Assembly: GCA_963710375.1 (NCBI GenBank)
Contig: CAVPZX010000002.1
Coordinates: forward strand, 768,001-832,000
Length of the DNA: 64,000 nt
Direction of reading: 5' to 3'
From: Nitrospirota bacterium
GTDB taxonomy: Bacteria; Nitrospirota; Thermodesulfovibrionia; Thermodesulfovibrionales; Dissulfurispiraceae
The notes under the pieces are model-generated. The model did no database searches, was not told where the DNA came from, and saw only the letters and a list, made by a program, of their open reading frames with translations. Positions 1-64,000 of this stretch are shown piece by piece (positions within the stretch are counted from its first letter, which is position 1; each line of letters opens with the position of its first letter). The translations under genes were made by a program, and so were the position numbers.

Positions 1-405
1 GATATTCATTATATCGTATCGATTTCCCCCAATCTGGTGCTTTTCCCGGTATTTTCAATAAGTTACTTCCAATTGTTCACTTATTTTAGATTATTGTTTG
101 CCGTTTGTCAATTACTACTAAATTTCAGGAGGTTCCAAAATAATTAATGACAGATATAGACATAATAAAGAATAAAAAACCAACGGCCTAGTCACATTGG
201 TAAATTGTCTATTATATCCAGCGAATTATTGGCACTGTTTCCGAGGATGGAGCTTTAGGAAATGGTGAAAAAAATGCGACGAAGAGCACATTGCTAAAGA
301 TTTTACCTAATGTGGGCAATTTGTGAGCATGCTGTTTTGCAGGATCAGCAGTGCGCATTCTCTCTCAGAGAGATTGACTTGCTCTTCCTCTTGCCCTTCC
401 TCTTT

Positions 406-3400
406 CTATTTCTTTTCGTTTATGACGACAGCGTTGATTTGCGCGCCGCTCGTCCCGAGTTTGCTCTCAGCTGCAAGCATGCCCAGGGCAGCGATAACCT
501 TCTTGTCCACCTTTGCCGTCGCTGTGCTGGCCGCTTCATTGGCAGGCTGTATGGTCAGCCCATTCCCGCTCTGGCTAACGCTGTATTCAAGTACGGAGCC
601 GTCAGCACTTGTTACTGAGAAGGTAGCGCTCTTAACTCCCCCGGAAACCGTTACCGGCGCTGCCGCGACTGTTACAGGAGCTGCGGCTGTAGATTGTGTC
701 AGGGACACCGACCCGCTCCCTGTACTGGTGGCAAAGTTACCGATGCTTTTAGTCCCTTCATCTGTTGCCGTATAAATGGTCAATGCTCCTGTTGAGGTTC
801 CGCCTGTATTAGATGCTGCACTTGCAGGTGCAGGCTGTGATGAAGAAGGCGCTGCCGCTACCGTCACGGTCCCTCCCTGGTCAGTAATCGTCATACTACC
901 CAAGTTTACTCCACCCACCGTAAAGCCTACAGGCGCCGCTGTCAGTGCACTTGTACCTGTCGAAACAGGAGAAGCTGCCATAGGAGCTGTTGGAGGCGTG
1001 CCTGCACCCGGCGACGCAGGTGAAGAAGATGCCGCCGGAGCCGTTGACGGTGTACCTGTACCCGGAGATGCCGCAGGAGTGGTTACTGCAGGAGCAGTAC
1101 CCACCGTAATCAATCCTCCGCCAAAGCTGGTCTGGCCCGCTCCGCCCGTGGCACCAGCTGAAGAAGGCGCGGTGGGGCTTGATGTTGTGGTTGTCTGCTG
1201 TGGCGCTGTTTGCGTTGTGGTTATGGCAGTCGTTACTGTCGCAGATGCAACAAGAGAACCTGAATTGGTCACAGGTGCAGAGGTTATGGTCAGCGTGCCG
1301 CCAGCGAAAGTGATCGAATAGTTGCCGCTCTTCAGACCGCCAGGCATGATGCTGTAGCTGCCGGCGTTGGTCGCACCTTGCGACGTGCCGCTAAAACTAA
1401 GCGAGCCGCCCAGCACCGAAGAGGTCTGATTATTCATAAAGCCGCTGTACGTCACACCGTTGCCACCGCTGTAAGCCATGCCGTTGTAAGTCTCTGATGC
1501 GTTATTCGCCGCCACCAACAGCGGTGCAGGGTTGATGGTCAGTGTACCGTTAGCGAAGTTAATCACGTAGTTACCGCTCGTTACGCCCCCAGGTGTGATA
1601 CTATAGCTGCCGGCGTTTGTCGCACCTTGCGAACTACCGCTGAAGGTAAGCGCGCCGCCCAGCACCGAAGCAGTCTGATTATTAACAAAACCGCTGTAGG
1701 TCACGCCGTTGTCACCGCTGTAAGCCAGACCGTTGTACGTCTTTGATGCGTTACTCGCTGTCACTGTCAGCGGTGCAGGTTTGATGGTCAGTGTCCCGCT
1801 AACGAAGGAAACAGCGTAGTTGCTGTTCGTCATTGTCAGCCCACCCGGTATGATGCTGTAACTTCCGGCATTAGTCGCACCTTGCGAAGTGCCGCTGTAC
1901 GTAGGCGAGCCGCCCAGCACCGAAGCGGTCTGATTATTCACAAAGCCGCTGTATGTCACACCGCTGCCACCGCTGAAAGCCAGACCGTTGTAAGTCTGTG
2001 ATGCGTTATTCGCCGTCACTGTCAGAAGCGCAGGGTTGATGGTCAGCGTGCCTCCAGCGAAAGTGATCGAATAGTTGCCGCTCGTCAGACCTCCGGGCAT
2101 AATGCTGTAACTGCCCGTGTTGGCCGCGCCTTGCGAGGTACCGCTGTAGCTAAGCGAGCCGCCCAACACCGAACTGCCCTGACCGCTAACAAAGCCGCTG
2201 TAAGTCACCCCGTTGCCACCGCTGAAAGCCACGCCGCTGTATGTATGTGATCCGTTAATGGCCGTCACTGTCAATGGCGCAGGGTTGATCGTGCTGGTCG
2301 AGTTGCTCACGTCGCTGAGTGTGTAGTCGTTCGGGTTGCTGACAGTTATGCCGCTCACCGTAACCGTCCTGTTGCCGTTCCCGGCATTCGGGTCTGTGAA
2401 GGAGTAGCTGCCGCCGCTCAACGAGGCCCCGTTGTATAGCGTGCCTGATACCACAATAGGCGTTCCTGACGCGCCGGTTGTGCCGTCGTACGTCTTGCTG
2501 ACATTACCGATGCTGACCGTCAGCGGCTCAGGGTTGATGGTCACCGCGCCGGTGCGCGTACCTGTAAAGTCGTAGCCCTGCTGGTCTGAATAGACAGTTA
2601 AGTTGTACGTCCCGGCATCCACTGCGCCCTGAGAATTGCCGTCGTAAAACGTATGCCCGCTTGTGCCGGGAATGACGCTGCTGCCGCCACTGAATCCCTG
2701 CCCGTTGTAGGTTATGCTGCTGCCTACGCTAGTGATGGTCGCAGGGGTCAGGAAACTGCGAAGCAGCGGATAAGTGTCGCCATTATATATCCGCCACGTG
2801 TTGACGGTACCTCCGGTATCATCGATACCCCAGCCGGAGAAATTACTGCTTTGCAACATTTGAGAATTGGTCAGGCCGCTGCCGCCGGCGCTGGTTGCCT
2901 GGCCGGAAGTCGTAGTATCCCAGTAACTCTTCGTTATGCCACCGGGGCTGACATCCTGCCCCACCAGTCCGCCTATCGTGTCGACGACGCCATTGTTGGT
3001 TGTGTTGATCGCGCCCGTGCTGTAAGTATAGTTTATGACGCCGCCCGTGTAATTACTGACGTCGGTACTAAGGTTATACCCCACCAACCCACCCATGACG
3101 TCGCCGCCGCCGCTACGGTTGGTGCTTACCGCACCTGCGCTGTAGGAATTGCTGATGCTGCCAAAATCGTAAGTCTGTCCCACCAGTCCACCTACACCGT
3201 CTAAACCACTACTGCCGCTGGTGCTTACCGCGCCCGTGCTGTAGGAATTACTAATGCTGCTATACGACGACGAAAGATATCCCACCAATCCGCCTACACT
3301 GTCGCCGCCGCTCTTGCTGGTGCTTACAGCGCCTGTGCTGTAAGAATTGCTGATACTGCCAAGGTTCCATCCCACCAGTCCACCTATGTAGTCAAAACCG

Positions 3401-5481
3401 TAATTGCCGCCTGCGCTTACGCCACCTGAGCTGTCGAAACCGCCGCTGCCGGTGACGCTTACCGCACCCGTGCTGTGCGAATAGCTGATTCTGCCGCTGC
3501 TGACGCCGCCGTCATTGACCCCCACCAGACCGCCTATGTTGTATCCGCCGTAATTACCGCTGTCGCCGTTGGCGCTTACCGCACTTGCACTATAGGAACT
3601 GCTTATGCTGCCAATGTTATATCCAGCTAGTCCGCCCACGCCGCCTACTGGAACGTAAGGGTTGGAGCCACCGAAGCTTGTGCTGCTGTCGGTGACGCTT
3701 ACAGAACCTGTGGTGTAGGAATTGCTTATGCTGCCGGTGTTATACCCCACGAGTCCGCCTACCCACCCGCCGTAAGTGCCGCTGCCTCCGGTGGCGCTTA
3801 TAGCCACGTTTGTCAGTCCGACATTTCTAATGGTCCCGCTGCTATCCCCAAACATGCCGATATGACTGGACGTCGAATTGTTAATACTCAGGCCATTAAC
3901 TGTATGCCCGAGACCATCAAAGACGCCGGTAAATGGAGTAGTCCCATCGCCAACAGGCGTAAAAGCACCGCCGGTTATATTGCTGCCCAGGGCATAATGT
4001 CCGGGAATATCCATGGACTGTAGACCAGACAGACTGTTGATAACAGTGTAACCGTTATTGTTGATGGTGAGAGTTCCACTTCCTGAGAAGTCTACCCGCC
4101 CCAGGAATCCGCCGCTGCCCAGACCTACTAAAACTGTGCCGCCGGCTACTGCTCCATCCCCGCCGTTTGCAGTTGATGGGTTAAGTGTCAGCGATGCCGT
4201 GCCTGATGCAGTCATGACAGCGTTTATGTTTATGTTGTCTGCAGCGGTGAGTTTCAGCAGGTTCTGGGTCCATGTCACTGTATCGTTGATATTTATATTG
4301 CCATGGCCGCCGGCAGTGCCGCTGCTGGAGTTGATATCCACCTCGATGTTGCTAGCCAGGTCTGCATCCAGGGTCGCTCCACTCATGTTACCGCCGGTAG
4401 CTGCAATTGTGAAGTCGGCTGGATCGATCAGCCATCTGCCGGACTTCCCATATGGCGCAAAAGTGGTAATGCGGGCACCGTCTGCAATGTTTACGCTTGC
4501 AGCAGAGGTCTCTATGAACCCGCCGTCCCCGCCATTGGGCGCAGATGCATCCAGTGTCCCGCTTACGTTCACAGTCCCGTTCTGCTTATCGCCCATCAGC
4601 ATTATGACGCCGTTTTTATTCTCTATTGTCCGCGCCTGTATCACCCCTTCGTTGTTGACCACAGCGCTCGACAGGCTGTCCGCTGCCTTCGCCGTCATGA
4701 GCACCTGCCCGCCGTCAGCCTCCACCAGGTTCCGGTTATCTATAAGGGCATTCACGGTTCCCTGATTCACTGCATAGTTGATGAGTCCGTCTCCACTAAA
4801 GTCGAGGCTTACCTCGTCTCCTGCTGCCATTGCAACAGTGCCCATCTTTGCGCTGATGATCCCCTGGTTTGTTACCTGGGGCGCAAGCAAGGCTATGTAC
4901 CCGCCCCCGGCTGCGGTCAGAGTGCCCTGATTAACTATGCTGCCTGCGCTGCCTGCATTGTAAAAATTATAATTGCCTTTCATGAAATCGCTGTCATTCA
5001 GACTCAATGTGGATGCAACCAGGCCCCCTACATTCACGCTACCCGACGGCCCGAAAATTATCCCGGCTGGGTTCAACAGAAAGACCTGCCCGTTGGCGGT
5101 CATTGTTCCATAGATGGATGAAGGGTCTACGGATAACACGCGGTTCAAGGCGATGGAAGAACTGTTAGGCTGCGCAAAATTGACCCATGCGTTTTGACCT
5201 ATGTTGAAGGTCTGCCAATTGATCGCGGCATTCTGGCTGGACTGGGTGATGTTCATCTTATTGCCGCTTGTGTTGATGGATGCCGCACCGGCTGACACCT
5301 GCCCGCCTGTGGGAAGCGCGTTAGGCGCAGGGGGCTGCGCGAACGCCGGAACCACCATGCTTAAAATGATAAAGGATGCTACTGAAGACCGCCAGAGGAA
5401 ACGTGCTGTTCGAATCAGTGCAAAATAACATCTTCGCATGATTATTTCGTAGTGTCCATTCAATTCTATAAAAGGTTTCAT
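406..5481 (-). CDS. Filamentous haemagglutinin/TpsA-type large exoprotein (TPS N-terminal domain, GLUG repeats, YDG/MBG repeats, Pro/Ser/Thr/Ala linker)
   Basis: Signal peptide ending VPAFA|QP; TPS motifs AAINWQTFNIG, NGQVFLLNPAG, NGGDGGFIETS and WLIDP; repeated GGLVGxN..ISNSYSTG units; about four 83-85 aa 'LTVTA..TYNG..VTYSGF' repeats. ATG at 5481 follows a G-rich RBS (the ORF track starts at 5499). Confidence 0.9.
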   Translation of the reverse strand: MKPFIELNGHYEIIMRRCYFALIRTARFLWRSSVASFIILSMVVPAFAQPPAPNALPTGGQVSAGAASINTSGNKMNITQSSQNAAINWQTFNIGQNAWVNFAQPNSSSIALNRVLSVDPSSIYGTMTANGQVFLLNPAGIIFGPSGSVNVGGLVASTLSLNDSDFMKGNYNFYNAGSAGSIVNQGTLTAAGGGYIALLAPQVTNQGIISAKMGTVAMAAGDEVSLDFSGDGLINYAVNQGTVNALIDNRNLVEADGGQVLMTAKAADSLSSAVVNNEGVIQARTIENKNGVIMLMGDKQNGTVNVSGTLDASAPNGGDGGFIETSAASVNIADGARITTFAPYGKSGRWLIDPADFTIAATGGNMSGATLDADLASNIEVDINSSSGTAGGHGNININDTVTWTQNLLKLTAADNININAVMTASGTASLTLNPSTANGGDGAVAGGTVLVGLGSGGFLGRVDFSGSGTLTINNNGYTVINSLSGLQSMDIPGHYALGSNITGGAFTPVGDGTTPFTGVFDGLGHTVNGLSINNSTSSHIGMFGDSSGTIRNVGLTNVAISATGGSGTYGGWVGGLVGYNTGSISNSYTTGSVSVTDSSTSFGGSNPYVPVGGVGGLAGYNIGSISSSYSASAVSANGDSGNYGGYNIGGLVGVNDGGVSSGRISYSHSTGAVSVTGSGGFDSSGGVSAGGNYGFDYIGGLVGWNLGSISNSYSTGAVSTSKSGGDSVGGLVGYLSSSYSSISNSYSTGAVSTSGSSGLDGVGGLVGQTYDFGSISNSYSAGAVSTNRSGGGDVMGGLVGYNLSTDVSNYTGGVINYTYSTGAINTTNNGVVDTIGGLVGQDVSPGGITKSYWDTTTSGQATSAGGSGLTNSQMLQSSNFSGWGIDDTGGTVNTWRIYNGDTYPLLRSFLTPATITSVGSSITYNGQGFSGGSSVIPGTSGHTFYDGNSQGAVDAGTYNLTVYSDQQGYDFTGTRTGAVTINPEPLTVSIGNVSKTYDGTTGASGTPIVVSGTLYNGASLSGGSYSFTDPNAGNGNRTVTVSGITVSNPNDYTLSDVSNSTSTINPAPLTVTAINGSHTYSGVAFSGGNGVTYSGFVSGQGSSVLGGSLSYSGTSQGAANTGSYSIMPGGLTSGNYSITFAGGTLTINPALLTVTANNASQTYNGLAFSGGSGVTYSGFVNNQTASVLGGSPTYSGTSQGATNAGSYSIIPGGLTMTNSNYAVSFVSGTLTIKPAPLTVTASNASKTYNGLAYSGDNGVTYSGFVNNQTASVLGGALTFSGSSQGATNAGSYSITPGGVTSGNYVINFANGTLTINPAPLLVAANNASETYNGMAYSGGNGVTYSGFMNNQTSSVLGGSLSFSGTSQGATNAGSYSIMPGGLKSGNYSITFAGGTLTITSAPVTNSGSLVASATVTTAITTTQTAPQQTTTTSSPTAPSSAGATGGAGQTSFGGGLITVGTAPAVTTPAASPGTGTPSTAPAASSSPASPGAGTPPTAPMAASPVSTGTSALTAAPVGFTVGGVNLGSMTITDQGGTVTVAAAPSSSQPAPASAASNTGGTSTGALTIYTATDEGTKSIGNFATSTGSGSVSLTQSTAAAPVTVAAAPVTVSGGVKSATFSVTSADGSVLEYSVSQSGNGLTIQPANEAASTATAKVDKKVIAALGMLAAESKLGTSGAQINAVVINEKK
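1290..2290 (-). repeat. Four tandem ~249-255 bp intragenic repeats (MBG-like domains)
   Basis: cccagcaccgaag...ccgctg recurs at about 1409, 1658 and 1913, with a more diverged copy at about 2162. Boundaries are approximate. Confidence 0.85.
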
Positions 5482-5559
5482 GAAGTTCCCCCCCTTCAAA
5501 AAACTTTACCTGATGCCCCGATCTCTCAAGGCTTCATCTACACTTCTCCCCTTAGATAA

Positions 5560-5588
5560 AGGATAAAACTAATCTTGCTTCTTGTCAA
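5560..5588 (-). promoter_or_regulatory. Sigma70-type promoter for the TpsA-like gene
   Basis: Minus strand reads TTGACA-N17-TATCCT, about 80 bp upstream of the ATG. Confidence 0.6.
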
Positions 5589-5976
5589 TAGAGCGGAAAT
5601 CTTGCTCAGACATCCCTAATACTCAACATATTAAAAGACACATTATCAGCCTGCTGCCTATATATTATTTTAAGGCATCAGGACGATTCTTTGAGTCAGT
5701 CAGAAGCCGATTTTTCTGTAGGCAATAGCCTCAAAAACAGGTCAGCGTATGTCTGACTCGACTTTTGCCCGAAAGTACCATTTATGAGGACGAATTATCA
5801 AACAATACACTATAATACTTTCGGGTAATTGTTTTCTATACTTGGAACCTGTTATAAAATGTCAACAGGTCAAAACTTATGAATAATGTATTATACTATT
5901 ATACATATGAATAGCAAGTTAAAATCTGCGGTTCTCTTAAAGGGGCAGCCTGGTTACAAGTCTTGCCTATACGCAA

Positions 5977-6714
5977 GTGCTCATGTATACAAATGTAGAC
6001 ATATCTATTCACACGGATCAGCCTATGATTGTTGATGATAAAAAACAGATCAGCATAGAATCAGTCGTTAAAGGCATCCCCTTTTTTGCAGGTCTTTCCT
6101 TGGATGAAGTCGAAGAACTGCGGCATGTAATTGTTGACAAGCATTTTTCGAGAAATAATATTATTTTTATCGAAGAAGACACGCAGAGATACATGTATGC
6201 TATTATTTCGGGAAGAGTTAAGGCAGTCCATATCGGCGAGGACGGAAAGGAGCATATTCTTGCCGTTCATAAAGCCGGCGATTGGTTCGGCGAGATGGCC
6301 CTGCTGGATGGGAAAACGGCCCCGGCCACAGTTATAGCCATGGAAGATACGCGCATTCTCATCTTGTCCAGGAAGGTCTTCGAGGAGTACCTTTTGACAA
6401 ATAACAAGATGCTCAAACAAATTATTTCTTTCCTATGTTTAAGGTTAAGAGATGCCTGGATAATGCTTAAAGTGATGAGCCTCTCGCGGTCCGAGGACAG
6501 GATACGTACAGTACTAAAGCTGTTGGGTGTTCAGTACGGGGTGAAGGACGGGAGGGGAACCATCATTAACATAAAACTTACTCATCAGGACATTGCCAAT
6601 TATGCATCTGTTTCACGAGAGACAGTCACGCGCTTTTTGAATAAACTGGCAAAAGATGGAGAAATCGAGATACTTGACAGCAAAAATATCTGCTTGATCC
6701 CCTCTTTTTTTTAA
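5977..6714 (+). CDS. Crp/Fnr family transcriptional regulator (Crp-like)
   Basis: cNMP-binding domain (WFGEMALLDG) and HTH LTHQDIANYASVSRETVTR. No FNR Cys cluster. Start may be ATG 6025. Confidence 0.92.
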   Translation: MLMYTNVDISIHTDQPMIVDDKKQISIESVVKGIPFFAGLSLDEVEELRHVIVDKHFSRNNIIFIEEDTQRYMYAIISGRVKAVHIGEDGKEHILAVHKAGDWFGEMALLDGKTAPATVIAMEDTRILILSRKVFEEYLLTNNKMLKQIISFLCLRLRDAWIMLKVMSLSRSEDRIRTVLKLLGVQYGVKDGRGTIINIKLTHQDIANYASVSRETVTRFLNKLAKDGEIEILDSKNICLIPSFF

Positions 6715-6798
6715 AATCACTTTTTTTGTGATTGCGATGTATGCATCGCCAAAACATCAACATCCTAATATTATCAATTCGTAGATTATTTGCAATTA

Positions 6799-6925
6799 AG
6801 TAATTTTTCCATGGACATTGTAATTAATCCATATTGATACCGTTTAACATTCCTCATAAGTCCTAATAAATAGTCCTAATAAATCAAAAAGATAACAAAT
6901 TATCTAGCATGGCATGATCCTTGCT
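6799..6925 (+). promoter_or_regulatory. Sigma54 promoter cassette, copy 1 (upstream of degP)
   Basis: UAS pair at 6799-6811 and 6819-6831; IHF-like AATCAAAAAGATA at 6882-6894; TGGCATGATCCTTGCT at 6910-6925 (GG-N10-GC). Confidence 0.8.
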
Positions 6926-7057
6926 TTCTTTATCGTTAGATGAAGAGAAGATAAGACATGCAACCACTGAAAAAGATGAGGAAAGAGTGAAGGTAAAAAC
7001 CGGGCATATTATTTTGGTAAAAACATGATTGTTCTGAATCGGCTTAACTCACTTTTT

Positions 7058-7101
7058 TGTGATGTATGTCACATTAGCAGCTCTGCTTTTCAATGTAAAA
7101 T
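7058..7101 (+). promoter_or_regulatory. Consensus CRP box with downstream -10 (class II-like geometry)
   Basis: TGTGA-TGTATG-TCACA at 7058-7073; TAAAAT at 7096-7101, 22 bp downstream. Confidence 0.7.
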
Positions 7102-7123
7102 GAACTCAAGGATGAGAAAAAGA

Positions 7124-8629
7124 ATGAAGTCGATAAGCAAAAAAGGGCTGACGGTGTGGGGATTGAATCAATCAATGGAAATTAATAGGACAACCTCGAT
7201 GCTCTTAGTTACGTGCTTGATCATCGTGGTGGTTTTAAGCCTCGGGGTAGAAGCATACGCCGACATGTCCGTGATATCTCAGGAATCCATTAACGTTCTT
7301 TCCAGGGTAAACCGCGCGAAGGCGGAGATTGCCGCTGTTGTAAAGCCGGCAGTTGTGAGCATATCGGCTACAAAAACCATTAGATCAAGAAAAGCGGCCA
7401 GTTCTTTCGTCAATGATCCGCACTTCAGAAGGTTCTCCGGCTATGGGTCCGGTCCTAATGCGCAGCCAAGACAATGTAATCAGCCAAATCTCGGCTCTGG
7501 TGTTATCGTGGATGCCAACGGTTACATAATGACGAACAACCATGTAATAAAGGATGCGGACGATATAAAAATAAGACTTGATGACAAGAGAGAATTCAAT
7601 GGAAAGGTGGTAGGGACAGACCCGGAAAGTGATCTTGCAGTGATTAAGATTGACACCACGCATCTCCCATTCCTGAAATGGGGAGACTCGGACAAATTGG
7701 AGGTGGGTGCGACTGTATTAGCTGTCGGCGATCCTTATGGTTTAAACCAGACGGTAACTTCAGGGATTGTTTGCGCCACCGGCAGGACCAATGTAGGCAT
7801 AGCAGATTACGAGGATTTCATACAAACCGATGCACCGATAAATCCCGGAAACTCCGGAGGCCCTCTGGTCAATGTCAGGGGTGAACTTGTGGGAATCAAT
7901 ACCGCTATTTTCAGTACAACGGGAGGATACCAGGGAATCGGGTTTGCTATTCCGGCCAGGGTTGCAAAAGTTGTGATGAAAGAGCTCCTCAGTAATGGAA
8001 AGGTCACCAGGGGATGGCTGGGCGTCTCTGTTCAGGCAGTGACCCCTGGACTCGCGAAGCTTTTCGGAATAAGGGACCAGCAAGGCGCTCTCGTGGGGGA
8101 CATCGTAGAAAATAGCCCTGTCGAGAAAGCCGGTATCCGGAGAGGAGATATAATCGTGCAATATGACGGGAAAAAGGTGCTAGACCCGTCAAACCTCAGA
8201 AATATGGTTGCTGATACGCCCCCGAACAAGGAAGTTGTGATACAGCTTCTTCGCGGCGGAAAACCTGAAACCGTGAGTGCTGAGGTTGTTGAGATGCCGG
8301 AAGAGACACAAATGCCGTTGGAAGCGTCTTCCGACACGCAAGCTAGTGTTTTCAGCGGTGAGAAAGTTCAAGGTATCACGCCTGAATTAAGGAAAGAACT
8401 TAATGTTCCGGACCGGATGAACGGGGTGATCGTGACGAATATCGAAGATGGAAGCGCTGCCGATAAGGCCTTGATGAGCAAAGATGTAATACTGGAGATC
8501 AACAGAAAGAAAATAGAGAACATCAATGATTACGAAGCGGCTGTTGCGGAGATCAAAGCGGGTCAGGATGTTCTCTTGATGGTTTACAGGAATAAGTCAA
8601 CATTGTTTGTTGCCTTGACTCCCATATAA
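7124..8629 (+). CDS. degP: DegP/DegQ (HtrA) periplasmic serine protease with two PDZ domains
   Basis: Catalytic motifs TNNHV, SDLAV and NPGNSGG; RGWLGV followed by two PDZ domains; signal peptide. Start is more likely 7124 or 7175 than 7025. Confidence 0.92.
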   Translation: MKSISKKGLTVWGLNQSMEINRTTSMLLVTCLIIVVVLSLGVEAYADMSVISQESINVLSRVNRAKAEIAAVVKPAVVSISATKTIRSRKAASSFVNDPHFRRFSGYGSGPNAQPRQCNQPNLGSGVIVDANGYIMTNNHVIKDADDIKIRLDDKREFNGKVVGTDPESDLAVIKIDTTHLPFLKWGDSDKLEVGATVLAVGDPYGLNQTVTSGIVCATGRTNVGIADYEDFIQTDAPINPGNSGGPLVNVRGELVGINTAIFSTTGGYQGIGFAIPARVAKVVMKELLSNGKVTRGWLGVSVQAVTPGLAKLFGIRDQQGALVGDIVENSPVEKAGIRRGDIIVQYDGKKVLDPSNLRNMVADTPPNKEVVIQLLRGGKPETVSAEVVEMPEETQMPLEASSDTQASVFSGEKVQGITPELRKELNVPDRMNGVIVTNIEDGSAADKALMSKDVILEINRKKIENINDYEAAVAEIKAGQDVLLMVYRNKSTLFVALTPI

Positions 8630-8648
8630 ACAAGAAAAACCGGACAAT

Positions 8649-10661
8649 TCATCTGCCGCCTGCACCTGACATCAGTATCTTGTCACGCAGCCGTTTTATC
8701 TTATCCCTGAGCTCCGCTGCACGCTCGAAATCGAGCTTCTTGGCAGCCTCTCTCATCTCCGATTCCAACTCCTTGACAGCATCCTCGTTCAGAGCGTATT
8801 CCGCTGTCTCTTCGGCAGCAGCAGCAACTGTATAATAGTCGGACTCGTATATCGAACCCAGTATGTCTTTAATCCTGCTTTTTATTGATTCCGGGGTAAT
8901 CTTCATTTTTTTATTGTAATCCCCCTGGAGTTTCCTTCTTCGCTCGGTCTCATCAATGGCCTTCTTCATGGAGCGTGTTATGGTATCGGCATAGAGGAGC
9001 ACCGCTCCATTGATGTTTCGTGCAGCACGGCCCGCAGTCTGGATCAATGAACGCTCGGACCTGAGAAATCCTTCTTTGTCTGCATCGAATATGGCAACAA
9101 GGGAAACCTCCGGAAGGTCCAGACCCTCTCTAAGCAGATTGACACCTATCAGGACATCAAAAACGCCCAGACGGAGGTCCCGCAGAATCTCTATTCTCTG
9201 GAGTGTGTCTATGTCGGAATGAAGATACCTGGCCCGGACACCGATTTCAGTATAATAATCGGTGAGGTCCTCAGCCATTTTCTTCGTGAGCGTGGTCACC
9301 AGCACCCGCTCTCCCTTTGCAACTCTTTTCCGTATCTCTCCCAGCAGGTCGTCAACCTGTCCGCCTGCAGGCCTGACTGTCATTTTAGGATCCATCAGAC
9401 CTGTCGGCCGGATGACCTGTTCTACCACTCTGCCCCCTGACTTGCCGATCTCGTAATTGCTTGGGGTTGCCGATACATATATGGCCTGGTTCATGCGGCG
9501 CTCGAACTCGTCAAACCTAAACGGCCTGTTGTCCAGAGCAGAAGGGAGCCGGAACCCGTAATCCACCAATGTTTGTTTTCTGGAGCGGTCTCCTTCGTAC
9601 ATGCCGCCTATCTGCGGAATAGTTGCATGCGATTCATCTATTATCATCAGGAAATCTCCTTTGGACGGTCCGCTGATCATATAATCGATCAACGTATAAG
9701 GGGGTTCGCCCGGGAGCCTGCCGCTAAGGTGTCTTGAATAGTTTTCAATGCCATGGCAATAGCCGAACTCTCTCAGCATTTCGAGATCGAAACGGGTTCG
9801 CTGCTCAATTCTCTGGGCAAAGCTGATCTCGCCCTCGTTCCTGAAAAACCTTGTACGTTCCTCGAGCTCATTCTCGATGCCTGTGAATGCTTTTTTCAAT
9901 TTTGCTTCAGGTGTTATCCAGTGGCTGTTCGGGTAGAGCGTCAGTTTATGCATCCTGTTTATCCGGTCACCTGTCAGAGTGTCGAACTCGTAAAGCGCTT
10001 CAATATCATCTCCGAAAAAATCTATCCTCACCGCCTTGTCCCGGGAAAATGCCGGATATACTTCAACCATGTCTCCGCGCACCCTGAAATTGCCACGCTT
10101 GAATTCGGCGTCTGACCGGACGTAAAGTATGTCCACAAGCTGCCGTAAAAGGTCATTCCTTTTGATGCTCATGCCCTCTTCAATAAATATGTGCATACTA
10201 AGATAGTCTTCGGGTGAGCCAATGCCGTAAATACATGAGACAGAAGCCACAACGATGACGTCGGTCCTTTCTAGTATTGACATCGTTGCTGAATGCCTGA
10301 GTCTGTCTATATCATCATTGATCATGGAATCTTTTTCTATATAGGTATCTGTGGACGGGATATAAGCTTCAGGCTGGTAATAATCATAGTAGCTTACGAA
10401 AAACTCCACTGCGTTCTCCGGAAACAGCTCTTTGAATTCTCCGTACAGCTGCGCTGCCAACGCCTTATTGTGAGCTATAATAAGAGCCGGTTTGTTGAGA
10501 TTGGCAATAACATGCGCAACAGTAAATGTCTTGCCCGAGCCGGTAACGCCGAGGAGGACCTGATGCCTGAGGTCCTTAATTACCCCTTCGGTCAGCTCAT
10601 CTATCGCCTTCGGCTGGTCTCCTTTGGGAGTGAAGCTCGTCTCTAGTTTAAATTCATCCAT
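8649..10661 (-). CDS. uvrB: Excinuclease ABC subunit B
   Basis: [22 protein letters not shown], and C-terminal UVR motif [11 protein letters not shown]. Confidence 0.98.
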
Positions 10662-10819
10662 GGGTTTATGCTAATATAAGTATACCAGTTGCTTTTGTGC
10701 TTAATGGTTTTACGGCGCATCCGGTAAAGCTGCTGTACATTTATTATAAATGAGTGCGGTATGTTTTCTCTAATACCCCCATGTCGATTACTTGACAGGA
10801 TTGAAGAGAGATTGACTGT

Positions 10820-12253
10820 ATGAAACGAGGATGTTTCAGGACTCCCACCCTTCCTATTCATGATATCCATGAAGAATGCGGCGTATTCGGCGTTTTTGAC
10901 CATCCTGAAGCAGCCAATCTCGCCTATCTGGGACTTTATGCCCTGCAGCACCGCGGCCAGGAAGGGGCAGGCATTTGCTCTTCCGACGGGAAGAACATTT
11001 ACATAGAAAAGGCGCTCGGCCTCGTCGCCGACATCTTCAGCGAGAAAAGGCTGAAACGACTGCCCGGTTCAATTGCCATAGGTCACAACCGGTATTCAAC
11101 TGCAGGCGGCGGAGGGATCAAGAATGTACAACCCCTCATAGCGAATTTCGCGCTGGGCTCCATAGCCCTGGCGCACAACGGAAACCTTGTCAACGCCGAA
11201 CAGGTAAGGTCAGGACTTGAGGCTGAAGGATCAATCTTCCAATCATCATCAGACAGCGAGGTGATCCTGCACCTGATCGCAAGGTCAAAGCAAGAGGACC
11301 CATACGAGCGCATTATTGAAGCGCTTCGCAGCGTAAGCGGAGCTTACAGCCTCCTGTTCCTAAGAGAATCAGAACTGATCGTTGCACGGGACCCCTTCGG
11401 CGTAAGGCCACTTTCTATCGGCACCGTGGACGGCGCATATGTTGTGGCCTCGGAGACCTGTGCATTTGACCTGATCGGCGCTGAATATATCAGGGATGTT
11501 GAACCCGGTGAATTGATCATAATTGACCGCAACGGCCTGCGTTCCCTGAGAGCGGTGCAAAGCACCAGAAAGGCCCATTGTGTTTTTGAGTTTATCTATT
11601 TTGCCCGGCCCGACAGCTATATTTTCAACCATTCATGCGTGAACACCGTGCGCAAAACTCTGGGCAAACAACTTGCGCTGGAATCCTATGTCGATGCCGA
11701 TATCGTAGTGCCTGTCCCTGATTCCGGGGTGCCTGCGGCGATCGGTTTTGCCGAGCAGTCAGGGATACCTTTTGATTTCGGTCTCATAAGAAACCATTAT
11801 ATAGGGAGAACCTTTATAGAGCCAAAACAGAGCATCCGCCATTTTGGCGTAAAAATAAAGCTCAACCCTGTGCGGGACCTTCTGCAAGGGAAAAGTGTGG
11901 TAGTGGTCGACGACTCCATTGTAAGGGGCACGACGAGCAAGAAAATAGTAAAAATGATCAGGGAGATCGGGGGCGCAAAAAAGGTTCATATGAGAATATG
12001 CTCCCCTCCGACAATTGGCCCCTGCTTTTATGGGATTGATACTCCGACGCGGTATGAACTTATCGCATCGAGCCACATGACCGAAGAGATAAGAAAATAT
12101 CTGACCGCTGACAGCCTTGCCTATATGAGTATAGATGGCTTAAAAAAAATCCTTCCTAATCCCCAGGATTTTTGCACTGCATGCTTTGATAACAAGTATC
12201 CTATAGAATTCCCGGGAAAGCTGCTCGAACAGATGGAATTGGCCTTCTCATGA
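10820..12253 (+). CDS. purF: Amidophosphoribosyltransferase
   Basis: Propeptide followed by EECGVFG; LQHRGQE; VDDSIVRGTT; Fe-S-type Cys motifs PCFYGID and CTAC. Confidence 0.97.
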   Translation: MKRGCFRTPTLPIHDIHEECGVFGVFDHPEAANLAYLGLYALQHRGQEGAGICSSDGKNIYIEKALGLVADIFSEKRLKRLPGSIAIGHNRYSTAGGGGIKNVQPLIANFALGSIALAHNGNLVNAEQVRSGLEAEGSIFQSSSDSEVILHLIARSKQEDPYERIIEALRSVSGAYSLLFLRESELIVARDPFGVRPLSIGTVDGAYVVASETCAFDLIGAEYIRDVEPGELIIIDRNGLRSLRAVQSTRKAHCVFEFIYFARPDSYIFNHSCVNTVRKTLGKQLALESYVDADIVVPVPDSGVPAAIGFAEQSGIPFDFGLIRNHYIGRTFIEPKQSIRHFGVKIKLNPVRDLLQGKSVVVVDDSIVRGTTSKKIVKMIREIGGAKKVHMRICSPPTIGPCFYGIDTPTRYELIASSHMTEEIRKYLTADSLAYMSIDGLKKILPNPQDFCTACFDNKYPIEFPGKLLEQMELAFS

Positions 12254-13380
12254 TCACCTCCGCACTTAGGTCCGTTTATACATCTAACCTCGGCGTAAAG
12301 CACTCTGAGAGGGTGTTGGTGTTCACCGATACCATTACAGCAGCAGAAACTGTCGATGAGCAGGAACACTGCAGAAGGGAACGGCTCAGAGACATAGCGC
12401 TTCTGACTGCCGAGATCGGCAAAGTATACGCAAAAAAAATTATCTACAAGGAATTCCCCGCCACCGGGAGCCACGGTTCAGAGCCTCCAGAGGAACTCTG
12501 GCGCAGCGCCTTTGGTGATACGACACTCAACGAGTTAAGAAAGTCAGAACTTCTCGATGATCTTCTGGATAAAACGCTTGCCGGAGACCGGCTGAATAAG
12601 GCAGCAGCTATAATCGCCAAACATAAAAGGTCTGCAGTCGATGCAGTTATCGCCCTTTCCAATTATTCTACAAGTCATACACAGTTCAGGAATTTTTTGA
12701 CCGGCCTGTGCGGCAGCCGTTATGCCAGCATGCCGCTCTTCGATTTTGCCATGTTCGAGGGACCGATGGGAACTGACTGGAAGGAGTTGTCAAAAAAGAC
12801 TCTTGCAGTCGCAAAGATGGTGAACAAAGCTGAAACTGTTGAGGTGACCGCGCCCAACGGTTCAGGGCTTACCCTGTCAAAGAAGGGCAGAAAGGCTCTA
12901 GCTGATACCGGAATCCTTACCAGACCAGGGGCCTTTGGGAACCTTCCTGCAGGAGAAGTCTTTTTCGCTCCTCTTGAGGAGAATGCACAGGGGGTGCTCG
13001 TACTGGAATGGGCGCCTACACGGCAGTTAAATAAACCTGTAACCTTATTGATCAAAGACGGCGTAGTGCAGGAGGTTTCCGGAGATGATCCGTATGCAGT
13101 TGTCCTTAAGGCAAAACTTGCCGAGCGGCCGGAGAACAGGAACATCGCAGAGCTGGGAATTGGCACCAATAGCATGGCAAAAAGGCCTGACAACATTCTC
13201 GAATCTGAAAAAATACTTGGCACAATACATGTCGCGCTGGGTGACAACAGTTCGTTCGGAGGGAAAATAAGTACCTCGTTTCATCAGGATTTTGTACTAT
13301 TCAAGCCCACCGTAGTCCTGGTGGCAAAAGACAACTCGCAAACCTGTCTGATTAAAAACGGTCGTTTCTCTTATACATAA
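12250..13380 (+). CDS. Metallo-aminopeptidase (M29/aminopeptidase T-like)
   Basis: NLPAGEVF, IAELGIGTN, EKILGTIHVALG and HQDF motifs; overlaps the purF stop. Confidence 0.8.
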   Translation: MITSALRSVYTSNLGVKHSERVLVFTDTITAAETVDEQEHCRRERLRDIALLTAEIGKVYAKKIIYKEFPATGSHGSEPPEELWRSAFGDTTLNELRKSELLDDLLDKTLAGDRLNKAAAIIAKHKRSAVDAVIALSNYSTSHTQFRNFLTGLCGSRYASMPLFDFAMFEGPMGTDWKELSKKTLAVAKMVNKAETVEVTAPNGSGLTLSKKGRKALADTGILTRPGAFGNLPAGEVFFAPLEENAQGVLVLEWAPTRQLNKPVTLLIKDGVVQEVSGDDPYAVVLKAKLAERPENRNIAELGIGTNSMAKRPDNILESEKILGTIHVALGDNSSFGGKISTSFHQDFVLFKPTVVLVAKDNSQTCLIKNGRFSYT

Positions 13381-13443
13381 TCACATTCAGACAGCTTTGG
13401 GGCATAACAACAGGAAGTGGTAAGGAGCGGACCAGGTCAGGAC

Positions 13444-13758
13444 ATGGAAGCGGTTGTCATTTATATAACAGCGCCCAATGAGGAAGAGGGGACGAAGATA
13501 GCGCGTGTGCTTATAGAAGAGCGGCTTGCAGGATGCGTAAATATCGTTAAGCCCATCCGCTCTATTTACCGTTGGCACGAAAATATCGAGGATGATACAG
13601 AGATACTTATGATTGTGAAGACTCAGAAACAGCTTTTTGAATCCCTTGAAAACAGGGTCAGAGAGCTGCACAGCTATACAATCCCCGAGATTATTGCGGT
13701 GCCTGTTGTTGAGGGTTCCAAGGGCTACCTTAAATGGCTTGAGGATGTTACCGGATAG
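13444..13758 (+). CDS. cutA: Divalent-cation tolerance protein CutA
   Basis: LIEERLAGCVNI, SIYRW, HSYTIPEII and YLKWL motifs. Confidence 0.93.
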   Translation: MEAVVIYITAPNEEEGTKIARVLIEERLAGCVNIVKPIRSIYRWHENIEDDTEILMIVKTQKQLFESLENRVRELHSYTIPEIIAVPVVEGSKGYLKWLEDVTG

Positions 13759-13762
13759 CTCA

Positions 13763-14078
13763 ATGAAAGATAAAGACTATACCAGCATAATTTGCAAGGG
13801 ATTCTGCTCTTTTTACAGAGAGGGCAAAGAGGACCTATCCTGCGGCACCTACCTGTTTCTCAGAAACAACCTTACGCTGTGCGAGCCTCCGCTCCGTACT
13901 TGTCTTGTCAAAAATGGATGATCTCCCATCGGGAAACGTTTTTCCTGCGGATGAAGAGATAAAAAGGCTTGTCTGCGATAAATGCGATTTCCTGGTTGAC
14001 GGATGCGATTTCAGGGAAGACGGCTCACATCCCCCCTGCGGTGGATACAGCATTATAGCGATGCTATTAAAACACTAA
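13763..14078 (+). CDS. Cys-rich hypothetical protein (~104 aa) with a +1 frameshift near 13886
   Basis: MKDKDYTSIICKGFCSFY... joins ...VCDKCDFLVDGCDF...PPCGG... if one base in GAGCCTC (13883-13889) is removed; span is 316 = 3n+1. Confidence 0.65.
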
Positions 14079-14095
14079 CTAAGGGCTCGCTCGCC

Positions 14096-14497
14096 CTATG
14101 CTCCGCCAAGCCGGTTGATGATTTTTTCAATTTGTCGCGGTGGTTGCTGATTTTGTGTCATGTTTTCATTGTTGTTTACAGCAGCCTGATTGGAATTATT
14201 ATAAGCCCTGATTGCCTGTGCTGCCTCGGCATTTTGATTTGCCTGGGACTGCTGCACTGCCGGTGTGTTTCCATTTCCGGCCGGAATAGAGGCCTGTGCT
14301 GTCGCAGCCGCTGCTATACCTACAGCGCTTAAAGTAACCGTCACATCTGCTACAGCCGGCACCGGGACGTTTTCGAGTGCACCACCGGCCGGCGCCAATG
14401 CCTGCGTGCGGTTAGCTTTCTTCCCTGGCTGCTGGGTATCGTTAAGGACATCTGCTATATTAGCCACATTATTATTTGGAATCAGGCTTGCCTGCAT
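14096..14497 (-). CDS. Hypothetical low-complexity Ala/Asn/Gln-rich protein
   Basis: Strong RBS AAAGGAGG before the ATG; no recognised domain. Confidence 0.7.
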   Translation of the reverse strand: MQASLIPNNNVANIADVLNDTQQPGKKANRTQALAPAGGALENVPVPAVADVTVTLSAVGIAAAATAQASIPAGNGNTPAVQQSQANQNAEAAQAIRAYNNSNQAAVNNNENMTQNQQPPRQIEKIINRLGGA

Positions 14498-14536
14498 ATG
14501 GTCCTCCTTTAAAAAATAATACCGAAACTAATACTG

Positions 14537-15835
14537 TTATCGACCCTGCTCTTTAAGATAGCCTCTCCTGACCCTGATGGTATTCGAATGGGCCTCAAGC
14601 CCCTCAACCTCTGCAATCGCCTCCACCGTATCTGATAATAGCATAAAACTTTTCCTATCAAATTGCAATACACTAGTCCTCTTGATAAAATCATACACGC
14701 CAAGGGGAGATGAAAACCTGGCAGTGCCTCCTGTAGGTAGGGTGTGGTTGGGTCCGGCAGCATAATCACCCAGAGGTTCAGGTGTCCAGGGACCAAGAAA
14801 GACTGCGCCTGCATTATGAATAAAATCAAGGGTCTTTTCAGGTTGCTCTGTCATTATCTCAAGATGCTCAGGCGCGATACCGTTTGCTATGTCAGAGGCC
14901 TTCTCTATATCCTCTGTCAAAATCATGGCACCAAATCGTTTTAAAGATCTCCTTGCGATATCCAGTCTATTTGGACTTAAACGCCTGACCTGTTTTTCAA
15001 GATCACGGGCAACTTCGCTAATGAGCCTTTCCGAGTCTGTTATCAATATGCTGGAAGCGAGCTCGTCATGCTCTGCCTGGCTTATCATATCTGCCGCAAC
15101 AAAAGCCGGATTTGCAGTTGCATCGGCTATGATCAATATCTCACTCGGTCCCGCAATCATATCGATTGCAACTTCACCGAAAACCATCTTTTTCGCCAGG
15201 GCCACATAGATATTTCCCGGGCCGACTATTTTATCCACTTTTTTTATGATCTTTGTGCCGTATGCCATTGCTCCGATAGCCTGGGCCCCGCCTATCCTGT
15301 ACACCTCCCGCACGCCCAAAAGCTCTATTGCAGCCATAACATATGGGTTTATGTCTCCTCCGGGGGTAGGTACGCACAGGGCAATTTCATCGACCCCTGC
15401 CACGAGCGCAGGAATCACATTCATCAATACCGTTGATGGGTATGAGGCCTTGCCGCCGGGCACATAGACGCCCACACGCGCAAGCGGCCTGATCATCTGC
15501 CCCAGCACTTCACCGTTTGCCCTATATGACCATGAACTCTCCTTTTGTTTTTCATGGAAATTCCTGATCCTGGTTGCAGCGATTTCGAGCGCCTTGATAC
15601 TATGTTTTTCAGCTTTTGCAGCATACTTTTTTATTTCTGTCGGCTTAAGCCTTAAAGGCAGTTCATGCCTGTCAAACCTTTTGGTATATTTTGTTACTGA
15701 CACATCTCCTTTTTTCTTTATATCAGCAAGTATCGCCCGCACCGCTTTCTCAGTACCCGGCTCAATACCGGCAGCCCTCTTTTTGAGCAGCTGAAGAAAG
15801 GTCGCTATTTCACTCTTTTTCTTTAAAATCCTCAT
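14537..15835 (-). CDS. hisD: Histidinol dehydrogenase
   Basis: GVYVPGGKASYPS, IVGPGNIYV, IDMIAGPSE, QAEHD, APEHL and GPNHTLPT motifs; start placed after GGAGG. Confidence 0.97.
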   Translation of the reverse strand: MRILKKKSEIATFLQLLKKRAAGIEPGTEKAVRAILADIKKKGDVSVTKYTKRFDRHELPLRLKPTEIKKYAAKAEKHSIKALEIAATRIRNFHEKQKESSWSYRANGEVLGQMIRPLARVGVYVPGGKASYPSTVLMNVIPALVAGVDEIALCVPTPGGDINPYVMAAIELLGVREVYRIGGAQAIGAMAYGTKIIKKVDKIVGPGNIYVALAKKMVFGEVAIDMIAGPSEILIIADATANPAFVAADMISQAEHDELASSILITDSERLISEVARDLEKQVRRLSPNRLDIARRSLKRFGAMILTEDIEKASDIANGIAPEHLEIMTEQPEKTLDFIHNAGAVFLGPWTPEPLGDYAAGPNHTLPTGGTARFSSPLGVYDFIKRTSVLQFDRKSFMLLSDTVEAIAEVEGLEAHSNTIRVRRGYLKEQGR

Positions 15836-15927
15836 ATTCTCGTCCTCCATTATGTGTACAATAATGAAGTATGTGCGTATTGTCAATCTGACGAACAAAG
15901 ATTAGGTGATGGATTCTGGTTTAGTAA

Positions 15928-16812
15928 TCAGCTTGAAAATTTTGTCTGTCTAAAGCTGGGTTTCTTACGATCAATTTCAGCAATAACCTGGGCACAAAAT
16001 AAAAGGATGACTGCTGCCGCCTCGAAACTGAGAAGTGTCACCACTGCTGCGGCAAAGGAGCCATAAATTAGATTCACCATTGAGAGTGTCGAATAGTACC
16101 ACACCAAGAACCGCCGGGTGATCTCCCACAATATTGTTGCGCCTATTCCTCCGATAAATGCATGATAAAAGGTAATGCGTCCCACAGGCATAACCAAATA
16201 CACCGAAGTCAACATGAGCACCTCACCAATCATGCCCAAGAAGTACAGGATGGTCAATGGTGCACCACTGAGTCTTATCTGCCAGCCGAAAATTAACAAT
16301 TGCGTGTTTTCGAAAACCTCTAACGCTCCAGCAATAAACGATACGAGGAGCATCCCGAGCCCAAGCAGCAAGATATAAATGTAGGGAATAATAGCCGAAA
16401 TTAAAAAATGACGGCGCCGAATCGTGACACGGTGGAAGAAAATGACCGACATAGCATTTTCAAGTACCATAAAGGCAAAAGAACTAAAAAACAACATAAC
16501 AAGAAACCCAATACTTCCGACCACCTGACGGTGATTAACAAATGTTCTCACTTGTTCAGTTAAAGCTGCAGCATAACTCGGGATCACCATGGTCAGATGT
16601 ATGGAAACGGTCTGGAGCAACCTGGCTTCATCCATAAAATGCGAAAGTACAATAAGCATCAGGATTAACATTGGTATGACTGATAAGAGGGTATAATAAG
16701 CAACAGCTCCAGCCAGCAACATTCCCTGATTCCGCTGAAAACTGCGTAGCACGCTCCATAGGAAACCGCCTATCCGGATAGCGAGCGATCCTCTCTTCCT
16801 CGTCTGCTTCAT
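15928..16812 (-). CDS. YihY/BrkB family membrane protein
   Basis: AGAVAYYTLLS and LIYGSFAAAVV motifs; 6-7 hydrophobic segments. Confidence 0.85.
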   Translation of the reverse strand: MKQTRKRGSLAIRIGGFLWSVLRSFQRNQGMLLAGAVAYYTLLSVIPMLILMLIVLSHFMDEARLLQTVSIHLTMVIPSYAAALTEQVRTFVNHRQVVGSIGFLVMLFFSSFAFMVLENAMSVIFFHRVTIRRRHFLISAIIPYIYILLLGLGMLLVSFIAGALEVFENTQLLIFGWQIRLSGAPLTILYFLGMIGEVLMLTSVYLVMPVGRITFYHAFIGGIGATILWEITRRFLVWYYSTLSMVNLIYGSFAAAVVTLLSFEAAAVILLFCAQVIAEIDRKKPSFRQTKFSS

Positions 16813-16888
16813 AGTAAAACAACGCTCACATTTGAAGGTGAAATATCGGAATGCCCATTCTGAAAAAAGTTGACTGAGCCTTGACTCA

Positions 16889-18340
16889 TCAGCGAGATAC
16901 CGGAAGAGTGGGAGATTCGCACTGGTCTGGAGCGTTCCAGCCGCCGCCCAGGGCCTCGATCAGAAGCACACTGGCGCTCATCCTGCGGCCAAGAATATTG
17001 ACTGCGGTGTTTTCGTCGGCCAACTCCGTTGACTGACTGACAATGACGTTGAGGTAGCTGACCGTCCCGGCCTTGTATTGGTTGGTGATCACAGCCACGG
17101 TTTTCCGGGCAGCCTTAACTGCTTCATCCTCCACCCCGGCCTCTTGCTCCAGGATTCGAAGCGCAGCCAGATTGTCTTCGACCTCCTGAAATCCCGTGAG
17201 CACAGCCTGCCGGTAGGAAGCCACACTTGCGTCGTAGGCTGCTCTCGCCTGCTCAGTCATCGCGCTCCTTAAGCCGGCGTCGAACACGGTCTCCGAGATC
17301 GCCGATCCGATTGACCACAAGCGGCTCGGCCATGTCAGCCATTTTGAAATATCAGAGGACGCAAAGCCGCCCGATGCGCTTAGAGTGATACTGGGATAAA
17401 ATGCGGATTCGGCTACTCCTATTTGTGCGTTTGCCGAAGCGACCAATCGCTCGGCAGCAGCGATATCCGGCCTCCGCTGGAGGAGTTCGGACGGTATGCC
17501 TGCTGGAATGGAAGGCGCGACAGCAGACAACGGGGCAAATGGAATCGAAAAATCCGACGCCGGTTTTCCTGCAAGCAACGCGATAGCGTGTTCCATTTGT
17601 GCTCGCTGCACACCGACGTCAATCGCCTGGGCCTCGGTGGTCTTGAGCTGGGTTTCAGCCTGGAGCACGTCAGCAATGGAATCCACGCCTTGCGCATACA
17701 GGGACTTCGTCAGTTCGAGGGACTTTCTATAGTTGGCAACTGTGGAGTCCAAAAGCTGTTTCTGCGCATCCAGTGTGCGCAACTGAAAATAGTCTTGCGC
17801 CAGCTCACCCTGAGAACTCAACTGGGTCGCTCCGAGGTCTGCCGCGCTTGCCTGGGCATTCGCCTGACTGGCTTCGACCGTGCGGCGGACCCGGCCCCAG
17901 ACATCAGGCACCCAGGATACGTTGACAGGCAGTTGGTAGTTCGAAATGCCGGACATGCTGCTTCTTCCTGTGCCGTTCACCACTGAGCTGCGGGTACGCG
18001 TAAAAGAGGCCCCGGCCGTGACTGTTGGAAAATAGCCGGCCCTAGTCTGCTGGACCAGCGCCCGCGCCTGCCGGAACTGGGCTTCAGCCGCAATAATGTT
18101 CTGGTTAGAGATGTTGACCTGCTCTTCGAGGGCATTCAACCGAGGGTCATTAAATATCTCCCACCATGCACCCTTTATGCAATTGTCCTTCGGCTGCGCA
18201 GCCTTCCAGCCGGCCGCTTCCTTATAGGAGGCAGGCACCACGGCTGTCGGCCTCACGTAATCAGGGCCTACTGTACAGGCGGTCAAAAGGGTAAAGGTCC
18301 CGGTGATCATCAAAAACTTTGCGATCTTCTGCTGCATCAT
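16889..18340 (-). CDS. RND efflux outer-membrane lipoprotein (NodT/OpmB-like)
   Basis: Lipobox LTAC-TVGPDY; PSELLQRRPDIAAAER; ALGGGW. Confidence 0.93.
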   Translation of the reverse strand: MMQQKIAKFLMITGTFTLLTACTVGPDYVRPTAVVPASYKEAAGWKAAQPKDNCIKGAWWEIFNDPRLNALEEQVNISNQNIIAAEAQFRQARALVQQTRAGYFPTVTAGASFTRTRSSVVNGTGRSSMSGISNYQLPVNVSWVPDVWGRVRRTVEASQANAQASAADLGATQLSSQGELAQDYFQLRTLDAQKQLLDSTVANYRKSLELTKSLYAQGVDSIADVLQAETQLKTTEAQAIDVGVQRAQMEHAIALLAGKPASDFSIPFAPLSAVAPSIPAGIPSELLQRRPDIAAAERLVASANAQIGVAESAFYPSITLSASGGFASSDISKWLTWPSRLWSIGSAISETVFDAGLRSAMTEQARAAYDASVASYRQAVLTGFQEVEDNLAALRILEQEAGVEDEAVKAARKTVAVITNQYKAGTVSYLNVIVSQSTELADENTAVNILGRRMSASVLLIEALGGGWNAPDQCESPTLPVSR

Positions 18341-21300
18341 TTATGTTCTCCTTTCACACGTTCAATCCAAATCCTGAAACGGTCCATATAAAGGTACATT
18401 ACCGGAGTCGTATAGAGTGTAAGCATTTGGCTGAAGATCAGCCCGCCCACGATGGAGATGCCGAGCGGGCTGCGAAGTTCAGACCCCACGCCGCCACCAA
18501 ATGCCAGAGGCATTGCACCCAAAAGCGCAGCCATTGTCGTCATCATGATTGGACGGAACCGCAGGAGGCAGGCCAGATAGATCGCCTCCTCTGAACTCTT
18601 CCCTTCCTTGCGCTCGGCCTCCAGGGCAAAGTCGATCATCATAATACCGTTCTTCTTCACTATTCCGATCAGCAGGACTATGCCGATAAGGGCAATGACA
18701 CTAAGATCAGTGTGGAATAGCATCATAGCGAGGACCGCCCCAACACCTGCAGAAGGCAGGGTTGAAAGAATTGTGATAGGATGAATGTAACTTTCATACA
18801 GCATCCCTAACACTATGTAGACGGCGACCAGTGCCGCCAGGATCAGAAGCGGTTCATTGGCCAGGGAATCCTTGAATGCCTGTGCCGTACCCGCAAAGGT
18901 GCCCCTGACGCTCGACGGCAACATCATCTGCCGCATGGAGCCCTCAATCGCTTTCACTGCATCTCCAAGCGCGAATCCGCGGGCCACATTAAACGACACC
19001 GTCACTGCCGGAAATTGCCCCTGGTGGTTAATCGCAAGTGATGTAGCAGTCGGTTCGTAATGGGTGAATGCGCTCAGGGGAACCAGCGAACCACTTGACC
19101 CGGAGACGTAGATATCCCTTAGCGTATCCGGGCTCTGCCAGTAGCGGGGAGCAGCCTCCATAACAACGTGGTACTGGTTAAGCAGGGTATAGGTAACAGC
19201 CACCTGGCGCTGGCCAAAAGCGTCATACAGGGTGTCGTCGAGGAGCTTAGGTGCGATGCCAAGCCTCGATGCGGTAGCCCGGTCGATGACGAGCGAGGAC
19301 TGAATCCCTTTGACCTGCTGGTCGCTGCTGACATCTGTAATCTGGGGCAATGTGACCAGCTTCTGGAGCACACGCTGGCCCCAAGTGTTGAGTTCTGTCA
19401 CGTTGTCTCCCTGCAGCGTGAATTGATAAAGTGCGTTGCTTATCTTCCCGCCGATGCGCAAGTCCTGTACCGGCTGGAGAAACGTGGGAGCTCCCGGCAC
19501 CCCGGCAAGCTTTTTGCGCAGTCTCGCAATCAATTGCCATATGCTCACCTTCCGCTCCTCGAAAGGTTTAAGCGTAATGAACATACGGGCGGTATTAGTT
19601 GTAGAACCGCCTCCGCCTGTGAAGCCTATCACGTATACGACCTCGGGGTCTTTCCCGATGATGTCAACTATTCGTGTCAGCTTCCTTTCCATCTCCTGGA
19701 ACGATACTGACTGATCAGCTTGGATGCCCCCCACAAGTCGTCCTATGTCCTGTTCAGGGAAGAAGCCTTTTGGAACTATGATAAACAGGATGATGCTGAC
19801 AGCAATTGTGACCAGCATCAGCATGACCATAAACCGGGAGTGCCGGAGCGCCCAGGAGAGGCTCACTTCATAGCTCCGATGCATCCAGTTGAACGCCTTC
19901 TCGTTCATCCTGTAGAACCGTCCATGCACAAGGTCTTTTTCGGATTTCAGCAATTTAGCGCACATCATGGGGGTCGTGGTCAGCGACACTACGAGAGAGA
20001 TCAGGATTGCGGCAGCGAGTGTCACGGCAAATTCATGGAACAGCCGCCCTACCATGCCTCCCATCAGCAGGATCGGAATAAAAACAGCCACAAGAGAAAC
20101 ACTCATGGAGATGACAGTGAAGGCGATCTCTTTAGTCCCTGACAACGCCGCCTGCAGGGGCGGCTCCCCCTTTTCACTGTACCGGGTTATATTCTCGAGG
20201 ACAACGATGGCGTCGTCAACAACAAATCCTGTCGAAATGGTGAGCGCCATAAGAGAGAGATTATCAAGGGAATAACCTAACAGGTACATCGCGCCGAACG
20301 TGCCTATAATCGACGTACCTACCGCCACGGCGGGAACGACTGTGGCCCTCACGTTTCGCAGAAACCAGAACACCACCATGACGACAAGGAAGGCCGAAGC
20401 AATAAGCGCCCTCTCGACATCGCGCAAAGATCCGCGAATCGGGGGGGTGCGGTCAACGACAACAGAGAGATCAACACCCCCGGGCAGGGCTGCCTTCAGT
20501 TGAGGGAGCAAGCTGCGCACATGATCGACCGTCTCGATAATATTTGCTCCAGGTTGTCTGAAAATAACGACCATGATGCAAGGCTTGCCGTTGACAAACC
20601 CAGCCGCACGCAAGTCCTCCACTGAATCAACGGCAGACCCCACATCCGCGAGCCGCACTGCATTACCGGCACTGTACTTAATAACCAGGGGTATGTACTG
20701 CGCGGCAGTATGCAGCTGGTCGTTAGTGTTGATCTCCCATGTTTTGTCACCCTTTGACAGTTGCCCCTGGGGCCGGTTTACTGTCATGCCGGACAACACG
20801 CTGCGCATGGTTTCGAGGCTGATGCCGTACTTGCTTAGCGCCATGGGGTTAAGCTCGACACGTACTGCGGGCAGCGAACTCCCTCCCACAAATACCTGCC
20901 CTACGCCCTTCACTTGCGACAGCTTTTGCCCCAGTATGGATGAAGCTGCATCGTACATCTGAGGCTTGGCCACCGTGTCAGAGGTAAGTGCCAGGATGAG
21001 AATCGGGGCGTCGGATGGGTTGACTTTGCGGTAGGTCGGGTTGCTCGGCAGAGCTGCCGGCAAGTACGCCCTTGCCGCATTGATAGCTGCCTGAACATCG
21101 CGTGCAGCCCCATCGATGTTGCGGTCCAGTTCGAACTGCAGCGTGATGCTCGTCGAGCCCCGGTTATTGACCGAGGTCATCTCGACCACGCCGGCAATGA
21201 ATCCCAACTGGCGTTCCAACGGAGCGGCGACTGATGTTGCCATGGTCTCCGGGTCTGCTCCAGGGAGCGAAGCCGAAACAGATATCGTCGGAAAGTCGAC

Positions 21301-21417
21301 CTGCGGCAGCGGCGAGACAGGGAGCAGACGGAAGGCAATCACTCCGGCAAGAAGGAGACCGGCCGTGAGAAGCGTTGTCGCCACCGGTCGCTTGATGAAG
21401 ATCGCCGAGATGTTCAT
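18337..21417 (-). CDS. mdtC: RND efflux permease MdtC/MuxC
   Basis: [39 protein letters not shown] and RFRPIMMTT motifs. Confidence 0.9.
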
Positions 21418-24400
21418 GGCTGGACCGGGCGCTCTCCTCCGCCTGGGCGGACGGAATTTTTGGAACTGGCGCCGCGCCTGCGTTGCGCCAGCCGGTCAAA
21501 AGCAAGATAAATGACCGGCGTAGTATAGAGAGTAAGAATTTGGCTGAAAATAAGTCCGCCTACGATAGATATGCCGAGTGGACGGCGCAGCTCAGACCCC
21601 ATCCCGTGTCCCATAGCCAGCGGCAAAGCCCCTAGCAGAGCTGCCATTGTAGTCATCATGATCGGACGGAATCTCAATAAGCAGGCCTGATATATCGCCT
21701 CCTCAGGGCTTTTCCCCTCATTGCGCTCGGCCTCGAGTGCGAAGTTGACCATCATGATGCCGTTTTTCTTAACAATGCCGATAAGAAGAATTATGCCGAT
21801 TATGGCAATAACACTTAGTTCTGTGTGAAAGAGCATCAGCGACAGGACAGCGCCAACACCTGCCGATGGAAGGGTGGATATAATGGTGACCGGATGGATG
21901 TAGCTCTCATACAGCACCCCTAATACAATATAAACCGTTATCAATGCTGCCAGTATCAACAGCGGTTCATTGGTAAGAGAGACCTTGAAGGCCTGGACCG
22001 TGCCCTGGAAGCTGCCCCTGATGCTCGCGGGAAGATCCATTTTGCGCACCGCGTCCTCGACCGCCGTAACAGCCTCGCCGAGCGCCTTCCCGGGCGCCAG
22101 GTTGAACGACGCAGTCACCACAGGAAACTGGCCCTGCCTGTTGATTACAATCGGCCCTGTTGTTTCCGAAAAACGGGTAACAGCGCTGAGCGGCACCGGT
22201 CCGCCGTTGGTCCCGCTGAGATAGATTGACTTAAGTCCGTCAGTCCCTTTATTAAAATCGTTCATTACGGAGAGGACGACACGATACTGGTTCAACTCCG
22301 TAAAGATCGTGGATATCTGGCGCTGGCCAAAGGCGTCATAGAGAGTGTTGTCTATAACCTGGGGGGTGATGCCGAAGCGAGAGGCGGTTGTGCGGTCGAT
22401 ATCGATTTTGGCCCTCAGTCCCTTGTCCTGCTGGTCGCTGCTCACGTCGCGCAGTTCGGGAAGTCCTTTCAGCTTGTCAACAATCCTGGGCGCCAGACTA
22501 TTTAACTCACCCGGGTTGGGATCATCGAGAGTATACTGGAACTGCGTACGGCTGACCCTTGCGTCAACTGTGAGGTCCTGCACGGGCTGCATATATAGCG
22601 TGATGCCGTCGACTTTTGCCAGTTCGGGCTGAAGTCTGCGGATCACCTCGCTGGCAGTCTCATTCCTTTCTTCCAGGGGCTTCAGGTTGATCAGGACCCG
22701 CCCGCTGTTAAGAGTCGTATTGGTTCCATCCACACCTATGAACGTGGAGAGACTTTCTACAGCAGGGTCTTGAAGGATTACTTTAGCAAGGGCCTGTTGC
22801 CGCTCCGCCATTGCAGTGAAAGAGATTGATTGAGATGCTTCCGAAGTCCCCTGGACGGTCCCGGTGTCCTGCACAGGAAAAAAGCCCTTGGGAATAATAA
22901 TGTATAAAAGCACCGTCATCACCAAAGTGCTCAAAGCCACAACCAGAGTCGCCGTTTGGTGCTTTAACACCCACTTAAGAGTCCTTCCGTAAGCGGCTAT
23001 GATCCTTTCAAACATGAGCTGAGACGTATGATAAAACCTTCCCTGCCGCTCTACAGGGACATGCTTGAGTATTCTCGAACACATCATAGGCGTCAGGGTA
23101 AGGGAAACGACAGCCGAGATTAGTATAGTGACGCCGAGAGTTATGGCAAACTCCCTGAACAGCCTTCCCACCACGTCTCCCATAAACAGCAATGGTATCA
23201 GCACTGCAATGAGCGAGACTGTCAGGGAGAGGATAGTGAACCCGATCTGCTTAGACCCTTTTAAGGCCGCCTCAAGCGGTGTTTCCCCCTCTTCTACATA
23301 GCGGGTTATATTCTCGATCATGACAATCGCGTCATCCACGACAAAGCCGGTCGAAATCGTCAGGGCCATCAGCGAAAGGTTGTTCAGACTAAACCCCAGC
23401 AAGTACATTACCCCGAAGGTCCCGACAAGTGACACCGGGACTGCCACACTTGGAATAGTCGTGGCCGACAGGTTGCGGAGAAACACGAAAATGACGAGCA
23501 CGACCAGCACAACTGCGAGCATCAGTTCATACTGCACGTCACTGACCGACTCCCGGATAGTAGTGGTGCGGTCGGTCAGCACAGAGACCTTTATAGAGGA
23601 AGGCAAAGAGCTCTGCAACAGCGGCATCAGTTTCTTGATGCGGTCAACGACCTGTATAACATTAGCGCCGGGTTGCCGCTGGATGTTTACGATCACCGCA
23701 GGGGTAATATTCATCCAGGCCGCCTGATTCACGTTCTCCGTGTCATCGAAGGCATAGGCGACATCAGACAGGTGCACCGGAGCGTTGTTGCGATAGGCGA
23801 TGATAATAGGCCGATAGTCCATGGCTGAAAAAAGCTGGTCGTTAGCGTCGATGACAGAGGACTGCCGGGGGCCGTCAAAGCCTCCCTTCGCCTCATTTAC
23901 ATTCGCTGTAGTGATGGCCGTGCGCAGGTCTTCAAGGGACAGCCCGTAAGCGGCCAGTGCCTTCGGATTAGCTAATATCCGCACTGCTGGCCGCTGCCCG
24001 CCGCTGATACTGACAAGCCCAACTCCGGGCAGTTGAGATATCTTCTGTGCAAATCGGGTGTCGGCGAGATCTTCTATTTTTGGAAGCGGCAGTATGTTCG
24101 AGGTCAGTGCGAGGGTGAGGACCGGCGCATCTGCCGGGTTTACCTTGCTGTATACCGGAGGGTTCGGGAGATCCGGCGGAAGTAATGAAGAAGCAGCATT
24201 GATGGCTGCCTGGACCTCCTGCTCGGCTATATCCAGACTGATATCCAGACTGAACTGCAACGTAATTACCGAACTGCCTCCGGAGCTTGCCGACGTCATC
24301 TGGTTCAGTCCGGGCATCTGGCCTAACTGCCTCTCCAGCGGGGCTGTTACGGATGTGGCCATGACTTCGGAACTTGCCCCCGGGTAAAAGGTCCGGATCT

Positions 24401-24536
24401 GAATGGTCGGGTAATCGACCTGCGGCAAGGCAGATACAGGCAACTGGCGGTATGCAACAGCGCCGACCAGGACAATAGCGATCATAAGCAGCGTAGTCGC
24501 AATCGGCCGCATGATGAAGATGCGGGAAAAGTTCAT
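21414..24536 (-). CDS. mdtB: RND efflux permease MdtB/MuxB
   Basis: [20 protein letters not shown] and [14 protein letters not shown] motifs. Confidence 0.92.
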
Positions 24537-25702
24537 TTTTGCTTCTTTGAGCCGTTCTGTCCCGGCAGCTCAACCTTGCTCCCTTCACGCAGCCTTTCAG
24601 CGCCGTCAATTACTACAATCTCGTCAGGTGACAGCCCTGACGTAATTGACACTTGACCCTCTTCGGATACACCTATAGTGACCGGACGCACCTCGGCAGT
24701 GCGGTCGGCCTTCACCACAAAAACATATGTTCCCTGGGGTCCACGTTGAATGGAGGATTCAGGTATAATCACAGCCCCTTTCTTTACTTCCACAAGGAGC
24801 CGGGCATTGACGAACTGGTTAGGGAATAGCCGGTTGTCGTTGTTGGGGAATACAGCCTTGAGTTTGACAGTGCCGGTAGTCGTGTCAATCTGGTTGTCTA
24901 CTGTCAGCAAGTATCCACTGGCAAGTTTCTGTTTTTGTTCCCTGTCGAATGCATCGACCTGAAGACGCGCCCCGGTTCTGAGCTTGCCTAAGACCTGCGA
25001 GAGATTGTCCTCGGGTATGGGAAAAATAACAGCAATGGGCTGAAGTTGTGTGATTACCACAATACCGGTGGTAGCGGTTGTTTGAATGATGTTACCGGGG
25101 TCTACCAGGCGCAGCCCGACTCTTCCGGTGATCGGCGAGGTGATGCGGGAATATATCAGTTGCAATTTGGCGTTTTCTATATTACCTTGATCAGTCTTGA
25201 CAGCACCTTCATATTGGCGTACCAGATATTCCTGGGTATCCAATTGCTGTTTTGGGATCGAATCCTGTTTTGCCAGTATCCTGTAGCGCTCGAGATCGAT
25301 CCTGGCATTCTGCAGCAATGCCAGGTCACGGATCAGTTGACCCTCTGCCTGGGTCAACTCTGCTTCGTAGGGCCGCGGGTCGATCTCGGCCAGCAGCTCA
25401 CCGCTTTTGACAATCTGACCCTCCCTGAACAAGACCTTCATCAGTTGTCCCTCTACACGGCTCTGTACGGTTACAGTATTGAGCGAAGTGACCGTGCCAA
25501 GCCCGGTAATATAAACACCGATGTCGCCCTTCTTCGCTGCCGCTGCCACAACGGGTACGCCTCTGGCAGCTGCGGAACTACCCTGTTTAGCCGTAGGAGA
25601 TTGCGCTCTGCCCGACCTGGCCAGAAAGACATATGCCCCGATAAGGAGAAAACAAACCAGTAGAAGTACGATCCACCAGCGCCGGTATAACGCATTTAAC
25701 AT
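24533..25702 (-). CDS. mdtA: RND membrane fusion protein MdtA/MuxA
   Basis: N-terminal [27 protein letters not shown] and NQIDTTTGT motifs. Confidence 0.92.
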
Positions 25703-25899
25703 TACTTTCCCCTCCCGAATGTAGCCGCTTAATTGTACAACGATTAAGGAGCTGATTTACCCGAACAATGGGATATATATAACTATAGACGTATTTTGGT
25801 GTCGGAAAGTTACATTTTCCTGCAATTTACCGCGTGAAACATACCGGCATATAACCTTGTGCACACCCTGATCTTCCTCAGTGATTCCAGAAAATTCTG

Positions 25900-25954
25900 A
25901 TGTAAGTGCTTACTTACATGAATTACTTTATAGCAGCAGCCTGATGATTGTCAA
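25900..25954 (-). promoter_or_regulatory. Putative mdt operon sigma70 promoter with a palindromic operator
   Basis: TTGACA (25954-25949), TATAAA/TAAAGT -10, then the perfect inverted repeat ATGTAAGT-N4-ACTTACAT at 25900-25919. Confidence 0.6.
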
Positions 25955-25995
25955 TCAAACAGAAGAGGAACAAACCTGCCTTTATAAAAAATCAA

Positions 25996-27975
25996 CTACA
26001 GCCTCCCCTTAATAAGATCAGCCACCACTGAAGGATCCGCAAGTGTCGAGGTATCGCCGACATATTCTATGTCGCCTGCTGCAATCTTTCCGAGAACTCT
26101 CCTCATAATCTTGCCGCTCCTGGTCTTCGGCAGGCTTGAAACAAACTGCAATTTGTCAGGGCTTGCTAGTGAGCCTATGACCGCCCGCACGTGTCCCAGA
26201 AGTATTTTTTTAAGCTCTTCAGAAGGCTGCTGTCCACCTTTGAGCGTCACATAAACGTAAATCCCCTCACCCTTAATATCATGCGGGAACCCAACAACCG
26301 CTGCCTCGGCAACAGCTTCGTGGCTTGCCAAAGCTGACTCCACTTCAGCCGTACCAAGCCTGTCTCCCGAAATGTTGATTACATCATCACTTCTTCCCGT
26401 AAACCGGTAATCACCGTCCTCATCGCAACGGGCGCCATCGCCCGTGAAATACGTGCCCGGGAACCTTGAAAAATAGATTTCTTTCATCCGTTTATTTTCC
26501 GGGTCACCATAAGTACCCCTAATCATACCCGGCCATGGTTTGCGAATCACAAGATGGCCTGCCTCATTTGGACCTGCGGGTGAACCATCCTCTTTCAGGA
26601 TCGCAGGAACAATGCCGGGGAATGGCCTGTTGGCAGAGCCGGGCTTCATTGTCATTGCACCGGGAAGCGGCGTTACAAGAATGCCGCCGGTCTCGGTCTG
26701 CAACCAGGTGTTGACAATCGGGAGCCTGCCCTTTCCAATATATGAGTGATACCATAGCCAAGCCTCGGGACTTATCGGTTCTCCAGCAGTACCGATCAAT
26801 CGCAAGGAAGAGAGGTCGTGTTTCGCAACCCATTTTTCGCCCCCTCTCATAAGTGCCCTTATTGCAGCGGGAGAGGCGTAAAAGATATTCACGCGGTGCT
26901 TGTCGCAAATATCCCACAATCTCCCCGGATCGGGGTATGTAGGAATACCCTCGAACATGAGACTTGTTGCGCCGCTGCTCAGCGGCCCGTACACAATGTA
27001 ACTGTGTCCGGTGACCCAGCCTATATCTGAGGTGCAGAAATGAACGTCCTCCTCATGGTAATCGAATATCCATTTGAAGGTAAGGTTTGTATACAGCATG
27101 TAACCGCCTGTCGTATGTATAACCCCTTTCGGTTTTCCGGTTGAGCCGGAAGCATACAAAATAAAAAGAGGGTCTTCCGCATCCATCTCTTCAGGCTTGC
27201 AATAATTTCCAATGCCGGCAGCATTCATCTCGTCGTGCCACCATAAATCTCTCTCCGGCTCCATATCAATGCCGACTGTTCTTCTTACCACTATCACTTT
27301 TTCAACAGCGGGACATTCCTGCAGGGCAACATCGCAATTTGTCTTGAGAGGCACCTGGCGGCCACCCTTGATGCCCATGTCGGAAGTTATGACGAGCGTG
27401 GCTTTGCAGTCCTGTACCCTGTATTTGAGCGCGTTGGCACTAAAACCGCTGAAGACGATGCAGTGAATTGCTCCTATCCTCGCACAGGCAAGCATGGAAA
27501 TAGCAAGTTCGGGGACCATAGGCAGGTAAATAACGACTCTATCGCCTTTCTTCACTCCCTGCTTCTTGAGGACATTGGCAAACCTGTTGACCTCATAATA
27601 AAGCTGCTGATAGGTATACGTCTTGTAGCTGCCGTCGTCAGACTCCCATATCAACGCTGCCTTATTCCGAACAGGGGTGTTGATAAACCTGTCAAGGCAA
27701 TTGTACGACGCATTCAATTTGCCGCCGATAAACCACTTTATTTCCGGCTTTTCAAAGCTCCACTCAAGCACCTTGTCCCATTTGTTAAACCAGGCTAGCT
27801 GCTTTTCCGCCATTTCAGACCAGAACCCTTCAGGGTCTTCCACCGATCTTTTATATATCTTCTCATACTCTTCCATGCTTCTGATATAAGCATTGCGGCT
27901 GAATTCAGGTGATGGGGGAAAGGTCATTTTTTCAGCGGACAAAACTTCATTGCTCTCGTTCAACATCCCTGCCAC
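25996..27975 (-). CDS. acs: AMP-forming acetyl/acyl-CoA synthetase, divergent paralogue
   Basis: Acs-family sequence with LPKTRSGKIMRR, but non-canonical motifs (YASGSTGKPKG, GTAGEPI, NTWLQTE). Confidence 0.85.
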   Translation of the reverse strand: MAGMLNESNEVLSAEKMTFPPSPEFSRNAYIRSMEEYEKIYKRSVEDPEGFWSEMAEKQLAWFNKWDKVLEWSFEKPEIKWFIGGKLNASYNCLDRFINTPVRNKAALIWESDDGSYKTYTYQQLYYEVNRFANVLKKQGVKKGDRVVIYLPMVPELAISMLACARIGAIHCIVFSGFSANALKYRVQDCKATLVITSDMGIKGGRQVPLKTNCDVALQECPAVEKVIVVRRTVGIDMEPERDLWWHDEMNAAGIGNYCKPEEMDAEDPLFILYASGSTGKPKGVIHTTGGYMLYTNLTFKWIFDYHEEDVHFCTSDIGWVTGHSYIVYGPLSSGATSLMFEGIPTYPDPGRLWDICDKHRVNIFYASPAAIRALMRGGEKWVAKHDLSSLRLIGTAGEPISPEAWLWYHSYIGKGRLPIVNTWLQTETGGILVTPLPGAMTMKPGSANRPFPGIVPAILKEDGSPAGPNEAGHLVIRKPWPGMIRGTYGDPENKRMKEIYFSRFPGTYFTGDGARCDEDGDYRFTGRSDDVINISGDRLGTAEVESALASHEAVAEAAVVGFPHDIKGEGIYVYVTLKGGQQPSEELKKILLGHVRAVIGSLASPDKLQFVSSLPKTRSGKIMRRVLGKIAAGDIEYVGDTSTLADPSVVADLIKGRL

Positions 27976-28136
27976 CTCCCGGTTTTACAGATACGTGAGA
28001 ATAAGCTTTATCTTCCAGAGACTACTAATTTAATCCTTCAATCACATTATGTCAAATTGATCACAATTATTTCGGGTAACAAGATGGAGGCACAGAAAGC
28101 TAATTGCTATCGAAGAAAAACGGCACCACCAATGTC

Positions 28137-29855
28137 TTATTTCATTCCGATACCGACGTATATCCTGAGCTTTTCATCGTCAAACTTAGTTTCCGCTTCT
28201 TTCTCGGGCGACAAGAGAGATACAAGAATACCTGTCAGGAACGAAAGCCCCATTGATATCAAGGCAGGGTTGTTCATTGGGAATATCGCTTTAGGCATGG
28301 CAGAATTCAAATCTTTTCTCTTTGCGTCTGCCAGAGTCCTTTCGCCGTCTATAGCAGCATCGATTTTCATCAGGTTCCTTCCGGCAGCCTTCTGTTTTTC
28401 GAGCGCTTCGATCTTCTGTTTCGAGCCTGTTTCCAACTCCTTTATCTGTTTTTCAACAGAGGCCTTGTCATCTTTGTGTATAACGTCTACCCATACGGCA
28501 GGACCAAGTATTATCAAACCAGTGGCAACTATGAGACCTGTATAGAGGCTTGTCACTGCCCCCAACGTGGTAAATTTCCTCCAGGTGACCGACAGCAGCA
28601 GGGCGGGAAAATTAGCGCTTGCGGCAACGGCAAAAGCAAAACCGACCATGATCGCAACATTCTGACCCTTAAACAATATTCCCAAAAAAATCGCCGTTAT
28701 GCCGAGTCCTATGGTTGCGCTCTTCGAAACCTTCACTTCTTCTTTTTCGTTTGCAGCGCCGCGCCGCACCACTCCTATATAAAGATCTTGAGAGAGTGCC
28801 GAAGCCCCGGCCAGGGTAAGTCCTGCAACAACGGCAAGAATAGTGGCAAAGCCGACTGCTGCGAGGAACCCGAGGAACGGCGTTCCGCCGAGGAATTCTG
28901 CGAGTAGCGGGCCAGCCATGTTTCCCCCTTTGTCAACTCCCATAATCACCTTCTGGGTAACGAGCACGGCTGCACCAAATCCAATAGTGACGGTAAGTAT
29001 ATAAAAATAGCCTATAAACCCTGTTGCATAAAAGACCGACTTCCTCGCCTCTTTAATATCAGGCACGGTATAGAACCTCATCAGAATGTGAGGGAGCCCT
29101 GCTGTGCCAAACATAAGTGCAAGGCCGAGTGAAAATGCCTCCAGGGGGCTTGTAATCAGGCCTCCCGGCTCAAGGAACTTGTCCCCGTACATTTTGGATG
29201 CCTGCCCGAAAAGCTCACCATAGCTGAATCCAAATTGCGCAAGCGTGAGCAAAACAAGGATAGTAGCTCCGCCGAGCAGCAATACAGCTTTAATAATCTG
29301 GACCCATGTCGTCCCAAGCATGCCTCCGAAAAGAACGTATGAAATCATCAGTATGCCCACCACGACAAGCGCAGTCTCGTAAGGCACGCCGAAGATGAAT
29401 TTGACAAGCGTTCCAGCACCGACCATTTGTGCAATCAGATAAAAAAGAATAGTTACGAGTGAACCTGATGCAGCCGCAGCCCTAACGGGCCGCTGTTTCA
29501 ACCTGTAAGCTACAACATCGGCAAACGTATATTTCCCGAGATTTCTCAGCGGCTCGGAAATAAGGAACATGATAATAGGCCAACCGGCCAGCCAGCCTAC
29601 GGAATAGATAAGCCCGTCATATCCTTTGGTAGAAACCAGGCCTGCTATGCCTAAAAAAGATGCCGCGCTCATGTAATCCCCGGCGAGCGCAAGCCCGTTC
29701 TGAAAACCTGTGACGCTTCTGCCGGCGGAATAAAATTCTTCGGTCGTCCTCGTACGCTTCGCAGCCCAGTAAGTAATGCCAAGGGTCACGATCACGAAAA
29801 AGAGAAAAAATAATATTGACGTGATATGCGCGTGCCCAATAGCTGCCAGTTCCAT
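28137..29855 (-). CDS. actP: Cation/acetate symporter ActP (SSS family)
   Basis: [35 protein letters not shown] and AASANFP motifs. Confidence 0.93.
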
Positions 29856-30163
29856 TATTGACCTCTTGCCTTATCTCTTACCTTTTTTACCAATACATCG
29901 TATTTTTTATTGGCCCACAGTATATAAACCCCGGTGAGCATCCATGAAAGAAGGATAATGCCGACCGCAACAGGTATTCCAACAGTAATGGCTCCGGAGA
30001 GCTTTGCAGACAGGAATGGTTTATTGAAAGCAATAAGCGCAACAAATCCGAAATAGAGTACCAGCTCCACTACTGCGAGAACCAGCGATATAGTGTTTTT
30101 CTGCCCTGACAAGGACTTGATATCGGCATCGTCAAGGATGTTCGTTTTGCGCGTCATCTCCAC
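29855..30163 (-). CDS. DUF485/YjcH small membrane partner of ActP
   Basis: Two TMs; [11 protein letters not shown] and [10 protein letters not shown] motifs; coupled to actP. Confidence 0.88.
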
Positions 30164-30176
30164 CCGCCGATAAGAG

Positions 30177-30204
30177 AGGGGCTGGAAAGACTGCTCCAGC
30201 CCCT
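30177..30204 (-). terminator. GC-rich hairpin between acs and DUF485 (terminator or mRNA-stabilising stem)
   Basis: aggggctgga-N8-tccagcccct, a 10-bp stem with only a weak U tract. Confidence 0.5.
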
Positions 30205-30254
30205 TCCATTTGAATCGTACGTTTGCGTAATCACTCCGGTTTCGTTTTCAGATT

Positions 30255-32316
30255 CTAAAACTCGACCTTGCCCTCTCCCTGCACCATTTTTGTAATGAAC
30301 TCGACAATTTCGGGATTGGCCAATGTCATAACATCGCCCACATCCGTGCCGTTGGAAATAGAGCCGAGTACTCTGCGCATGATCTTTCCTGAGCGCGTCT
30401 TCGGCATATCGGGCACAATCCAGACCTTTCTCGGTCTTGCAATAGCTCCGATTTCCGTGACAATGGCATTTGATATTTTCTTGGCAAGTTCCTCGCTTGC
30501 CTTGAGCCCGGGTTTCAAAGCAATATACAGATCAGGTTCTTTCCCTTTTATTTCATGTTTCACAGGAACAACTGCAGCTTCCGCGACTTCAGGAACAGTG
30601 AGCGCAGCAGACTCGATTTCCTTTGTCCCAAGTCTGTGTCCGGAAACATTGATAACATCGTCGATCCTGCCCAGGATGCGGACATACCCGTCAGCAGCCA
30701 CCACTGCGGCGTCACCCGCGAGATACGGCCAATCCCGCCAATCTTTACTCTTCGGGTTCTTGCAGTACCTTTCATAATACGTCTTAACGTAGCGGTCACG
30801 GTCGCCCCAGATAGTCTGGAAACTGCCGGGCCAGGGGTTCTGGATGCATATATTCCCCGCCTTGCCCGAGCCGGCCGGGACTACGACTCCGTCATTGTCA
30901 TAAACAATGGGGTGAATGCCGGGCACGCCTGGACCGGCGCTGCCTGGCTTCATCGGCTTTATAGCCGGTATGGTGCTGCAGAGGAACCCGCCGTTTTCTG
31001 TCTGCCACCAGGTATCTACGATAGCTGCCTCGTTCTTACCCACCTCGTGATAATACCACTTCCATACTTCAGGCTCGATAGGTTCTCCAACTGTAGTCAT
31101 ATGCTTGAAATGGTAATTATACTTCGCAGGCTCATCCGGACCTACCTTTCTCAGCGCCCTGATGGCGGTAGGCGCCGTATGGAAGATGTTGATATCAAGG
31201 TTCTGGGCAATCCGCCAGGGTCTGCCTGGGTCCGGATATGTCGGGACGCCTTCGTAAATAACACTTGAGGCGCACAATGCCAACGGGCCATAGACAATAT
31301 ATGAATGCCCGGTGATCCATCCGATATCGGCCATACACCAGTAAACATCTTCCGGATGGATGTCCTGTATATATTTTGATGTTCCGGTTACATAAGCAAG
31401 ATAACCGCCCGTGCTGTGCTGGCAACCTTTGGGCTTTCCGGTTGTGCCGCTGGTATACATCAGGAAAAGCGGCGCTTCGGCAGGCATCGGCACCGGATCA
31501 ATACGGGCGCCGTAATACTTCTTCAGCAGCTCGTTGACAAAGAAATCGCGGCCCTCCACCATAGGTGTCTTTGCAGAATATTTGCCTGGATAGCGCTGCC
31601 ATACCAATACCTTTTTAATCTTCTGGCCATCTTTTGCAGCGTCTGCAACAGCAATATCCGCTTTTTCCTTGTGATCAATGAGTCTGACCGCTCCTGTAAT
31701 AGGCGTCCATCGTTATAAGAAATTCGCTTCCTGAGTCGACGATCCTGTCCGCGCACGCCCTTCCGCTGAACCCGCCGAAGACCTGTGAATGGATAATGCC
31801 GAGCCTTGCGCATGCAAGCATTGTGATGGGCAGCTCAGCAACCATCGGCAAGTGCAGTGTCACCCTGTCCCCTGCCTTAAGGCCCAACTCATCTCTAAGA
31901 ATTGCCGCAAACTCGTTCACCCTGACATACAGTTCCTGATAGGTAACATGCTGTACTGCCTCACTCTCGTTTTCCGAGACAAAATGGATTGCCGTCTTGT
32001 TCTTGTTCTTGGCCAGGTGCCTGTCTATACAATTGTAGCTTGCATTGATCTTTCCTCCCACAAACCACTTCCAACATGGCGCGTCACTGGTATCAAGGGT
32101 TGTATGCCAATACTCGTACCAGGTCAGCAGATCGGCATATTCCTTGAAACAATTGGGAAAGTTCTTCAGCGCAAACCGATCGTAAACTGCCGGATCCGTC
32201 ACGTTCGCCTGAGCAATAAATTTTGCTGTGGGATAGAAAAACTGCTCTTCACCCCAATGCACCGCAATTTCAGCTTCAGATGTTTCAAGTACTTCTTTCT
32301 TGTTTTTTTCAGCCAC
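30255..32316 (-). CDS. acs: Acetyl-CoA synthetase (canonical motifs), +1 frameshift at ~31683
   Basis: YTSGTTGKPKG, VDTWWQTE and PKTRSGK motifs. The two ORF halves join if one base at 31680-31686 is removed; span is 2062 = 3n+1. Confidence 0.9.
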
Positions 32317-32375
32317 GGCTTTTTCCTCCTTGAATCATTAGTTAGTTTATTAATGCGAGTTATGCTCGCGTTTTA

Positions 32376-33692
32376 TCATGCTGCTGCTTGCGATCTTGCG
32401 GACCAACTCGGTCGCTGGGTAATTCTGCAAAGGACAACCGCAACGATCAGCACAGCTGCCGAAAGATAGAAGGCATAATCGAGACTGCCGGTAATGTCCT
32501 TGATCGTTCCAGCCAGTCTGGCCATGAAGAAACCAAGTCCCCACCCCATAAATACCAGTCCGTAGTTGAAACCGAGGTTCTTTGCGCCGTAAAAATCCGC
32601 CGTAAATGCAGGCAGGAGAGAAAGTCCGCCGCCGTACTGCCAGTAAGCTATGCCTACTGCCAGGAACAGTAAGAATACGTTCTTGGAAGCGATAATGGAA
32701 GGCATTGCAAAGAGACACAAGGCAGAAACAATGCAGTTTAAAGTGTATGCATTAGCACGGCCTATTTTATCTGAATACAGCCCTGTGCCAACCCTGCCCA
32801 GTGCATTGATAGCTCCTCCGAAAGAGACCAGTATCCAGGCATTTAACGCAAAGAAAGGTATCCCTTTTGCAGTTGTTGCCAATATCCCGGCTGCATTTGC
32901 AATAATCATGAGGCCTGATTGAGTCGAACCGATGAACAGGACAACTAATGCATAGAACTGCCACGTCTTGGCCATTTCCCCAGCAGACCAGTCATGTGCC
33001 GACTGCTTCTTTGCTGTGGCTGCAGCTGATGCTGCAGTTACTCCTTTGGCAGCCGGCGGTACATATCCCGTTGGCGGCCATGCGAGGAGCTGTCCTGCAA
33101 CAACGACGACGATAGCAAACAAAATACCGAGGGCGATAAAACTCCCTGAAATACCATAGCTGTCGATCAGACTTTTTGCCAGTGGAGCAATATAAAGCGC
33201 TGCGCCGCCGTAACCGCCGACAACAAGTCCGGCAACCAGTCCGCGTTTATGTGGACCAAACCACTTTAGTGCAGCAGGTGTAGGAGCTGCATAGCCTATA
33301 CCCATGCCGATGCCGCCAAGAATACCGAAACCAATAATAAGTCCATTATAGCTCTTCATCAAACCGGCGAGTATGCATCCTGCCGCAAGGCATAGCCCCC
33401 CGAGTGTTGCTCCGACTTTGGGCCCGTATTTGTCCTGGATACGCCCGCCCAAAATCATAAATATTGCAAAAATAATGACGCACAAGGAAAATGGGGTTGC
33501 TGCCTCTGCATTGGTAAGGTAAGTCCAACCCTCATTGATCCCGGTCATAGGCTGGCCTGCCTGTTTTACATTGATCAGTGCCGCAGCCCATACACTCCAC
33601 GCATAAAGGATTCCGAGACACAGGTTTATTGCCGTTCCTGCGAAAGTGACTACCCATGCTTTGGCCGGCACTTTATTTTCTTCTGATGTCAT
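32376..33692 (-). CDS. OFA-family (oxalate/formate/monocarboxylate) MFS transporter
   Basis: LGILYAWSV, GRIQDKYGP and KWFGPHKRGL motifs; about 12 TMs; RBS AAGGAGGAG. Confidence 0.85.
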   Translation of the reverse strand: MTSEENKVPAKAWVVTFAGTAINLCLGILYAWSVWAAALINVKQAGQPMTGINEGWTYLTNAEAATPFSLCVIIFAIFMILGGRIQDKYGPKVGATLGGLCLAAGCILAGLMKSYNGLIIGFGILGGIGMGIGYAAPTPAALKWFGPHKRGLVAGLVVGGYGGAALYIAPLAKSLIDSYGISGSFIALGILFAIVVVVAGQLLAWPPTGYVPPAAKGVTAASAAATAKKQSAHDWSAGEMAKTWQFYALVVLFIGSTQSGLMIIANAAGILATTAKGIPFFALNAWILVSFGGAINALGRVGTGLYSDKIGRANAYTLNCIVSALCLFAMPSIIASKNVFLLFLAVGIAYWQYGGGLSLLPAFTADFYGAKNLGFNYGLVFMGWGLGFFMARLAGTIKDITGSLDYAFYLSAAVLIVAVVLCRITQRPSWSARSQAAA

Positions 33693-33908
33693 TTTCTCCT
33701 CCTTACAGGATATAAATTTGTGCAACATCCTCAACCGCATTTCCAAAAAATTGCCTGACTGTTTTGCCAAAAAAGAAATTCCTGCCGATCACCCCCTTTA
33801 ACGGGCATAGAATCACGGAGCGGAATTTCCCCACCGGTATGTTTTCGTTCATCCCGGCTGCCGCATCTCTTTGATCCATGCAAGATTTCCGTACATGCTG
33901 TATGCTCT

Positions 33909-35810
33909 TTACCACATGAATGCCTTATACCGCTCAATAGTTGAGTCCTGAAGCCTTGCGATTAAGTGGAAGGCGTCCTTAACGGTTTTCTTCTCAAGGT
34001 TACTGAGCTTATTGGGATTAATAAAATTATCAATAGGCTTGCCTTCCTGCAGTAACTCCGCCTGATGGTGGACCCTGAGCAGTGTAATGAACTCGAAGGC
34101 ATGCTCGATCTCATCCGCATATTCTTTCACTATAGTGTGCTTATCTCTCAACGCTCCGATCCGTTCGAGTGTCGAGGTCTCTTTCACCCCCCGCTCAAGC
34201 GCAAAAAGCCTGACAATGTCCACAAGCGGCGCTAAGCCCTTTATCTTAATATTCAGTTCGTCTTTATGCTCTCCGCTCTTTTCAACAACAAAAGACTTCA
34301 GAAATCCCAGGGGAGGCCTGTTCTTCACCACTGTGTTCGCGAGATGTCCGAGATACACTTTCTGCCCCTCGATAATCTCTGTCAGATAAGAACGCAATTC
34401 ATCCGCAAGGGAAAAATCACCATAGAGAGGTCTGAAATCAAAAAATATAAGCGACTTCAATACTGCATCAGATGTCGGCGTTGATATCCAGTCCGAGAAG
34501 TATGTCTTCCACACTCTCAGGGGCTGGCGCCACTGGGAGTTGCTCGCCATGTACTGAGCCGGACAACTGGTAAAGCCGCATCTTTCGAGGCTTTCATTAA
34601 CAAAAGCGGTAAACCCGGAGAAATAATGGGAGACTGCGGCCTCCTGGTCCGCTGTGGCCGTATCCGCATGTATAAGAGCATTGTCCTGATCGGTCCTGAA
34701 TATCTGTTCCCTGCGGCCTTCGCTTCCCAACACTATCCAGCAATAGGGTACAGGCGCGGGACCGTATTTCCTCTCCGCAATCTTAAGCACTTTTTTAACC
34801 AGGCGGTCATTGAGTTCAGAGACAATCTTCATGATATTGCCTGCCTTAGTACCTTCTTTGAGTAGAAACCCAACAAGGTGGTTGATCTTTTTGGAGACAG
34901 ACTGCAGACCTTCGACGGTCTGCCTGCTCTCTATATCTTTTGCGAGCGAAAGCGGCGATTTCCCCTGAAGCAGCAAGAGATCATGATTGGTAACAACGCT
35001 CCTGAGTGCGCCGTCTTTTATAACGAGCAGGTGGTGGACATTGTATTTCAACATCTTGAGCACTGCCTCAAAGCAATAATCCTTTGCATCAACCCTTATG
35101 AGGGGCAGATTCATAATATTCTTCACTGTCTCACGGGGATTCCGTCCTCTTGCAACGACTTTCTCCCGCAGGTCCCTGTCTGTTACAAGACCCACCGGAA
35201 GATTGTTGCCGTCCACAACCACAACCGAACTGATCCTATGCTGAGACATTCCCTGGGCAGCCTCCTGTATGGTTGCTCCATCGCTGACAGTAATGGCCTC
35301 TTTATTGGCGATTTCCCCCACATGTGTTGTCAGCAGGATATGGTCACTGCTACCATAAAAAAAACTCCTGTTGCGCATTTCACTGCTGGTCTTGTCCACG
35401 TATTTCGTAAAGTGGGTCTGTAAAAAATATTCTCTGAACACTGGTTGGGAATCGATGAGTGAAAAAACTTTTTCCTTATCGAGCAGATAACATACTGTAT
35501 CATCAGTAGCTACTATCGTTGTCTTTTGCTTCTCCTTTCCCATAAGAGAGACAAGACCGAAGCTCTCACCTTCCCCCCGGTAATCTATGACAATATCCTC
35601 GCCATCGTTTGATCTCAAAGAGATTTTAACTCCGCCTTTTTTTATGATCCTGAGGGAATCACTTGCAGGGCCGTCCTGTCTTAAAATAACTCTGTCCTGT
35701 GGATAAAATTCCATTGATATTCCGCCTGCAACATCCCTTATTACAGACTCATCCAAAAACTGAAAGGGCGGAGTTTTCTTTAAAAAAATGACTACATCCT
35801 CAAAAAGCAT
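33909..35810 (-). CDS. cNMP-binding/CBS/DUF294 nucleotidyltransferase-like protein
   Basis: N-terminal cNMP fold, CBS pair (GLVTDRDLR), GSEGRREQ..TDQDN and FFDFR motifs. Confidence 0.88.
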   Translation of the reverse strand: MLFEDVVIFLKKTPPFQFLDESVIRDVAGGISMEFYPQDRVILRQDGPASDSLRIIKKGGVKISLRSNDGEDIVIDYRGEGESFGLVSLMGKEKQKTTIVATDDTVCYLLDKEKVFSLIDSQPVFREYFLQTHFTKYVDKTSSEMRNRSFFYGSSDHILLTTHVGEIANKEAITVSDGATIQEAAQGMSQHRISSVVVVDGNNLPVGLVTDRDLREKVVARGRNPRETVKNIMNLPLIRVDAKDYCFEAVLKMLKYNVHHLLVIKDGALRSVVTNHDLLLLQGKSPLSLAKDIESRQTVEGLQSVSKKINHLVGFLLKEGTKAGNIMKIVSELNDRLVKKVLKIAERKYGPAPVPYCWIVLGSEGRREQIFRTDQDNALIHADTATADQEAAVSHYFSGFTAFVNESLERCGFTSCPAQYMASNSQWRQPLRVWKTYFSDWISTPTSDAVLKSLIFFDFRPLYGDFSLADELRSYLTEIIEGQKVYLGHLANTVVKNRPPLGFLKSFVVEKSGEHKDELNIKIKGLAPLVDIVRLFALERGVKETSTLERIGALRDKHTIVKEYADEIEHAFEFITLLRVHHQAELLQEGKPIDNFINPNKLSNLEKKTVKDAFHLIARLQDSTIERYKAFMW

Positions 35811-35822
35811 ATCCTAATAAAG

Positions 35823-35987
35823 AGCAATTAAGGTGCCAATGCCTGGAATTAATAAAACCATCTTTTAAATCAAAGAGTTTTTAGAAATTCAGGTCTTTTT
35901 TAGAGTAGAGACCTTGTAACTTAAAGTAATGTATTAGCAGTAATGCTACAAAAGGTAACAAACAAGCGGGGTTTCAAAAAAGTTACT
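35823..35987 (-). promoter_or_regulatory. Sigma54 promoter with IHF-like site and UAS for the acetate operon
   Basis: Minus strand TGGCACCTTAATTGCT at 35838-35823; AATCAAAGAGTTT at ~35868-35880; TGTWAC-N5-GTAAC-like sites at 35915-35931, 35944-35960 and (weaker) 35970-35987. Confidence 0.75.
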
Positions 35988-36019
35988 GAATTGGCGGCTT
36001 CACTGGCAGGACTTTAATA

Positions 36020-37366
36020 TCAGAATCTGTTAATCCCCCATCGTTTTCTCTTTTCCCATAAAGACTTTCTTGTGATGCCGAGCATATCTGCCAGTTGCTG
36101 TTCCGTACATTCATGCTGGTATCTTTGAATGACTGTCTTTGCATATTCTTCAATAGAAAGCCTCTCCTCCAGCACCTCCTGCATAAAAGGCCTCTTTGTT
36201 TTCACGTTGTCGGGCAGGTGTTCGGCACTTATAATGCCGTCATCAGCTATGAGAATGGCGCGTTCTATTATGTTCTGCAATTCTCTGATATTCCCCGGCC
36301 AGTTGTACTCAATGAGAAGTTGCAGCGTATCAGCTCCTATTTGCTTTAACGGCTTGCCCAAATCTCCGGAATATTTCTGGAAGAAATGTTTGACGAGAGG
36401 AGCTATATCCTCTCTTCTTTCTCTTAGGGGCGGCAACTTGATTGATATGACATTAATCCTGTAAAAGAGGTCCTCCCGGAACGCCCCCTCCTTTACAGCA
36501 GCATCAAGGTCCCTGTTCGTTGCACAAATAAAGCGGAGATCGATTTTGACGCTCTGTATTCCGCCGACCGGACGTACCTGATAATCCTCCAGAACTCTGA
36601 GCAGTTTTGACTGCAGCCCCATGCTCAAATTACCTATTTCATCGAGGAACACCGTGCCTCCATTGGCTTCTTCGAGTATCCCTTTTTTAAAGCTTGTTGC
36701 TCCGGTAAATGCCCCTTTGACATGACCGAAGAGTTCCGATTCCAGAAGGTTCTCAGGGATAGCGCTGCAGTTTATTGGAACAAATGGCTTGTCCGCTCTC
36801 TTACTGTTGAAGTGAATTGCCCGGGCAATCAATTCTTTGCCGGTGCCGGTTTCTCCGAGGAGGAGCACGTTGCTCTTCGCATCCGCAAACTTCTTTACCT
36901 CGTTGATGATTTTCTTTATTGCGGCGCTTTCCCCGATTATTCTGCTGAAATCATACTCTCTTTCCAGCTGTTTTCTAAGAAGAATATTCTCGCTTTTGAG
37001 TGCCTTCTGACTCAAGGCGTTTTTTACAATCTGCTTTATCTCCTCATGTATAATCGGCTTTACCACATAGTCATAGGTGCCGGCCCTGAGGGCCTCTATT
37101 GCAGTTTCGAGCGAGGCGTACGCAGTCATGATAACAACTAGTTGGTCGGGTATTCTTTCTTTTATAAGCTTCAGGAGCTCTATGCCGTTCATGCCGGGCA
37201 GAATAATATCGCTGATAATCAGACTGTAATATCCGTCCCCGAGTACGCCAAGGGCGGCCTCAGCACTTCCTGCCACATCAACTTCGTATCGCTCTCTTAA
37301 AAAAACCCTCTTAAGGGACTCACACAGAGTATCTTCATCCTCAACAATAAGTAATCTCTCAGCCAT
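36020..37366 (-). CDS. Sigma54-dependent NtrC-family response regulator (CbrB-like)
   Basis: Receiver domain, GETGTGKE, ESELFGHVKGAFTGA, FLDEIG, WPGNIREL and a Fis-type HTH. Confidence 0.93.
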   Translation of the reverse strand: MAERLLIVEDEDTLCESLKRVFLRERYEVDVAGSAEAALGVLGDGYYSLIISDIILPGMNGIELLKLIKERIPDQLVVIMTAYASLETAIEALRAGTYDYVVKPIIHEEIKQIVKNALSQKALKSENILLRKQLEREYDFSRIIGESAAIKKIINEVKKFADAKSNVLLLGETGTGKELIARAIHFNSKRADKPFVPINCSAIPENLLESELFGHVKGAFTGATSFKKGILEEANGGTVFLDEIGNLSMGLQSKLLRVLEDYQVRPVGGIQSVKIDLRFICATNRDLDAAVKEGAFREDLFYRINVISIKLPPLRERREDIAPLVKHFFQKYSGDLGKPLKQIGADTLQLLIEYNWPGNIRELQNIIERAILIADDGIISAEHLPDNVKTKRPFMQEVLEERLSIEEYAKTVIQRYQHECTEQQLADMLGITRKSLWEKRKRWGINRF

Positions 37367-40316
37367 TACTTTCCAGTGGAAGCCGTATCGTAAACGACGT
37401 TCCCTCTCCCTTTTTGCTTGAGAAATCAATAGTCCCTTTATGCTCCCTGATTATACCATAACAAATACTTAGACCCAGGCCGGTACCCTTGCCCAGCGGC
37501 TTCGTAGTAAAAAAAGGGTCAAATATTTTGTCCATTGCGTTTTCTTCAATACCCGGTCCAGTATCGGTAAAAACAATTGTTAAAAAAGCTCCGTCCTGCC
37601 TGGCAGTGATGACGAGGCTGCCTCCCTGCGGCATTGCATCAACCGCATTAATTATGAGATTAAGAAATACCTGTTGTATCTGGTCCGGATTAGCGAGTAT
37701 GCGCGGGACCTTCGATATATTTATAGTCAGCTTTATGTCCCTGAACCTCTTGTCGTATTTCACCAAGTTGAGAGTCCGTTCGAGAATATCGGGGATAGCG
37801 CATGCTGTTTTTTTCGTAGATGATATCCGTGCAAAATCTCCGAGGCTTCTCACTATGTTTGCGATTCTCTCAATATGGTTATTTATCGTTTTCAGCGATT
37901 CACCTCTAAACTCCTTTTCCTCAGGCGCGTCCATGTCCGGCGCGCTCAGCTCCTGCACGAGCGAAGAGATTGATGCGAGCGGATTGCCTATCTCATGGGA
38001 TATACCTGCAGTCAATTTTCCGATGCTGGCGAGCTTTGATGCCTGCTGCAGTTGCTCCTCCATCATTTGTTTCTCAGTGATATCCTCAAGAATGACCACA
38101 TAGCCTCCAGAAGGGTCCTTGAAGGGACTCATGTTTATCTTGAAGGTCAACTTTTCGCTGGTCTCGGCGAGCTCTTCATTTCCGTCATTCTTCAGCAGAG
38201 CATTTACCGGCAGCCAGGGCAGAAGGACCGCTATTGATTTGTTGAATGCCTCGGCCCTGGTTATGCCTGTAATCGCTGCCATCGACCTGTTCCAGTAATT
38301 CACTCTCAGAAGCACATCAACGGTAGCAATGCCGATTGGCAGACTTTCAATAATGTTTTCGCTGAATTCCTTGAGATAGGACAGCTCTTTATTGGCATCA
38401 GCCAATTCTTTGCGGGACAGCCTCAGGGTTTCAGTAATGCTTTTGATCGATTCTGAAAGCACTCCGCGTTCGTCTTCAGTCAGCGCCAGCTTATCTTCAA
38501 AAATAATTGCTGCCATGGAAGAACCGATTGCTCCCGCTAGAACTGTTTCAGCATCGTTCCTCAGTTCATAAATATCATGTGGGGTGAGTTCTCCGCGCTT
38601 TTTGTTCTTCTTCCGTAAAAAATTGGCGACAGCATTGCCCGCATCACTCCTGCCAAGGCACTGCGAAAGGACTTCCTCTATATCGTTAATGGTATATGAG
38701 CCCCCTCTCGCAATGTCTCTAGACTTTTCATAGGATTCAACAAAGATGAGGGACTGCAGTTCCTCCTCTTTCGTCTGGCGTGTAAACACCGATACCCCCA
38801 AATAAAACACCACGTTGGCAAGCATGCCCCAGAAGAGCGAATTGCCCCACTTGCCTAGGCCGCTGATACCGAACATGCTGTCGGGATTCAGCATCGTGGA
38901 ACCTGTCATTGCCGCAACAAGCCCGATATTTTTTACAATGCCCACTTCTATCAACGCAGGCATTATAAGGGTATAAAACCAGATGCTGAAGCCGGCTGCA
39001 AGCCCTGCTATAGCTCCTGCCTTGGTACCCCGCTTCCAGTAAAGGCCCAAAAAAAAGGCAGGGGCAAAAAGCGCCACTGCTTCAAATGATCGCAGCCCCA
39101 TATCCACAAGGCTGTAAAGCCCGCCCACAGAAGTAGTGTACCAATACCCTATGCAGATAATGGACATGATTACCAGTCGCTTAATATTCAGTATCACCGT
39201 AGGAAACCGGGGCGCGTCATGAAAATTAATAAACGCAGGCATAATGATGCTGTGCATAACCATAGTGCTTAATGCCAGAGTTTCGACAATAATCATGCTT
39301 GAGGCTGCGGAAAAACCTCCTATAAAAGCAAAAAGGGACAAGTACTTGGCGCCGTGTGTCAAAGGAAGGGTAAGCACAAAATAATCGGCCCCCTTTGCAT
39401 TGCCGGCTGTCAGTATGCCGCCTAAGGCTATAGGCAGCACAAAGACGTTTATCAACAGCAGATACAACGGGAAAAGCCATGCCGCCTTCCTTATATGATC
39501 TTCGTTGTAATTCTCCACCACTGCCATCTGAAATTGCCGTGGCAAAAACATTACGGCCATCATCGAAAGGAAAATAAGGGAAGACCATTCAAAATATCCG
39601 GTACCTGTACCCGGACCAAGAAGGAGAAGGGCTTTATAAGAGGACCCCTGAATCCTGTTTAATATGTCATCGGGTCCTTTAAAAAGGCTGAATGTGACAA
39701 AAATCCCTACAAAGATAAACGCAGCGAGTTTTACTATGGACTCAAATGCTATGGCGAAAACAAGGCCTACATGCCTTTCAGATGAATCAAGCCGTCGTGC
39801 CCCGAAAATAATGGCAAATACACCCAGAATAAAGGTGATGACCAACCCTGCTGCAACACTGCTGCCTGTATCTCCGGATATGATAGCGAAAGTGCCGAAG
39901 ATTGCCTTCATTTGCAGCCCGAGATATGGCGTAATACCAGCCACTGCAACAATAGTAACAAGGGCTGACAGAGCCAGCGATTTTCCGTAGCGCGCACCTA
40001 TGAAGTCCGATATAGTGGTAATCCTGTTGGCCTTTGCGGTCCTCACCACTTTCCTGAGCACGATCATCCATATGGACGCCATGAGGGTGGGACCCAAATA
40101 GGTGGTAAGGAATGAAAGCCCTGATGTGGCGGCCTTGCCTACACTGCCGTAAAATGTCCAGGAGGTGCAATAGACAGCAAGTGAAAGGGAATAAATATAA
40201 GGGTTATTTACAATGCTTTTCCCGGACTTCTCTTTCCGCTCCGCATAATAGGCAACAGCGAAGAGGAGCATGAGATAACATACTACAATAAGAAACAGGT
40301 TATAGGGAATAAACAC
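37359..40316 (-). CDS. SLC5-STAC-PAS histidine kinase (CbrA/CrbS family)
   Basis: YSLSLAVYCTSWTFYGSVG (SLC5 sensor); LAGAIGSSMA (STAC-like); PAS; H-box HEIGNPL; FFTTKPLGKGTGLGL. Confidence 0.92.
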   Translation of the reverse strand: MFIPYNLFLIVVCYLMLLFAVAYYAERKEKSGKSIVNNPYIYSLSLAVYCTSWTFYGSVGKAATSGLSFLTTYLGPTLMASIWMIVLRKVVRTAKANRITTISDFIGARYGKSLALSALVTIVAVAGITPYLGLQMKAIFGTFAIISGDTGSSVAAGLVITFILGVFAIIFGARRLDSSERHVGLVFAIAFESIVKLAAFIFVGIFVTFSLFKGPDDILNRIQGSSYKALLLLGPGTGTGYFEWSSLIFLSMMAVMFLPRQFQMAVVENYNEDHIRKAAWLFPLYLLLINVFVLPIALGGILTAGNAKGADYFVLTLPLTHGAKYLSLFAFIGGFSAASSMIIVETLALSTMVMHSIIMPAFINFHDAPRFPTVILNIKRLVIMSIICIGYWYTTSVGGLYSLVDMGLRSFEAVALFAPAFFLGLYWKRGTKAGAIAGLAAGFSIWFYTLIMPALIEVGIVKNIGLVAAMTGSTMLNPDSMFGISGLGKWGNSLFWGMLANVVFYLGVSVFTRQTKEEELQSLIFVESYEKSRDIARGGSYTINDIEEVLSQCLGRSDAGNAVANFLRKKNKKRGELTPHDIYELRNDAETVLAGAIGSSMAAIIFEDKLALTEDERGVLSESIKSITETLRLSRKELADANKELSYLKEFSENIIESLPIGIATVDVLLRVNYWNRSMAAITGITRAEAFNKSIAVLLPWLPVNALLKNDGNEELAETSEKLTFKINMSPFKDPSGGYVVILEDITEKQMMEEQLQQASKLASIGKLTAGISHEIGNPLASISSLVQELSAPDMDAPEEKEFRGESLKTINNHIERIANIVRSLGDFARISSTKKTACAIPDILERTLNLVKYDKRFRDIKLTINISKVPRILANPDQIQQVFLNLIINAVDAMPQGGSLVITARQDGAFLTIVFTDTGPGIEENAMDKIFDPFFTTKPLGKGTGLGLSICYGIIREHKGTIDFSSKKGEGTSFTIRLPLESNG

Positions 40317-40333
40317 AGTGCGGCTGCGTCACC

Positions 40334-40495
40334 TCAGAAGGCGCGGAAGCCTGTAACAGCCCCCAGGATAATAAAGACAAGCCAGAAGAGAAACAGGTAG
40401 GCTGCCACTCCTCTGCTAAAAATCTCGATAAACGGCCAGTTAAAGCCCAAAATGCCGACTATAAAAAGCATTATCCACAGCTCGGCCTTTTTCAA
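40334..40495 (-). CDS. Small two-TM protein (53 aa), CbrX-like; absent from the ORF track
   Basis: TTG start overlapping the gyrA stop; (M)[52 protein letters not shown]; ends 17 bp before the kinase start. Confidence 0.7.
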   Translation of the reverse strand: MKKAELWIMLFIVGILGFNWPFIEIFSRGVAAYLFLFWLVFIILGAVTGFRAF

Positions 40496-42904
40496 TCTTC
40501 GGCTACCCTTCCAATACTTACGATCCGGTCTTCAGCCTCCAGGTCCATAAGTTTAACTCCCTGAGTATTTCTTCCAAGCACCGAAATATTTCCCGCAACA
40601 GTCCTTATTAATTTTCCGGCGTTAGTGATAAGGACCACCTCATCCTCATTTTTTACCTGGAGGAGACCGACCGCATTGCCGCCTCTCTCCACTACCTTAA
40701 TTGAAATAACTCCTTTCCCGCCGCGGCCATGAACAGGATATTCCCCTATTTCGGTCCTCTTGCCAAGGCCTTTTTCCGTTACCGTTAAAAGGGTCATTCT
40801 TTCCTCGACAACATTGGCGGAAACAACTTCGTCGTCCTTACCCAGCCGGATGCCTATAACACCTCTGGCAGTCCGCCCGACTGACCTGACATCATCTTCC
40901 TCAAATCTGGCGGCAAGCCCGCGCTTAGTGCCGATAATAATGTCATTATTCCCAGAGGTCTTTTTAACGGCAATCAGACTCGTCGCCTTCGTCCAATGTC
41001 ACAGCTATTATACCTTTTGCCCTTGGGTTGCTGTATTCGCTGAGCTTTGTCTTTTTCACAATGCCGGCTTTGGTGAACATAACCAGATACCCATCGCTAA
41101 AATCTTTGACATTCAGAGCGGTCGTAATCCGTTCTCCATCTGAAAGAGAGAGGACGTTTACAAGCGCCTTACCCTTTGCCGCCCTACCAGCCTCTGGTAT
41201 CTGGTATATCTTAAGCCAATAGAGCCTGCCATTGTTGCTGAAAAACAGCATGTAGTCGTGAGTAGACCCTATAAAGAGCTGTTCAACAAAATCCTCTTCC
41301 CTGGTCTCCATCCCTGTCAGCCCCTTGCCTCCCCGGCGCTGGCTTCTGTATATCGACAGAGGATTCCGTTTGATGTACCCATTATGGGACACTGTTATAA
41401 CCATCTCCTCTTCTGTGATGAGGTCTTCTATGGTCAGATCAGCCGTCTCAGGGACAATATCTGTTCTTCTCTCGTCAGCGTATTTGTTTTTGACCTCGAC
41501 AAGCTCGTCTTTAACGATTTTCCATACGAGGGCTTCACTCCCGAGGATTGCCTTCAACCTCTCAATCTCTTTCAGCGTGTCTTCGTAATCCTTTATGATC
41601 TTATCACGCTCCAGCCCGGTCAGGCGCTGCAGGCGCATTTCCAGTATCGCCTGGGCCTGGATCTGGGACAGCGGGTATTTAGTCATTAGTCCTGTTCTGG
41701 CATCATCAGGGGTCTTTGACCGTCTGATAAGAGTGATGATTTCATCGAGGTGGTCCAGCGCTATCTTGAGACCTTCGAGGATATGTGCTTTTTCTTCAGC
41801 CTTCCTCAATTCGAAGCGCGTCCTGAAGAGTATTACATTCCTGCGGTGCTGAAGAAAATTGTCCAGCATATCCTTAAGCGTCAGGACAAGGGGCTTCCCT
41901 GCCACAATCGCAAGCATAATGACGCCGAACGTGGATTCCATTGCCGTGTGCTTGTAGAGATTATTGAGGATTACCTGAGCCATCTCTCCGCGCTTTATTT
42001 CCATAACTATCCTTATCCCGTCCCTGTCGGACTCGTCCCTGATATCAGAGATGCCCTCAATGCGCTTCTCGCGGACCAGCTCAGCGATCTTTTCAATAAG
42101 ACGCGCCTTGTTGACCTGGTATGGAAGTTCGCTGACAATTATGCTTTCGTTGCCGCGGGCTTCGCGTTCTACCAATACCTTTGCGCGAACTTTGATCAAA
42201 CCCCTGCCCGTGGTATAGGCACTGACAATGCCCCGGGTCCCGTGAATAATCGCGCCGGTAGGAAAATCAGGACCTTTTACGGCTGCCATCAACTCATTCA
42301 CCGTGACCTGGGGGTTCTCAAGCAGCATAATCAAGCCGTCCACAACCTCCCCGAGATTATGGGGCGGTATATTGGTAGCCATACCGACGGCGATACCAGC
42401 AGAGCCGTTGACAAGGAGATTGGGGACCCTTGTCGGAAGCACTACAGGCTCTTCAGTCGTTTCATCGAAATTAGGGGTAAAAGCAACTGTTTCCTTATCT
42501 ATATCGGCAAGGAGTTCTTCTGAAATCTTTGCCAGCCGCGCTTCGGTATACCGGTATGCAGCAGCAGGGTCGCCGTCAATAGAGCCGAAATTGCCCTGTC
42601 CGTCCACAAGTACGTACCTCATATTAAAATCCTGTGCCAGACGCACCAGAGCGTCATAGACCGCAGAGTCGCCATGGGGGTGGTATTTTTTCAAAACTTC
42701 GCCTACAACACCCGCGCATTTTGAGTATTTCTTATTGGGGAGAAGCCCTTCCCTGAACATGGCATAGAGTATTCTCCTCTGTACCGGCTTCAGGCCGTCC
42801 CGTACTTCAGGCAACGCCCTGCCGATGATTACGCTCATGGCGTAATCAAGATAGCTGACTTTCATCTCTTCTTCTATGCTGATCGACACCTTAGGCTGCA
42901 ACAT
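40492..42904 (-). CDS. gyrA: DNA gyrase subunit A, +1 frameshift at ~40978 (probably a sequence error)
   Basis: [19 protein letters not shown] and GyrA box QRRGGKG; span is 2413 = 3n+1. Confidence 0.96.
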
Positions 42905-43004
42905 TCATTTCCTCTCTTTTCTATAAAATATTGGTTATTATAACATATTGCTTCATTGCACCTTAAAAAAATCTGCCCGATATCTAAGGTATAATACAAC
43001 GACA

Positions 43005-43736
43005 ATGGCAATAGTGAAGGCAAGAGGACTCACAAAATTTTACGGTGACCTAAAGGCGGTTGATTCCGTTGACTTTCAGATCGAGAAGGGCGAATGCTTC
43101 GGGTTCCTGGGGCCGAACGGGGCAGGCAAAACAACAGTGATGAAGATCATTTACTGCTTCATGCCGCCGACTTCAGGCGATGTAACTGTATTCGGCATGC
43201 CTGTAACGGAAAAACCGAGCGCAATAAAGGCATGCATAGGTGTTATGCCACAGGAAGTCAATCTAGACCCCGACCTCACCGTGATCGAGAACCTTATCGT
43301 TTATGCACGGTATTTCGATATACCAAAAAAAAGGTCTCTCCCCATAGCCTGGGAACTGCTGGATTTTGCAGAGTTGCGGGAAAAGGCTGGCGCGAAAATA
43401 GAAAACCTGTCTGGAGGAATGAAGCACCGCCTGCTTCTTGCCCGCTCATTAGTCAACGATCCAGACCTGATGATTCTCGATGAGCCAACAACCGGGCTTG
43501 ATCCCCACAGCAGGCATGCGGTATGGGAAAAGCTGGAGAACCTGAAAGCAAAAGGGACGACACTGCTCCTGACCACTCACTACATGGAAGAAGCTGAAAA
43601 GCTCTGTGACCGGGTAGCGATCATGGATTCCGGAAAGATCGTGACTATCGATTCCCCTGAACATTTGATTGAGGCGCACGGCGGAAACCTCGAAGACGTA
43701 TATCTGAAACTCACCGGGAGGCAACTTGAAAGTTAA
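43005..43736 (+). CDS. ABC-2 exporter ATP-binding subunit (NodI-like)
   Basis: GPNGAGKT, LSGG, LDEPTTGLDP and TTHYMEEA motifs. Confidence 0.9.
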   Translation: MAIVKARGLTKFYGDLKAVDSVDFQIEKGECFGFLGPNGAGKTTVMKIIYCFMPPTSGDVTVFGMPVTEKPSAIKACIGVMPQEVNLDPDLTVIENLIVYARYFDIPKKRSLPIAWELLDFAELREKAGAKIENLSGGMKHRLLLARSLVNDPDLMILDEPTTGLDPHSRHAVWEKLENLKAKGTTLLLTTHYMEEAEKLCDRVAIMDSGKIVTIDSPEHLIEAHGGNLEDVYLKLTGRQLES

Positions 43737-44481
43737 GCGTGCATTCAGGGTTTGGCAGAGACACCTTTCTGTATATACTAAATTGTATAAATCGAGCTTC
43801 GCTCTCAATTTTGTCGAGCCGGTCCTGTACCTTGCAGCGCTGGGACTCGGGCTCGGAGCTTACATAAAAGAAATCAACGGGTCGCCGTATGTCAACTTCA
43901 TAGCACCAGGAATCATCGCTTCGTCATCAATGTTCGCATCCGTTTACGAGTGCACCTATGGCACCTTTGTGAGGATGACGTTTCAGAAAACCTTTGATGC
44001 GATACTCGCCACACCTGTCACAATTGATGACCTTATTGCCGGAGAATTGATGTGGGGCGCGACAAAAAGCGTCGTATACGGTACCATAATCATAGTAGTA
44101 ATATCGCTTTTCGGTCTTGTGGCCTCTCCCCTTGTGCTTGGTGTAATTCCTGTCCTCTTTATCAGCGGCCTTTTGTTTTCGGAAATATCATTGATCTTTG
44201 TAGCAAAAGTTCCGGGGATTGATTCCTTCAATTATTTTTACACTCTTTTTATGACTCCGATGTTTCTCTTTTCAGGCATTTTCTTTCCCATAGATACCCT
44301 CCCGCCACTAGTCGCCAAAATAGCATTCTTCACGCCGCTGTATCACCTTGTCAACATATGCCGGGCCTTTGCCCTCGGGAAGTTCTCAGCCGCTGCAGCA
44401 GATCTTGTTTGGCTCTTGGCTGTTTTTGCACTGCTTGCCGTTTATCCCTTCAGATTAATGCGCAGGCGTATAATAAAATAA
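43726..44481 (+). CDS. ABC-2 permease (NodJ-like)
   Basis: YVNFIAPG, PMFLFSGIFFP and TPLYH motifs. Confidence 0.88.
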   Translation: MKVKRAFRVWQRHLSVYTKLYKSSFALNFVEPVLYLAALGLGLGAYIKEINGSPYVNFIAPGIIASSSMFASVYECTYGTFVRMTFQKTFDAILATPVTIDDLIAGELMWGATKSVVYGTIIIVVISLFGLVASPLVLGVIPVLFISGLLFSEISLIFVAKVPGIDSFNYFYTLFMTPMFLFSGIFFPIDTLPPLVAKIAFFTPLYHLVNICRAFALGKFSAAAADLVWLLAVFALLAVYPFRLMRRRIIK

Positions 44482-44483
44482 AT

Positions 44484-44975
44484 TTAACGCTCCTCCTTCC
44501 GGAGAACCCACATCCTGACATATACCTTATCGCCTTCCCTCCAATAAAATATGTTGAGAAGATCGGCGGCGCCATATACAAATGGCTGGTACAATGGCCG
44601 CACCTCATAACCGATTACCCTGCCGCTGCTGCTGTCAATGATCCTTGCTAACTGTGGCCTCGTAACATTCGGGTTCCGGCTGATGAAGTTGTATGCCCCG
44701 GCAAGCGCATCTTTTGCAGGCAAATCCTTTATAACCTTGTAATCGAAGTCCGGGGCATAGGGTACTATTGTATATGGGCTGTCTTCTTTGGCAAGAATGG
44801 CCACTGTTTCGAGAGCTTTCGCGTAAATGCCGCCATATAATATGAGAGAATAGGTTCCGGTAATTTCTTTTTCTGAGGCATCTTCTGTCCGGATCTCCTG
44901 TCTGAGCACGGCTCCGCATGCGGTGACCACAAGGGTGAAGAATAATCCCAGAACTGCAAGCATTAAATGTTTCAT
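44484..44975 (-). CDS. Hypothetical lipoprotein, paralogue B
   Basis: Lipobox VVTAC; strong RBS AAGGAGGAGG; highly similar to 45068-45595. Confidence 0.8.
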   Translation of the reverse strand: MKHLMLAVLGLFFTLVVTACGAVLRQEIRTEDASEKEITGTYSLILYGGIYAKALETVAILAKEDSPYTIVPYAPDFDYKVIKDLPAKDALAGAYNFISRNPNVTRPQLARIIDSSSGRVIGYEVRPLYQPFVYGAADLLNIFYWREGDKVYVRMWVLRKEER

Positions 44976-45067
44976 TAGTATCCCCTCCTCCTTTAACTTT
45001 TTCAGATTCCTCCCATATATCAAGCACCTTTTACACTATTCTTCGTAGAACTCATAAAATAAGGTCT

Positions 45068-45595
45068 TTATCGTTCATATTTCCGGAGCAAACTCATCCT
45101 GACAAATACCTTGTCGCCCTTCCTCCAATAATGGATGTCAACAATATCAGGGGCTGCTAATGTAAAGGTCAGGTAAAGAGGCCGGATCTCATACCCGATT
45201 ACCCTGCCGGTGCCGTCAACAATCCTGGCTGTCTGTGCCCTCGTAAAATCCGGATTCCGGCTGATGAAGCTGTATGCCACGGCAAGCGCCTCTTTTGCAG
45301 GCAGACGTTTTATAATCCTGTAATCGTATTCCGGGGTATAGGGTTCGATTGTATAGGGGCTATCTTCATCGGCGAGAATGGCCACAGTTTCCAGGGCCCT
45401 CGCGTAAATGCCGCCGTACAGTATGAGAGAATAGGTTCCCGTAATTTCTTTTTCAGAGGCATCTTCTGTCCGGATCTCATGCTTGAGCGAGAATCCGCAG
45501 GCGGTGACCACAAAGGAAAAGAATAATAACAGAACTGCCGACGACAAGTGTTTCAACTGTATCCTCATTCTAAAAACATACAACCCTTCTTTCAT
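45068..45595 (-). CDS. Hypothetical lipoprotein, paralogue A
   Basis: Lipobox VVTAC; shares EIRTEDASEKEITGTYSLILYGGIYA and VIGYE.RPLY with paralogue B. Start may be 45568. Confidence 0.8.
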   Translation of the reverse strand: MKEGLYVFRMRIQLKHLSSAVLLLFFSFVVTACGFSLKHEIRTEDASEKEITGTYSLILYGGIYARALETVAILADEDSPYTIEPYTPEYDYRIIKRLPAKEALAVAYSFISRNPDFTRAQTARIVDGTGRVIGYEIRPLYLTFTLAAPDIVDIHYWRKGDKVFVRMSLLRKYER

Positions 45596-45621
45596 ATATC
45601 AATAACCTCTGACCCGCTGCC

Positions 45622-46236
45622 CTATTTTTCGTAAGACTCGAAGACCTTGCCAACCATCTTGGCCGATGGCTTCAGCGTCTTGTCACCTTCATCCTGCCAC
45701 TTAGCAGGGCATGCTTCGTCCCCAAACTTCGAGAGGTGGCTGTTAGCCTTGACCTTCCTTAAAAGCTCGACCATATTTCTTCCCATATTGTAGAAGTTGA
45801 CCTCGGCATTCAAAAGAATACCCTCGGGACTGATGATAAAGGTACCCCTCAGATCAAGTCCGGTCTCGTTGTTGTAGACGCCGAACATTTTAGATACAAC
45901 TCCACTGCGGTCGGCGCCCATTGGATATTTGGCATCTTTCAGCATTGTCTCCTCGCGCTGCCAGGCGAGATGGACAAATTTTGTGTCAGTGCTCACAGTT
46001 ATGACCTCGGCCCCAAGCTCCTTAAACTGATCGTACAACTCCGCAAGTGCGGCGAATTCGGTGGCGCATACAAAGGTAAAGTCAGCAGGATAAAACACAA
46101 GAACAGTCCATTGCTTGTTAGCCTTTAACATTTCGAGGCTGACTTCACCAAAATCGCCCTTTGTCGGTTCGTAGGTTTCGAGTTTGAAATCCGGTACCGT
46201 CTGCCCCACCCTTAATCCGCAACATATTTCACTCAT
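45622..46236 (-). CDS. ahpC: 2-Cys peroxiredoxin (AhpC/Prx1)
   Basis: FYPADFTFVCATE, LRGTFII and resolving-Cys motif EACPAKW. Confidence 0.88.
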   Translation of the reverse strand: MSEICCGLRVGQTVPDFKLETYEPTKGDFGEVSLEMLKANKQWTVLVFYPADFTFVCATEFAALAELYDQFKELGAEVITVSTDTKFVHLAWQREETMLKDAKYPMGADRSGVVSKMFGVYNNETGLDLRGTFIISPEGILLNAEVNFYNMGRNMVELLRKVKANSHLSKFGDEACPAKWQDEGDKTLKPSAKMVGKVFESYEK

Positions 46237-46481
46237 AAGAACCTCCTGTAAAAAAATTATGCTCTTTATAGTAAAGCATATTATTTTTTTGCCCGTTCTG
46301 CAACTAAGTACTTCAGTTCATAAATACGGTGTCGCACCGAGAGGGTCGATGCGCCGTGCCGGCGAGGCGCACGACTGGTTGCGTACTGCGCGGGGATTGG
46401 TTTTGTCACCTGTTTTTTGTGTATAATTAAAGTTGGTGAAAAAGGCCTCAGTTTTGGAAATTAAATAGTTAGCAAGAGCCG

Positions 46482-48302
46482 GTGGAAATCAAAAACAAAT
46501 TCGACCCAACTACATCAACCGAAAGACTGCTTGACCTAATACGCGGCAAGAGTGATGGGACCGAAATTCATCAGGCCCAACAGCCCGTGAGACCCATAGT
46601 TATAAAGACAAGCAAATTAGTACGGCCGAAGTCAAAAACAAATTCTCAGTCGGTGACTGTGGGCATTGACATCGGATATGAAAATTTAAATCTGGTTAAG
46701 GCAGCTGGGTCTGCGCAAACATGGAAGATTTTAGAGTGCAAGAGCATCCCCATCCCTTCGGATATTGAAAAAGGATCAGACGCATTCAATGCTTTTTTGA
46801 AGTCAGCAGTGGTCCCTTTTTGCAGCGGTGCGAATAGGATCGAAACATGGGCCATCATGTCTTCTGCAGAGGTTGAGGTACGACTCATTCGCATTCCAAA
46901 GGTCCCTGCAAAAAATATCGAAGCAACCGTTTTCTGGACTCTTAAAAAAGAGGTGGCCATTAACGATACAGAATCTTTCCTGGACTATGAGGTGCGGGGA
47001 CAAATAAACGAATCCGGCATTGAAAAACTTAATGTCATGTGTTATGTGGCTCCCCTTGCAGCCATAGAAGAAACAAGGAAACTCTTCTCAAAAATCGGAG
47101 TGCAGCTGGCCGGCGTATCAATCATTTCGTTTGCAGTTCAGAATATCTTTTTGAATAACGTTATGCCCCTGCCTGAAAAACAGACCGCATGTCTGTTTAT
47201 CGGCAACAACTATTCCCGCATCGATCTGTACACCGACAGGAAACTGACAATGACGCGCGATATCATGACAGGTATTACCAGTATAGTTGAGACGCTGATA
47301 GAGGACATAAACAGCCTGACAAGCGAAGGCGGGAAGCATTCCCATGAGGAAGCCAGACAGATCCTTTTCGCCTTTACGCAGAGCAGCACCACTCCTCTTG
47401 TTCTCGCTGACGGCCTCTCTGTGGAAAGGGAAAAGGTTGACAGCATTGTCTCTCCTGTTCAGGAAAGGATAGTGCGTCAAATAGAGAGGACCTTCGAGCA
47501 TTTCACTTCGACCCTCGGATATGACAGGGTTGAAAAAATATATATTTCGAGTGTAATGCCTGTATCCAAAGCTATGGTCGATTATTGCGGCGCTCAACTT
47601 GGCATCGAGTGCGAAGTGTTTGACCCGCTTGAGCAGGTGCTGCAGACAAGCAGCTTTGAGAAACGGAATTCATTTATTCCTGCATTAGGCATTGCCCTGT
47701 CGGACAATGCTTATACTCCCAATTTCCTCCATTCCTTCAAGGACAAAAAAAAGGCCGAATATGTCGTGAAGTTTAACAAGGCTATTCTGATATGTTTAAT
47801 CGTTTCGCTGCTTGCATGTTCGGCCATTTTTGCATACGAATGGCTAGATATCGGCAACAAAAAGGCGGAATTGGCCCGGCTTGAGCAACAACTGCAAAAG
47901 AACTCTCCGCTCGTGAGTAAAGAAACATTCCTCCAGATAGCAGCTGCTGCAAAGCACAAACAGCAAAACTATGTCGAACTTAGCCATAGATACGTGGGAA
48001 TGGCCCTTATCGGAGAACTATCGTCCCTTACTCCGGAGTCCGTGAGCCTCACCAGTTTAAGGGCCGACTTTGCGGAAAAGCCAAAGGGAAACACATTAAA
48101 ATCTGAACACACCTCAGTAGTAGAGGGGATTATCAATGGCAATGAGAATATGCTCCAGACTCTGCTCGCCTCTTACGTGATGAAACTAAGATCCTCGCCG
48201 ATGTTTTCCGAAGTGAATGTTTCATCGAGCAAGATAGAAACATCAAAGCAGGGGTCTTCTCTCACTTTTGTGCTCAATCTTAAATTGGGGCCTAACAAAT
48301 GA
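46482..48302 (+). CDS. Fused PilM(actin-like)-PilN type IV pilus alignment protein
   Basis: VGIDIG, a PilM-like body, ALGIAL..PNFL, a TM segment, then a PilN-like domain ending LRSSPMFSEV. Confidence 0.8.
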   Translation: MEIKNKFDPTTSTERLLDLIRGKSDGTEIHQAQQPVRPIVIKTSKLVRPKSKTNSQSVTVGIDIGYENLNLVKAAGSAQTWKILECKSIPIPSDIEKGSDAFNAFLKSAVVPFCSGANRIETWAIMSSAEVEVRLIRIPKVPAKNIEATVFWTLKKEVAINDTESFLDYEVRGQINESGIEKLNVMCYVAPLAAIEETRKLFSKIGVQLAGVSIISFAVQNIFLNNVMPLPEKQTACLFIGNNYSRIDLYTDRKLTMTRDIMTGITSIVETLIEDINSLTSEGGKHSHEEARQILFAFTQSSTTPLVLADGLSVEREKVDSIVSPVQERIVRQIERTFEHFTSTLGYDRVEKIYISSVMPVSKAMVDYCGAQLGIECEVFDPLEQVLQTSSFEKRNSFIPALGIALSDNAYTPNFLHSFKDKKKAEYVVKFNKAILICLIVSLLACSAIFAYEWLDIGNKKAELARLEQQLQKNSPLVSKETFLQIAAAAKHKQQNYVELSHRYVGMALIGELSSLTPESVSLTSLRADFAEKPKGNTLKSEHTSVVEGIINGNENMLQTLLASYVMKLRSSPMFSEVNVSSSKIETSKQGSSLTFVLNLKLGPNK

Positions 48303-48841
48303 AAAAAATCAGCGATATTATCTCTGTTCCAAGGGAGTGCGTGTCGAACCTGCTCTCAAGCCTCGCGACTGTTATCGTGTTCCTCTGCGTGGCTATTATT
48401 CCCGCCTACCTGTCCAGAGTAGCCGTTGAGCAAAAGATAACCAATGCAAAATATCGGCTTGATCAACATCAAACCCTGCTGCCGCTTTATGAGTCTCTTA
48501 AAAAAGCGCCCAGGGCTGACTTCCCGGCCCTTGCCGCACCAGTAAAAACCGCGCTTAAGAAGGCTGATGTCGGCAACGCCTTGTCAGCGGTGCGGGATAT
48601 TGCAGGCAAGTCCTCCATGACAGTTAATTACATTAACCCTGATCTAAGCGAAGCCTCCTCTCATACTCAGTCTCTTGCTGTGGATGTATCGCTCAAGGGG
48701 AGTTTTGAAAACTTTAGAACCATGCTGGCGGATATAGGCGCGCTGCCGTATGTGGAAAGTCTCGAAAACCTTTCAATACAGCGGGAGCCGAATGGACAGG
48801 CACTTGATATCAAAATGAAAATAATAGTGGCATTGAGTTGA
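48299..48841 (+). CDS. PilO-like alignment protein
   Basis: N-terminal TM, then VSLKGSFENFRTMLADIGALP; operon context. Confidence 0.7.
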   Translation: MKKISDIISVPRECVSNLLSSLATVIVFLCVAIIPAYLSRVAVEQKITNAKYRLDQHQTLLPLYESLKKAPRADFPALAAPVKTALKKADVGNALSAVRDIAGKSSMTVNYINPDLSEASSHTQSLAVDVSLKGSFENFRTMLADIGALPYVESLENLSIQREPNGQALDIKMKIIVALS

Positions 48842-49347
48842 AAACATTTATTGATGCCAAGAAAAGACAGGGCATTATTTTAGGTGTCATGGTACTCGTC
48901 ATTATATATGGCTTTTACAGTCTGATAATGGCTTCGAGGGTAAAGCTGGCAGCGCCCAATTCGAATATGAGGGCAGCGGAACTCCAGTCATTTGTCACGC
49001 AGACCACTGCAACTATCGGCAGCGAGATGCCCTCTGCTTATGATATCTACGTTGCAAGCCGGGCCGGGAGCCCATGGGAAAGCAATCCTTTTTATCGGAA
49101 AGGCTGGGCTGAAAACAGCGGGCATAGCCGGTCAAAGGACAACACCTCCCTGCAATCTCTTTTCGTATATTCCGGCTATATAGAAACAGGCACTCGTAAG
49201 GTGGCCGTAATCAACGATACCGAATACATGGCCGGCGATCCCCTGGTGGATAAGAAGGGATTTTTTGTGAAAAAAATTTCACCTTCCAGTGTACTGATAG
49301 AGAACAGAAAAGAGAAAACAGAGTTCACGGTTCCATTATCTGAATAA
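48838..49347 (+). CDS. PilP/MshK-like protein
   Basis: TM, WESNPF and YSGYIE..RKVAVIND..Y..GD motifs; operon context. Confidence 0.6.
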   Translation: MKTFIDAKKRQGIILGVMVLVIIYGFYSLIMASRVKLAAPNSNMRAAELQSFVTQTTATIGSEMPSAYDIYVASRAGSPWESNPFYRKGWAENSGHSRSKDNTSLQSLFVYSGYIETGTRKVAVINDTEYMAGDPLVDKKGFFVKKISPSSVLIENRKEKTEFTVPLSE

Positions 49348-49477
49348 GAAGAAAGAGAATACTCAGAGTAAAAACAAACTGGCCCACTACCGCTAAGTTA
49401 CCTCCCTATCGCTCGATCTGGGATTAGAGTAGATAAGCTATAAAACCCTGCTGACAAAAAATAAAGATTATAATTTG

Positions 49478-49590
49478 TGGCATTTTTCCATAGATATTGG
49501 AATTAATTCATATGCACATTGGATGATATTCCTCAAAACCTCAATAAATCAAAAAGATAATACGTTGTGCCACCTGGCACAGCCTTTGCT
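49478..49590 (+). promoter_or_regulatory. Sigma54 promoter cassette, copy 2 (upstream of secretin)
   Basis: UAS pair at 49478-49490 and 49498-49510; AATCAAAAAGATA at 49547-49559; TGGCACAGCCTTTGCT at 49575-49590. Confidence 0.85.
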
Positions 49591-49685
49591 ACACAATTGA
49601 CCCAAAGGGGATAAGAAATGCAACTACGGATATATGCGCCTCTAAGCAAGAAAAAGGGGAATAAAATGATAATAGGCGGCGGGTC

Positions 49686-51476
49686 ATGAGTCATGGGTCA
49701 TGGATTGTCGATAAAAATAAATCTATAGCCCTTAGCCTGTTGCCTATTGCCTATAGCGCTTCCTCTGCCGTCTCACGTAGAAGAGCATGCCTAAAGGCAG
49801 CTACTTCCGGTACTTTTGGGGCTGTGGTTAAAATTTGTGTTTTGATCCTTTTCCTGGCGCTGGCTGGTGGATGTGCAGGCAGTAAGCAGGAAGCTAAAGC
49901 TCCTTTTCAGGATAAGGAGGTAAACTGGGAAAAACTTGCGGAAATATCAAAAGGTCATTCACCTTCTCCGATTAAGAAAACCATTGATATTCATGATTAC
50001 CAGCAACAAATTGAGAAGGAAAGTTCTGGGGTCAAGGAAAAACCGCTGCCTTCCAAAAAGGTAAGCCTGAAAATGCGGAATGCTGATCTCAAATCCATAT
50101 TACGCGCTTTGGCCCGGGCAACGGACATTAATCTTTTTGTGAAGGATGACATCAAAGTGATGACGAGTGTTGATTTTGAGGCAGTGCCGTGGGACGAGGT
50201 GTTCAACAGCCTGCTGAAAGCTTATAGCCTGACCTATGTTTGGGAGGGTGATATCCTCCGCGTCTTATCTAATGATGATCTGGAGCAGCAGCTTAAGGCG
50301 GAAACAACCAGGGGAAAGCTCGAAACCCAGGAATTGCAGGACATGGCTTTGAGGCCGCTCTCCACCGTAGTAGTCCCGATAGACTACGCTGATACGAAAT
50401 CTCTAAGGGACGACCTGCAGGAGTTTCTGACAAAAGATAAGGACACAAAGGTAGCTCGCGGTACTGTCCGGGTGGACCAGCACAGCAACTCACTTATCAT
50501 ACAGGCATCGCACGAGGACATAGAGAAAATGCTGCCTGTAATAGAGAAAATAGACAAGCCGACGCCTCAAATACTTATCCGTGCCAATATTGTAGAGACT
50601 ACAAAGGATGTGGCGAGAAACCTCGGCATCCAGTGGGGCGGCATCATGAAGGCCGGCAATCTTTGGTTGACGCCTGGAGGAGGAACATCCTCTACTACCG
50701 GCACTTCAAGTACATCAAGCTCTTCCACCGGCCCTGCAAATCCTGTTACCACAGGCACCTCTGCTGTCACCAGCGGAGGCTATTCTCCCACCTCAGGGTC
50801 AACCGGGCTGAGCGGGCAGGGCATGGGCGTAAGTTTCCCTGTTTCATCAACTGCCATCAACGCTGCAGGCGGTGTTGGAGCACTCGGACTTATGTGGGGG
50901 ACTATAGGCGGCACCATTCTTGAGACCCAGCTGCAGGCCCTTCAAACTGAAGGAAAAGCCAACATAATATCGAGCCCATCCCTGACAACAGTTGACAACG
51001 AGAAGGCATTTACCGAAAGCGGCACGACAGTGCCCTATGTAACATATACGTTATCAGGCGGAAGTTCTACCCCGACCGTAAACTTTGTTGATGCTGTTCT
51101 CAGGCTTGAGATAACCCCGCACGTTATTGGCGGCAAGAATCTTAAAATGATTATTGTTGTGAAAAAGAATGATGTAGACACCTCACAAACAGTACAGGGG
51201 AACCCTTTCATAATCAAAAAACAGACCGAAACAACGCTGATTGTGGAGAATGGCGAGACTATTGTCATAGCAGGACTGACCAGTCTAAATCATACCCATA
51301 ATACGAATGGAGTGCCATTGCTTCAGGACGTTCCAGTGCTGGGAAATCTTTTCAAGGGAGACTCAAAGGAAGATTCCTCGGACCAAGTTCTCATATTCAT
51401 TACCCCTTACATTTTACCGAGATCCGGCGACTTGGCCGAAGCGAGTAATGATGGTCATGCAACGCCGAAGGAATAA
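49686..51476 (+). CDS. pilQ: Type IV pilus secretin (PilQ/MshL-like), probable lipoprotein
   Basis: LALAGGC lipobox; VPWDEVF, IDKPTPQILIRANIVE and GVPLLQDVPVLGNLF motifs. Start is uncertain. Confidence 0.88.
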   Translation: MSHGSWIVDKNKSIALSLLPIAYSASSAVSRRRACLKAATSGTFGAVVKICVLILFLALAGGCAGSKQEAKAPFQDKEVNWEKLAEISKGHSPSPIKKTIDIHDYQQQIEKESSGVKEKPLPSKKVSLKMRNADLKSILRALARATDINLFVKDDIKVMTSVDFEAVPWDEVFNSLLKAYSLTYVWEGDILRVLSNDDLEQQLKAETTRGKLETQELQDMALRPLSTVVVPIDYADTKSLRDDLQEFLTKDKDTKVARGTVRVDQHSNSLIIQASHEDIEKMLPVIEKIDKPTPQILIRANIVETTKDVARNLGIQWGGIMKAGNLWLTPGGGTSSTTGTSSTSSSSTGPANPVTTGTSAVTSGGYSPTSGSTGLSGQGMGVSFPVSSTAINAAGGVGALGLMWGTIGGTILETQLQALQTEGKANIISSPSLTTVDNEKAFTESGTTVPYVTYTLSGGSSTPTVNFVDAVLRLEITPHVIGGKNLKMIIVVKKNDVDTSQTVQGNPFIIKKQTETTLIVENGETIVIAGLTSLNHTHNTNGVPLLQDVPVLGNLFKGDSKEDSSDQVLIFITPYILPRSGDLAEASNDGHATPKE

Positions 51477-52689
51477 GTGATCATGGACTATTTCAGGATT
51501 CTGAATCTTAAAAGGGAACCTTTTTCCAATACCCCTGACCCCGAACTGTTTTATCCGTCACGCAATCACGTGGAATGTTTGCAGAGGATCGAAATGGCCA
51601 TTCGTCTCAAGCGGGGGTTGAACGTAGTAATCGCAGAGGTCGGAACAGGAAAAACGACTTTGTGCAGGCAGACTCATCCAGCAGATTTCTACAGCAGAGG
51701 GAAATGAATTGATAGATCTGCACCTCATACTGGATCCATCCTTCTCCAGTTCCAGTGAATTCCTTTCAGTTATAGCAGGGTGTTTTGGCCTGATCCCGCA
51801 CGGCGAAAACATCATTGACCGGAGCGATTGGCAACTGAAGGAATCGATCAAGAATTACCTTTTATCAAAGGGAGTGGAAGAGGGGAAAATAGTGGCACTT
51901 CTGATAGATGAGGGCCAAAAACTACCGGATTTTTGCCTTGAAATATTGCGCGAGTTTCTTAATTGTGAAACCAATGACAGCAAACTCCTCCAGATAGTGA
52001 TTTTCGCCCAAAATGAATTCAAGGAACAAATTAACGCGCAGGCCAATTTTGCAGATCGGATCAATTTGTGTTATTCCCTGACTCCGTTCGGTTTCAGGGA
52101 AACCTGCAGAATGATAAAGTACCGCATCAACGAAACGAGCGTGAATGGCGCAGGCCGGGTGCTGTTTACTTTGCCGGGACTGTTTGCCGTTTACAGGGTT
52201 ACGGCAGGCTACCCCCGCTCCATCAATATGCTTTGTCATCATGTAATGCTCGCGCTAATAATTCAGAACCGTGTCAAGGCTGGGTGGTCCCTGGTACGCT
52301 CCTGCGCCGGCAGGCTCGCCATCAAACGGCGGAGGCCGGTCAATCTGCGGTTGGCGTTCATGGTCACAATACTAATGGTGTCGTTCTCATTTCTCGCATT
52401 TGCCTATTATGAACCTTTATTGAAAACAGCCTCATCGATAACAGGACTTTTTCAGGCAGTGGCTGAGGACCAGCTCGCCGTCAACTCAAGGCCGCAACCA
52501 GATCCCTCTGAATCAGGCGAAAGAAAAAACGCACCGTCCGTTCCCTGGCAATGGTTCATGGAAAAAGGCCGGCCCCCGGCGATAAAATCAGTTTTCCAGA
52601 CAGTGCCGGAGCAACCGCTCGCCGTCAACTCAAGGCCGCAACCAGATCCCTCTGAATCAGGAGATAAGAATGCGGAGGACAGACTGTGA
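51477..52689 (+). CDS. ExeA/MshM-like AAA ATPase, +1 frameshift at ~51672
   Basis: REPFSNTPDPELFY, Walker A EVGTGKTT, Walker B LIDEGQ, GYPRSINMLC and a C-terminal TM; span is 1213 = 3n+1. Confidence 0.85.
52473..52661 (+). repeat. Exact 45-bp direct repeat, two copies 144 bp apart
   Basis: gctcgccgtcaactcaaggccgcaaccagatccctctgaatcagg at 52473-52517 and 52617-52661 (encodes LAVNSRPQPDPSESG). Confidence 0.9.
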
Positions 52690-54389
52690 TTACCAAGCAA
52701 CGATTGGGAGAAATGCTGGTCGAGTCCGATCTTCTGACCGAGAATCAGCTTGAAAAAGCATTGGCCGGTCAAAAAAAGGAAGGGGTCAAGCTCGGACAGT
52801 ATCTTATAAGGCAGTCCATTGTTTCGGAAATGCAGATCGGCGACCTGCTCTGCAGACAACTGAAGATAGGCAAGTACCATCCGGACCAATTTCCGATAGA
52901 TATGGGTCTTTCCGGCGTTATTCCCTTTGAGCTGGCCCAGAAATATCAGGTTGCCCCTCTGCTGAAAAGGGGTCGCCTCCTCACAATAGCAATGGTTGAC
53001 CCCCTTGACATCACCGCGATGGACTCTATCGAGGCAAGCTCAAACTGCGAGGTGGAGCCGGTCGTCTGCACAGAAACAGAGCTGACGAACCTGCACAGGA
53101 GCATATACTCTGCACAAACTGGGCTGGAAGGCGTTGTGGAAGGCATCGAAGGTGAAGATTTTGCCTTTGAAAGGGCGGTAGACCAGCCTGAGGATATTCA
53201 GGTCGAAGCGGCACAGAATATGGCGCTAAATACTCCTGTCGTTATACGACTGGTGAACTCCATTTTTGCCAGTGCTGTTCAGGAGCGGGCCAGTGATATT
53301 CATATAAGCCCTCAGCAGAACGGAGTGCAGGTCAGATTCAGGATCGATGGGCGGCTCCACAGCATGCCGGCTCCACCCAAGTCGATGTTTCCAGCAGTGG
53401 TGGCCCGCATCAAGATTCTGTCTGATATGGATATAACACAATCGAGAATCCCTTTGGACGGGCGCTTCTCGCTGAAGCTGGGCAGCAGGCTGATCAACGT
53501 GCGTGTTTCTACTGTTCCCACTATTTACGGTGAGAACCTTGTCATGAGACTTCTGGATACCAGTTCCGGTATTTTCACCCTCGACCGTCTCGGAATGTCG
53601 GCTACTGACGTGGCAAGGATAAAGAGTATTATTCATAAACCATACGGAATGATCCTGAGCACCGGCCCCACCGGCAGCGGGAAGACCTCCAGTTTATACG
53701 CCATTCTGCAGGAGATCAACGAGCCGCATGCGCACATCATCACTCTCGAAGATCCCGTGGAGTACAAGATCGATACAATCCGCCAGATCCAATTGAATAT
53801 AAAAGCCGGCATGACCTTTGCGGGGGGTCTCAGGGCGATCCTTCGCCAGGACCCGGATGTCATCATGGTCGGGGAGATCCGCGATTCAGAGACAGCCTCC
53901 ATTGCGGTCAGGGCAGCACAGACAGGACACCGGCTGCTGAGCACCTTGCACACCAATGATGCTGCCGGGGCCATTTCCAGGCTCATTGATATGGGCATAG
54001 AGCCGTTCCTTGTCTCGTCGGTCCTATTGGTATCATTTGCCCAGAGACTTGTCCGAACCATCTGCCCTTACTGTAAGGAGGAATATACTCCTCCGATGAA
54101 GGTCCTCACTTCCTGGGGTCTCGATCGGGTGAAAGACGCGGTCTTTATGCATGGAAGGGGGTGCCAGCAGTGCCTTAATACAGGATACAAAGGAAGGACA
54201 GCCATTTTCGAGGTCCTCGTGAACAATGATAATATACAGGACATGATCCTGAAAAAAGCATCCGCGCATGAGATAGCCCACGAGGCTGTCTCCTCCGGCA
54301 TGATGACAACTCTTAAACAAAACGCTGCAGACAAAGTCGCCAGGGGCATTACCACGCTTGAAGAAGCGCAAGCAGTGGTGATGGCTTAA
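52686..54389 (+). CDS. pilB: Pilus assembly ATPase PilB/MshE with an N-terminal MshEN-like motif
   Basis: RLGEMLV...KLGQYLI N-terminus; ASDIHI, TGPTGSGKT, LRQDPDVIMVGEIRD and a tetra-Cys motif. Confidence 0.92.
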   Translation: MITKQRLGEMLVESDLLTENQLEKALAGQKKEGVKLGQYLIRQSIVSEMQIGDLLCRQLKIGKYHPDQFPIDMGLSGVIPFELAQKYQVAPLLKRGRLLTIAMVDPLDITAMDSIEASSNCEVEPVVCTETELTNLHRSIYSAQTGLEGVVEGIEGEDFAFERAVDQPEDIQVEAAQNMALNTPVVIRLVNSIFASAVQERASDIHISPQQNGVQVRFRIDGRLHSMPAPPKSMFPAVVARIKILSDMDITQSRIPLDGRFSLKLGSRLINVRVSTVPTIYGENLVMRLLDTSSGIFTLDRLGMSATDVARIKSIIHKPYGMILSTGPTGSGKTSSLYAILQEINEPHAHIITLEDPVEYKIDTIRQIQLNIKAGMTFAGGLRAILRQDPDVIMVGEIRDSETASIAVRAAQTGHRLLSTLHTNDAAGAISRLIDMGIEPFLVSSVLLVSFAQRLVRTICPYCKEEYTPPMKVLTSWGLDRVKDAVFMHGRGCQQCLNTGYKGRTAIFEVLVNNDNIQDMILKKASAHEIAHEAVSSGMMTTLKQNAADKVARGITTLEEAQAVVMA

Positions 54390-54457
54390 GACGCGTTATA
54401 GTGTTGTATCAAAAAGTGCTATACTGCCTTTTTTTGTTCGGTCATTAATTGCAAATA

Positions 54458-54571
54458 TGTAATTTTTCCATAGACATTGGAATTAATCCATTTCCACGCT
54501 GTATCACGTTCCTCGGAAATCCCAATAAACCAAAAAGATAATATATTGTCTTGCCTGGCATAATCCTTGCT
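54458..54571 (+). promoter_or_regulatory. Sigma54 promoter cassette, copy 3 (upstream of pilC)
   Basis: UAS pair at 54458-54470 and 54478-54490; AACCAAAAAGATA at 54528-54540; TGGCATAATCCTTGCT at 54556-54571. Confidence 0.85.
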
Positions 54572-54582
54572 GAATCATTATT

Positions 54583-55800
54583 ATGACCTATAAATATCAC
54601 GCAATAGACAGTTTGGGTAAGTCGATGAGGGGCTTGATAGAGGCAGCCTCTATACCGGCTGCCGAAAATGCGATCGCTTCCGGAGGATTGATACCGGTCC
54701 AGGTCGCTGCTACAAAAGCAAAAAAAGGATATTCCGACAGCTGGCTTCAGAGGGTGACCTCAAAAGTTAAAGCCAATGACCTGATCCTTTTCTCTAAGCA
54801 GTTCCGTTCGATGTTCCGCTCAGGGATACCCCTGTTGCGTCTACTTGCGGTCATAGAACAGCAGACGGAGAGCCCTGCATTGAAAAAAGCAGCTGCTTCC
54901 ATGAAGGAAGATGTCAGGCAGGGAGCGTCGCTCAGGGATGCAATGGAGAGGCACCCATCCATCTTTTCTCCTTTGTATTGCGGCATGATGGGCGCCGGCG
55001 AGATGAGCGGCAATGTTCCCGAGGTGCTGGAAAGATTGACTTACATCCTGGAGCATGAAAACAGGGTGAAATCTGATATCCGTACTGCGCTCCAGTATCC
55101 TAAGATTGTTGTTGTCGCACTCGGAATCGCATTTTTCATCCTCCTGGCCTTCGTGGTGCCGAAGTTTGCAGCGATATTTGAAAAAGCACGCATTGAGCTC
55201 CCGCTTCCGACAAGAATTGCGATATCAATGCACCATGTCCTTCTGGGATACTGGCCTATTATGCTGTTGGGGATATTTGCCCTTGTTTTCGGACTAAAAT
55301 TATACTTCAAAACAGAAAACGGCAGGTTCGCAAAAGACTCCTTTCTTCTTCGTCTGCCGGTTTTCGGCCCCCTCTTCATAAAGGCTGCAATGTCCCGCTT
55401 TTCGAGCATCCTTGCTATACTGATATCAAGCGGCATACCCATAATGAATGCTATGACGATTCTTTCCGAGACTATCGGAAACTCGGCCATATCCCGCGCC
55501 TTTAATTCAATCAGGGACCAGATGGAGGAGGGAAAGGGTATCGCAGGGCCGCTGACAAGTGCGAAGTTCTTTACTCCCATGGTGGTCAACATGGTTGCCA
55601 TAGGGGAAGAGTCCGGCAATCTTGAAGGAATGCTCAGGGAAATCACAGTGCATTACGACGAGGAGGTAGAACATTCAGTAAAAGGGCTGTCTGATTTGAT
55701 AGCACCGGTGCTGACAGTTGCCCTGGCTGTGGTTGTCGGTTTCTTTGCGTTGGCAATATTCCTGCCGATGTGGGACCTGACCAAGATTGTCGGACATTAA
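54583..55800 (+). CDS. pilC: Platform protein PilC/MshG (GspF family)
   Basis: GEMSGN, ALQYP, LPLPTR, GEESGNL and AIFLPMW motifs. Confidence 0.92.
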   Translation: MTYKYHAIDSLGKSMRGLIEAASIPAAENAIASGGLIPVQVAATKAKKGYSDSWLQRVTSKVKANDLILFSKQFRSMFRSGIPLLRLLAVIEQQTESPALKKAAASMKEDVRQGASLRDAMERHPSIFSPLYCGMMGAGEMSGNVPEVLERLTYILEHENRVKSDIRTALQYPKIVVVALGIAFFILLAFVVPKFAAIFEKARIELPLPTRIAISMHHVLLGYWPIMLLGIFALVFGLKLYFKTENGRFAKDSFLLRLPVFGPLFIKAAMSRFSSILAILISSGIPIMNAMTILSETIGNSAISRAFNSIRDQMEEGKGIAGPLTSAKFFTPMVVNMVAIGEESGNLEGMLREITVHYDEEVEHSVKGLSDLIAPVLTVALAVVVGFFALAIFLPMWDLTKIVGH

Positions 55801-55901
55801 GGCTGCGAGCGTCGTGCTTAAGTGAAGCTTTTGGTAGCTTTTTGTCTTGGACAAATGATATAAAACTTAACTAGAATCGATCCCAAAAGGAGAAAATATC
55901 T

Positions 55902-56324
55902 ATGAACAACATGAAGAAAACTCTCAGGAATCAGGAAGGTTTTACCCTTATTGAAGTTATCGCTGTAATGGTAATAATCGGCATTTTAGCGGCTGTTGCT
56001 ATTCCAAAATATATTAATATGCAGACTAATGCCCAGAATGCAGCAGCACAGGGCGCATTGGGTGCAGCTGCGTCAGGCGTATCTTTGGCTTACGCCAACT
56101 GCATAGTAAACGGCTTGACACCTAGCGCCATAACAGCCACTGGTGGTTTTACGGGTACAGGGACTGCCTGTGCTGCCTCTGCAGGAACAACTTTTGGTGA
56201 TTTTACTGTAACATATCCTACTGCCACATGGCCGTCAGTATCAATTACATTAAGCACAACAAGTCCAGCATGGTTGAGCGCAGTACCCACTGCAAGCCTT
56301 AGTAAACTTTTAGTTTTACAATAA
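55902..56324 (+). CDS. Major type IV pilin (MshA-like)
   Basis: NQEG|FTLIEVIAVMVIIGILAAVAIPKY; strong RBS AAAGGAG; two Cys; Thr/Ser-rich head. Confidence 0.88.
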   Translation: MNNMKKTLRNQEGFTLIEVIAVMVIIGILAAVAIPKYINMQTNAQNAAAQGALGAAASGVSLAYANCIVNGLTPSAITATGGFTGTGTACAASAGTTFGDFTVTYPTATWPSVSITLSTTSPAWLSAVPTASLSKLLVLQ

Positions 56325-56442
56325 CTGTAATTTTGCGAGCGTGTGTAACTTGCTCAATTCGGCCAATTGCGCAGGCAGCACCGTCAGGTTTTTTGGTGTT
56401 GTTCACATATGACGCTTTGGCAAATTTACGTGAATTTTGGAG

Positions 56443-58894
56443 TTATTTCAGCTTAAGACGCGCACAGGCGTCAGGGTCCTTGAGGGCGCAGCCCCTTCGC
56501 AAATCAGTCAGAGCCTCTTGAGTTCTCACCTGTCCTGAGATAAAGTTTCCCCCGGTCTGTGTAGGCAACGGCGAGATTGGGGTCCAGTGAGAGCGCTTTA
56601 TTGAAGTCTGCAAACGCATGATCAAATTCTTTTAATTCCGAATAAGCGAGCCCCCTGCTGACATAAGTGGGGGCATATGCAGGGTTGAGTTCGATCGCCT
56701 TTGTATAGTCCCCAATCGAACGGAAGTAATCTTTTTTGGAATAAAAAGAGAGACCCCGGCCGTCATACAATGCAGGACTTTTATCGTATAATGCAATAGC
56801 CCTGGTATATTCCCGAATAGCGAAATCATACTGCCCCAAATAATTATAAGCAACAGCAGACTTGTAATGAGCTACTATGTCTTTTTGATCAATTCTGACT
56901 GCTGAGGCGAAATCGGCAATAGCATTTGCGTATTCTTTACGTGCCATAAACATTTCCCCCCTGTTACGGTAGGCGTCTGAATCGTATGGAAAGTCGCGTA
57001 ATATTTTGCCGAACAACTGCATTGCTTCATTATATTTCCCATTACGGCCATAACACACAGCGAGGGCATAAAGCGGTCCTTCAGAATGTGGATTCATTGC
57101 AAGGGCCTTGAAAAGGTTATCCATAGCAAGCGATGGTTCTCCTTTTTCAAGATACGCTATGCCCATTCCTGTATAGGTCTTTGAATTTTTTTGTAGGGCA
57201 TCTGCTTTGGCAAAGTTTTCGAGGGCAATTTCATATTCCTTTTTCAGCAGGAATGCCTCTCCCTTGTTATGCCAGGCTAATACAGATTTTGGGGAGAGAA
57301 TGAGAGCCCTGTCAAGCGCCTCAAGGGCCTTATCAGGCTGATTTACGGCAATATAGGCATTGCCCATATTGTTCCAGGCCTGGCTGCTATTGGGGCTCTT
57401 CTCAGTGACATCTTTCCAAAAGGCAACCTTGTTTGACCAGACATCGTTCCTTGCATAGGTCATCCCGAACAATACGGCGATTACCACAAAGCAGAGCTGA
57501 AGCAGCATTCTCCTTTCCCTGTCGAATCTTATACGCTCTGCGACCACGAACAGGGCTGTACAGAGCGCTATGAAAAAACCGGCCGAAGGCAGATACAGCC
57601 TGTATTCATCGATGAGAGTAGGCAAGGGTATAATGCTCGATTCAACCGAGAGCGTCATAAAATACCAGAGTATACCGAACCCGATAAGGCGAAACTCAGG
57701 ACTGAGGCCAGAGGACTGAGGACTGAGACGCGAGGACTGAGAGATGAGGACTGAGGACTTAGCAGAAAGGTTTTGGTCTTCGCGCTTTGCTCTCAGTCCT
57801 TCGCCCTCAGTCCTTGTTCTTTTCGCAGTCTTCTTCACCAAGTATACCCCAAGGACAAAGAGCGCTGATAAACATATGAACGACAGCATCACCTGCGGAT
57901 TGAAGAATGATTTATAGAGGGGATAATCATAAATAAGGGTCTGGTTTACAGGCACAAACATCAATCTGAGATAAGTAATAATTACCCTGAATTGGGTAAA
58001 GAAATAGGGCCAGCGCGGCATCTCCGGGTATCCTACGTCGGCCACCGCCACCGTGGCCATTATCTGATGAAGATGTTTGCCCGACCCCATCATTGTCCGG
58101 ATGATTGTCAGAGGCACGATGCATGAAGTCAGCAACAGAGGAGCGAGATAAAGTAGCCGCTGAAAAAAACTGACGCGGGGATGCGGAGACGCGGAGACAC
58201 GGGGATAAGGACTGAAAAAGCAAAACTCATATAAAGTGATCACAAAAGGCAGGGTAAAGGCGTTCTCCTTTGTCTTCATGGCTGCGATCGAGGATAAAAT
58301 CGAGAGGGCGTAAAATATATACCGGCTTTTTTTACCGGCGGATAAGCGCCAACATGCATAGGAAACAATCGACAGGAGGTAAAACAGTGCGGCCAACGAT
58401 GCCAGCCGCTGAAAAACATAAGTCACAGCTTCAGTTTGGATGGGATGTATTGCAAAAAGCAGAGAGATTGAAAATGCGATAGCTTTCGACTTCTCGCTTA
58501 ACCGGGAGTCCCGTAAAAATGGAGACCTGAATGTAAGCAAAACAAGGAAGTATATAAGCGCGGCATTAATTAAATGTATACAGACATTTACAATATGGTA
58601 ACCCAACACAGCGAAGCCGTGGAGTTTATAGTTGACTGCAAACGTAAGATAGCCTAAATACCTTATTATGAAGCCGTCATAAAACGTAAGTCCCGCTGCT
58701 TTTGAAGGCTCCAGAAAATAGGTCAGATTTTTGATAATCGGATTTTCACGAAGAAAAATGTCTTCATCCCACTGAAAAGGGGCATTAAAGGTATTGGAGT
58801 ATGCCAAAAAACCGATAACAGCAATCAGCAGAATATGGAAAACCGGGTTACCAGGAATATTCTTTTTTATGGTTTGTGCGATTTTTCTCAGCAT
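56443..58894 (-). CDS. TMTC-like (GT-C) membrane glycosyltransferase with C-terminal TPRs, +1 frameshift at ~56525
   Basis: PFQWDE, HIVNVCIH, FAIHPIQTEAV, LRLMFVPVNQTLIYDY and EYRLYLPS motifs, then many TPRs; likely true tail QEALTDLRRGCALKDPDAC. Start is uncertain. Confidence 0.8.
57699..57813. repeat. Nine degenerate GGACTGA heptamers plus inverted copies, in frame inside the TMTC-like gene
   Basis: 57699-57761 is 63 bp; tcagtcc copies lie at ~57791-57813. Confidence 0.85.
58172..58211. repeat. Five degenerate GACGCGGA octamers inside the TMTC-like gene
   Basis: gacgcggg gatgcgga gacgcgga gacacggg gataagga; encodes SPYPRVSASPHPRVS. Confidence 0.8.
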
Positions 58895-59017
58895 CCGGCG
58901 GTAATCCGAAACAGTTGATATCTCCAGGCTTCCAATAGATTTTATTATACCATTTGACAGTGTTACCGGACAATTTACAATTGCTTCTCTGACTAAAACA
59001 ATTATAAAATTAACTAT

Positions 59018-59485
59018 ATGGCTTTTTTGAGCTCGAAGACCAAAACCGGATCGCATCAAGCCGGCTTCACCCTGATCGAGGTGATTGCGGTGATGATTAT
59101 TATAGTTGTTATAGCCGCAGTGGCGATTTCAAAGGCTACATCCACTTCCGCATACAGCGTTACATCCGAGGTTGCGATACTTAAGAAAAATATCCGTTTC
59201 GCTCAGATCAAATCATTAGGTGACGTGTCTCCAAATACCTGGGGGATAAACATAGGCAGCAATTCTTATACTCTTCTGAACAACGGCTCGACAGCTTCAA
59301 TAAATCTTCCCGGAGAGAGCTCTCCAACTCATACGTTCACAGGCAGCGTGGCTGCTAATCCGGCGGCTATAATAACGTTTGATAATTGGGGAAGCCCGGG
59401 CGCAGCTAACAGCACTATTACGCTTACCGGCGGCTCTCAGACTGCAACAATCACGGTGACGGAAAATACAGGGTTTGTACCGTGA
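59018..59485 (+). CDS. Minor pilin (MshC/FimT-like)
   Basis: QAG|FTLIEVIAV; ITFDNWGSP; ITVTENTGFV. Confidence 0.85.
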   Translation: MAFLSSKTKTGSHQAGFTLIEVIAVMIIIVVIAAVAISKATSTSAYSVTSEVAILKKNIRFAQIKSLGDVSPNTWGINIGSNSYTLLNNGSTASINLPGESSPTHTFTGSVAANPAAIITFDNWGSPGAANSTITLTGGSQTATITVTENTGFVP

Positions 59486-59949
59486 AGAGGCCAGAGTCAA
59501 GAGTCTTTAGTCAAAACGGAAGTGGGTTTACACTTATAGAAGTGATAATCACTATCGTCGTTGTCGCTGTCCTTGCGACTATGATATATTCCTATTTCAG
59601 TACAGCCATAACTCAAAGCTCAACCCCGGTGAACAGGCTGGTGACTGCGTTGCAGTCCCAGACAGTCATGGAGAATATAACTGCCGACTGGATGGACCCT
59701 TCGCATCCGCAAAATACCTCTTATCTTACCAGTTTAAGCGTTAATATTGGACCCGAGGGTTCGTCAAACCATACACCTGCTTACGGGCAATACACGGTTA
59801 TTGACAACCATTTCATAACCTGGAACTCTAACAATGACGTTCAAACCGGGGCGAGTAATTGTCTGAAGGTGACGGTGCAGGACAATCTCGGTGAGACACT
59901 CACGGAAATATATGTTGCTCAAAATATCGGGTCCGCCAATTGCAACTGA
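59482..59949 (+). CDS. Minor pilin (MshD/PilV-like)
   Basis: SG|FTLIEVIITIVV prepilin motif. Confidence 0.82.
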   Translation: MKRPESRVFSQNGSGFTLIEVIITIVVVAVLATMIYSYFSTAITQSSTPVNRLVTALQSQTVMENITADWMDPSHPQNTSYLTSLSVNIGPEGSSNHTPAYGQYTVIDNHFITWNSNNDVQTGASNCLKVTVQDNLGETLTEIYVAQNIGSANCN

Positions 59950-59962
59950 AGGACAAAAGGTC

Positions 59963-60511
59963 ATGACGCACTACAACAGTAAACATCAATGTCGTAAGCG
60001 GGATGTGTCATTCAACGAGAATGGTTTCACCCTGATCGAGATGATCCTGGTTATTGTGATCCTTGGGATTATTGTTATCATAGCAGGCGTTGGCATAGTC
60101 AATGTGACTAATGGCCTGCTACTGACAAACCAAACTGCCTTAACGGTTCTGAAAGCACAGGCCGCTATGACCAGGATTCAAAAAGAGATGTACATATTAA
60201 ATTCGGTCGCTACCGGTAATTCGAATTCGATTACGTTTACGAACGATAAAGGAGGAGGCTCGGCCACTTATACGCTGTCCCAGTCCGGTAATAGCATTAT
60301 CCTTAGTGACGCTAACGGTAACAACGACACCCTCATCGACAGCGTAGTAGCATCCACTTTTTCATTGACATATAACAATACGTATAACGGAACGCCAGGG
60401 TCAACGTTTATTCCCTCAACAACCAAGATCATTAATGTCAGCTTCACCCTGTCAGGCTATGGCGGAGCGCAGAGTACATTTAACATGCGTATCAGGCCAA
60501 GAAGTTTATGA
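59963..60511 (+). CDS. Minor pilin (MshO/PilW-like)
   Basis: NG|FTLIEMILVIVILG; start placed at ATG 59963. Confidence 0.82.
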   Translation: MTHYNSKHQCRKRDVSFNENGFTLIEMILVIVILGIIVIIAGVGIVNVTNGLLLTNQTALTVLKAQAAMTRIQKEMYILNSVATGNSNSITFTNDKGGGSATYTLSQSGNSIILSDANGNNDTLIDSVVASTFSLTYNNTYNGTPGSTFIPSTTKIINVSFTLSGYGGAQSTFNMRIRPRSL

Positions 60512-61792
60512 CCATGGATAGTAAACATCAGAATCGGGGAAAAAGCAAAATCGGGAGCCGGAGAGGGTCCATTCTAATAGGATTGGTCATTACCCTGCTT
60601 ATTATGGTGATTGCCGGCGTTGCAACCGTTTATTTGACCACAGGCTCAACATACACTGAGATCCTGAAAAACAATAATGTGAAAGCTTACTATCTTGCAG
60701 AGTCAGGCGGTCGGGTTGCCTACCCTCTCATATACTCGGATTTGCTTAATGGGAATCAGACAAACATGCAGGCCCTGTTTGGGACCAATTTATCGAACAC
60801 TCCTACCTATACCCTTTCAACCGGAACGTTCACCCTTTCCATTAGCAACGTTACCTCTACATCAGCGCTTCTAACTTCTGTTGGCACAGTCAATTCAGGT
60901 AGTTGGCTTCAAACCAAGAGAAATGTCGTATATTCAGTTGGTGCTGTGCCAGTGTCTGGCAGCGGTCCAAGTAACAGCCCCAGCAGCAGTTTTTACAATC
61001 AGACTAATTTCAACAACGATTGGATTACCGGACCTGGCACGACGGCATCGCCGGGCACAAGCACCGGACCTTCCGCAGGAACTGCATTGATGTTTAAAGG
61101 GGGCAGTGGTTTCATTGCCATGAATTGGACGGCCGGAAGTGTTGTTCCTTCGTCTTACGATATCCAGCTGAAAATTAACGTAAATGCTCAAGGAAGTCAC
61201 GGAAAGTTTTACCTGTTAGGTCTGTCATTCCGCCTGAGCCTAGACAGACTCAAATAATCCTCAAAATTGTTATGGTATTTCATTTTTTAGAAACGATGGG
61301 TCCGCCCCGTCCTCCTGGCCTTCTTCTTTGGTTACCGCACTGAGTAGCATCCCTGGTTCTGCTAATGAATACATAGTGTTATGGAAGGAGATCAACGGGA
61401 CATATTCTTTAATCGATTACAGACAGTTAACCCAAAGTGACGGCGTTTTGAATTCTGATGGAACATTGGCAACTTGGTCTACTATCATCATTACACTAAA
61501 TCAGACAATTGCTGGTGGTTCGAATAGTATATCATCTTATATTGCTGGACCTGCGACATATCCATACGGAACGGTCAATTGGCAATTTTCTAGTTTTACG
61601 CCAGTATCCTGGCATGCTAACGGGACTAACCCAATTGTGGATAGTTCTCTCACAACAGCGCAAGCTCCTGAAATAGGGATTCACAGCTTCTATGATAGCA
61701 ATGCTGCAAATGACCAGTTTTTTGCTGATTTCACAGTGCTTCCGACAAGCAGTGGAAACGGAGGAACCGGAAGCTCACAGCAGTATTATTAG
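60508..61792 (+). CDS. PilX/MshP-like minor pilin with a large C-terminal domain, +1 frameshift at ~61248
   Basis: RRG|SILIGLVITLL (no Glu5) and KAYYLAESG; the halves join on deleting one base; span is 1285 = 3n+1. Confidence 0.75.
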
Positions 61793-61924
61793 AGAACAAG
61801 CAGGGTTGTGGTTCCACATAGGAAGTAGCCCTTCAATCACTTTGAGAGGCAACCGGGTAATGCACCCGATACTGTTTCCCCCTGATCTTGAATCATCCCT
61901 CTTTAATCCTGTATCCTTTAATCT

Positions 61925-62887
61925 ATGCTAGGCGTGATACTTTTAAACTTGGGCGGTCCTGATTCTATAGATGCTGTCAGGCCGTTCCTCTATAACCTTT
62001 TTTCTGACAGGGACATAATCAGGCTCGGGCCCTCATTCCTCCAAAAACCGATAGCAGCTCTCATAATCGGGATGAAGCTCGGAAAGACGCTGGCTGCCTA
62101 TAACATGATCGGCGGCAAATCTCCCCTGCTTGATATTACGTCAGCTCAGGCAAGGACACTGGAGGAAAATCTCAATGCCACCGTAGCCTCGCGACAGGCG
62201 AAATTCAGGGTATACGTCGGAATGCGTTACTGGCATCCGTTTACTGAAGAGAGTCTTGAACAGATGCACAAGGAAGGGATAACCCGGATAATTGCGTTGA
62301 GCCTCTATCCGCACTACTCTTTTGCGACAACCGGTTCTTCCATTAAACATTTCAAAGACGCTGCTGCAAAATATTCTTTTGAATATTCCTGCATCACCTC
62401 CTGGTTCAATCATCCTCTCTACATAGACGCACTCGCAGAACAGATTGAGGAGGGGCTGAAGGGTTTCGACACTAAACCTGCCGTGCTGTTCAGCGCCCAC
62501 AGTCTCCCGCAGAAACTTGTCACTTCAGGAGATCCCTATGTAAATGAAATCCGGGGCACCATTGATGCACTCACTAAAAGAATGGACCTTCAGTGGTACC
62601 TCTCCTACCAGAGCAAGACCGGCCCTGTCAAATGGCTTGAGCCCTCTACGGAACAGATGCTCCATGAACTTGCCGGCAAAGGAATAAAAGACCTCCTCGT
62701 AGTGCCGATCAGCTTTGTGTCCGACCACATTGAAACTCTATATGAAATAGATATACTATACAGAGAGATGGCAAAGCATCTCGGAATTACCCTCAGGCGC
62801 ACTGAATCGCTTAATACGTCCGCCAAATTTATAGAGGCGATTGCAGATATCGTAATAAAAAAAGTTGCGGACTCCGGATGGATTTAA
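61925..62887 (+). CDS. hemH: Ferrochelatase
   Basis: LLNLGGP, GGKSPL, MRYWHP, FSAHSLP and SFVSDHIETLYEID motifs. Confidence 0.95.
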   Translation: MLGVILLNLGGPDSIDAVRPFLYNLFSDRDIIRLGPSFLQKPIAALIIGMKLGKTLAAYNMIGGKSPLLDITSAQARTLEENLNATVASRQAKFRVYVGMRYWHPFTEESLEQMHKEGITRIIALSLYPHYSFATTGSSIKHFKDAAAKYSFEYSCITSWFNHPLYIDALAEQIEEGLKGFDTKPAVLFSAHSLPQKLVTSGDPYVNEIRGTIDALTKRMDLQWYLSYQSKTGPVKWLEPSTEQMLHELAGKGIKDLLVVPISFVSDHIETLYEIDILYREMAKHLGITLRRTESLNTSAKFIEAIADIVIKKVADSGWI

Positions 62888-62890
62888 ACC

Positions 62891-64000
62891 ATGCCTGAAT
62901 ATGAAGTAATCGTTATAGGGGCCGGCATCAGCGGATTGAGTTTTGCTCACTACTGCGGCAGGACAGGAATGAAAACTCTTGTCCTCGAAAAGGATGAACA
63001 TGTAGGCGGCACACTGCATTCCCATAGCTTTGAAGACACTGATGGGTTTTGGTTGGAACTGGGCGCACACACCTGTTACAATTCATATCGAAACTTGCTG
63101 GGGATTATAGAGAATTGCGGCATTCTCGACCAGTTGGTCCACCGTGAAAAAGTGCCCTTCAAAATGCTGGTTGACAGCCGGATAAAATCCATTCCGTCGG
63201 AGCTCAATTTTTTAGAGCTTCTACTTTCGGCGCACCGGTTTTTTACACTAAAGCCCGGCGGTCAAAGCGTTGAATCATACTATTCCAGGATCGTCGGCTG
63301 TTCAAACTTTGGGCGGGTTATAGGTCCTGCGATGGATGCAGTAATATCTCAAAAATCAAATGAGTTTCCTGCAGACATGTTATTTAAGAAACGCCTGCGC
63401 AGAAAAGACATCGTAAAGAAATTCACCTTGACAGGCGGTCTTGGGTCAATTGCCGACGCTTTAGCATTACAAAAGAATATCGAGATTGTTAAAGGAAAAG
63501 TGCGTGCGGTTACATCTAAAGGCCGTGGGTTCGAGATCACTACCGACAATGCGCTTTACTATGCGGACATTTTGGCAATGGCAACACCGGCATCTGTAAC
63601 AGCACGGCTATTGCAAGAATCCTTCCCAGGCGTATCGGCAAAATTGTCACAAATTAAGGTTGAAGCGGTCGAGTCAGTAGGAACAGCTCTCGATAACGGG
63701 ATAGTTTCTATCGCACCAGTTGCAGGACTGATTCCGTATTCCGACAGTTTCTACTCTGTTGTCACCAGAGATACTGTTCGTCATTGCAAGTATAGAGGCT
63801 TTACGTTCCATTTCAAACCCGGTCTTGTAAGCCTCGAAGGCAAACTCAAGCGCATTGCGGAGGTGCTTGGGGTAAAGCAGGAACAGCTTGCGCATGTTGT
63901 CGAAAAAGTGAATTTTGTCCCGTCTCTCAAAGTCGGCCACAACATATTGGTCAGCGCGATAGAAAAATCCATTGCAGGCAGCCGTCTCTTCCTGACAGGT
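62891..64000 (+). CDS. FAD-dependent oxidoreductase, HemY/protoporphyrinogen-oxidase-like (partial, runs off the window)
   Basis: MPEYEVIVIGAGISGL Rossmann motif, LEKDEHVGG and ELGAHT; directly after hemH. Confidence 0.75.
   Translation, partial: MPEYEVIVIGAGISGLSFAHYCGRTGMKTLVLEKDEHVGGTLHSHSFEDTDGFWLELGAHTCYNSYRNLLGIIENCGILDQLVHREKVPFKMLVDSRIKSIPSELNFLELLLSAHRFFTLKPGGQSVESYYSRIVGCSNFGRVIGPAMDAVISQKSNEFPADMLFKKRLRRKDIVKKFTLTGGLGSIADALALQKNIEIVKGKVRAVTSKGRGFEITTDNALYYADILAMATPASVTARLLQESFPGVSAKLSQIKVEAVESVGTALDNGIVSIAPVAGLIPYSDSFYSVVTRDTVRHCKYRGFTFHFKPGLVSLEGKLKRIAEVLGVKQEQLAHVVEKVNFVPSLKVGHNILVSAIEKSIAGSRLFLTG

Follow-up and report, generated by a model that had tools for sequence, protein, structure and literature searches.

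In the genome of an uncultured Nitrospirota bacterium (G000), 27 copies of a sigma-54-type promoter cassette of roughly 115 bases were identified. It is probable that these derive from the promoter that separates an activator gene from fliL, that they have been kept working by selection, and that one predicted activator would act through them on a chemosensory and motility set, together with two pilus genes and degP. The evidence lies in the number, position, orientation and targets of the copies, in the empty sites of related species, in a relic of the donor locus, and in the unequal conservation of motifs and spacers. Since the same spots are empty in related species, the cassettes are likely to have been copied from a single promoter.

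Cassette copies in the window

Three copies are found in the window, which is the whole stretch of 64,000 nucleotides that was analysed. The original prediction had described three colinear blocks here, before degP, the pilus secretin, and pilC with a pilin gene. Alignment of the copies confirms the blocks, with UAS pairs as they were quoted, and the downstream gene identities hold. The features, in order, are:

6799..6924, forward strand: cassette copy 1 (from alignment of the copies), with UAS1 6799-6811, UAS2 6819-6831, IHF-like block 6881-6893, -24 GG 6911-6912 and -12 GC 6923-6924
6860-6885, forward strand: 13-bp tandem duplication in copy 1
6929..7042, forward strand: 3′ extension behind copy 1, common to nine other copies
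7025..8629, forward strand: degP/htrA, Do-family protease (TIGR02037, over cut-off), the first gene behind copy 1
49364..49391, reverse strand: remnant terminal repeat of an unrelated MITE family of ~170 bp
49431..49474, forward strand: 44-bp relic of the bEBP gene preceding fliL (its 3′ end), 88.6 % identical
49478..49589, forward strand: cassette copy 2 (from alignment of the copies), with UAS1 49478-49490, UAS2 49498-49510, IHF-like block 49546-49558, GG 49576-49577 and GC 49588-49589
49686..51476, forward strand: pilus secretin (TIGR02515, over cut-off), behind copy 2
54390..54582, forward strand: 193-nt insert, holding copy 3, that separates the assembly ATPase gene from the platform gene
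54458..54570, forward strand: cassette copy 3 (from alignment of the copies), with UAS1 54458-54470, UAS2 54478-54490, IHF-like block 54527-54539, GG 54557-54558 and GC 54569-54570
54583-55800, forward strand: platform gene, pilC/gspF-type (T2SSF), behind copy 3
55902-56324, forward strand: N-methyl pilin gene, behind copy 3 (unit 54583..56324)

In all three copies the UAS start 20 bp apart (6799/6819, 49478/49498, and 54458/54478 in copies 1, 2, and 3). The distances from UAS1 to GG given previously, 100, 86, and 87 bp for copies 1 to 3, are right if counted from the last base of UAS1; that of copy 1 is longer because of its tandem duplication. The downstream block said to be common to copies 1 and 2 is present, and the first ~45 nt of the copy 1 extension resemble the fliL leader. 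Similarity of the secretin to congeners begins near 49826, therefore its true start is likely to be later than the called 49686. Parts of copies 2 and 3 are found unchanged in public contigs, with X5 spanning copy 2, X6 the left junction of copy 3, and X3 its right junction.

Sigma-54 polymerase starts transcription ~12 nt past the GC of the -12 box. By this rule, the predicted start of copy 1 is near 6936, that of copy 2 near 49601, and that of copy 3, at 54582, would be one base ahead of the ATG of the platform gene.

Across the 27 copies, GG is present in 26 and GC in all, with correct spacing. UAS2 is also present in all 27, at 78-80 bp from GG in 24; in the other three this distance differs by -10, +12, and +13, roughly one helical turn. 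UAS1 is weaker, being unrecognisable in two copies. The IHF-like block, at -30 and one base off the IHF consensus, has a fixed distance to GG in 27 of 27 copies. The GG-N10-GC box and UAS in colinear copies bear out the sigma-54 architecture that was claimed, the IHF-like block being a putative part of it. The consensus fold is -3.2 kcal/mol with none of seven pairs covarying, and there are no Rfam matches in the window or in the G000 loci scanned; an RNA gene or riboswitch reading was therefore dropped.

The genome-wide family and its targets

The 27 copies were found with an nhmmer profile, all at E<=4e-10, the next match having an E of 0.04; the reversed-genome control gave a single match (E 4.5), and the likeness of the cassettes is not chance. 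Twenty-four lie beyond the three described previously, among them a minus-strand copy at C2:767849, ahead of tpsB and 151 bases to the left of the window. All are intergenic, and 26 of the 27 precede a long co-oriented ORF, in keeping with the claim that copies face gene starts (binomial 2e-7 against 0.5, a value overstated because the copies are related). The 27th, which is the sole copy with a broken GG, faces a 52-codon ORF. Of 44 strict TGGCAY-N5-TTGC sites in the genome, 25 are within cassettes.

Fourteen of the 27 targets are chemotaxis or flagellar genes and four are sensor kinases, with one hemerythrin, one cNMP-AAA protein, and seven others. Half of the MCP (chemoreceptor) loci (9 of 18) are no more than 5 kb downstream of a copy (3e-11, likewise overstated by relatedness of the copies). 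The non-paralogous genes behind copies include degP, the secretin, the platform protein, fliL, motA, cheV, GT2, and tpsB, among others. A dedicated circuit for pilus assembly and DegP, as in the original prediction, is not upheld as the main account. These genes are three of 27 targets in a mostly chemosensory and motility set, and such a circuit makes up only a small share of this lineage-specific regulon. The core flagellar promoters of fliK and the flgF-like gene have neither cassette nor UAS, so a role as flagellar master regulator was rejected.

In G000 the 3′ block is found only directly behind cassettes (10 of 10 matches at E<1), and it was therefore rejected as the separate right end of a cargo element. 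One contig of a sister population has a short 3′-block match after a small gene.

Common descent, donor promoter, and empty sites

Pairwise spacer identity is 0.67 among the copies versus 0.28 in 17 other sigma-54-like promoters. Over the whole cassette, mean pairwise identity of the 27 copies is 75 %, with no pair above 87 %; copy 3 is 78-86 % identical to other copies over 100-131 nt, mostly 80 % or more. On alignment, the spacers show common descent of the copies. Mismatches to the consensus are 1/108 in GG and GC, 14/351 in UAS2, and 22/351 in the IHF-like block, versus 288/1473 in the spacers, whereas UAS1 (63/351) is no better kept than the spacers (p 0.55). Because the copies are related and the motif regions were delimited once the alignment had been viewed, p-values here overstate. 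The -24/-12 box and proximal UAS have changed far less than the spacers, pointing to selection. The copy tree is star-like, with 3 of 41 inner branches well supported, and since it is mostly unresolved no copying order is claimed.

It is very improbable that this is an ordinary regulon, in which each promoter independently acquired its own binding sites and the likeness is due to selection on every base. The same UAS pair does occur with other spacers in independent promoters (G000 C2:214013, G004 L136, and G014 L124), as such a regulon would have it. These demonstrate that spacers are free to differ, yet within the 27 copies spacer identity to the consensus is 80 %. In addition, donor flanks were copied along with the cassette and orthologous sites are empty; the relic of coding sequence and these empty sites already contradict this reading. 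The claim that the cassette was copied as a unit is supported by the spacer homology, the empty sites, and the donor relic.

The donor is likely to have been the promoter that lies between fliL and the REC-AAA-HTH activator gene. In 8 of 8 genomes the bEBP orthologue is followed by the UAS pair, at >=64 % identity, and a relic of the activator gene, from its 3′ end, accompanies two distant copies: the secretin copy, where other bEBP genes match the relic region at about 72-73 %, and one in G008, whose locus does not have that gene. Neither bEBP orthologue nor real cassette copy is present in G002 and G007, while G001 has four copies and no activator orthologue was found in its genome, which is 88 % complete.

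rpoN, the absence of which the original prediction had named as counting against it, is present in one copy, and there are 24 full-length bEBP domains among 29 Sigma54_activat matches. The best candidate activator appears to be the bEBP at C5:492035-493450; the activator, unidentified in the original prediction, now has a candidate. The bEBP in the window (36020-37429) was rejected as activator, as it lies just upstream of its own sigma-54-like site (35837), which lacks such UAS. Four HU/IHF-family genes are present in G000, the best IHF-beta match being 105.7 bits, under the cut-off of 119.95. By analogy with known sigma-54 systems, the phosphorylated REC-AAA-HTH protein would bind the 13-mer palindromes, about -79 and -99 relative to GG, an IHF-like protein would bend the DNA at -30, and sigma-54 polymerase would start about 12 nt after GC, so that one activator would switch on the whole chemosensory and motility set, including the two pilus genes and degP.

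Nine congeners have one to five cassette matches each. Both flanks are syntenic in a congener for ten sites, of which eight are empty there, both pilus sites included, and two are filled (fliL and apbE-MCP); this count leaves out cheY, the divergent pair, the small-ORF copy, cheB-kinase, AMP-ligase-PBP, degP, and eight further copies. At the cheB-kinase and AMP-ligase-PBP loci the neighbours differ in congeners and no cassette was seen, and the closest degP homologues (G006 and G007) are without a cassette but in other gene contexts. Copy 2 is within a stretch of ~450 nt that is absent from G001, G003, and G005, and the ATPase-platform junction is 193 nt here versus 3, 6, and 103 nt in G001, G005, and G003. 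Both pilus insertions are absent in all three congeners holding this pilus cluster. The putative sigma-54 control of the secretin and platform genes, presented originally as a departure from the PilR-pilA pattern, is therefore lineage-specific rewiring rather than a conserved alternative to it. In G005 and G001, a c-di-GMP-I riboswitch accompanies the orthologues of one MCP; at the G000 locus there is no riboswitch, and the cassette stands there instead. Congener junctions matching cassette sites hold MITEs or short-unit hairpins. A sister population (92-97 % nucleotide identity) shares five sites and has one further site not found in G000.

Movement of the cassette and related systems

Spread may have been by a recombination-type copy-and-paste leaving ragged ends (microhomology or ectopic repair), with no transposase of its own. 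Most copies would come from a burst that followed separation from the nearest congeners, in part via secondary copies, and later copies would act as crossover joints that swap the downstream gene. At the cheB locus, the gene right after the -12 box differs between the sister population and G000; this may be a gene swap by recombination between copies, with independent insertions as the alternative.

The cheB difference also fits a reading, which we consider unlikely, in which the cassette is mainly a passenger or joint of moving signalling modules (promoter-plus-gene units of MCP, kinase, and HD-GYP type that were duplicated or passed from one species to another, with recombination at the cassette), the promoter-only insertions being leftovers. 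At L320, a cassette with a small gene is found at a rearrangement point; for cheY, the divergent pair, and the PBP-kinase locus no syntenic congener was found. Copies in G001 and G009 precede HD-GYP, CheD, or MCP genes and are nearer the G000 consensus than the fliL promoters of G004, G006, and G009; the non-fliL copies of G009 are 76-79 % identical to it versus 64 % for its own fliL promoter, a pattern that simple vertical descent does not appear to explain. However, the cassette lies between two native genes with no cargo left at pilB-pilC, pilP-secretin, fliA-HEAT, ilvE/GT2, cheV, pilM/PilZ, and glgP-MCP, and the MCPs behind copies have different sensor domains.

Copying of the promoter itself is likewise preferred to the reading, to which we give little credence, that a transposase moves a short selfish repeat (MITE-like or REP-like) whose promoter activity is incidental or tolerated. 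Such a repeat would suit the lineage-specific burst, the star-like tree, the MITEs and hairpins at the same junctions in congeners, and a genome with active-looking MITE families and one Y1 transposase-family gene. Against this, comparison of the 25 nt at either end of the consensus gave no exact inverted match of >=6 bases, and no target duplication is visible by eye at the filled-versus-empty junctions inspected (congeners being only about 85-90 % identical). The cassette ends are ragged and nested with variable flanks, orientation and targets are strongly biased, the -24/-12 box is almost invariant with no near-identical pairs, and there is no conserved RNA fold or Rfam match. The ~170-bp MITE, by comparison, has 19 near-full copies with duplications of about 9 bp. 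Carriage of the cassette by this MITE was rejected because, among the matches listed, remnants are beside a few copies and at the donor locus, but not beside most copies; these are read as a shared preference for AT-rich gene ends. A phage origin was also set aside, with no exact-pattern matches in viral contigs (one strict pattern, a weak test).

The closest described systems are the putative mobile promoters (PMPs), in which non-paralogous genes of a genome have similar upstream regions; the mechanism of movement is unknown, and most families are pairs averaging 92 % identity (Nijveen, Matus-Garcia and van Passel, PMC3575422). PMPs are defined by upstream regions of one genome that are >=80 % identical over >=50 nt, with flanking coding sequences that are not paralogous; most comparisons of copy 3 reach that identity, and genes downstream of the cassette are non-paralogous. 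The cassette differs in its 27 copies at lower mean identity and in comprising a whole enhancer-IHF-sigma-54 module, for which a likely donor has been traced and both empty sites and signs of selection are seen. It also differs from promoter-bearing MITEs and REP-type repeats, such as the Correia, ERIC, and REPIN elements (named in PMC3575422), which are short non-coding multicopy intergenic elements able to supply promoters, in lacking terminal inverted repeats, visible target duplication, and fixed ends, and in its probable host-promoter origin.

In the available portions of the accounts of T4-type phages, PeSL cassettes are repeated promoters, sigma-70-like with a terminator stem-loop and clustered in variable regions, between which recombination shuffles the genes behind (PMC2839356, PMC4122927). 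The cassette resembles these in being a repeated promoter with one candidate downstream-gene swap (cheB), but is chromosomal, dispersed, and predicted to be activator-dependent, with a sigma-54 box and no conserved hairpin. Sigma-54 control of flagellar, chemotaxis, and pilus operons is described for Desulfovibrio (PMC4641369) and Geobacter (PMC2577667), with a single bEBP, DVU1063, controlling a dozen flagellar operons. As far as the available portions of these papers go, those regulons share binding motifs rather than whole promoters by descent, 'duplicat' being absent from the main text of the Desulfovibrio paper, and unlike in them core flagellar operons are outside the cassette set. The literature, mostly without subscription journals, gave no account of this element or of a dispersed multi-copy sigma-54 enhancer-promoter family.

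The case bears on how regulators in bacteria come to control dozens of targets. To become a sigma-54 target, a gene must acquire activator sites, a bending site, and a correctly phased -24/-12 box, a combination that is hard to evolve one base at a time; promoter reuse has already been described. We propose, tentatively, that a whole sigma-54 enhancer-promoter could be a mobile unit in its own right, needing no terminal repeats. In one species it would have generated, within a burst, a chemosensory regulon of 27 promoters, replaced a c-di-GMP riboswitch, and split operons, and it would still be a joint for swapping signalling genes. Over half of the strict sigma-54 sites of this genome probably descend from a single ancestral promoter. 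Within one small clade there are a likely donor locus, orthologous sites both filled and empty, a riboswitch replaced by the cassette, and a signal of selection, which makes regulon growth by whole-promoter copying directly testable.

Cassette copies and their target genes

The three colinear blocks of the original prediction were found at the positions claimed, and their parts were borne out: two near-palindromic 13-mers 20 bp apart (UAS1 and UAS2), an IHF-like block, and a GG-N10-GC box. The downstream genes are also as described, encoding a Do-family protease, the pilus secretin, and a platform protein followed by a pilin.

6799..6924, copy 1, before degP
49478..49589, copy 2, before the secretin gene
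54458..54570, copy 3, before the platform gene

The genome (G000) contains rpoN, as the claimed architecture needs, along with 24 full bEBP domains. The cassette is confirmed, and its family is more extensive than first noted. A pattern search identified 22 copies, and a profile made from these gave 27 matches (E≤4e-10; next match 0.04), with a single match of E 4.5 in the reversed genome. Cassette copies account for 25 out of 44 strict −24/−12 sites in the genome; neither the fliK nor the flgF-like promoter is among them. From its sequence alone, the cassette is predicted to function as a sigma-54 enhancer-promoter module.

All 27 copies are intergenic and 26 lie ahead of a long co-oriented ORF; the other precedes a 52-codon ORF and is the sole copy with a broken GG. 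Based on the first three co-oriented genes behind each copy, 14 targets are chemotaxis or flagellar (nine MCP loci, PilZ/YcgR, fliL, motAB, cheV, and HEAT-cheR), four are sensor kinases, one is a hemerythrin, and one a cNMP-AAA protein. The remaining seven are the secretin, platform protein, degP, tpsB, a glycosyltransferase, an unknown protein, and the small ORF. Half of the MCP loci (9 out of 18) have a copy no more than 5 kb upstream. At locus L018, back-to-back copies (C2:332682, −, and 332929, +) precede divergent genes.

In the window pilus cluster, the presence of an MshEN-domain ATPase and an ExeA-like AAA protein suggests a resemblance to MSHA-type systems; outside this cluster, the genome has a second pilQ-like gene. 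A single block (window 406-8629 and locus L021) holds genes for a TpsA-like adhesin, tpsB, a Crp-family regulator, and degP, and a related tps-degP block in genome G006 is without cassettes. Short tandem units (6-9 bp) make up hairpin-like tracts (window 49680-49757, 57680-57810, and 58180-58220) in intergenic DNA and within the TPR gene. Apparent splits into two ORFs (window 30255-32316 and 40492-42904, loci L012 and L016) affect acetyl-CoA synthetase, gyrA, an MCP, and a PAS kinase, and may be frameshifts introduced in assembly; public runs X3 and X5 differ by one base at window 51672, which hints at errors of this sort.

Other sigma-54-like sites were seen. Those at C5:119023 and 127480 precede two ORFs with N-termini that resemble those of NifB and NifH, suggesting nitrogen fixation genes. 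Apart from the cassette and the family listed below, C3:146969 and C3:146038 look like a further pair of repeated promoter regions. A second repeated family, unrelated to the cassette, comprises three copies with ~86 % identity across 130 bp and a partial fourth:

C2:168558-168687
C2:617737-617865
C3:152679-152833
C3:150292-150340

Common descent of the copies

Over 55 spacer columns, identity is 67 % among the copies, compared with 28 % in a set of 17 other sigma-54-like promoters from G000. Some promoters combine this UAS pair with different spacers, therefore spacers can vary freely and their similarity here reflects common descent. Functional parts have changed far less than spacers: in regions drawn after inspection of the alignment, and among copies that are not independent, mismatches number 1/108 in GG+GC, 14/351 in UAS2, and 22/351 in the IHF-like block, versus 288/1473 in spacers. 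UAS1 (63/351) is conserved no better than the spacers, which counts against selection as the explanation. All 27 copies keep the IHF-like block at 30 bp from GG. Large indels upstream of this block occur in three cases only (−10, +12, and +13 bp), and each is about one helical turn.

No two copies exceed 87 % identity and their tree is star-like. Spacer divergence from the consensus (~0.20) amounts to roughly half the fourfold-site distance in uvrB to genomes G003 (0.34) and G005 (0.30), therefore the burst of copying is likely to date to around that split.

Probable gain at orthologous sites and the likely donor locus

Cassette matches occur in 14 of 67 other genomes of the family. Each of the nine congeners has one to five, those in G002 and G007 being weak and non-homologous. 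Of the 27 sites, 10 could be compared with both flanks syntenic in at least one congener, and eight of these 10 are empty there: ATPase-platform (3/3 congeners), pilP-secretin (3/3), fliA-HEAT (4/4), motA, kinase-cheV, pilM/PilZ, ilvE/GT2, and glgP-MCP. The filled sites are fliL and apbE-MCP. The ATPase-platform junction is 193 nt in G000 versus 3, 6, and 103 nt in congeners. The glgP-linked MCP orthologues of G005 and G001 have a c-di-GMP-I riboswitch; in G000 the cassette is present at this locus and the riboswitch is absent. The cassettes at these eight sites are best read as gained here, not lost in congeners.

The one old position common across genomes is between a REC-AAA-HTH bEBP gene (C5:492035-493450) and stand-alone fliL. 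The UAS pair follows the bEBP homologue in all eight genomes with a homologue at least 64 % identical, and a pair appears at 3 of 31 loci of more distant homologues. The secretin copy is flanked by 44 bp that are 88.6 % identical to the 3′ end of this bEBP gene, 36 bp of that end accompany a G008 copy whose locus lacks the gene, and in G005 and G008 the final codons of the gene match the AT-rich 5′ lead common to copies. The 3′ extension is similar to fliL leaders in its first part. Neither bEBP gene nor cassette is present in G002 and G007; in G001 (88 % complete), which has four copies, no bEBP orthologue was found. Given this adjacency and co-occurrence, the bEBP is the candidate activator. 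Its closest relatives are in Nitrospirota records, which would place the organism in that phylum. The extra copies in G009 are nearer to the G000 consensus than the fliL promoter of G009 is, a sequence pattern that suggests transfer between species.

Proposed spread of the cassette and comparison with described promoters

Searches of the cassette found no terminal inverted repeats, RNA fold, or Rfam match, and no target duplications are visible at its junctions. Flanks are nested and variable, with longer 5′ or 3′ extensions common to subsets of copies, as expected from copies of copies. In congeners these junctions are occupied by MITEs and short-unit hairpins, thus the gene ends there are insertion-prone; in G003, short-unit hairpin tracts stand where G000 has the cassette. 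Among 10 metagenome matches, nine are from a sister population (92-97 % identity) and one is a fliL locus (83 %). The sister population has five cassette sites in common with G000 and one absent from it; at cheB, directly after the −12 box, it has an MCP versus a PAS kinase in G000. The favoured reading is that the cassette spread by recombinational copy-and-paste and that gene swaps would have followed at the cassette.

G000 also has other repeats. A ~170-bp MITE with 28-bp terminal repeats and ~9-bp target duplications has 19 near-full copies (for example, C2:488563-488732; remnant at window 49364-49391), and a further MITE-like family, also abundant, has a different terminal repeat. A ~2-kb hybrid histidine-kinase gene segment (L026:5036-7026, on C4) recurs in ~11 other places at 87-96 % identity.

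Desulfovibrio and Geobacter commonly have motility, chemotaxis, and pilus genes under sigma-54 control (PMC4641369, PMC2577667). Gene shuffling in T4-type phages involves PeSL cassettes, but these are sigma-70-like with terminators, unlike the present cassette (PMC2839356). Putative mobile promoters are a described form of promoter reuse, mostly pairs of ~92 % identity with an unknown mechanism, and the 27-copy family falls within their definition (PMC3575422). Among the papers listed in literature searches, none describes this cassette. The cassette is a mobile or reused promoter, an already known kind, and is unusual among these in its copy number, the completeness of the module, its traceable donor, and its empty sites.

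Follow-up and report, generated by a model that had tools for sequence, protein, structure and literature searches.

Six frame-breaking bases in the window

The 64,000-nucleotide stretch of a Nitrospirota genome analysed here (the window; its genome is called G000) contains six genes that, in the sequence as deposited, each carry one extra base that breaks the reading frame. On the forward strand these are a small Cys-rich open reading frame (GAG[C]CTC, 13883..13889, with base 13886 added in a GAGCTC site), the gene for an ExeA-like AAA ATPase (CAG[A]CTC, 51669..51675, added base 51672) and a PilX-like gene (CAG[A]CTC, 61245..61251, added base 61248). On the reverse strand they are acs, coding for acetyl-CoA synthetase (GAG[T]CTG, 31680..31686, base 31683 added in a GAGCTG site), gyrA (CAG[A]CTC, 40975..40981, base 40978 added in a CAGCTC site) and the gene for a TPR protein (GAG[C]CTC, 56511..56517, added base 56514).

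An initial annotation had listed the heptamers of five of these genes, and all five are found where it placed them. As it had also claimed, deleting the base between AG and CT joins the frames in each case (641 and 162 codons for gyrA, 216 and 476 for acs, 65 and 338 for the ExeA-like gene, 254 and 181 for the PilX-like gene, and 89 and 63 for the Cys-rich frame). The acs site cuts the AMP-binding Pfam domain (profile positions 2-100, then 151-378), and the gyrA site divides the Pfam beta-propeller repeats three and three. For the TPR protein, there called TMTC-like, the extra base had been sought in 56520-56527; it actually lies at 56514, and as a result all six sites fit one motif.

The window was compared with contigs from five other sequencing runs belonging to two studies. 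Two of these could be the source sample itself, one of them belonging to the same study as three more runs; runs X6-X20, with small word shares, were left out. The extra base is missing from the other runs' contigs at all five sites covered: in four of four runs for acs, the ExeA-like gene, the TPR gene and the PilX-like gene (one run having a depth of 2.7 at the last), and in all three covering runs for the Cys-rich frame, where a fourth run has zero depth. The gyrA site falls outside the stretches compared, and its extra base is absent from nine of nine aligned relatives. We conclude that these bases were introduced by the assembly consensus and are not mutations. The earlier judgement that these are unlikely to be true pseudogenes is upheld by the other runs, and we infer that the organism itself carries all six genes intact.

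Over the 39,982 bases (40 kb) compared, 11 differences from the window are shared among runs, and every one of them falls within SAGCTS (seven, S being C or G) or GTCGAC (four), two motifs that together cover 0.8% of these bases. The substitutions at SAGCTS lie at 13097..13102, where the window has CAGTTG for CAGCTG (T for C at 13100), and at 47889..47894, where it has CAACTG for CAGCTG (A for G at 47891). At GTCGAC the window reads GTTGAC at 17921..17926 (position 17923) and 26710..26715 (26712), and GTCAAC at 20452..20457 (20455) and 45137..45142 (45140). Four of four runs disagree with the window at each of these six substitutions, all of which are G-to-A on one strand. Left out of this count, in the stretch with the sites from 51672 to 61248, were 36 substitution rows and one deletion, each from a single run, two rows at 46344 (a three-copy repeat) and one further row; in the stretch with the 13886 and 31683 sites, 14 substitution rows and one deletion, likewise each from a single run, were set aside.

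The insertions define the motif SAGCTS

The indel enrichment that the initial annotation had anticipated is strong over 881 kb of aligned genes, counted against G003, a close relative with long contigs. Among 52 one-base insertions in coding DNA, 37 have the form SAG[N]CTS centred within at most 4 nt, where the background is 1.17% (binomial p 1e-59). Under a looser one-base rule, 40 of the 52 insertions fall at SAGCTS (background 3.1%), as do 7 of 11 one-base deletions (background 13%); of all 63 single-base events, 10 belong to neither SAGCTS nor GTCGAC. The 37 insertions divide into 16 at CAGCTC/GAGCTG, 14 at CAGCTG and 7 at GAGCTC, and none has A or T on either side. The motif had been proposed as AGCT or AGCTC; its AGCT core stands, but this flank distribution rules out both words, since C or G is required on both sides (37/37). 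The insertion rate is 16/444 at CAGCTC/GAGCTG sites vs 21/305 at the two palindromes (p 0.058), and at the former, 13 of 16 insertions add a purine when read on the CAGCTC strand. That many sites read normally had been taken as a partial effect. This is no proof of partial methylation, because a methylated motif is reported to produce errors at some of its occurrences and not at others (PMC12392509).

Several other approaches were applied. K-mer counts alone did not show the motif (observed/expected ratio, O/E, of 1.04 for CAGCTC and 0.99 for AGCTC). Substitutions at SAGCTS relative to G003 are not in excess over the reverse direction, and few of them are non-synonymous (a share of 0.16). In-frame stops relative to G003 proved to be mostly spurious open reading frames and were uninformative. 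A homology-free frame-joining test gave a weak signal (109/3653 vs 1.3-2.0% in control words), and its codon-model version recovered 19 of the 37 known sites.

A second motif, GTCGAC

The single-motif picture had missed GTCGAC altogether. This word is miscalled at four of seven checked sites, or roughly half (95% interval 18-90%), and is scarce in G000, with an O/E of 0.35 vs 1.08 and 0.92 in two relatives. The broader, HincII-like GTYRAC was rejected, as the checked stretches contain 36 true GTCAAC/GTTGAC sites and not one is miscalled; two insertions fit GTYRAC only, under the one-base rule. GRCGYC and GTCGAN were likewise rejected, the errors lying at strict GTCGAC, and CTCGAG has no footprint (0/3 checked sites; transitions 21 vs 13).

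Candidate writers of the two presumed modifications

A methyltransferase search of the genome, suggested with the first description of the frameshifts, turned up a fitting enzyme. Genes for a beta-class cytosine-N4 methyltransferase and an HNH nuclease lie together at G000:C2:522189-524362. The methyltransferase matches M.PvuII (PDB 1BOO) over residues 13-300 (E 1.7e-101), belongs to PF01555 and has a TSPPF motif preceding its SAM-binding motif, the order characteristic of N4-cytosine beta-class enzymes. Its neighbour carries MTaX1 and HNH_2 only, with no match to the PvuII endonuclease family. The M.PvuII-like enzyme was not found in any of nine genus relatives. The base that M.PvuII itself methylates in CAGCTG is the central C (PMC7544214). 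In DNA around 80 homologues (of 174 loci), CAGCTG is depleted (O/E 0.15), CAGCTC only mildly so (O/E 0.85; 519 seen vs 621 expected), and GAGCTC (0.48) is no scarcer than in enzyme-free relatives (0.52). Avoidance thus backs CAGCTG, but hardly the full SAGCTS. Judging from sequence similarity, the M.PvuII homologue is the likely writer of m4C at SAGCTS.

For the second motif, a XamI-family system resides at G000:C2:852376-854889, where an RE_XamI endonuclease gene (PF09572, E 1.9e-119) adjoins one for an NPPY-type adenine methyltransferase. The XamI restriction-modification system is a SalI isoschizomer with the site GTCGAC and m6A modification; a search of the accessible literature for the XamI recognition site returned none. 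By analogy, this system is the likely writer of m6A at GTCGAC. Restriction-modification families matching both error motifs are thus present in G000, and they were not found in G003, G005 or G002.

We consider it probable that the consensus errors at SAGCTS arise from m4C placed by the M.PvuII-like methyltransferase and misread by a basecaller, presumed to be a nanopore one. The central C would be methylated as by M.PvuII (SAG-m4C-TS). Reads of the marked strand would call the neighbouring G as A, whereas reads of the opposite strand would call G, and the consensus would keep the wrong letter (CAACTG, CAGTTG), keep both letters (CAG[A]CTC) or drop one. At GTCG-m6A-C, the forms GTCAAC and GTCGA[A]C would follow from the same rule, in which the G immediately 5' of the marked base is misread. 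All six shared substitutions fit the miscall class expected beside a marked base, and in R10 data no class of miscall rises more at methylated motifs than G-to-A (bioRxiv 10.64898/2026.01.14.699587). The initial annotation's appeal to DNA modification is therefore retained, with its motif refined to SAGCTS; from the error footprint and the presumed cognate methyltransferase gene we infer the modification itself.

The footprint in other genomes

The relative G003 is without the footprint (2/1871 sites vs 47/3655 in G000), and the sole candidate split in G005 is a true wza/wzc gene boundary. Two genomes with a 69% homologue each, G390 and G391, were tested, with the further homologue-bearing genomes G392 and G393 left out. 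In G391, an unrelated genome in long contigs, 3/289 SAG[N]CTS sites score vs 3/2523 control sites, a weak signal (p 0.017), and three of the four top candidates checked split Pfam-recognisable proteins. G390 shows no enrichment (1/247 sites, not above controls), and SAG[N]CTS was absent from the regions picked out by an unbiased high-threshold scan (21 in G390, 4 in G391). Our literature search, covering titles and abstract openings, found no published site for MTaX1 systems. We lean modestly toward the hypothesis that the widespread pairing of an M.PvuII-like enzyme with an MTaX1-HNH protein is a SAGCTS restriction-modification family, whose specificity, like those of other uncultured organisms' enzymes, could be deduced, with no need of raw signal, from the errors that public long-read assemblies carry.

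Alternative explanations

The same artefact might have a different writer: a C5 methyltransferase with Vsr, for instance, a pair of enzymes whose sites overlap, or a modification that is rarer or sits in the backbone. G000 does carry further methyltransferases without an assigned site, including a C5 enzyme with Vsr at G000:C5:473429-476000, and this system is likewise rare (1/401 genomes searched); no site could be derived from its 7 homologous loci (39 kb). The strictness of M.PvuII for CAGCTG (PMC7544214) and the unequal insertion rates given above also speak for another writer. However, the site of the PvuII homologue is a subset of SAGCTS, and G391 has the homologue and SAG[N]CTS splits with no match to the partner gene of the C5 system. 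The searches for dndC and TGT-like genes gave no pointer to the rarer modification once entertained: dndC has no match in the genome, though no control genome passed the cut-off either, and only one TGT-like gene is matched, where a second would be a dpdA candidate. We regard a different writer as unlikely, and the M.PvuII-like enzyme remains our preferred one.

It is far less probable that the basecaller or polisher is simply weak in the contexts SAGCTS and GTCGAC, independently of modification. A G-to-A bias does exist in amplified DNA (bioRxiv 10.64898/2026.01.14.699587), but the near-absence of errors in G003, which likewise has long contigs, argues against this, as do the scarcity of GTCGAC in G000 relative to two relatives, the matching restriction-modification family for each motif in G000 that was not found in the three relatives searched, and the absolute flank selectivity.

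The reading that the insertions are real, whether the genes are pseudogenes, use programmed +1 recoding or were scarred when blunt AG/CT cuts were mended by end joining with one base added, is largely refuted and the most improbable of all: the added base does sit exactly at the site centre in 37/52 events, PvuII cuts CAG^CTG and LigD adds single bases at blunt ends, but the other runs are otherwise near-identical over kilobases and lack the extra bases, gyrA is among the genes hit, substitutions and deletions strike the same words, and no Ku gene was found in this 98.8% complete genome.

Implications and comparison with known systems

Both SAGCTS m4C and nanopore errors at methylation motifs are already published, and the phenomenon itself is ordinary; the chief value of these observations is a warning about assembly quality. 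A false SAGCTS frameshift affects about 5 genes per 100 of this assembly (47 events in 887 aligned genes; by extrapolation, about 150 genome-wide) despite its completeness, and claims of pseudogenes, recoding or motif avoidance based on this genome should be discounted. A likely specificity, SAGCTS, is also offered for a common, uncharacterised methyltransferase-HNH pair.

Consensus errors at methylation motifs are known from Oxford Nanopore assemblies, as at Dcm CCWGG (Wick et al., 2019, PMC6591954; PMC12392509; PMC11610603; bioRxiv 10.64898/2026.01.14.699587). As in the cases those sources describe, the errors in G000 hit a word, here putatively methylated, at only some of its occurrences, have a G-to-A bias and are absent from other data. 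In contrast, the motifs here are SAGCTS and GTCGAC, the platform is presumed, and the commonest frame-breaking form, one base added at the centre, is not among the forms described in the accessible portions of those reports.

The candidate writers also have known counterparts. Like the XamI system, the second locus places an RE_XamI endonuclease beside an adenine methyltransferase; the errors that it may account for lie at strict GTCGAC. The first resembles M.PvuII in being a beta-class N4-cytosine methyltransferase, with CAGCTG error-prone in G000 and avoided around homologues, but it has about 90 additional residues at the C-terminus, its partner is an MTaX1-HNH protein rather than the PvuII endonuclease, and, if it is the writer, 23/37 insertions lie in CAGCTC/GAGCTG or GAGCTC, whereas M.PvuII is strict for CAGCTG. 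SAGCTS is the reported m4C motif of M.Ble402III and M.Ble401III from Beggiatoa leptomitoformis (PMC4675945, PMC5920184); no Beggiatoa record is among the 80 of 174 homologue loci. Likened by motif only, these enzymes share with ours an identical SAGCTS and the same deduced modification type, the motif having been measured by SMRT kinetics in Beggiatoa and read from assembly errors in G000.

Surplus bases in six genes are assembly errors

The initial annotation attributed one extra base in each of six genes to nanopore errors at modified AGCT or AGCTC sites. The five 7-mers that it quoted are present in the window where it placed them, and deleting the middle base of each joins the frames of the gyrA, acs, ExeA-like, PilX-like and Cys-rich genes; in gyrA and acs, Pfam domains lie split on either side of the site. 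The sixth gene also carries a surplus base, but this lies at 56514 in GAG[C]CTC (brackets mark the surplus base) rather than at the position first proposed.

The window spans C2:768001-832000 of the source genome, G000 (3.19 Mb, nine contigs, 98.8% complete), a Nitrospirota assembly, and its DNA is best represented in sequencing runs from soil metagenomes. We compared contigs from five runs in two studies with two 20 kb stretches of the window. Runs X1 and X2 may represent the source sample, and X3 to X5 belong to the same study as X1. The surplus base is missing in every run covering each of five sites, specifically three of three at 13886 and four of four at 31683, 51672, 56514 and 61248. 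Elsewhere, long run contigs are nearly identical to the window (X1, for instance, shows two gaps and no further letter difference over 9,357 bases). At the gyrA site, which lies outside both stretches, the surplus base is missing in all nine relatives. We conclude that the surplus bases in the window are assembly errors.

Run contigs break and disagree at 46304-46377. This intergenic element is GC-rich and occurs twice more in the genome, with about 89% identity. At 57700-57820, within a TPR gene, several runs show a depth spike and joints bearing short GACTGAG-type repeats, probably reflecting a short repeat common to other loci.

The error motif is SAGCTS

From G003, a relative of 4.2 Mb of which 1.8 Mb was sampled, we took 1,506 ORFs and aligned them to G000; an identity and coverage filter kept 887 (881 kb). 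These contain 82 frame-changing events (55 net +1 and 11 net -1). SAG[N]CTS, where S is C or G, is centred within 4 nt of 37 of the 52 single +1 events, against a background of 1.17% (p = 1e-59). Over these 881 kb, the suggested tabulation of frameshift contexts reveals strong motif enrichment. The flanks of these 37 insertions are CAGCTC/GAGCTG (16), CAGCTG (14) and GAGCTC (7), and none has A or T. These counts uphold the idea of errors at a modification motif, but correct that motif from AGCT/AGCTC to SAGCTS.

Under a looser one-base rule, SAGCTS accounts for 40 of 52 insertions (background 3.1%) and 7 of 11 deletions (background 13%). The remaining one-base events comprise two at GTCGAC, two at GTYRAC, two beside intact SAGCTS and ten others, several of them homopolymer positions. 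The aligned part retains 712 SAGCTS words intact, which puts the share of sites bearing an indel at about 6%. Within the 40 kb compared with run contigs, errors affect 7 of 46 sites (95% interval 6-29%).

A second motif and a proposed mechanism

Six substitutions relative to the window are common to the runs. Two restore CAGCTG, four restore GTCGAC, and all are G-to-A on one strand. When single-run rows and one repeat position are left out, all 11 run-common differences fall in two words spanning 0.8% of bases. The observed/expected ratio (O/E) of GTCGAC is 0.35 in G000, versus 1.08 in G003 and 0.92 in another relative, G005. Its central transitions number 46, versus 4 in the reverse direction, and their non-synonymous share is raised (0.45 versus 0.31). 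True avoidance may be part of the depletion in G000.

We infer that native DNA carrying SAG-m4C-TS and GTCG-m6A-C was read on nanopore. On the marked strand alone, the G directly 5' of the marked base would often be read as A, and the consensus would take the wrong letter, keep both (CAG[A]CTC, GTCGA[A]C) or lose one. The added base is a purine on the CAGCTC strand in 13 of 16 insertions, a bias that fits this mechanism. Earlier reports describe strand-specific errors at modified sites (PMC11610603), an excess of G-to-A changes where motifs are methylated (bioRxiv 10.64898/2026.01.14.699587), errors at just some occurrences of a motif (PMC12392509) and consensus error dominated by motifs (PMC6591954).

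Candidate methyltransferases

G000 carries at least nine DNA methyltransferase-like genes; one more match resembles a HemK-type protein methyltransferase. The proposed methyltransferase search yielded two candidate systems. At C2:852376-854889, a XamI-family endonuclease (E 1.9e-119) accompanies an adenine methyltransferase; GTCGAC is the recognition site of XamI. The family is present in 9 of 390 class genomes and was not found in the relatives G002, G003 and G005. The gene at C2:522189-523358 matches M.PvuII (E 1.7e-101) and overlaps a gene encoding an MTaX1+HNH protein. It was matched in 17 of 390 class genomes, G000 among them, and in none of nine genus relatives. M.PvuII is described in PMC7544214 as targeting the central cytosine of CAGCTG for N4 methylation, and in Beggiatoa m4C has been measured at SAGCTS (PMC4675945, PMC5920184). 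In G000, Dam-type and Ku genes had no match, one TGT gene was found, and dndC had no match at a cut-off that no control genome passed.

Several other loci were noted. A PvuII-like methyltransferase copy in G248 (C6:37974-41639; 89% identical) ends after residue 220, with an HNH gene piece about 1.2 kb beyond, an arrangement indicating an interrupted or partly replaced locus. At C5:473429-476000 in G000, a 247 aa protein with 874 homologues and no match in Pfam or PADLOC searches lies between a C5 methyltransferase and Vsr, and is likely an unclassified restriction endonuclease; a search of 401 genomes of the phylum found this system in one. A beta-class methyltransferase and XhoI-family endonuclease occupy C3:40181-41825; CTCGAG is depleted in G000 and in relatives, and has no error footprint in G000. 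The methyltransferases of a phage-like region (C5:54510-65041) include a C5 enzyme and a Mod-Mrr fusion, and at C2:1006211-1008087 a 414 aa N6_Mtase-family methyltransferase precedes a protein of 217 aa that Pfam does not match.

A proposed link between the PvuII-like enzyme and SAGCTS

In 1.2 Mb of DNA near 80 homologues, CAGCTG is strongly depleted (O/E 0.15) and CAGCTC mildly so (0.85), AAGCTC and AAGCTG are at about 1.2, and GAGCTC is not depleted beyond controls. A codon-model frameshift detector scored 47 of 3,655 SAG[N]CTS sites in G000 and 2 of 1,871 in G003. G391 is an unrelated genome in long contigs that bears a 69% homologue and the HNH partner; over 394 kb of it, 3 of 289 such sites scored, compared with 3 of 2,523 controls (p = 0.017). 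The four top G391 candidates checked are CAG[A]CTC (twice), GAG[T]CTG and CAG[C]CTC; in Pfam, two split ABC ATPase domains, a third parts a GH116 glycosidase into its two domains and the last is uninformative. In G390 (379 kb, similar homologue), 1 of 247 sites scored, which is not above controls. These tests support the PvuII-like enzyme as the putative writer of the SAGCTS mark.

GTCGAC is nearly missing from the same 394 kb of G391 (L245-L264; O/E 0.01), and the XamI endonuclease had no match in that genome.

The modification-artefact explanation in the initial annotation therefore stands, with its motif and sixth site replaced by SAGCTS and 56514. The effect is a known kind of artefact, probably arising from ordinary restriction-modification systems.
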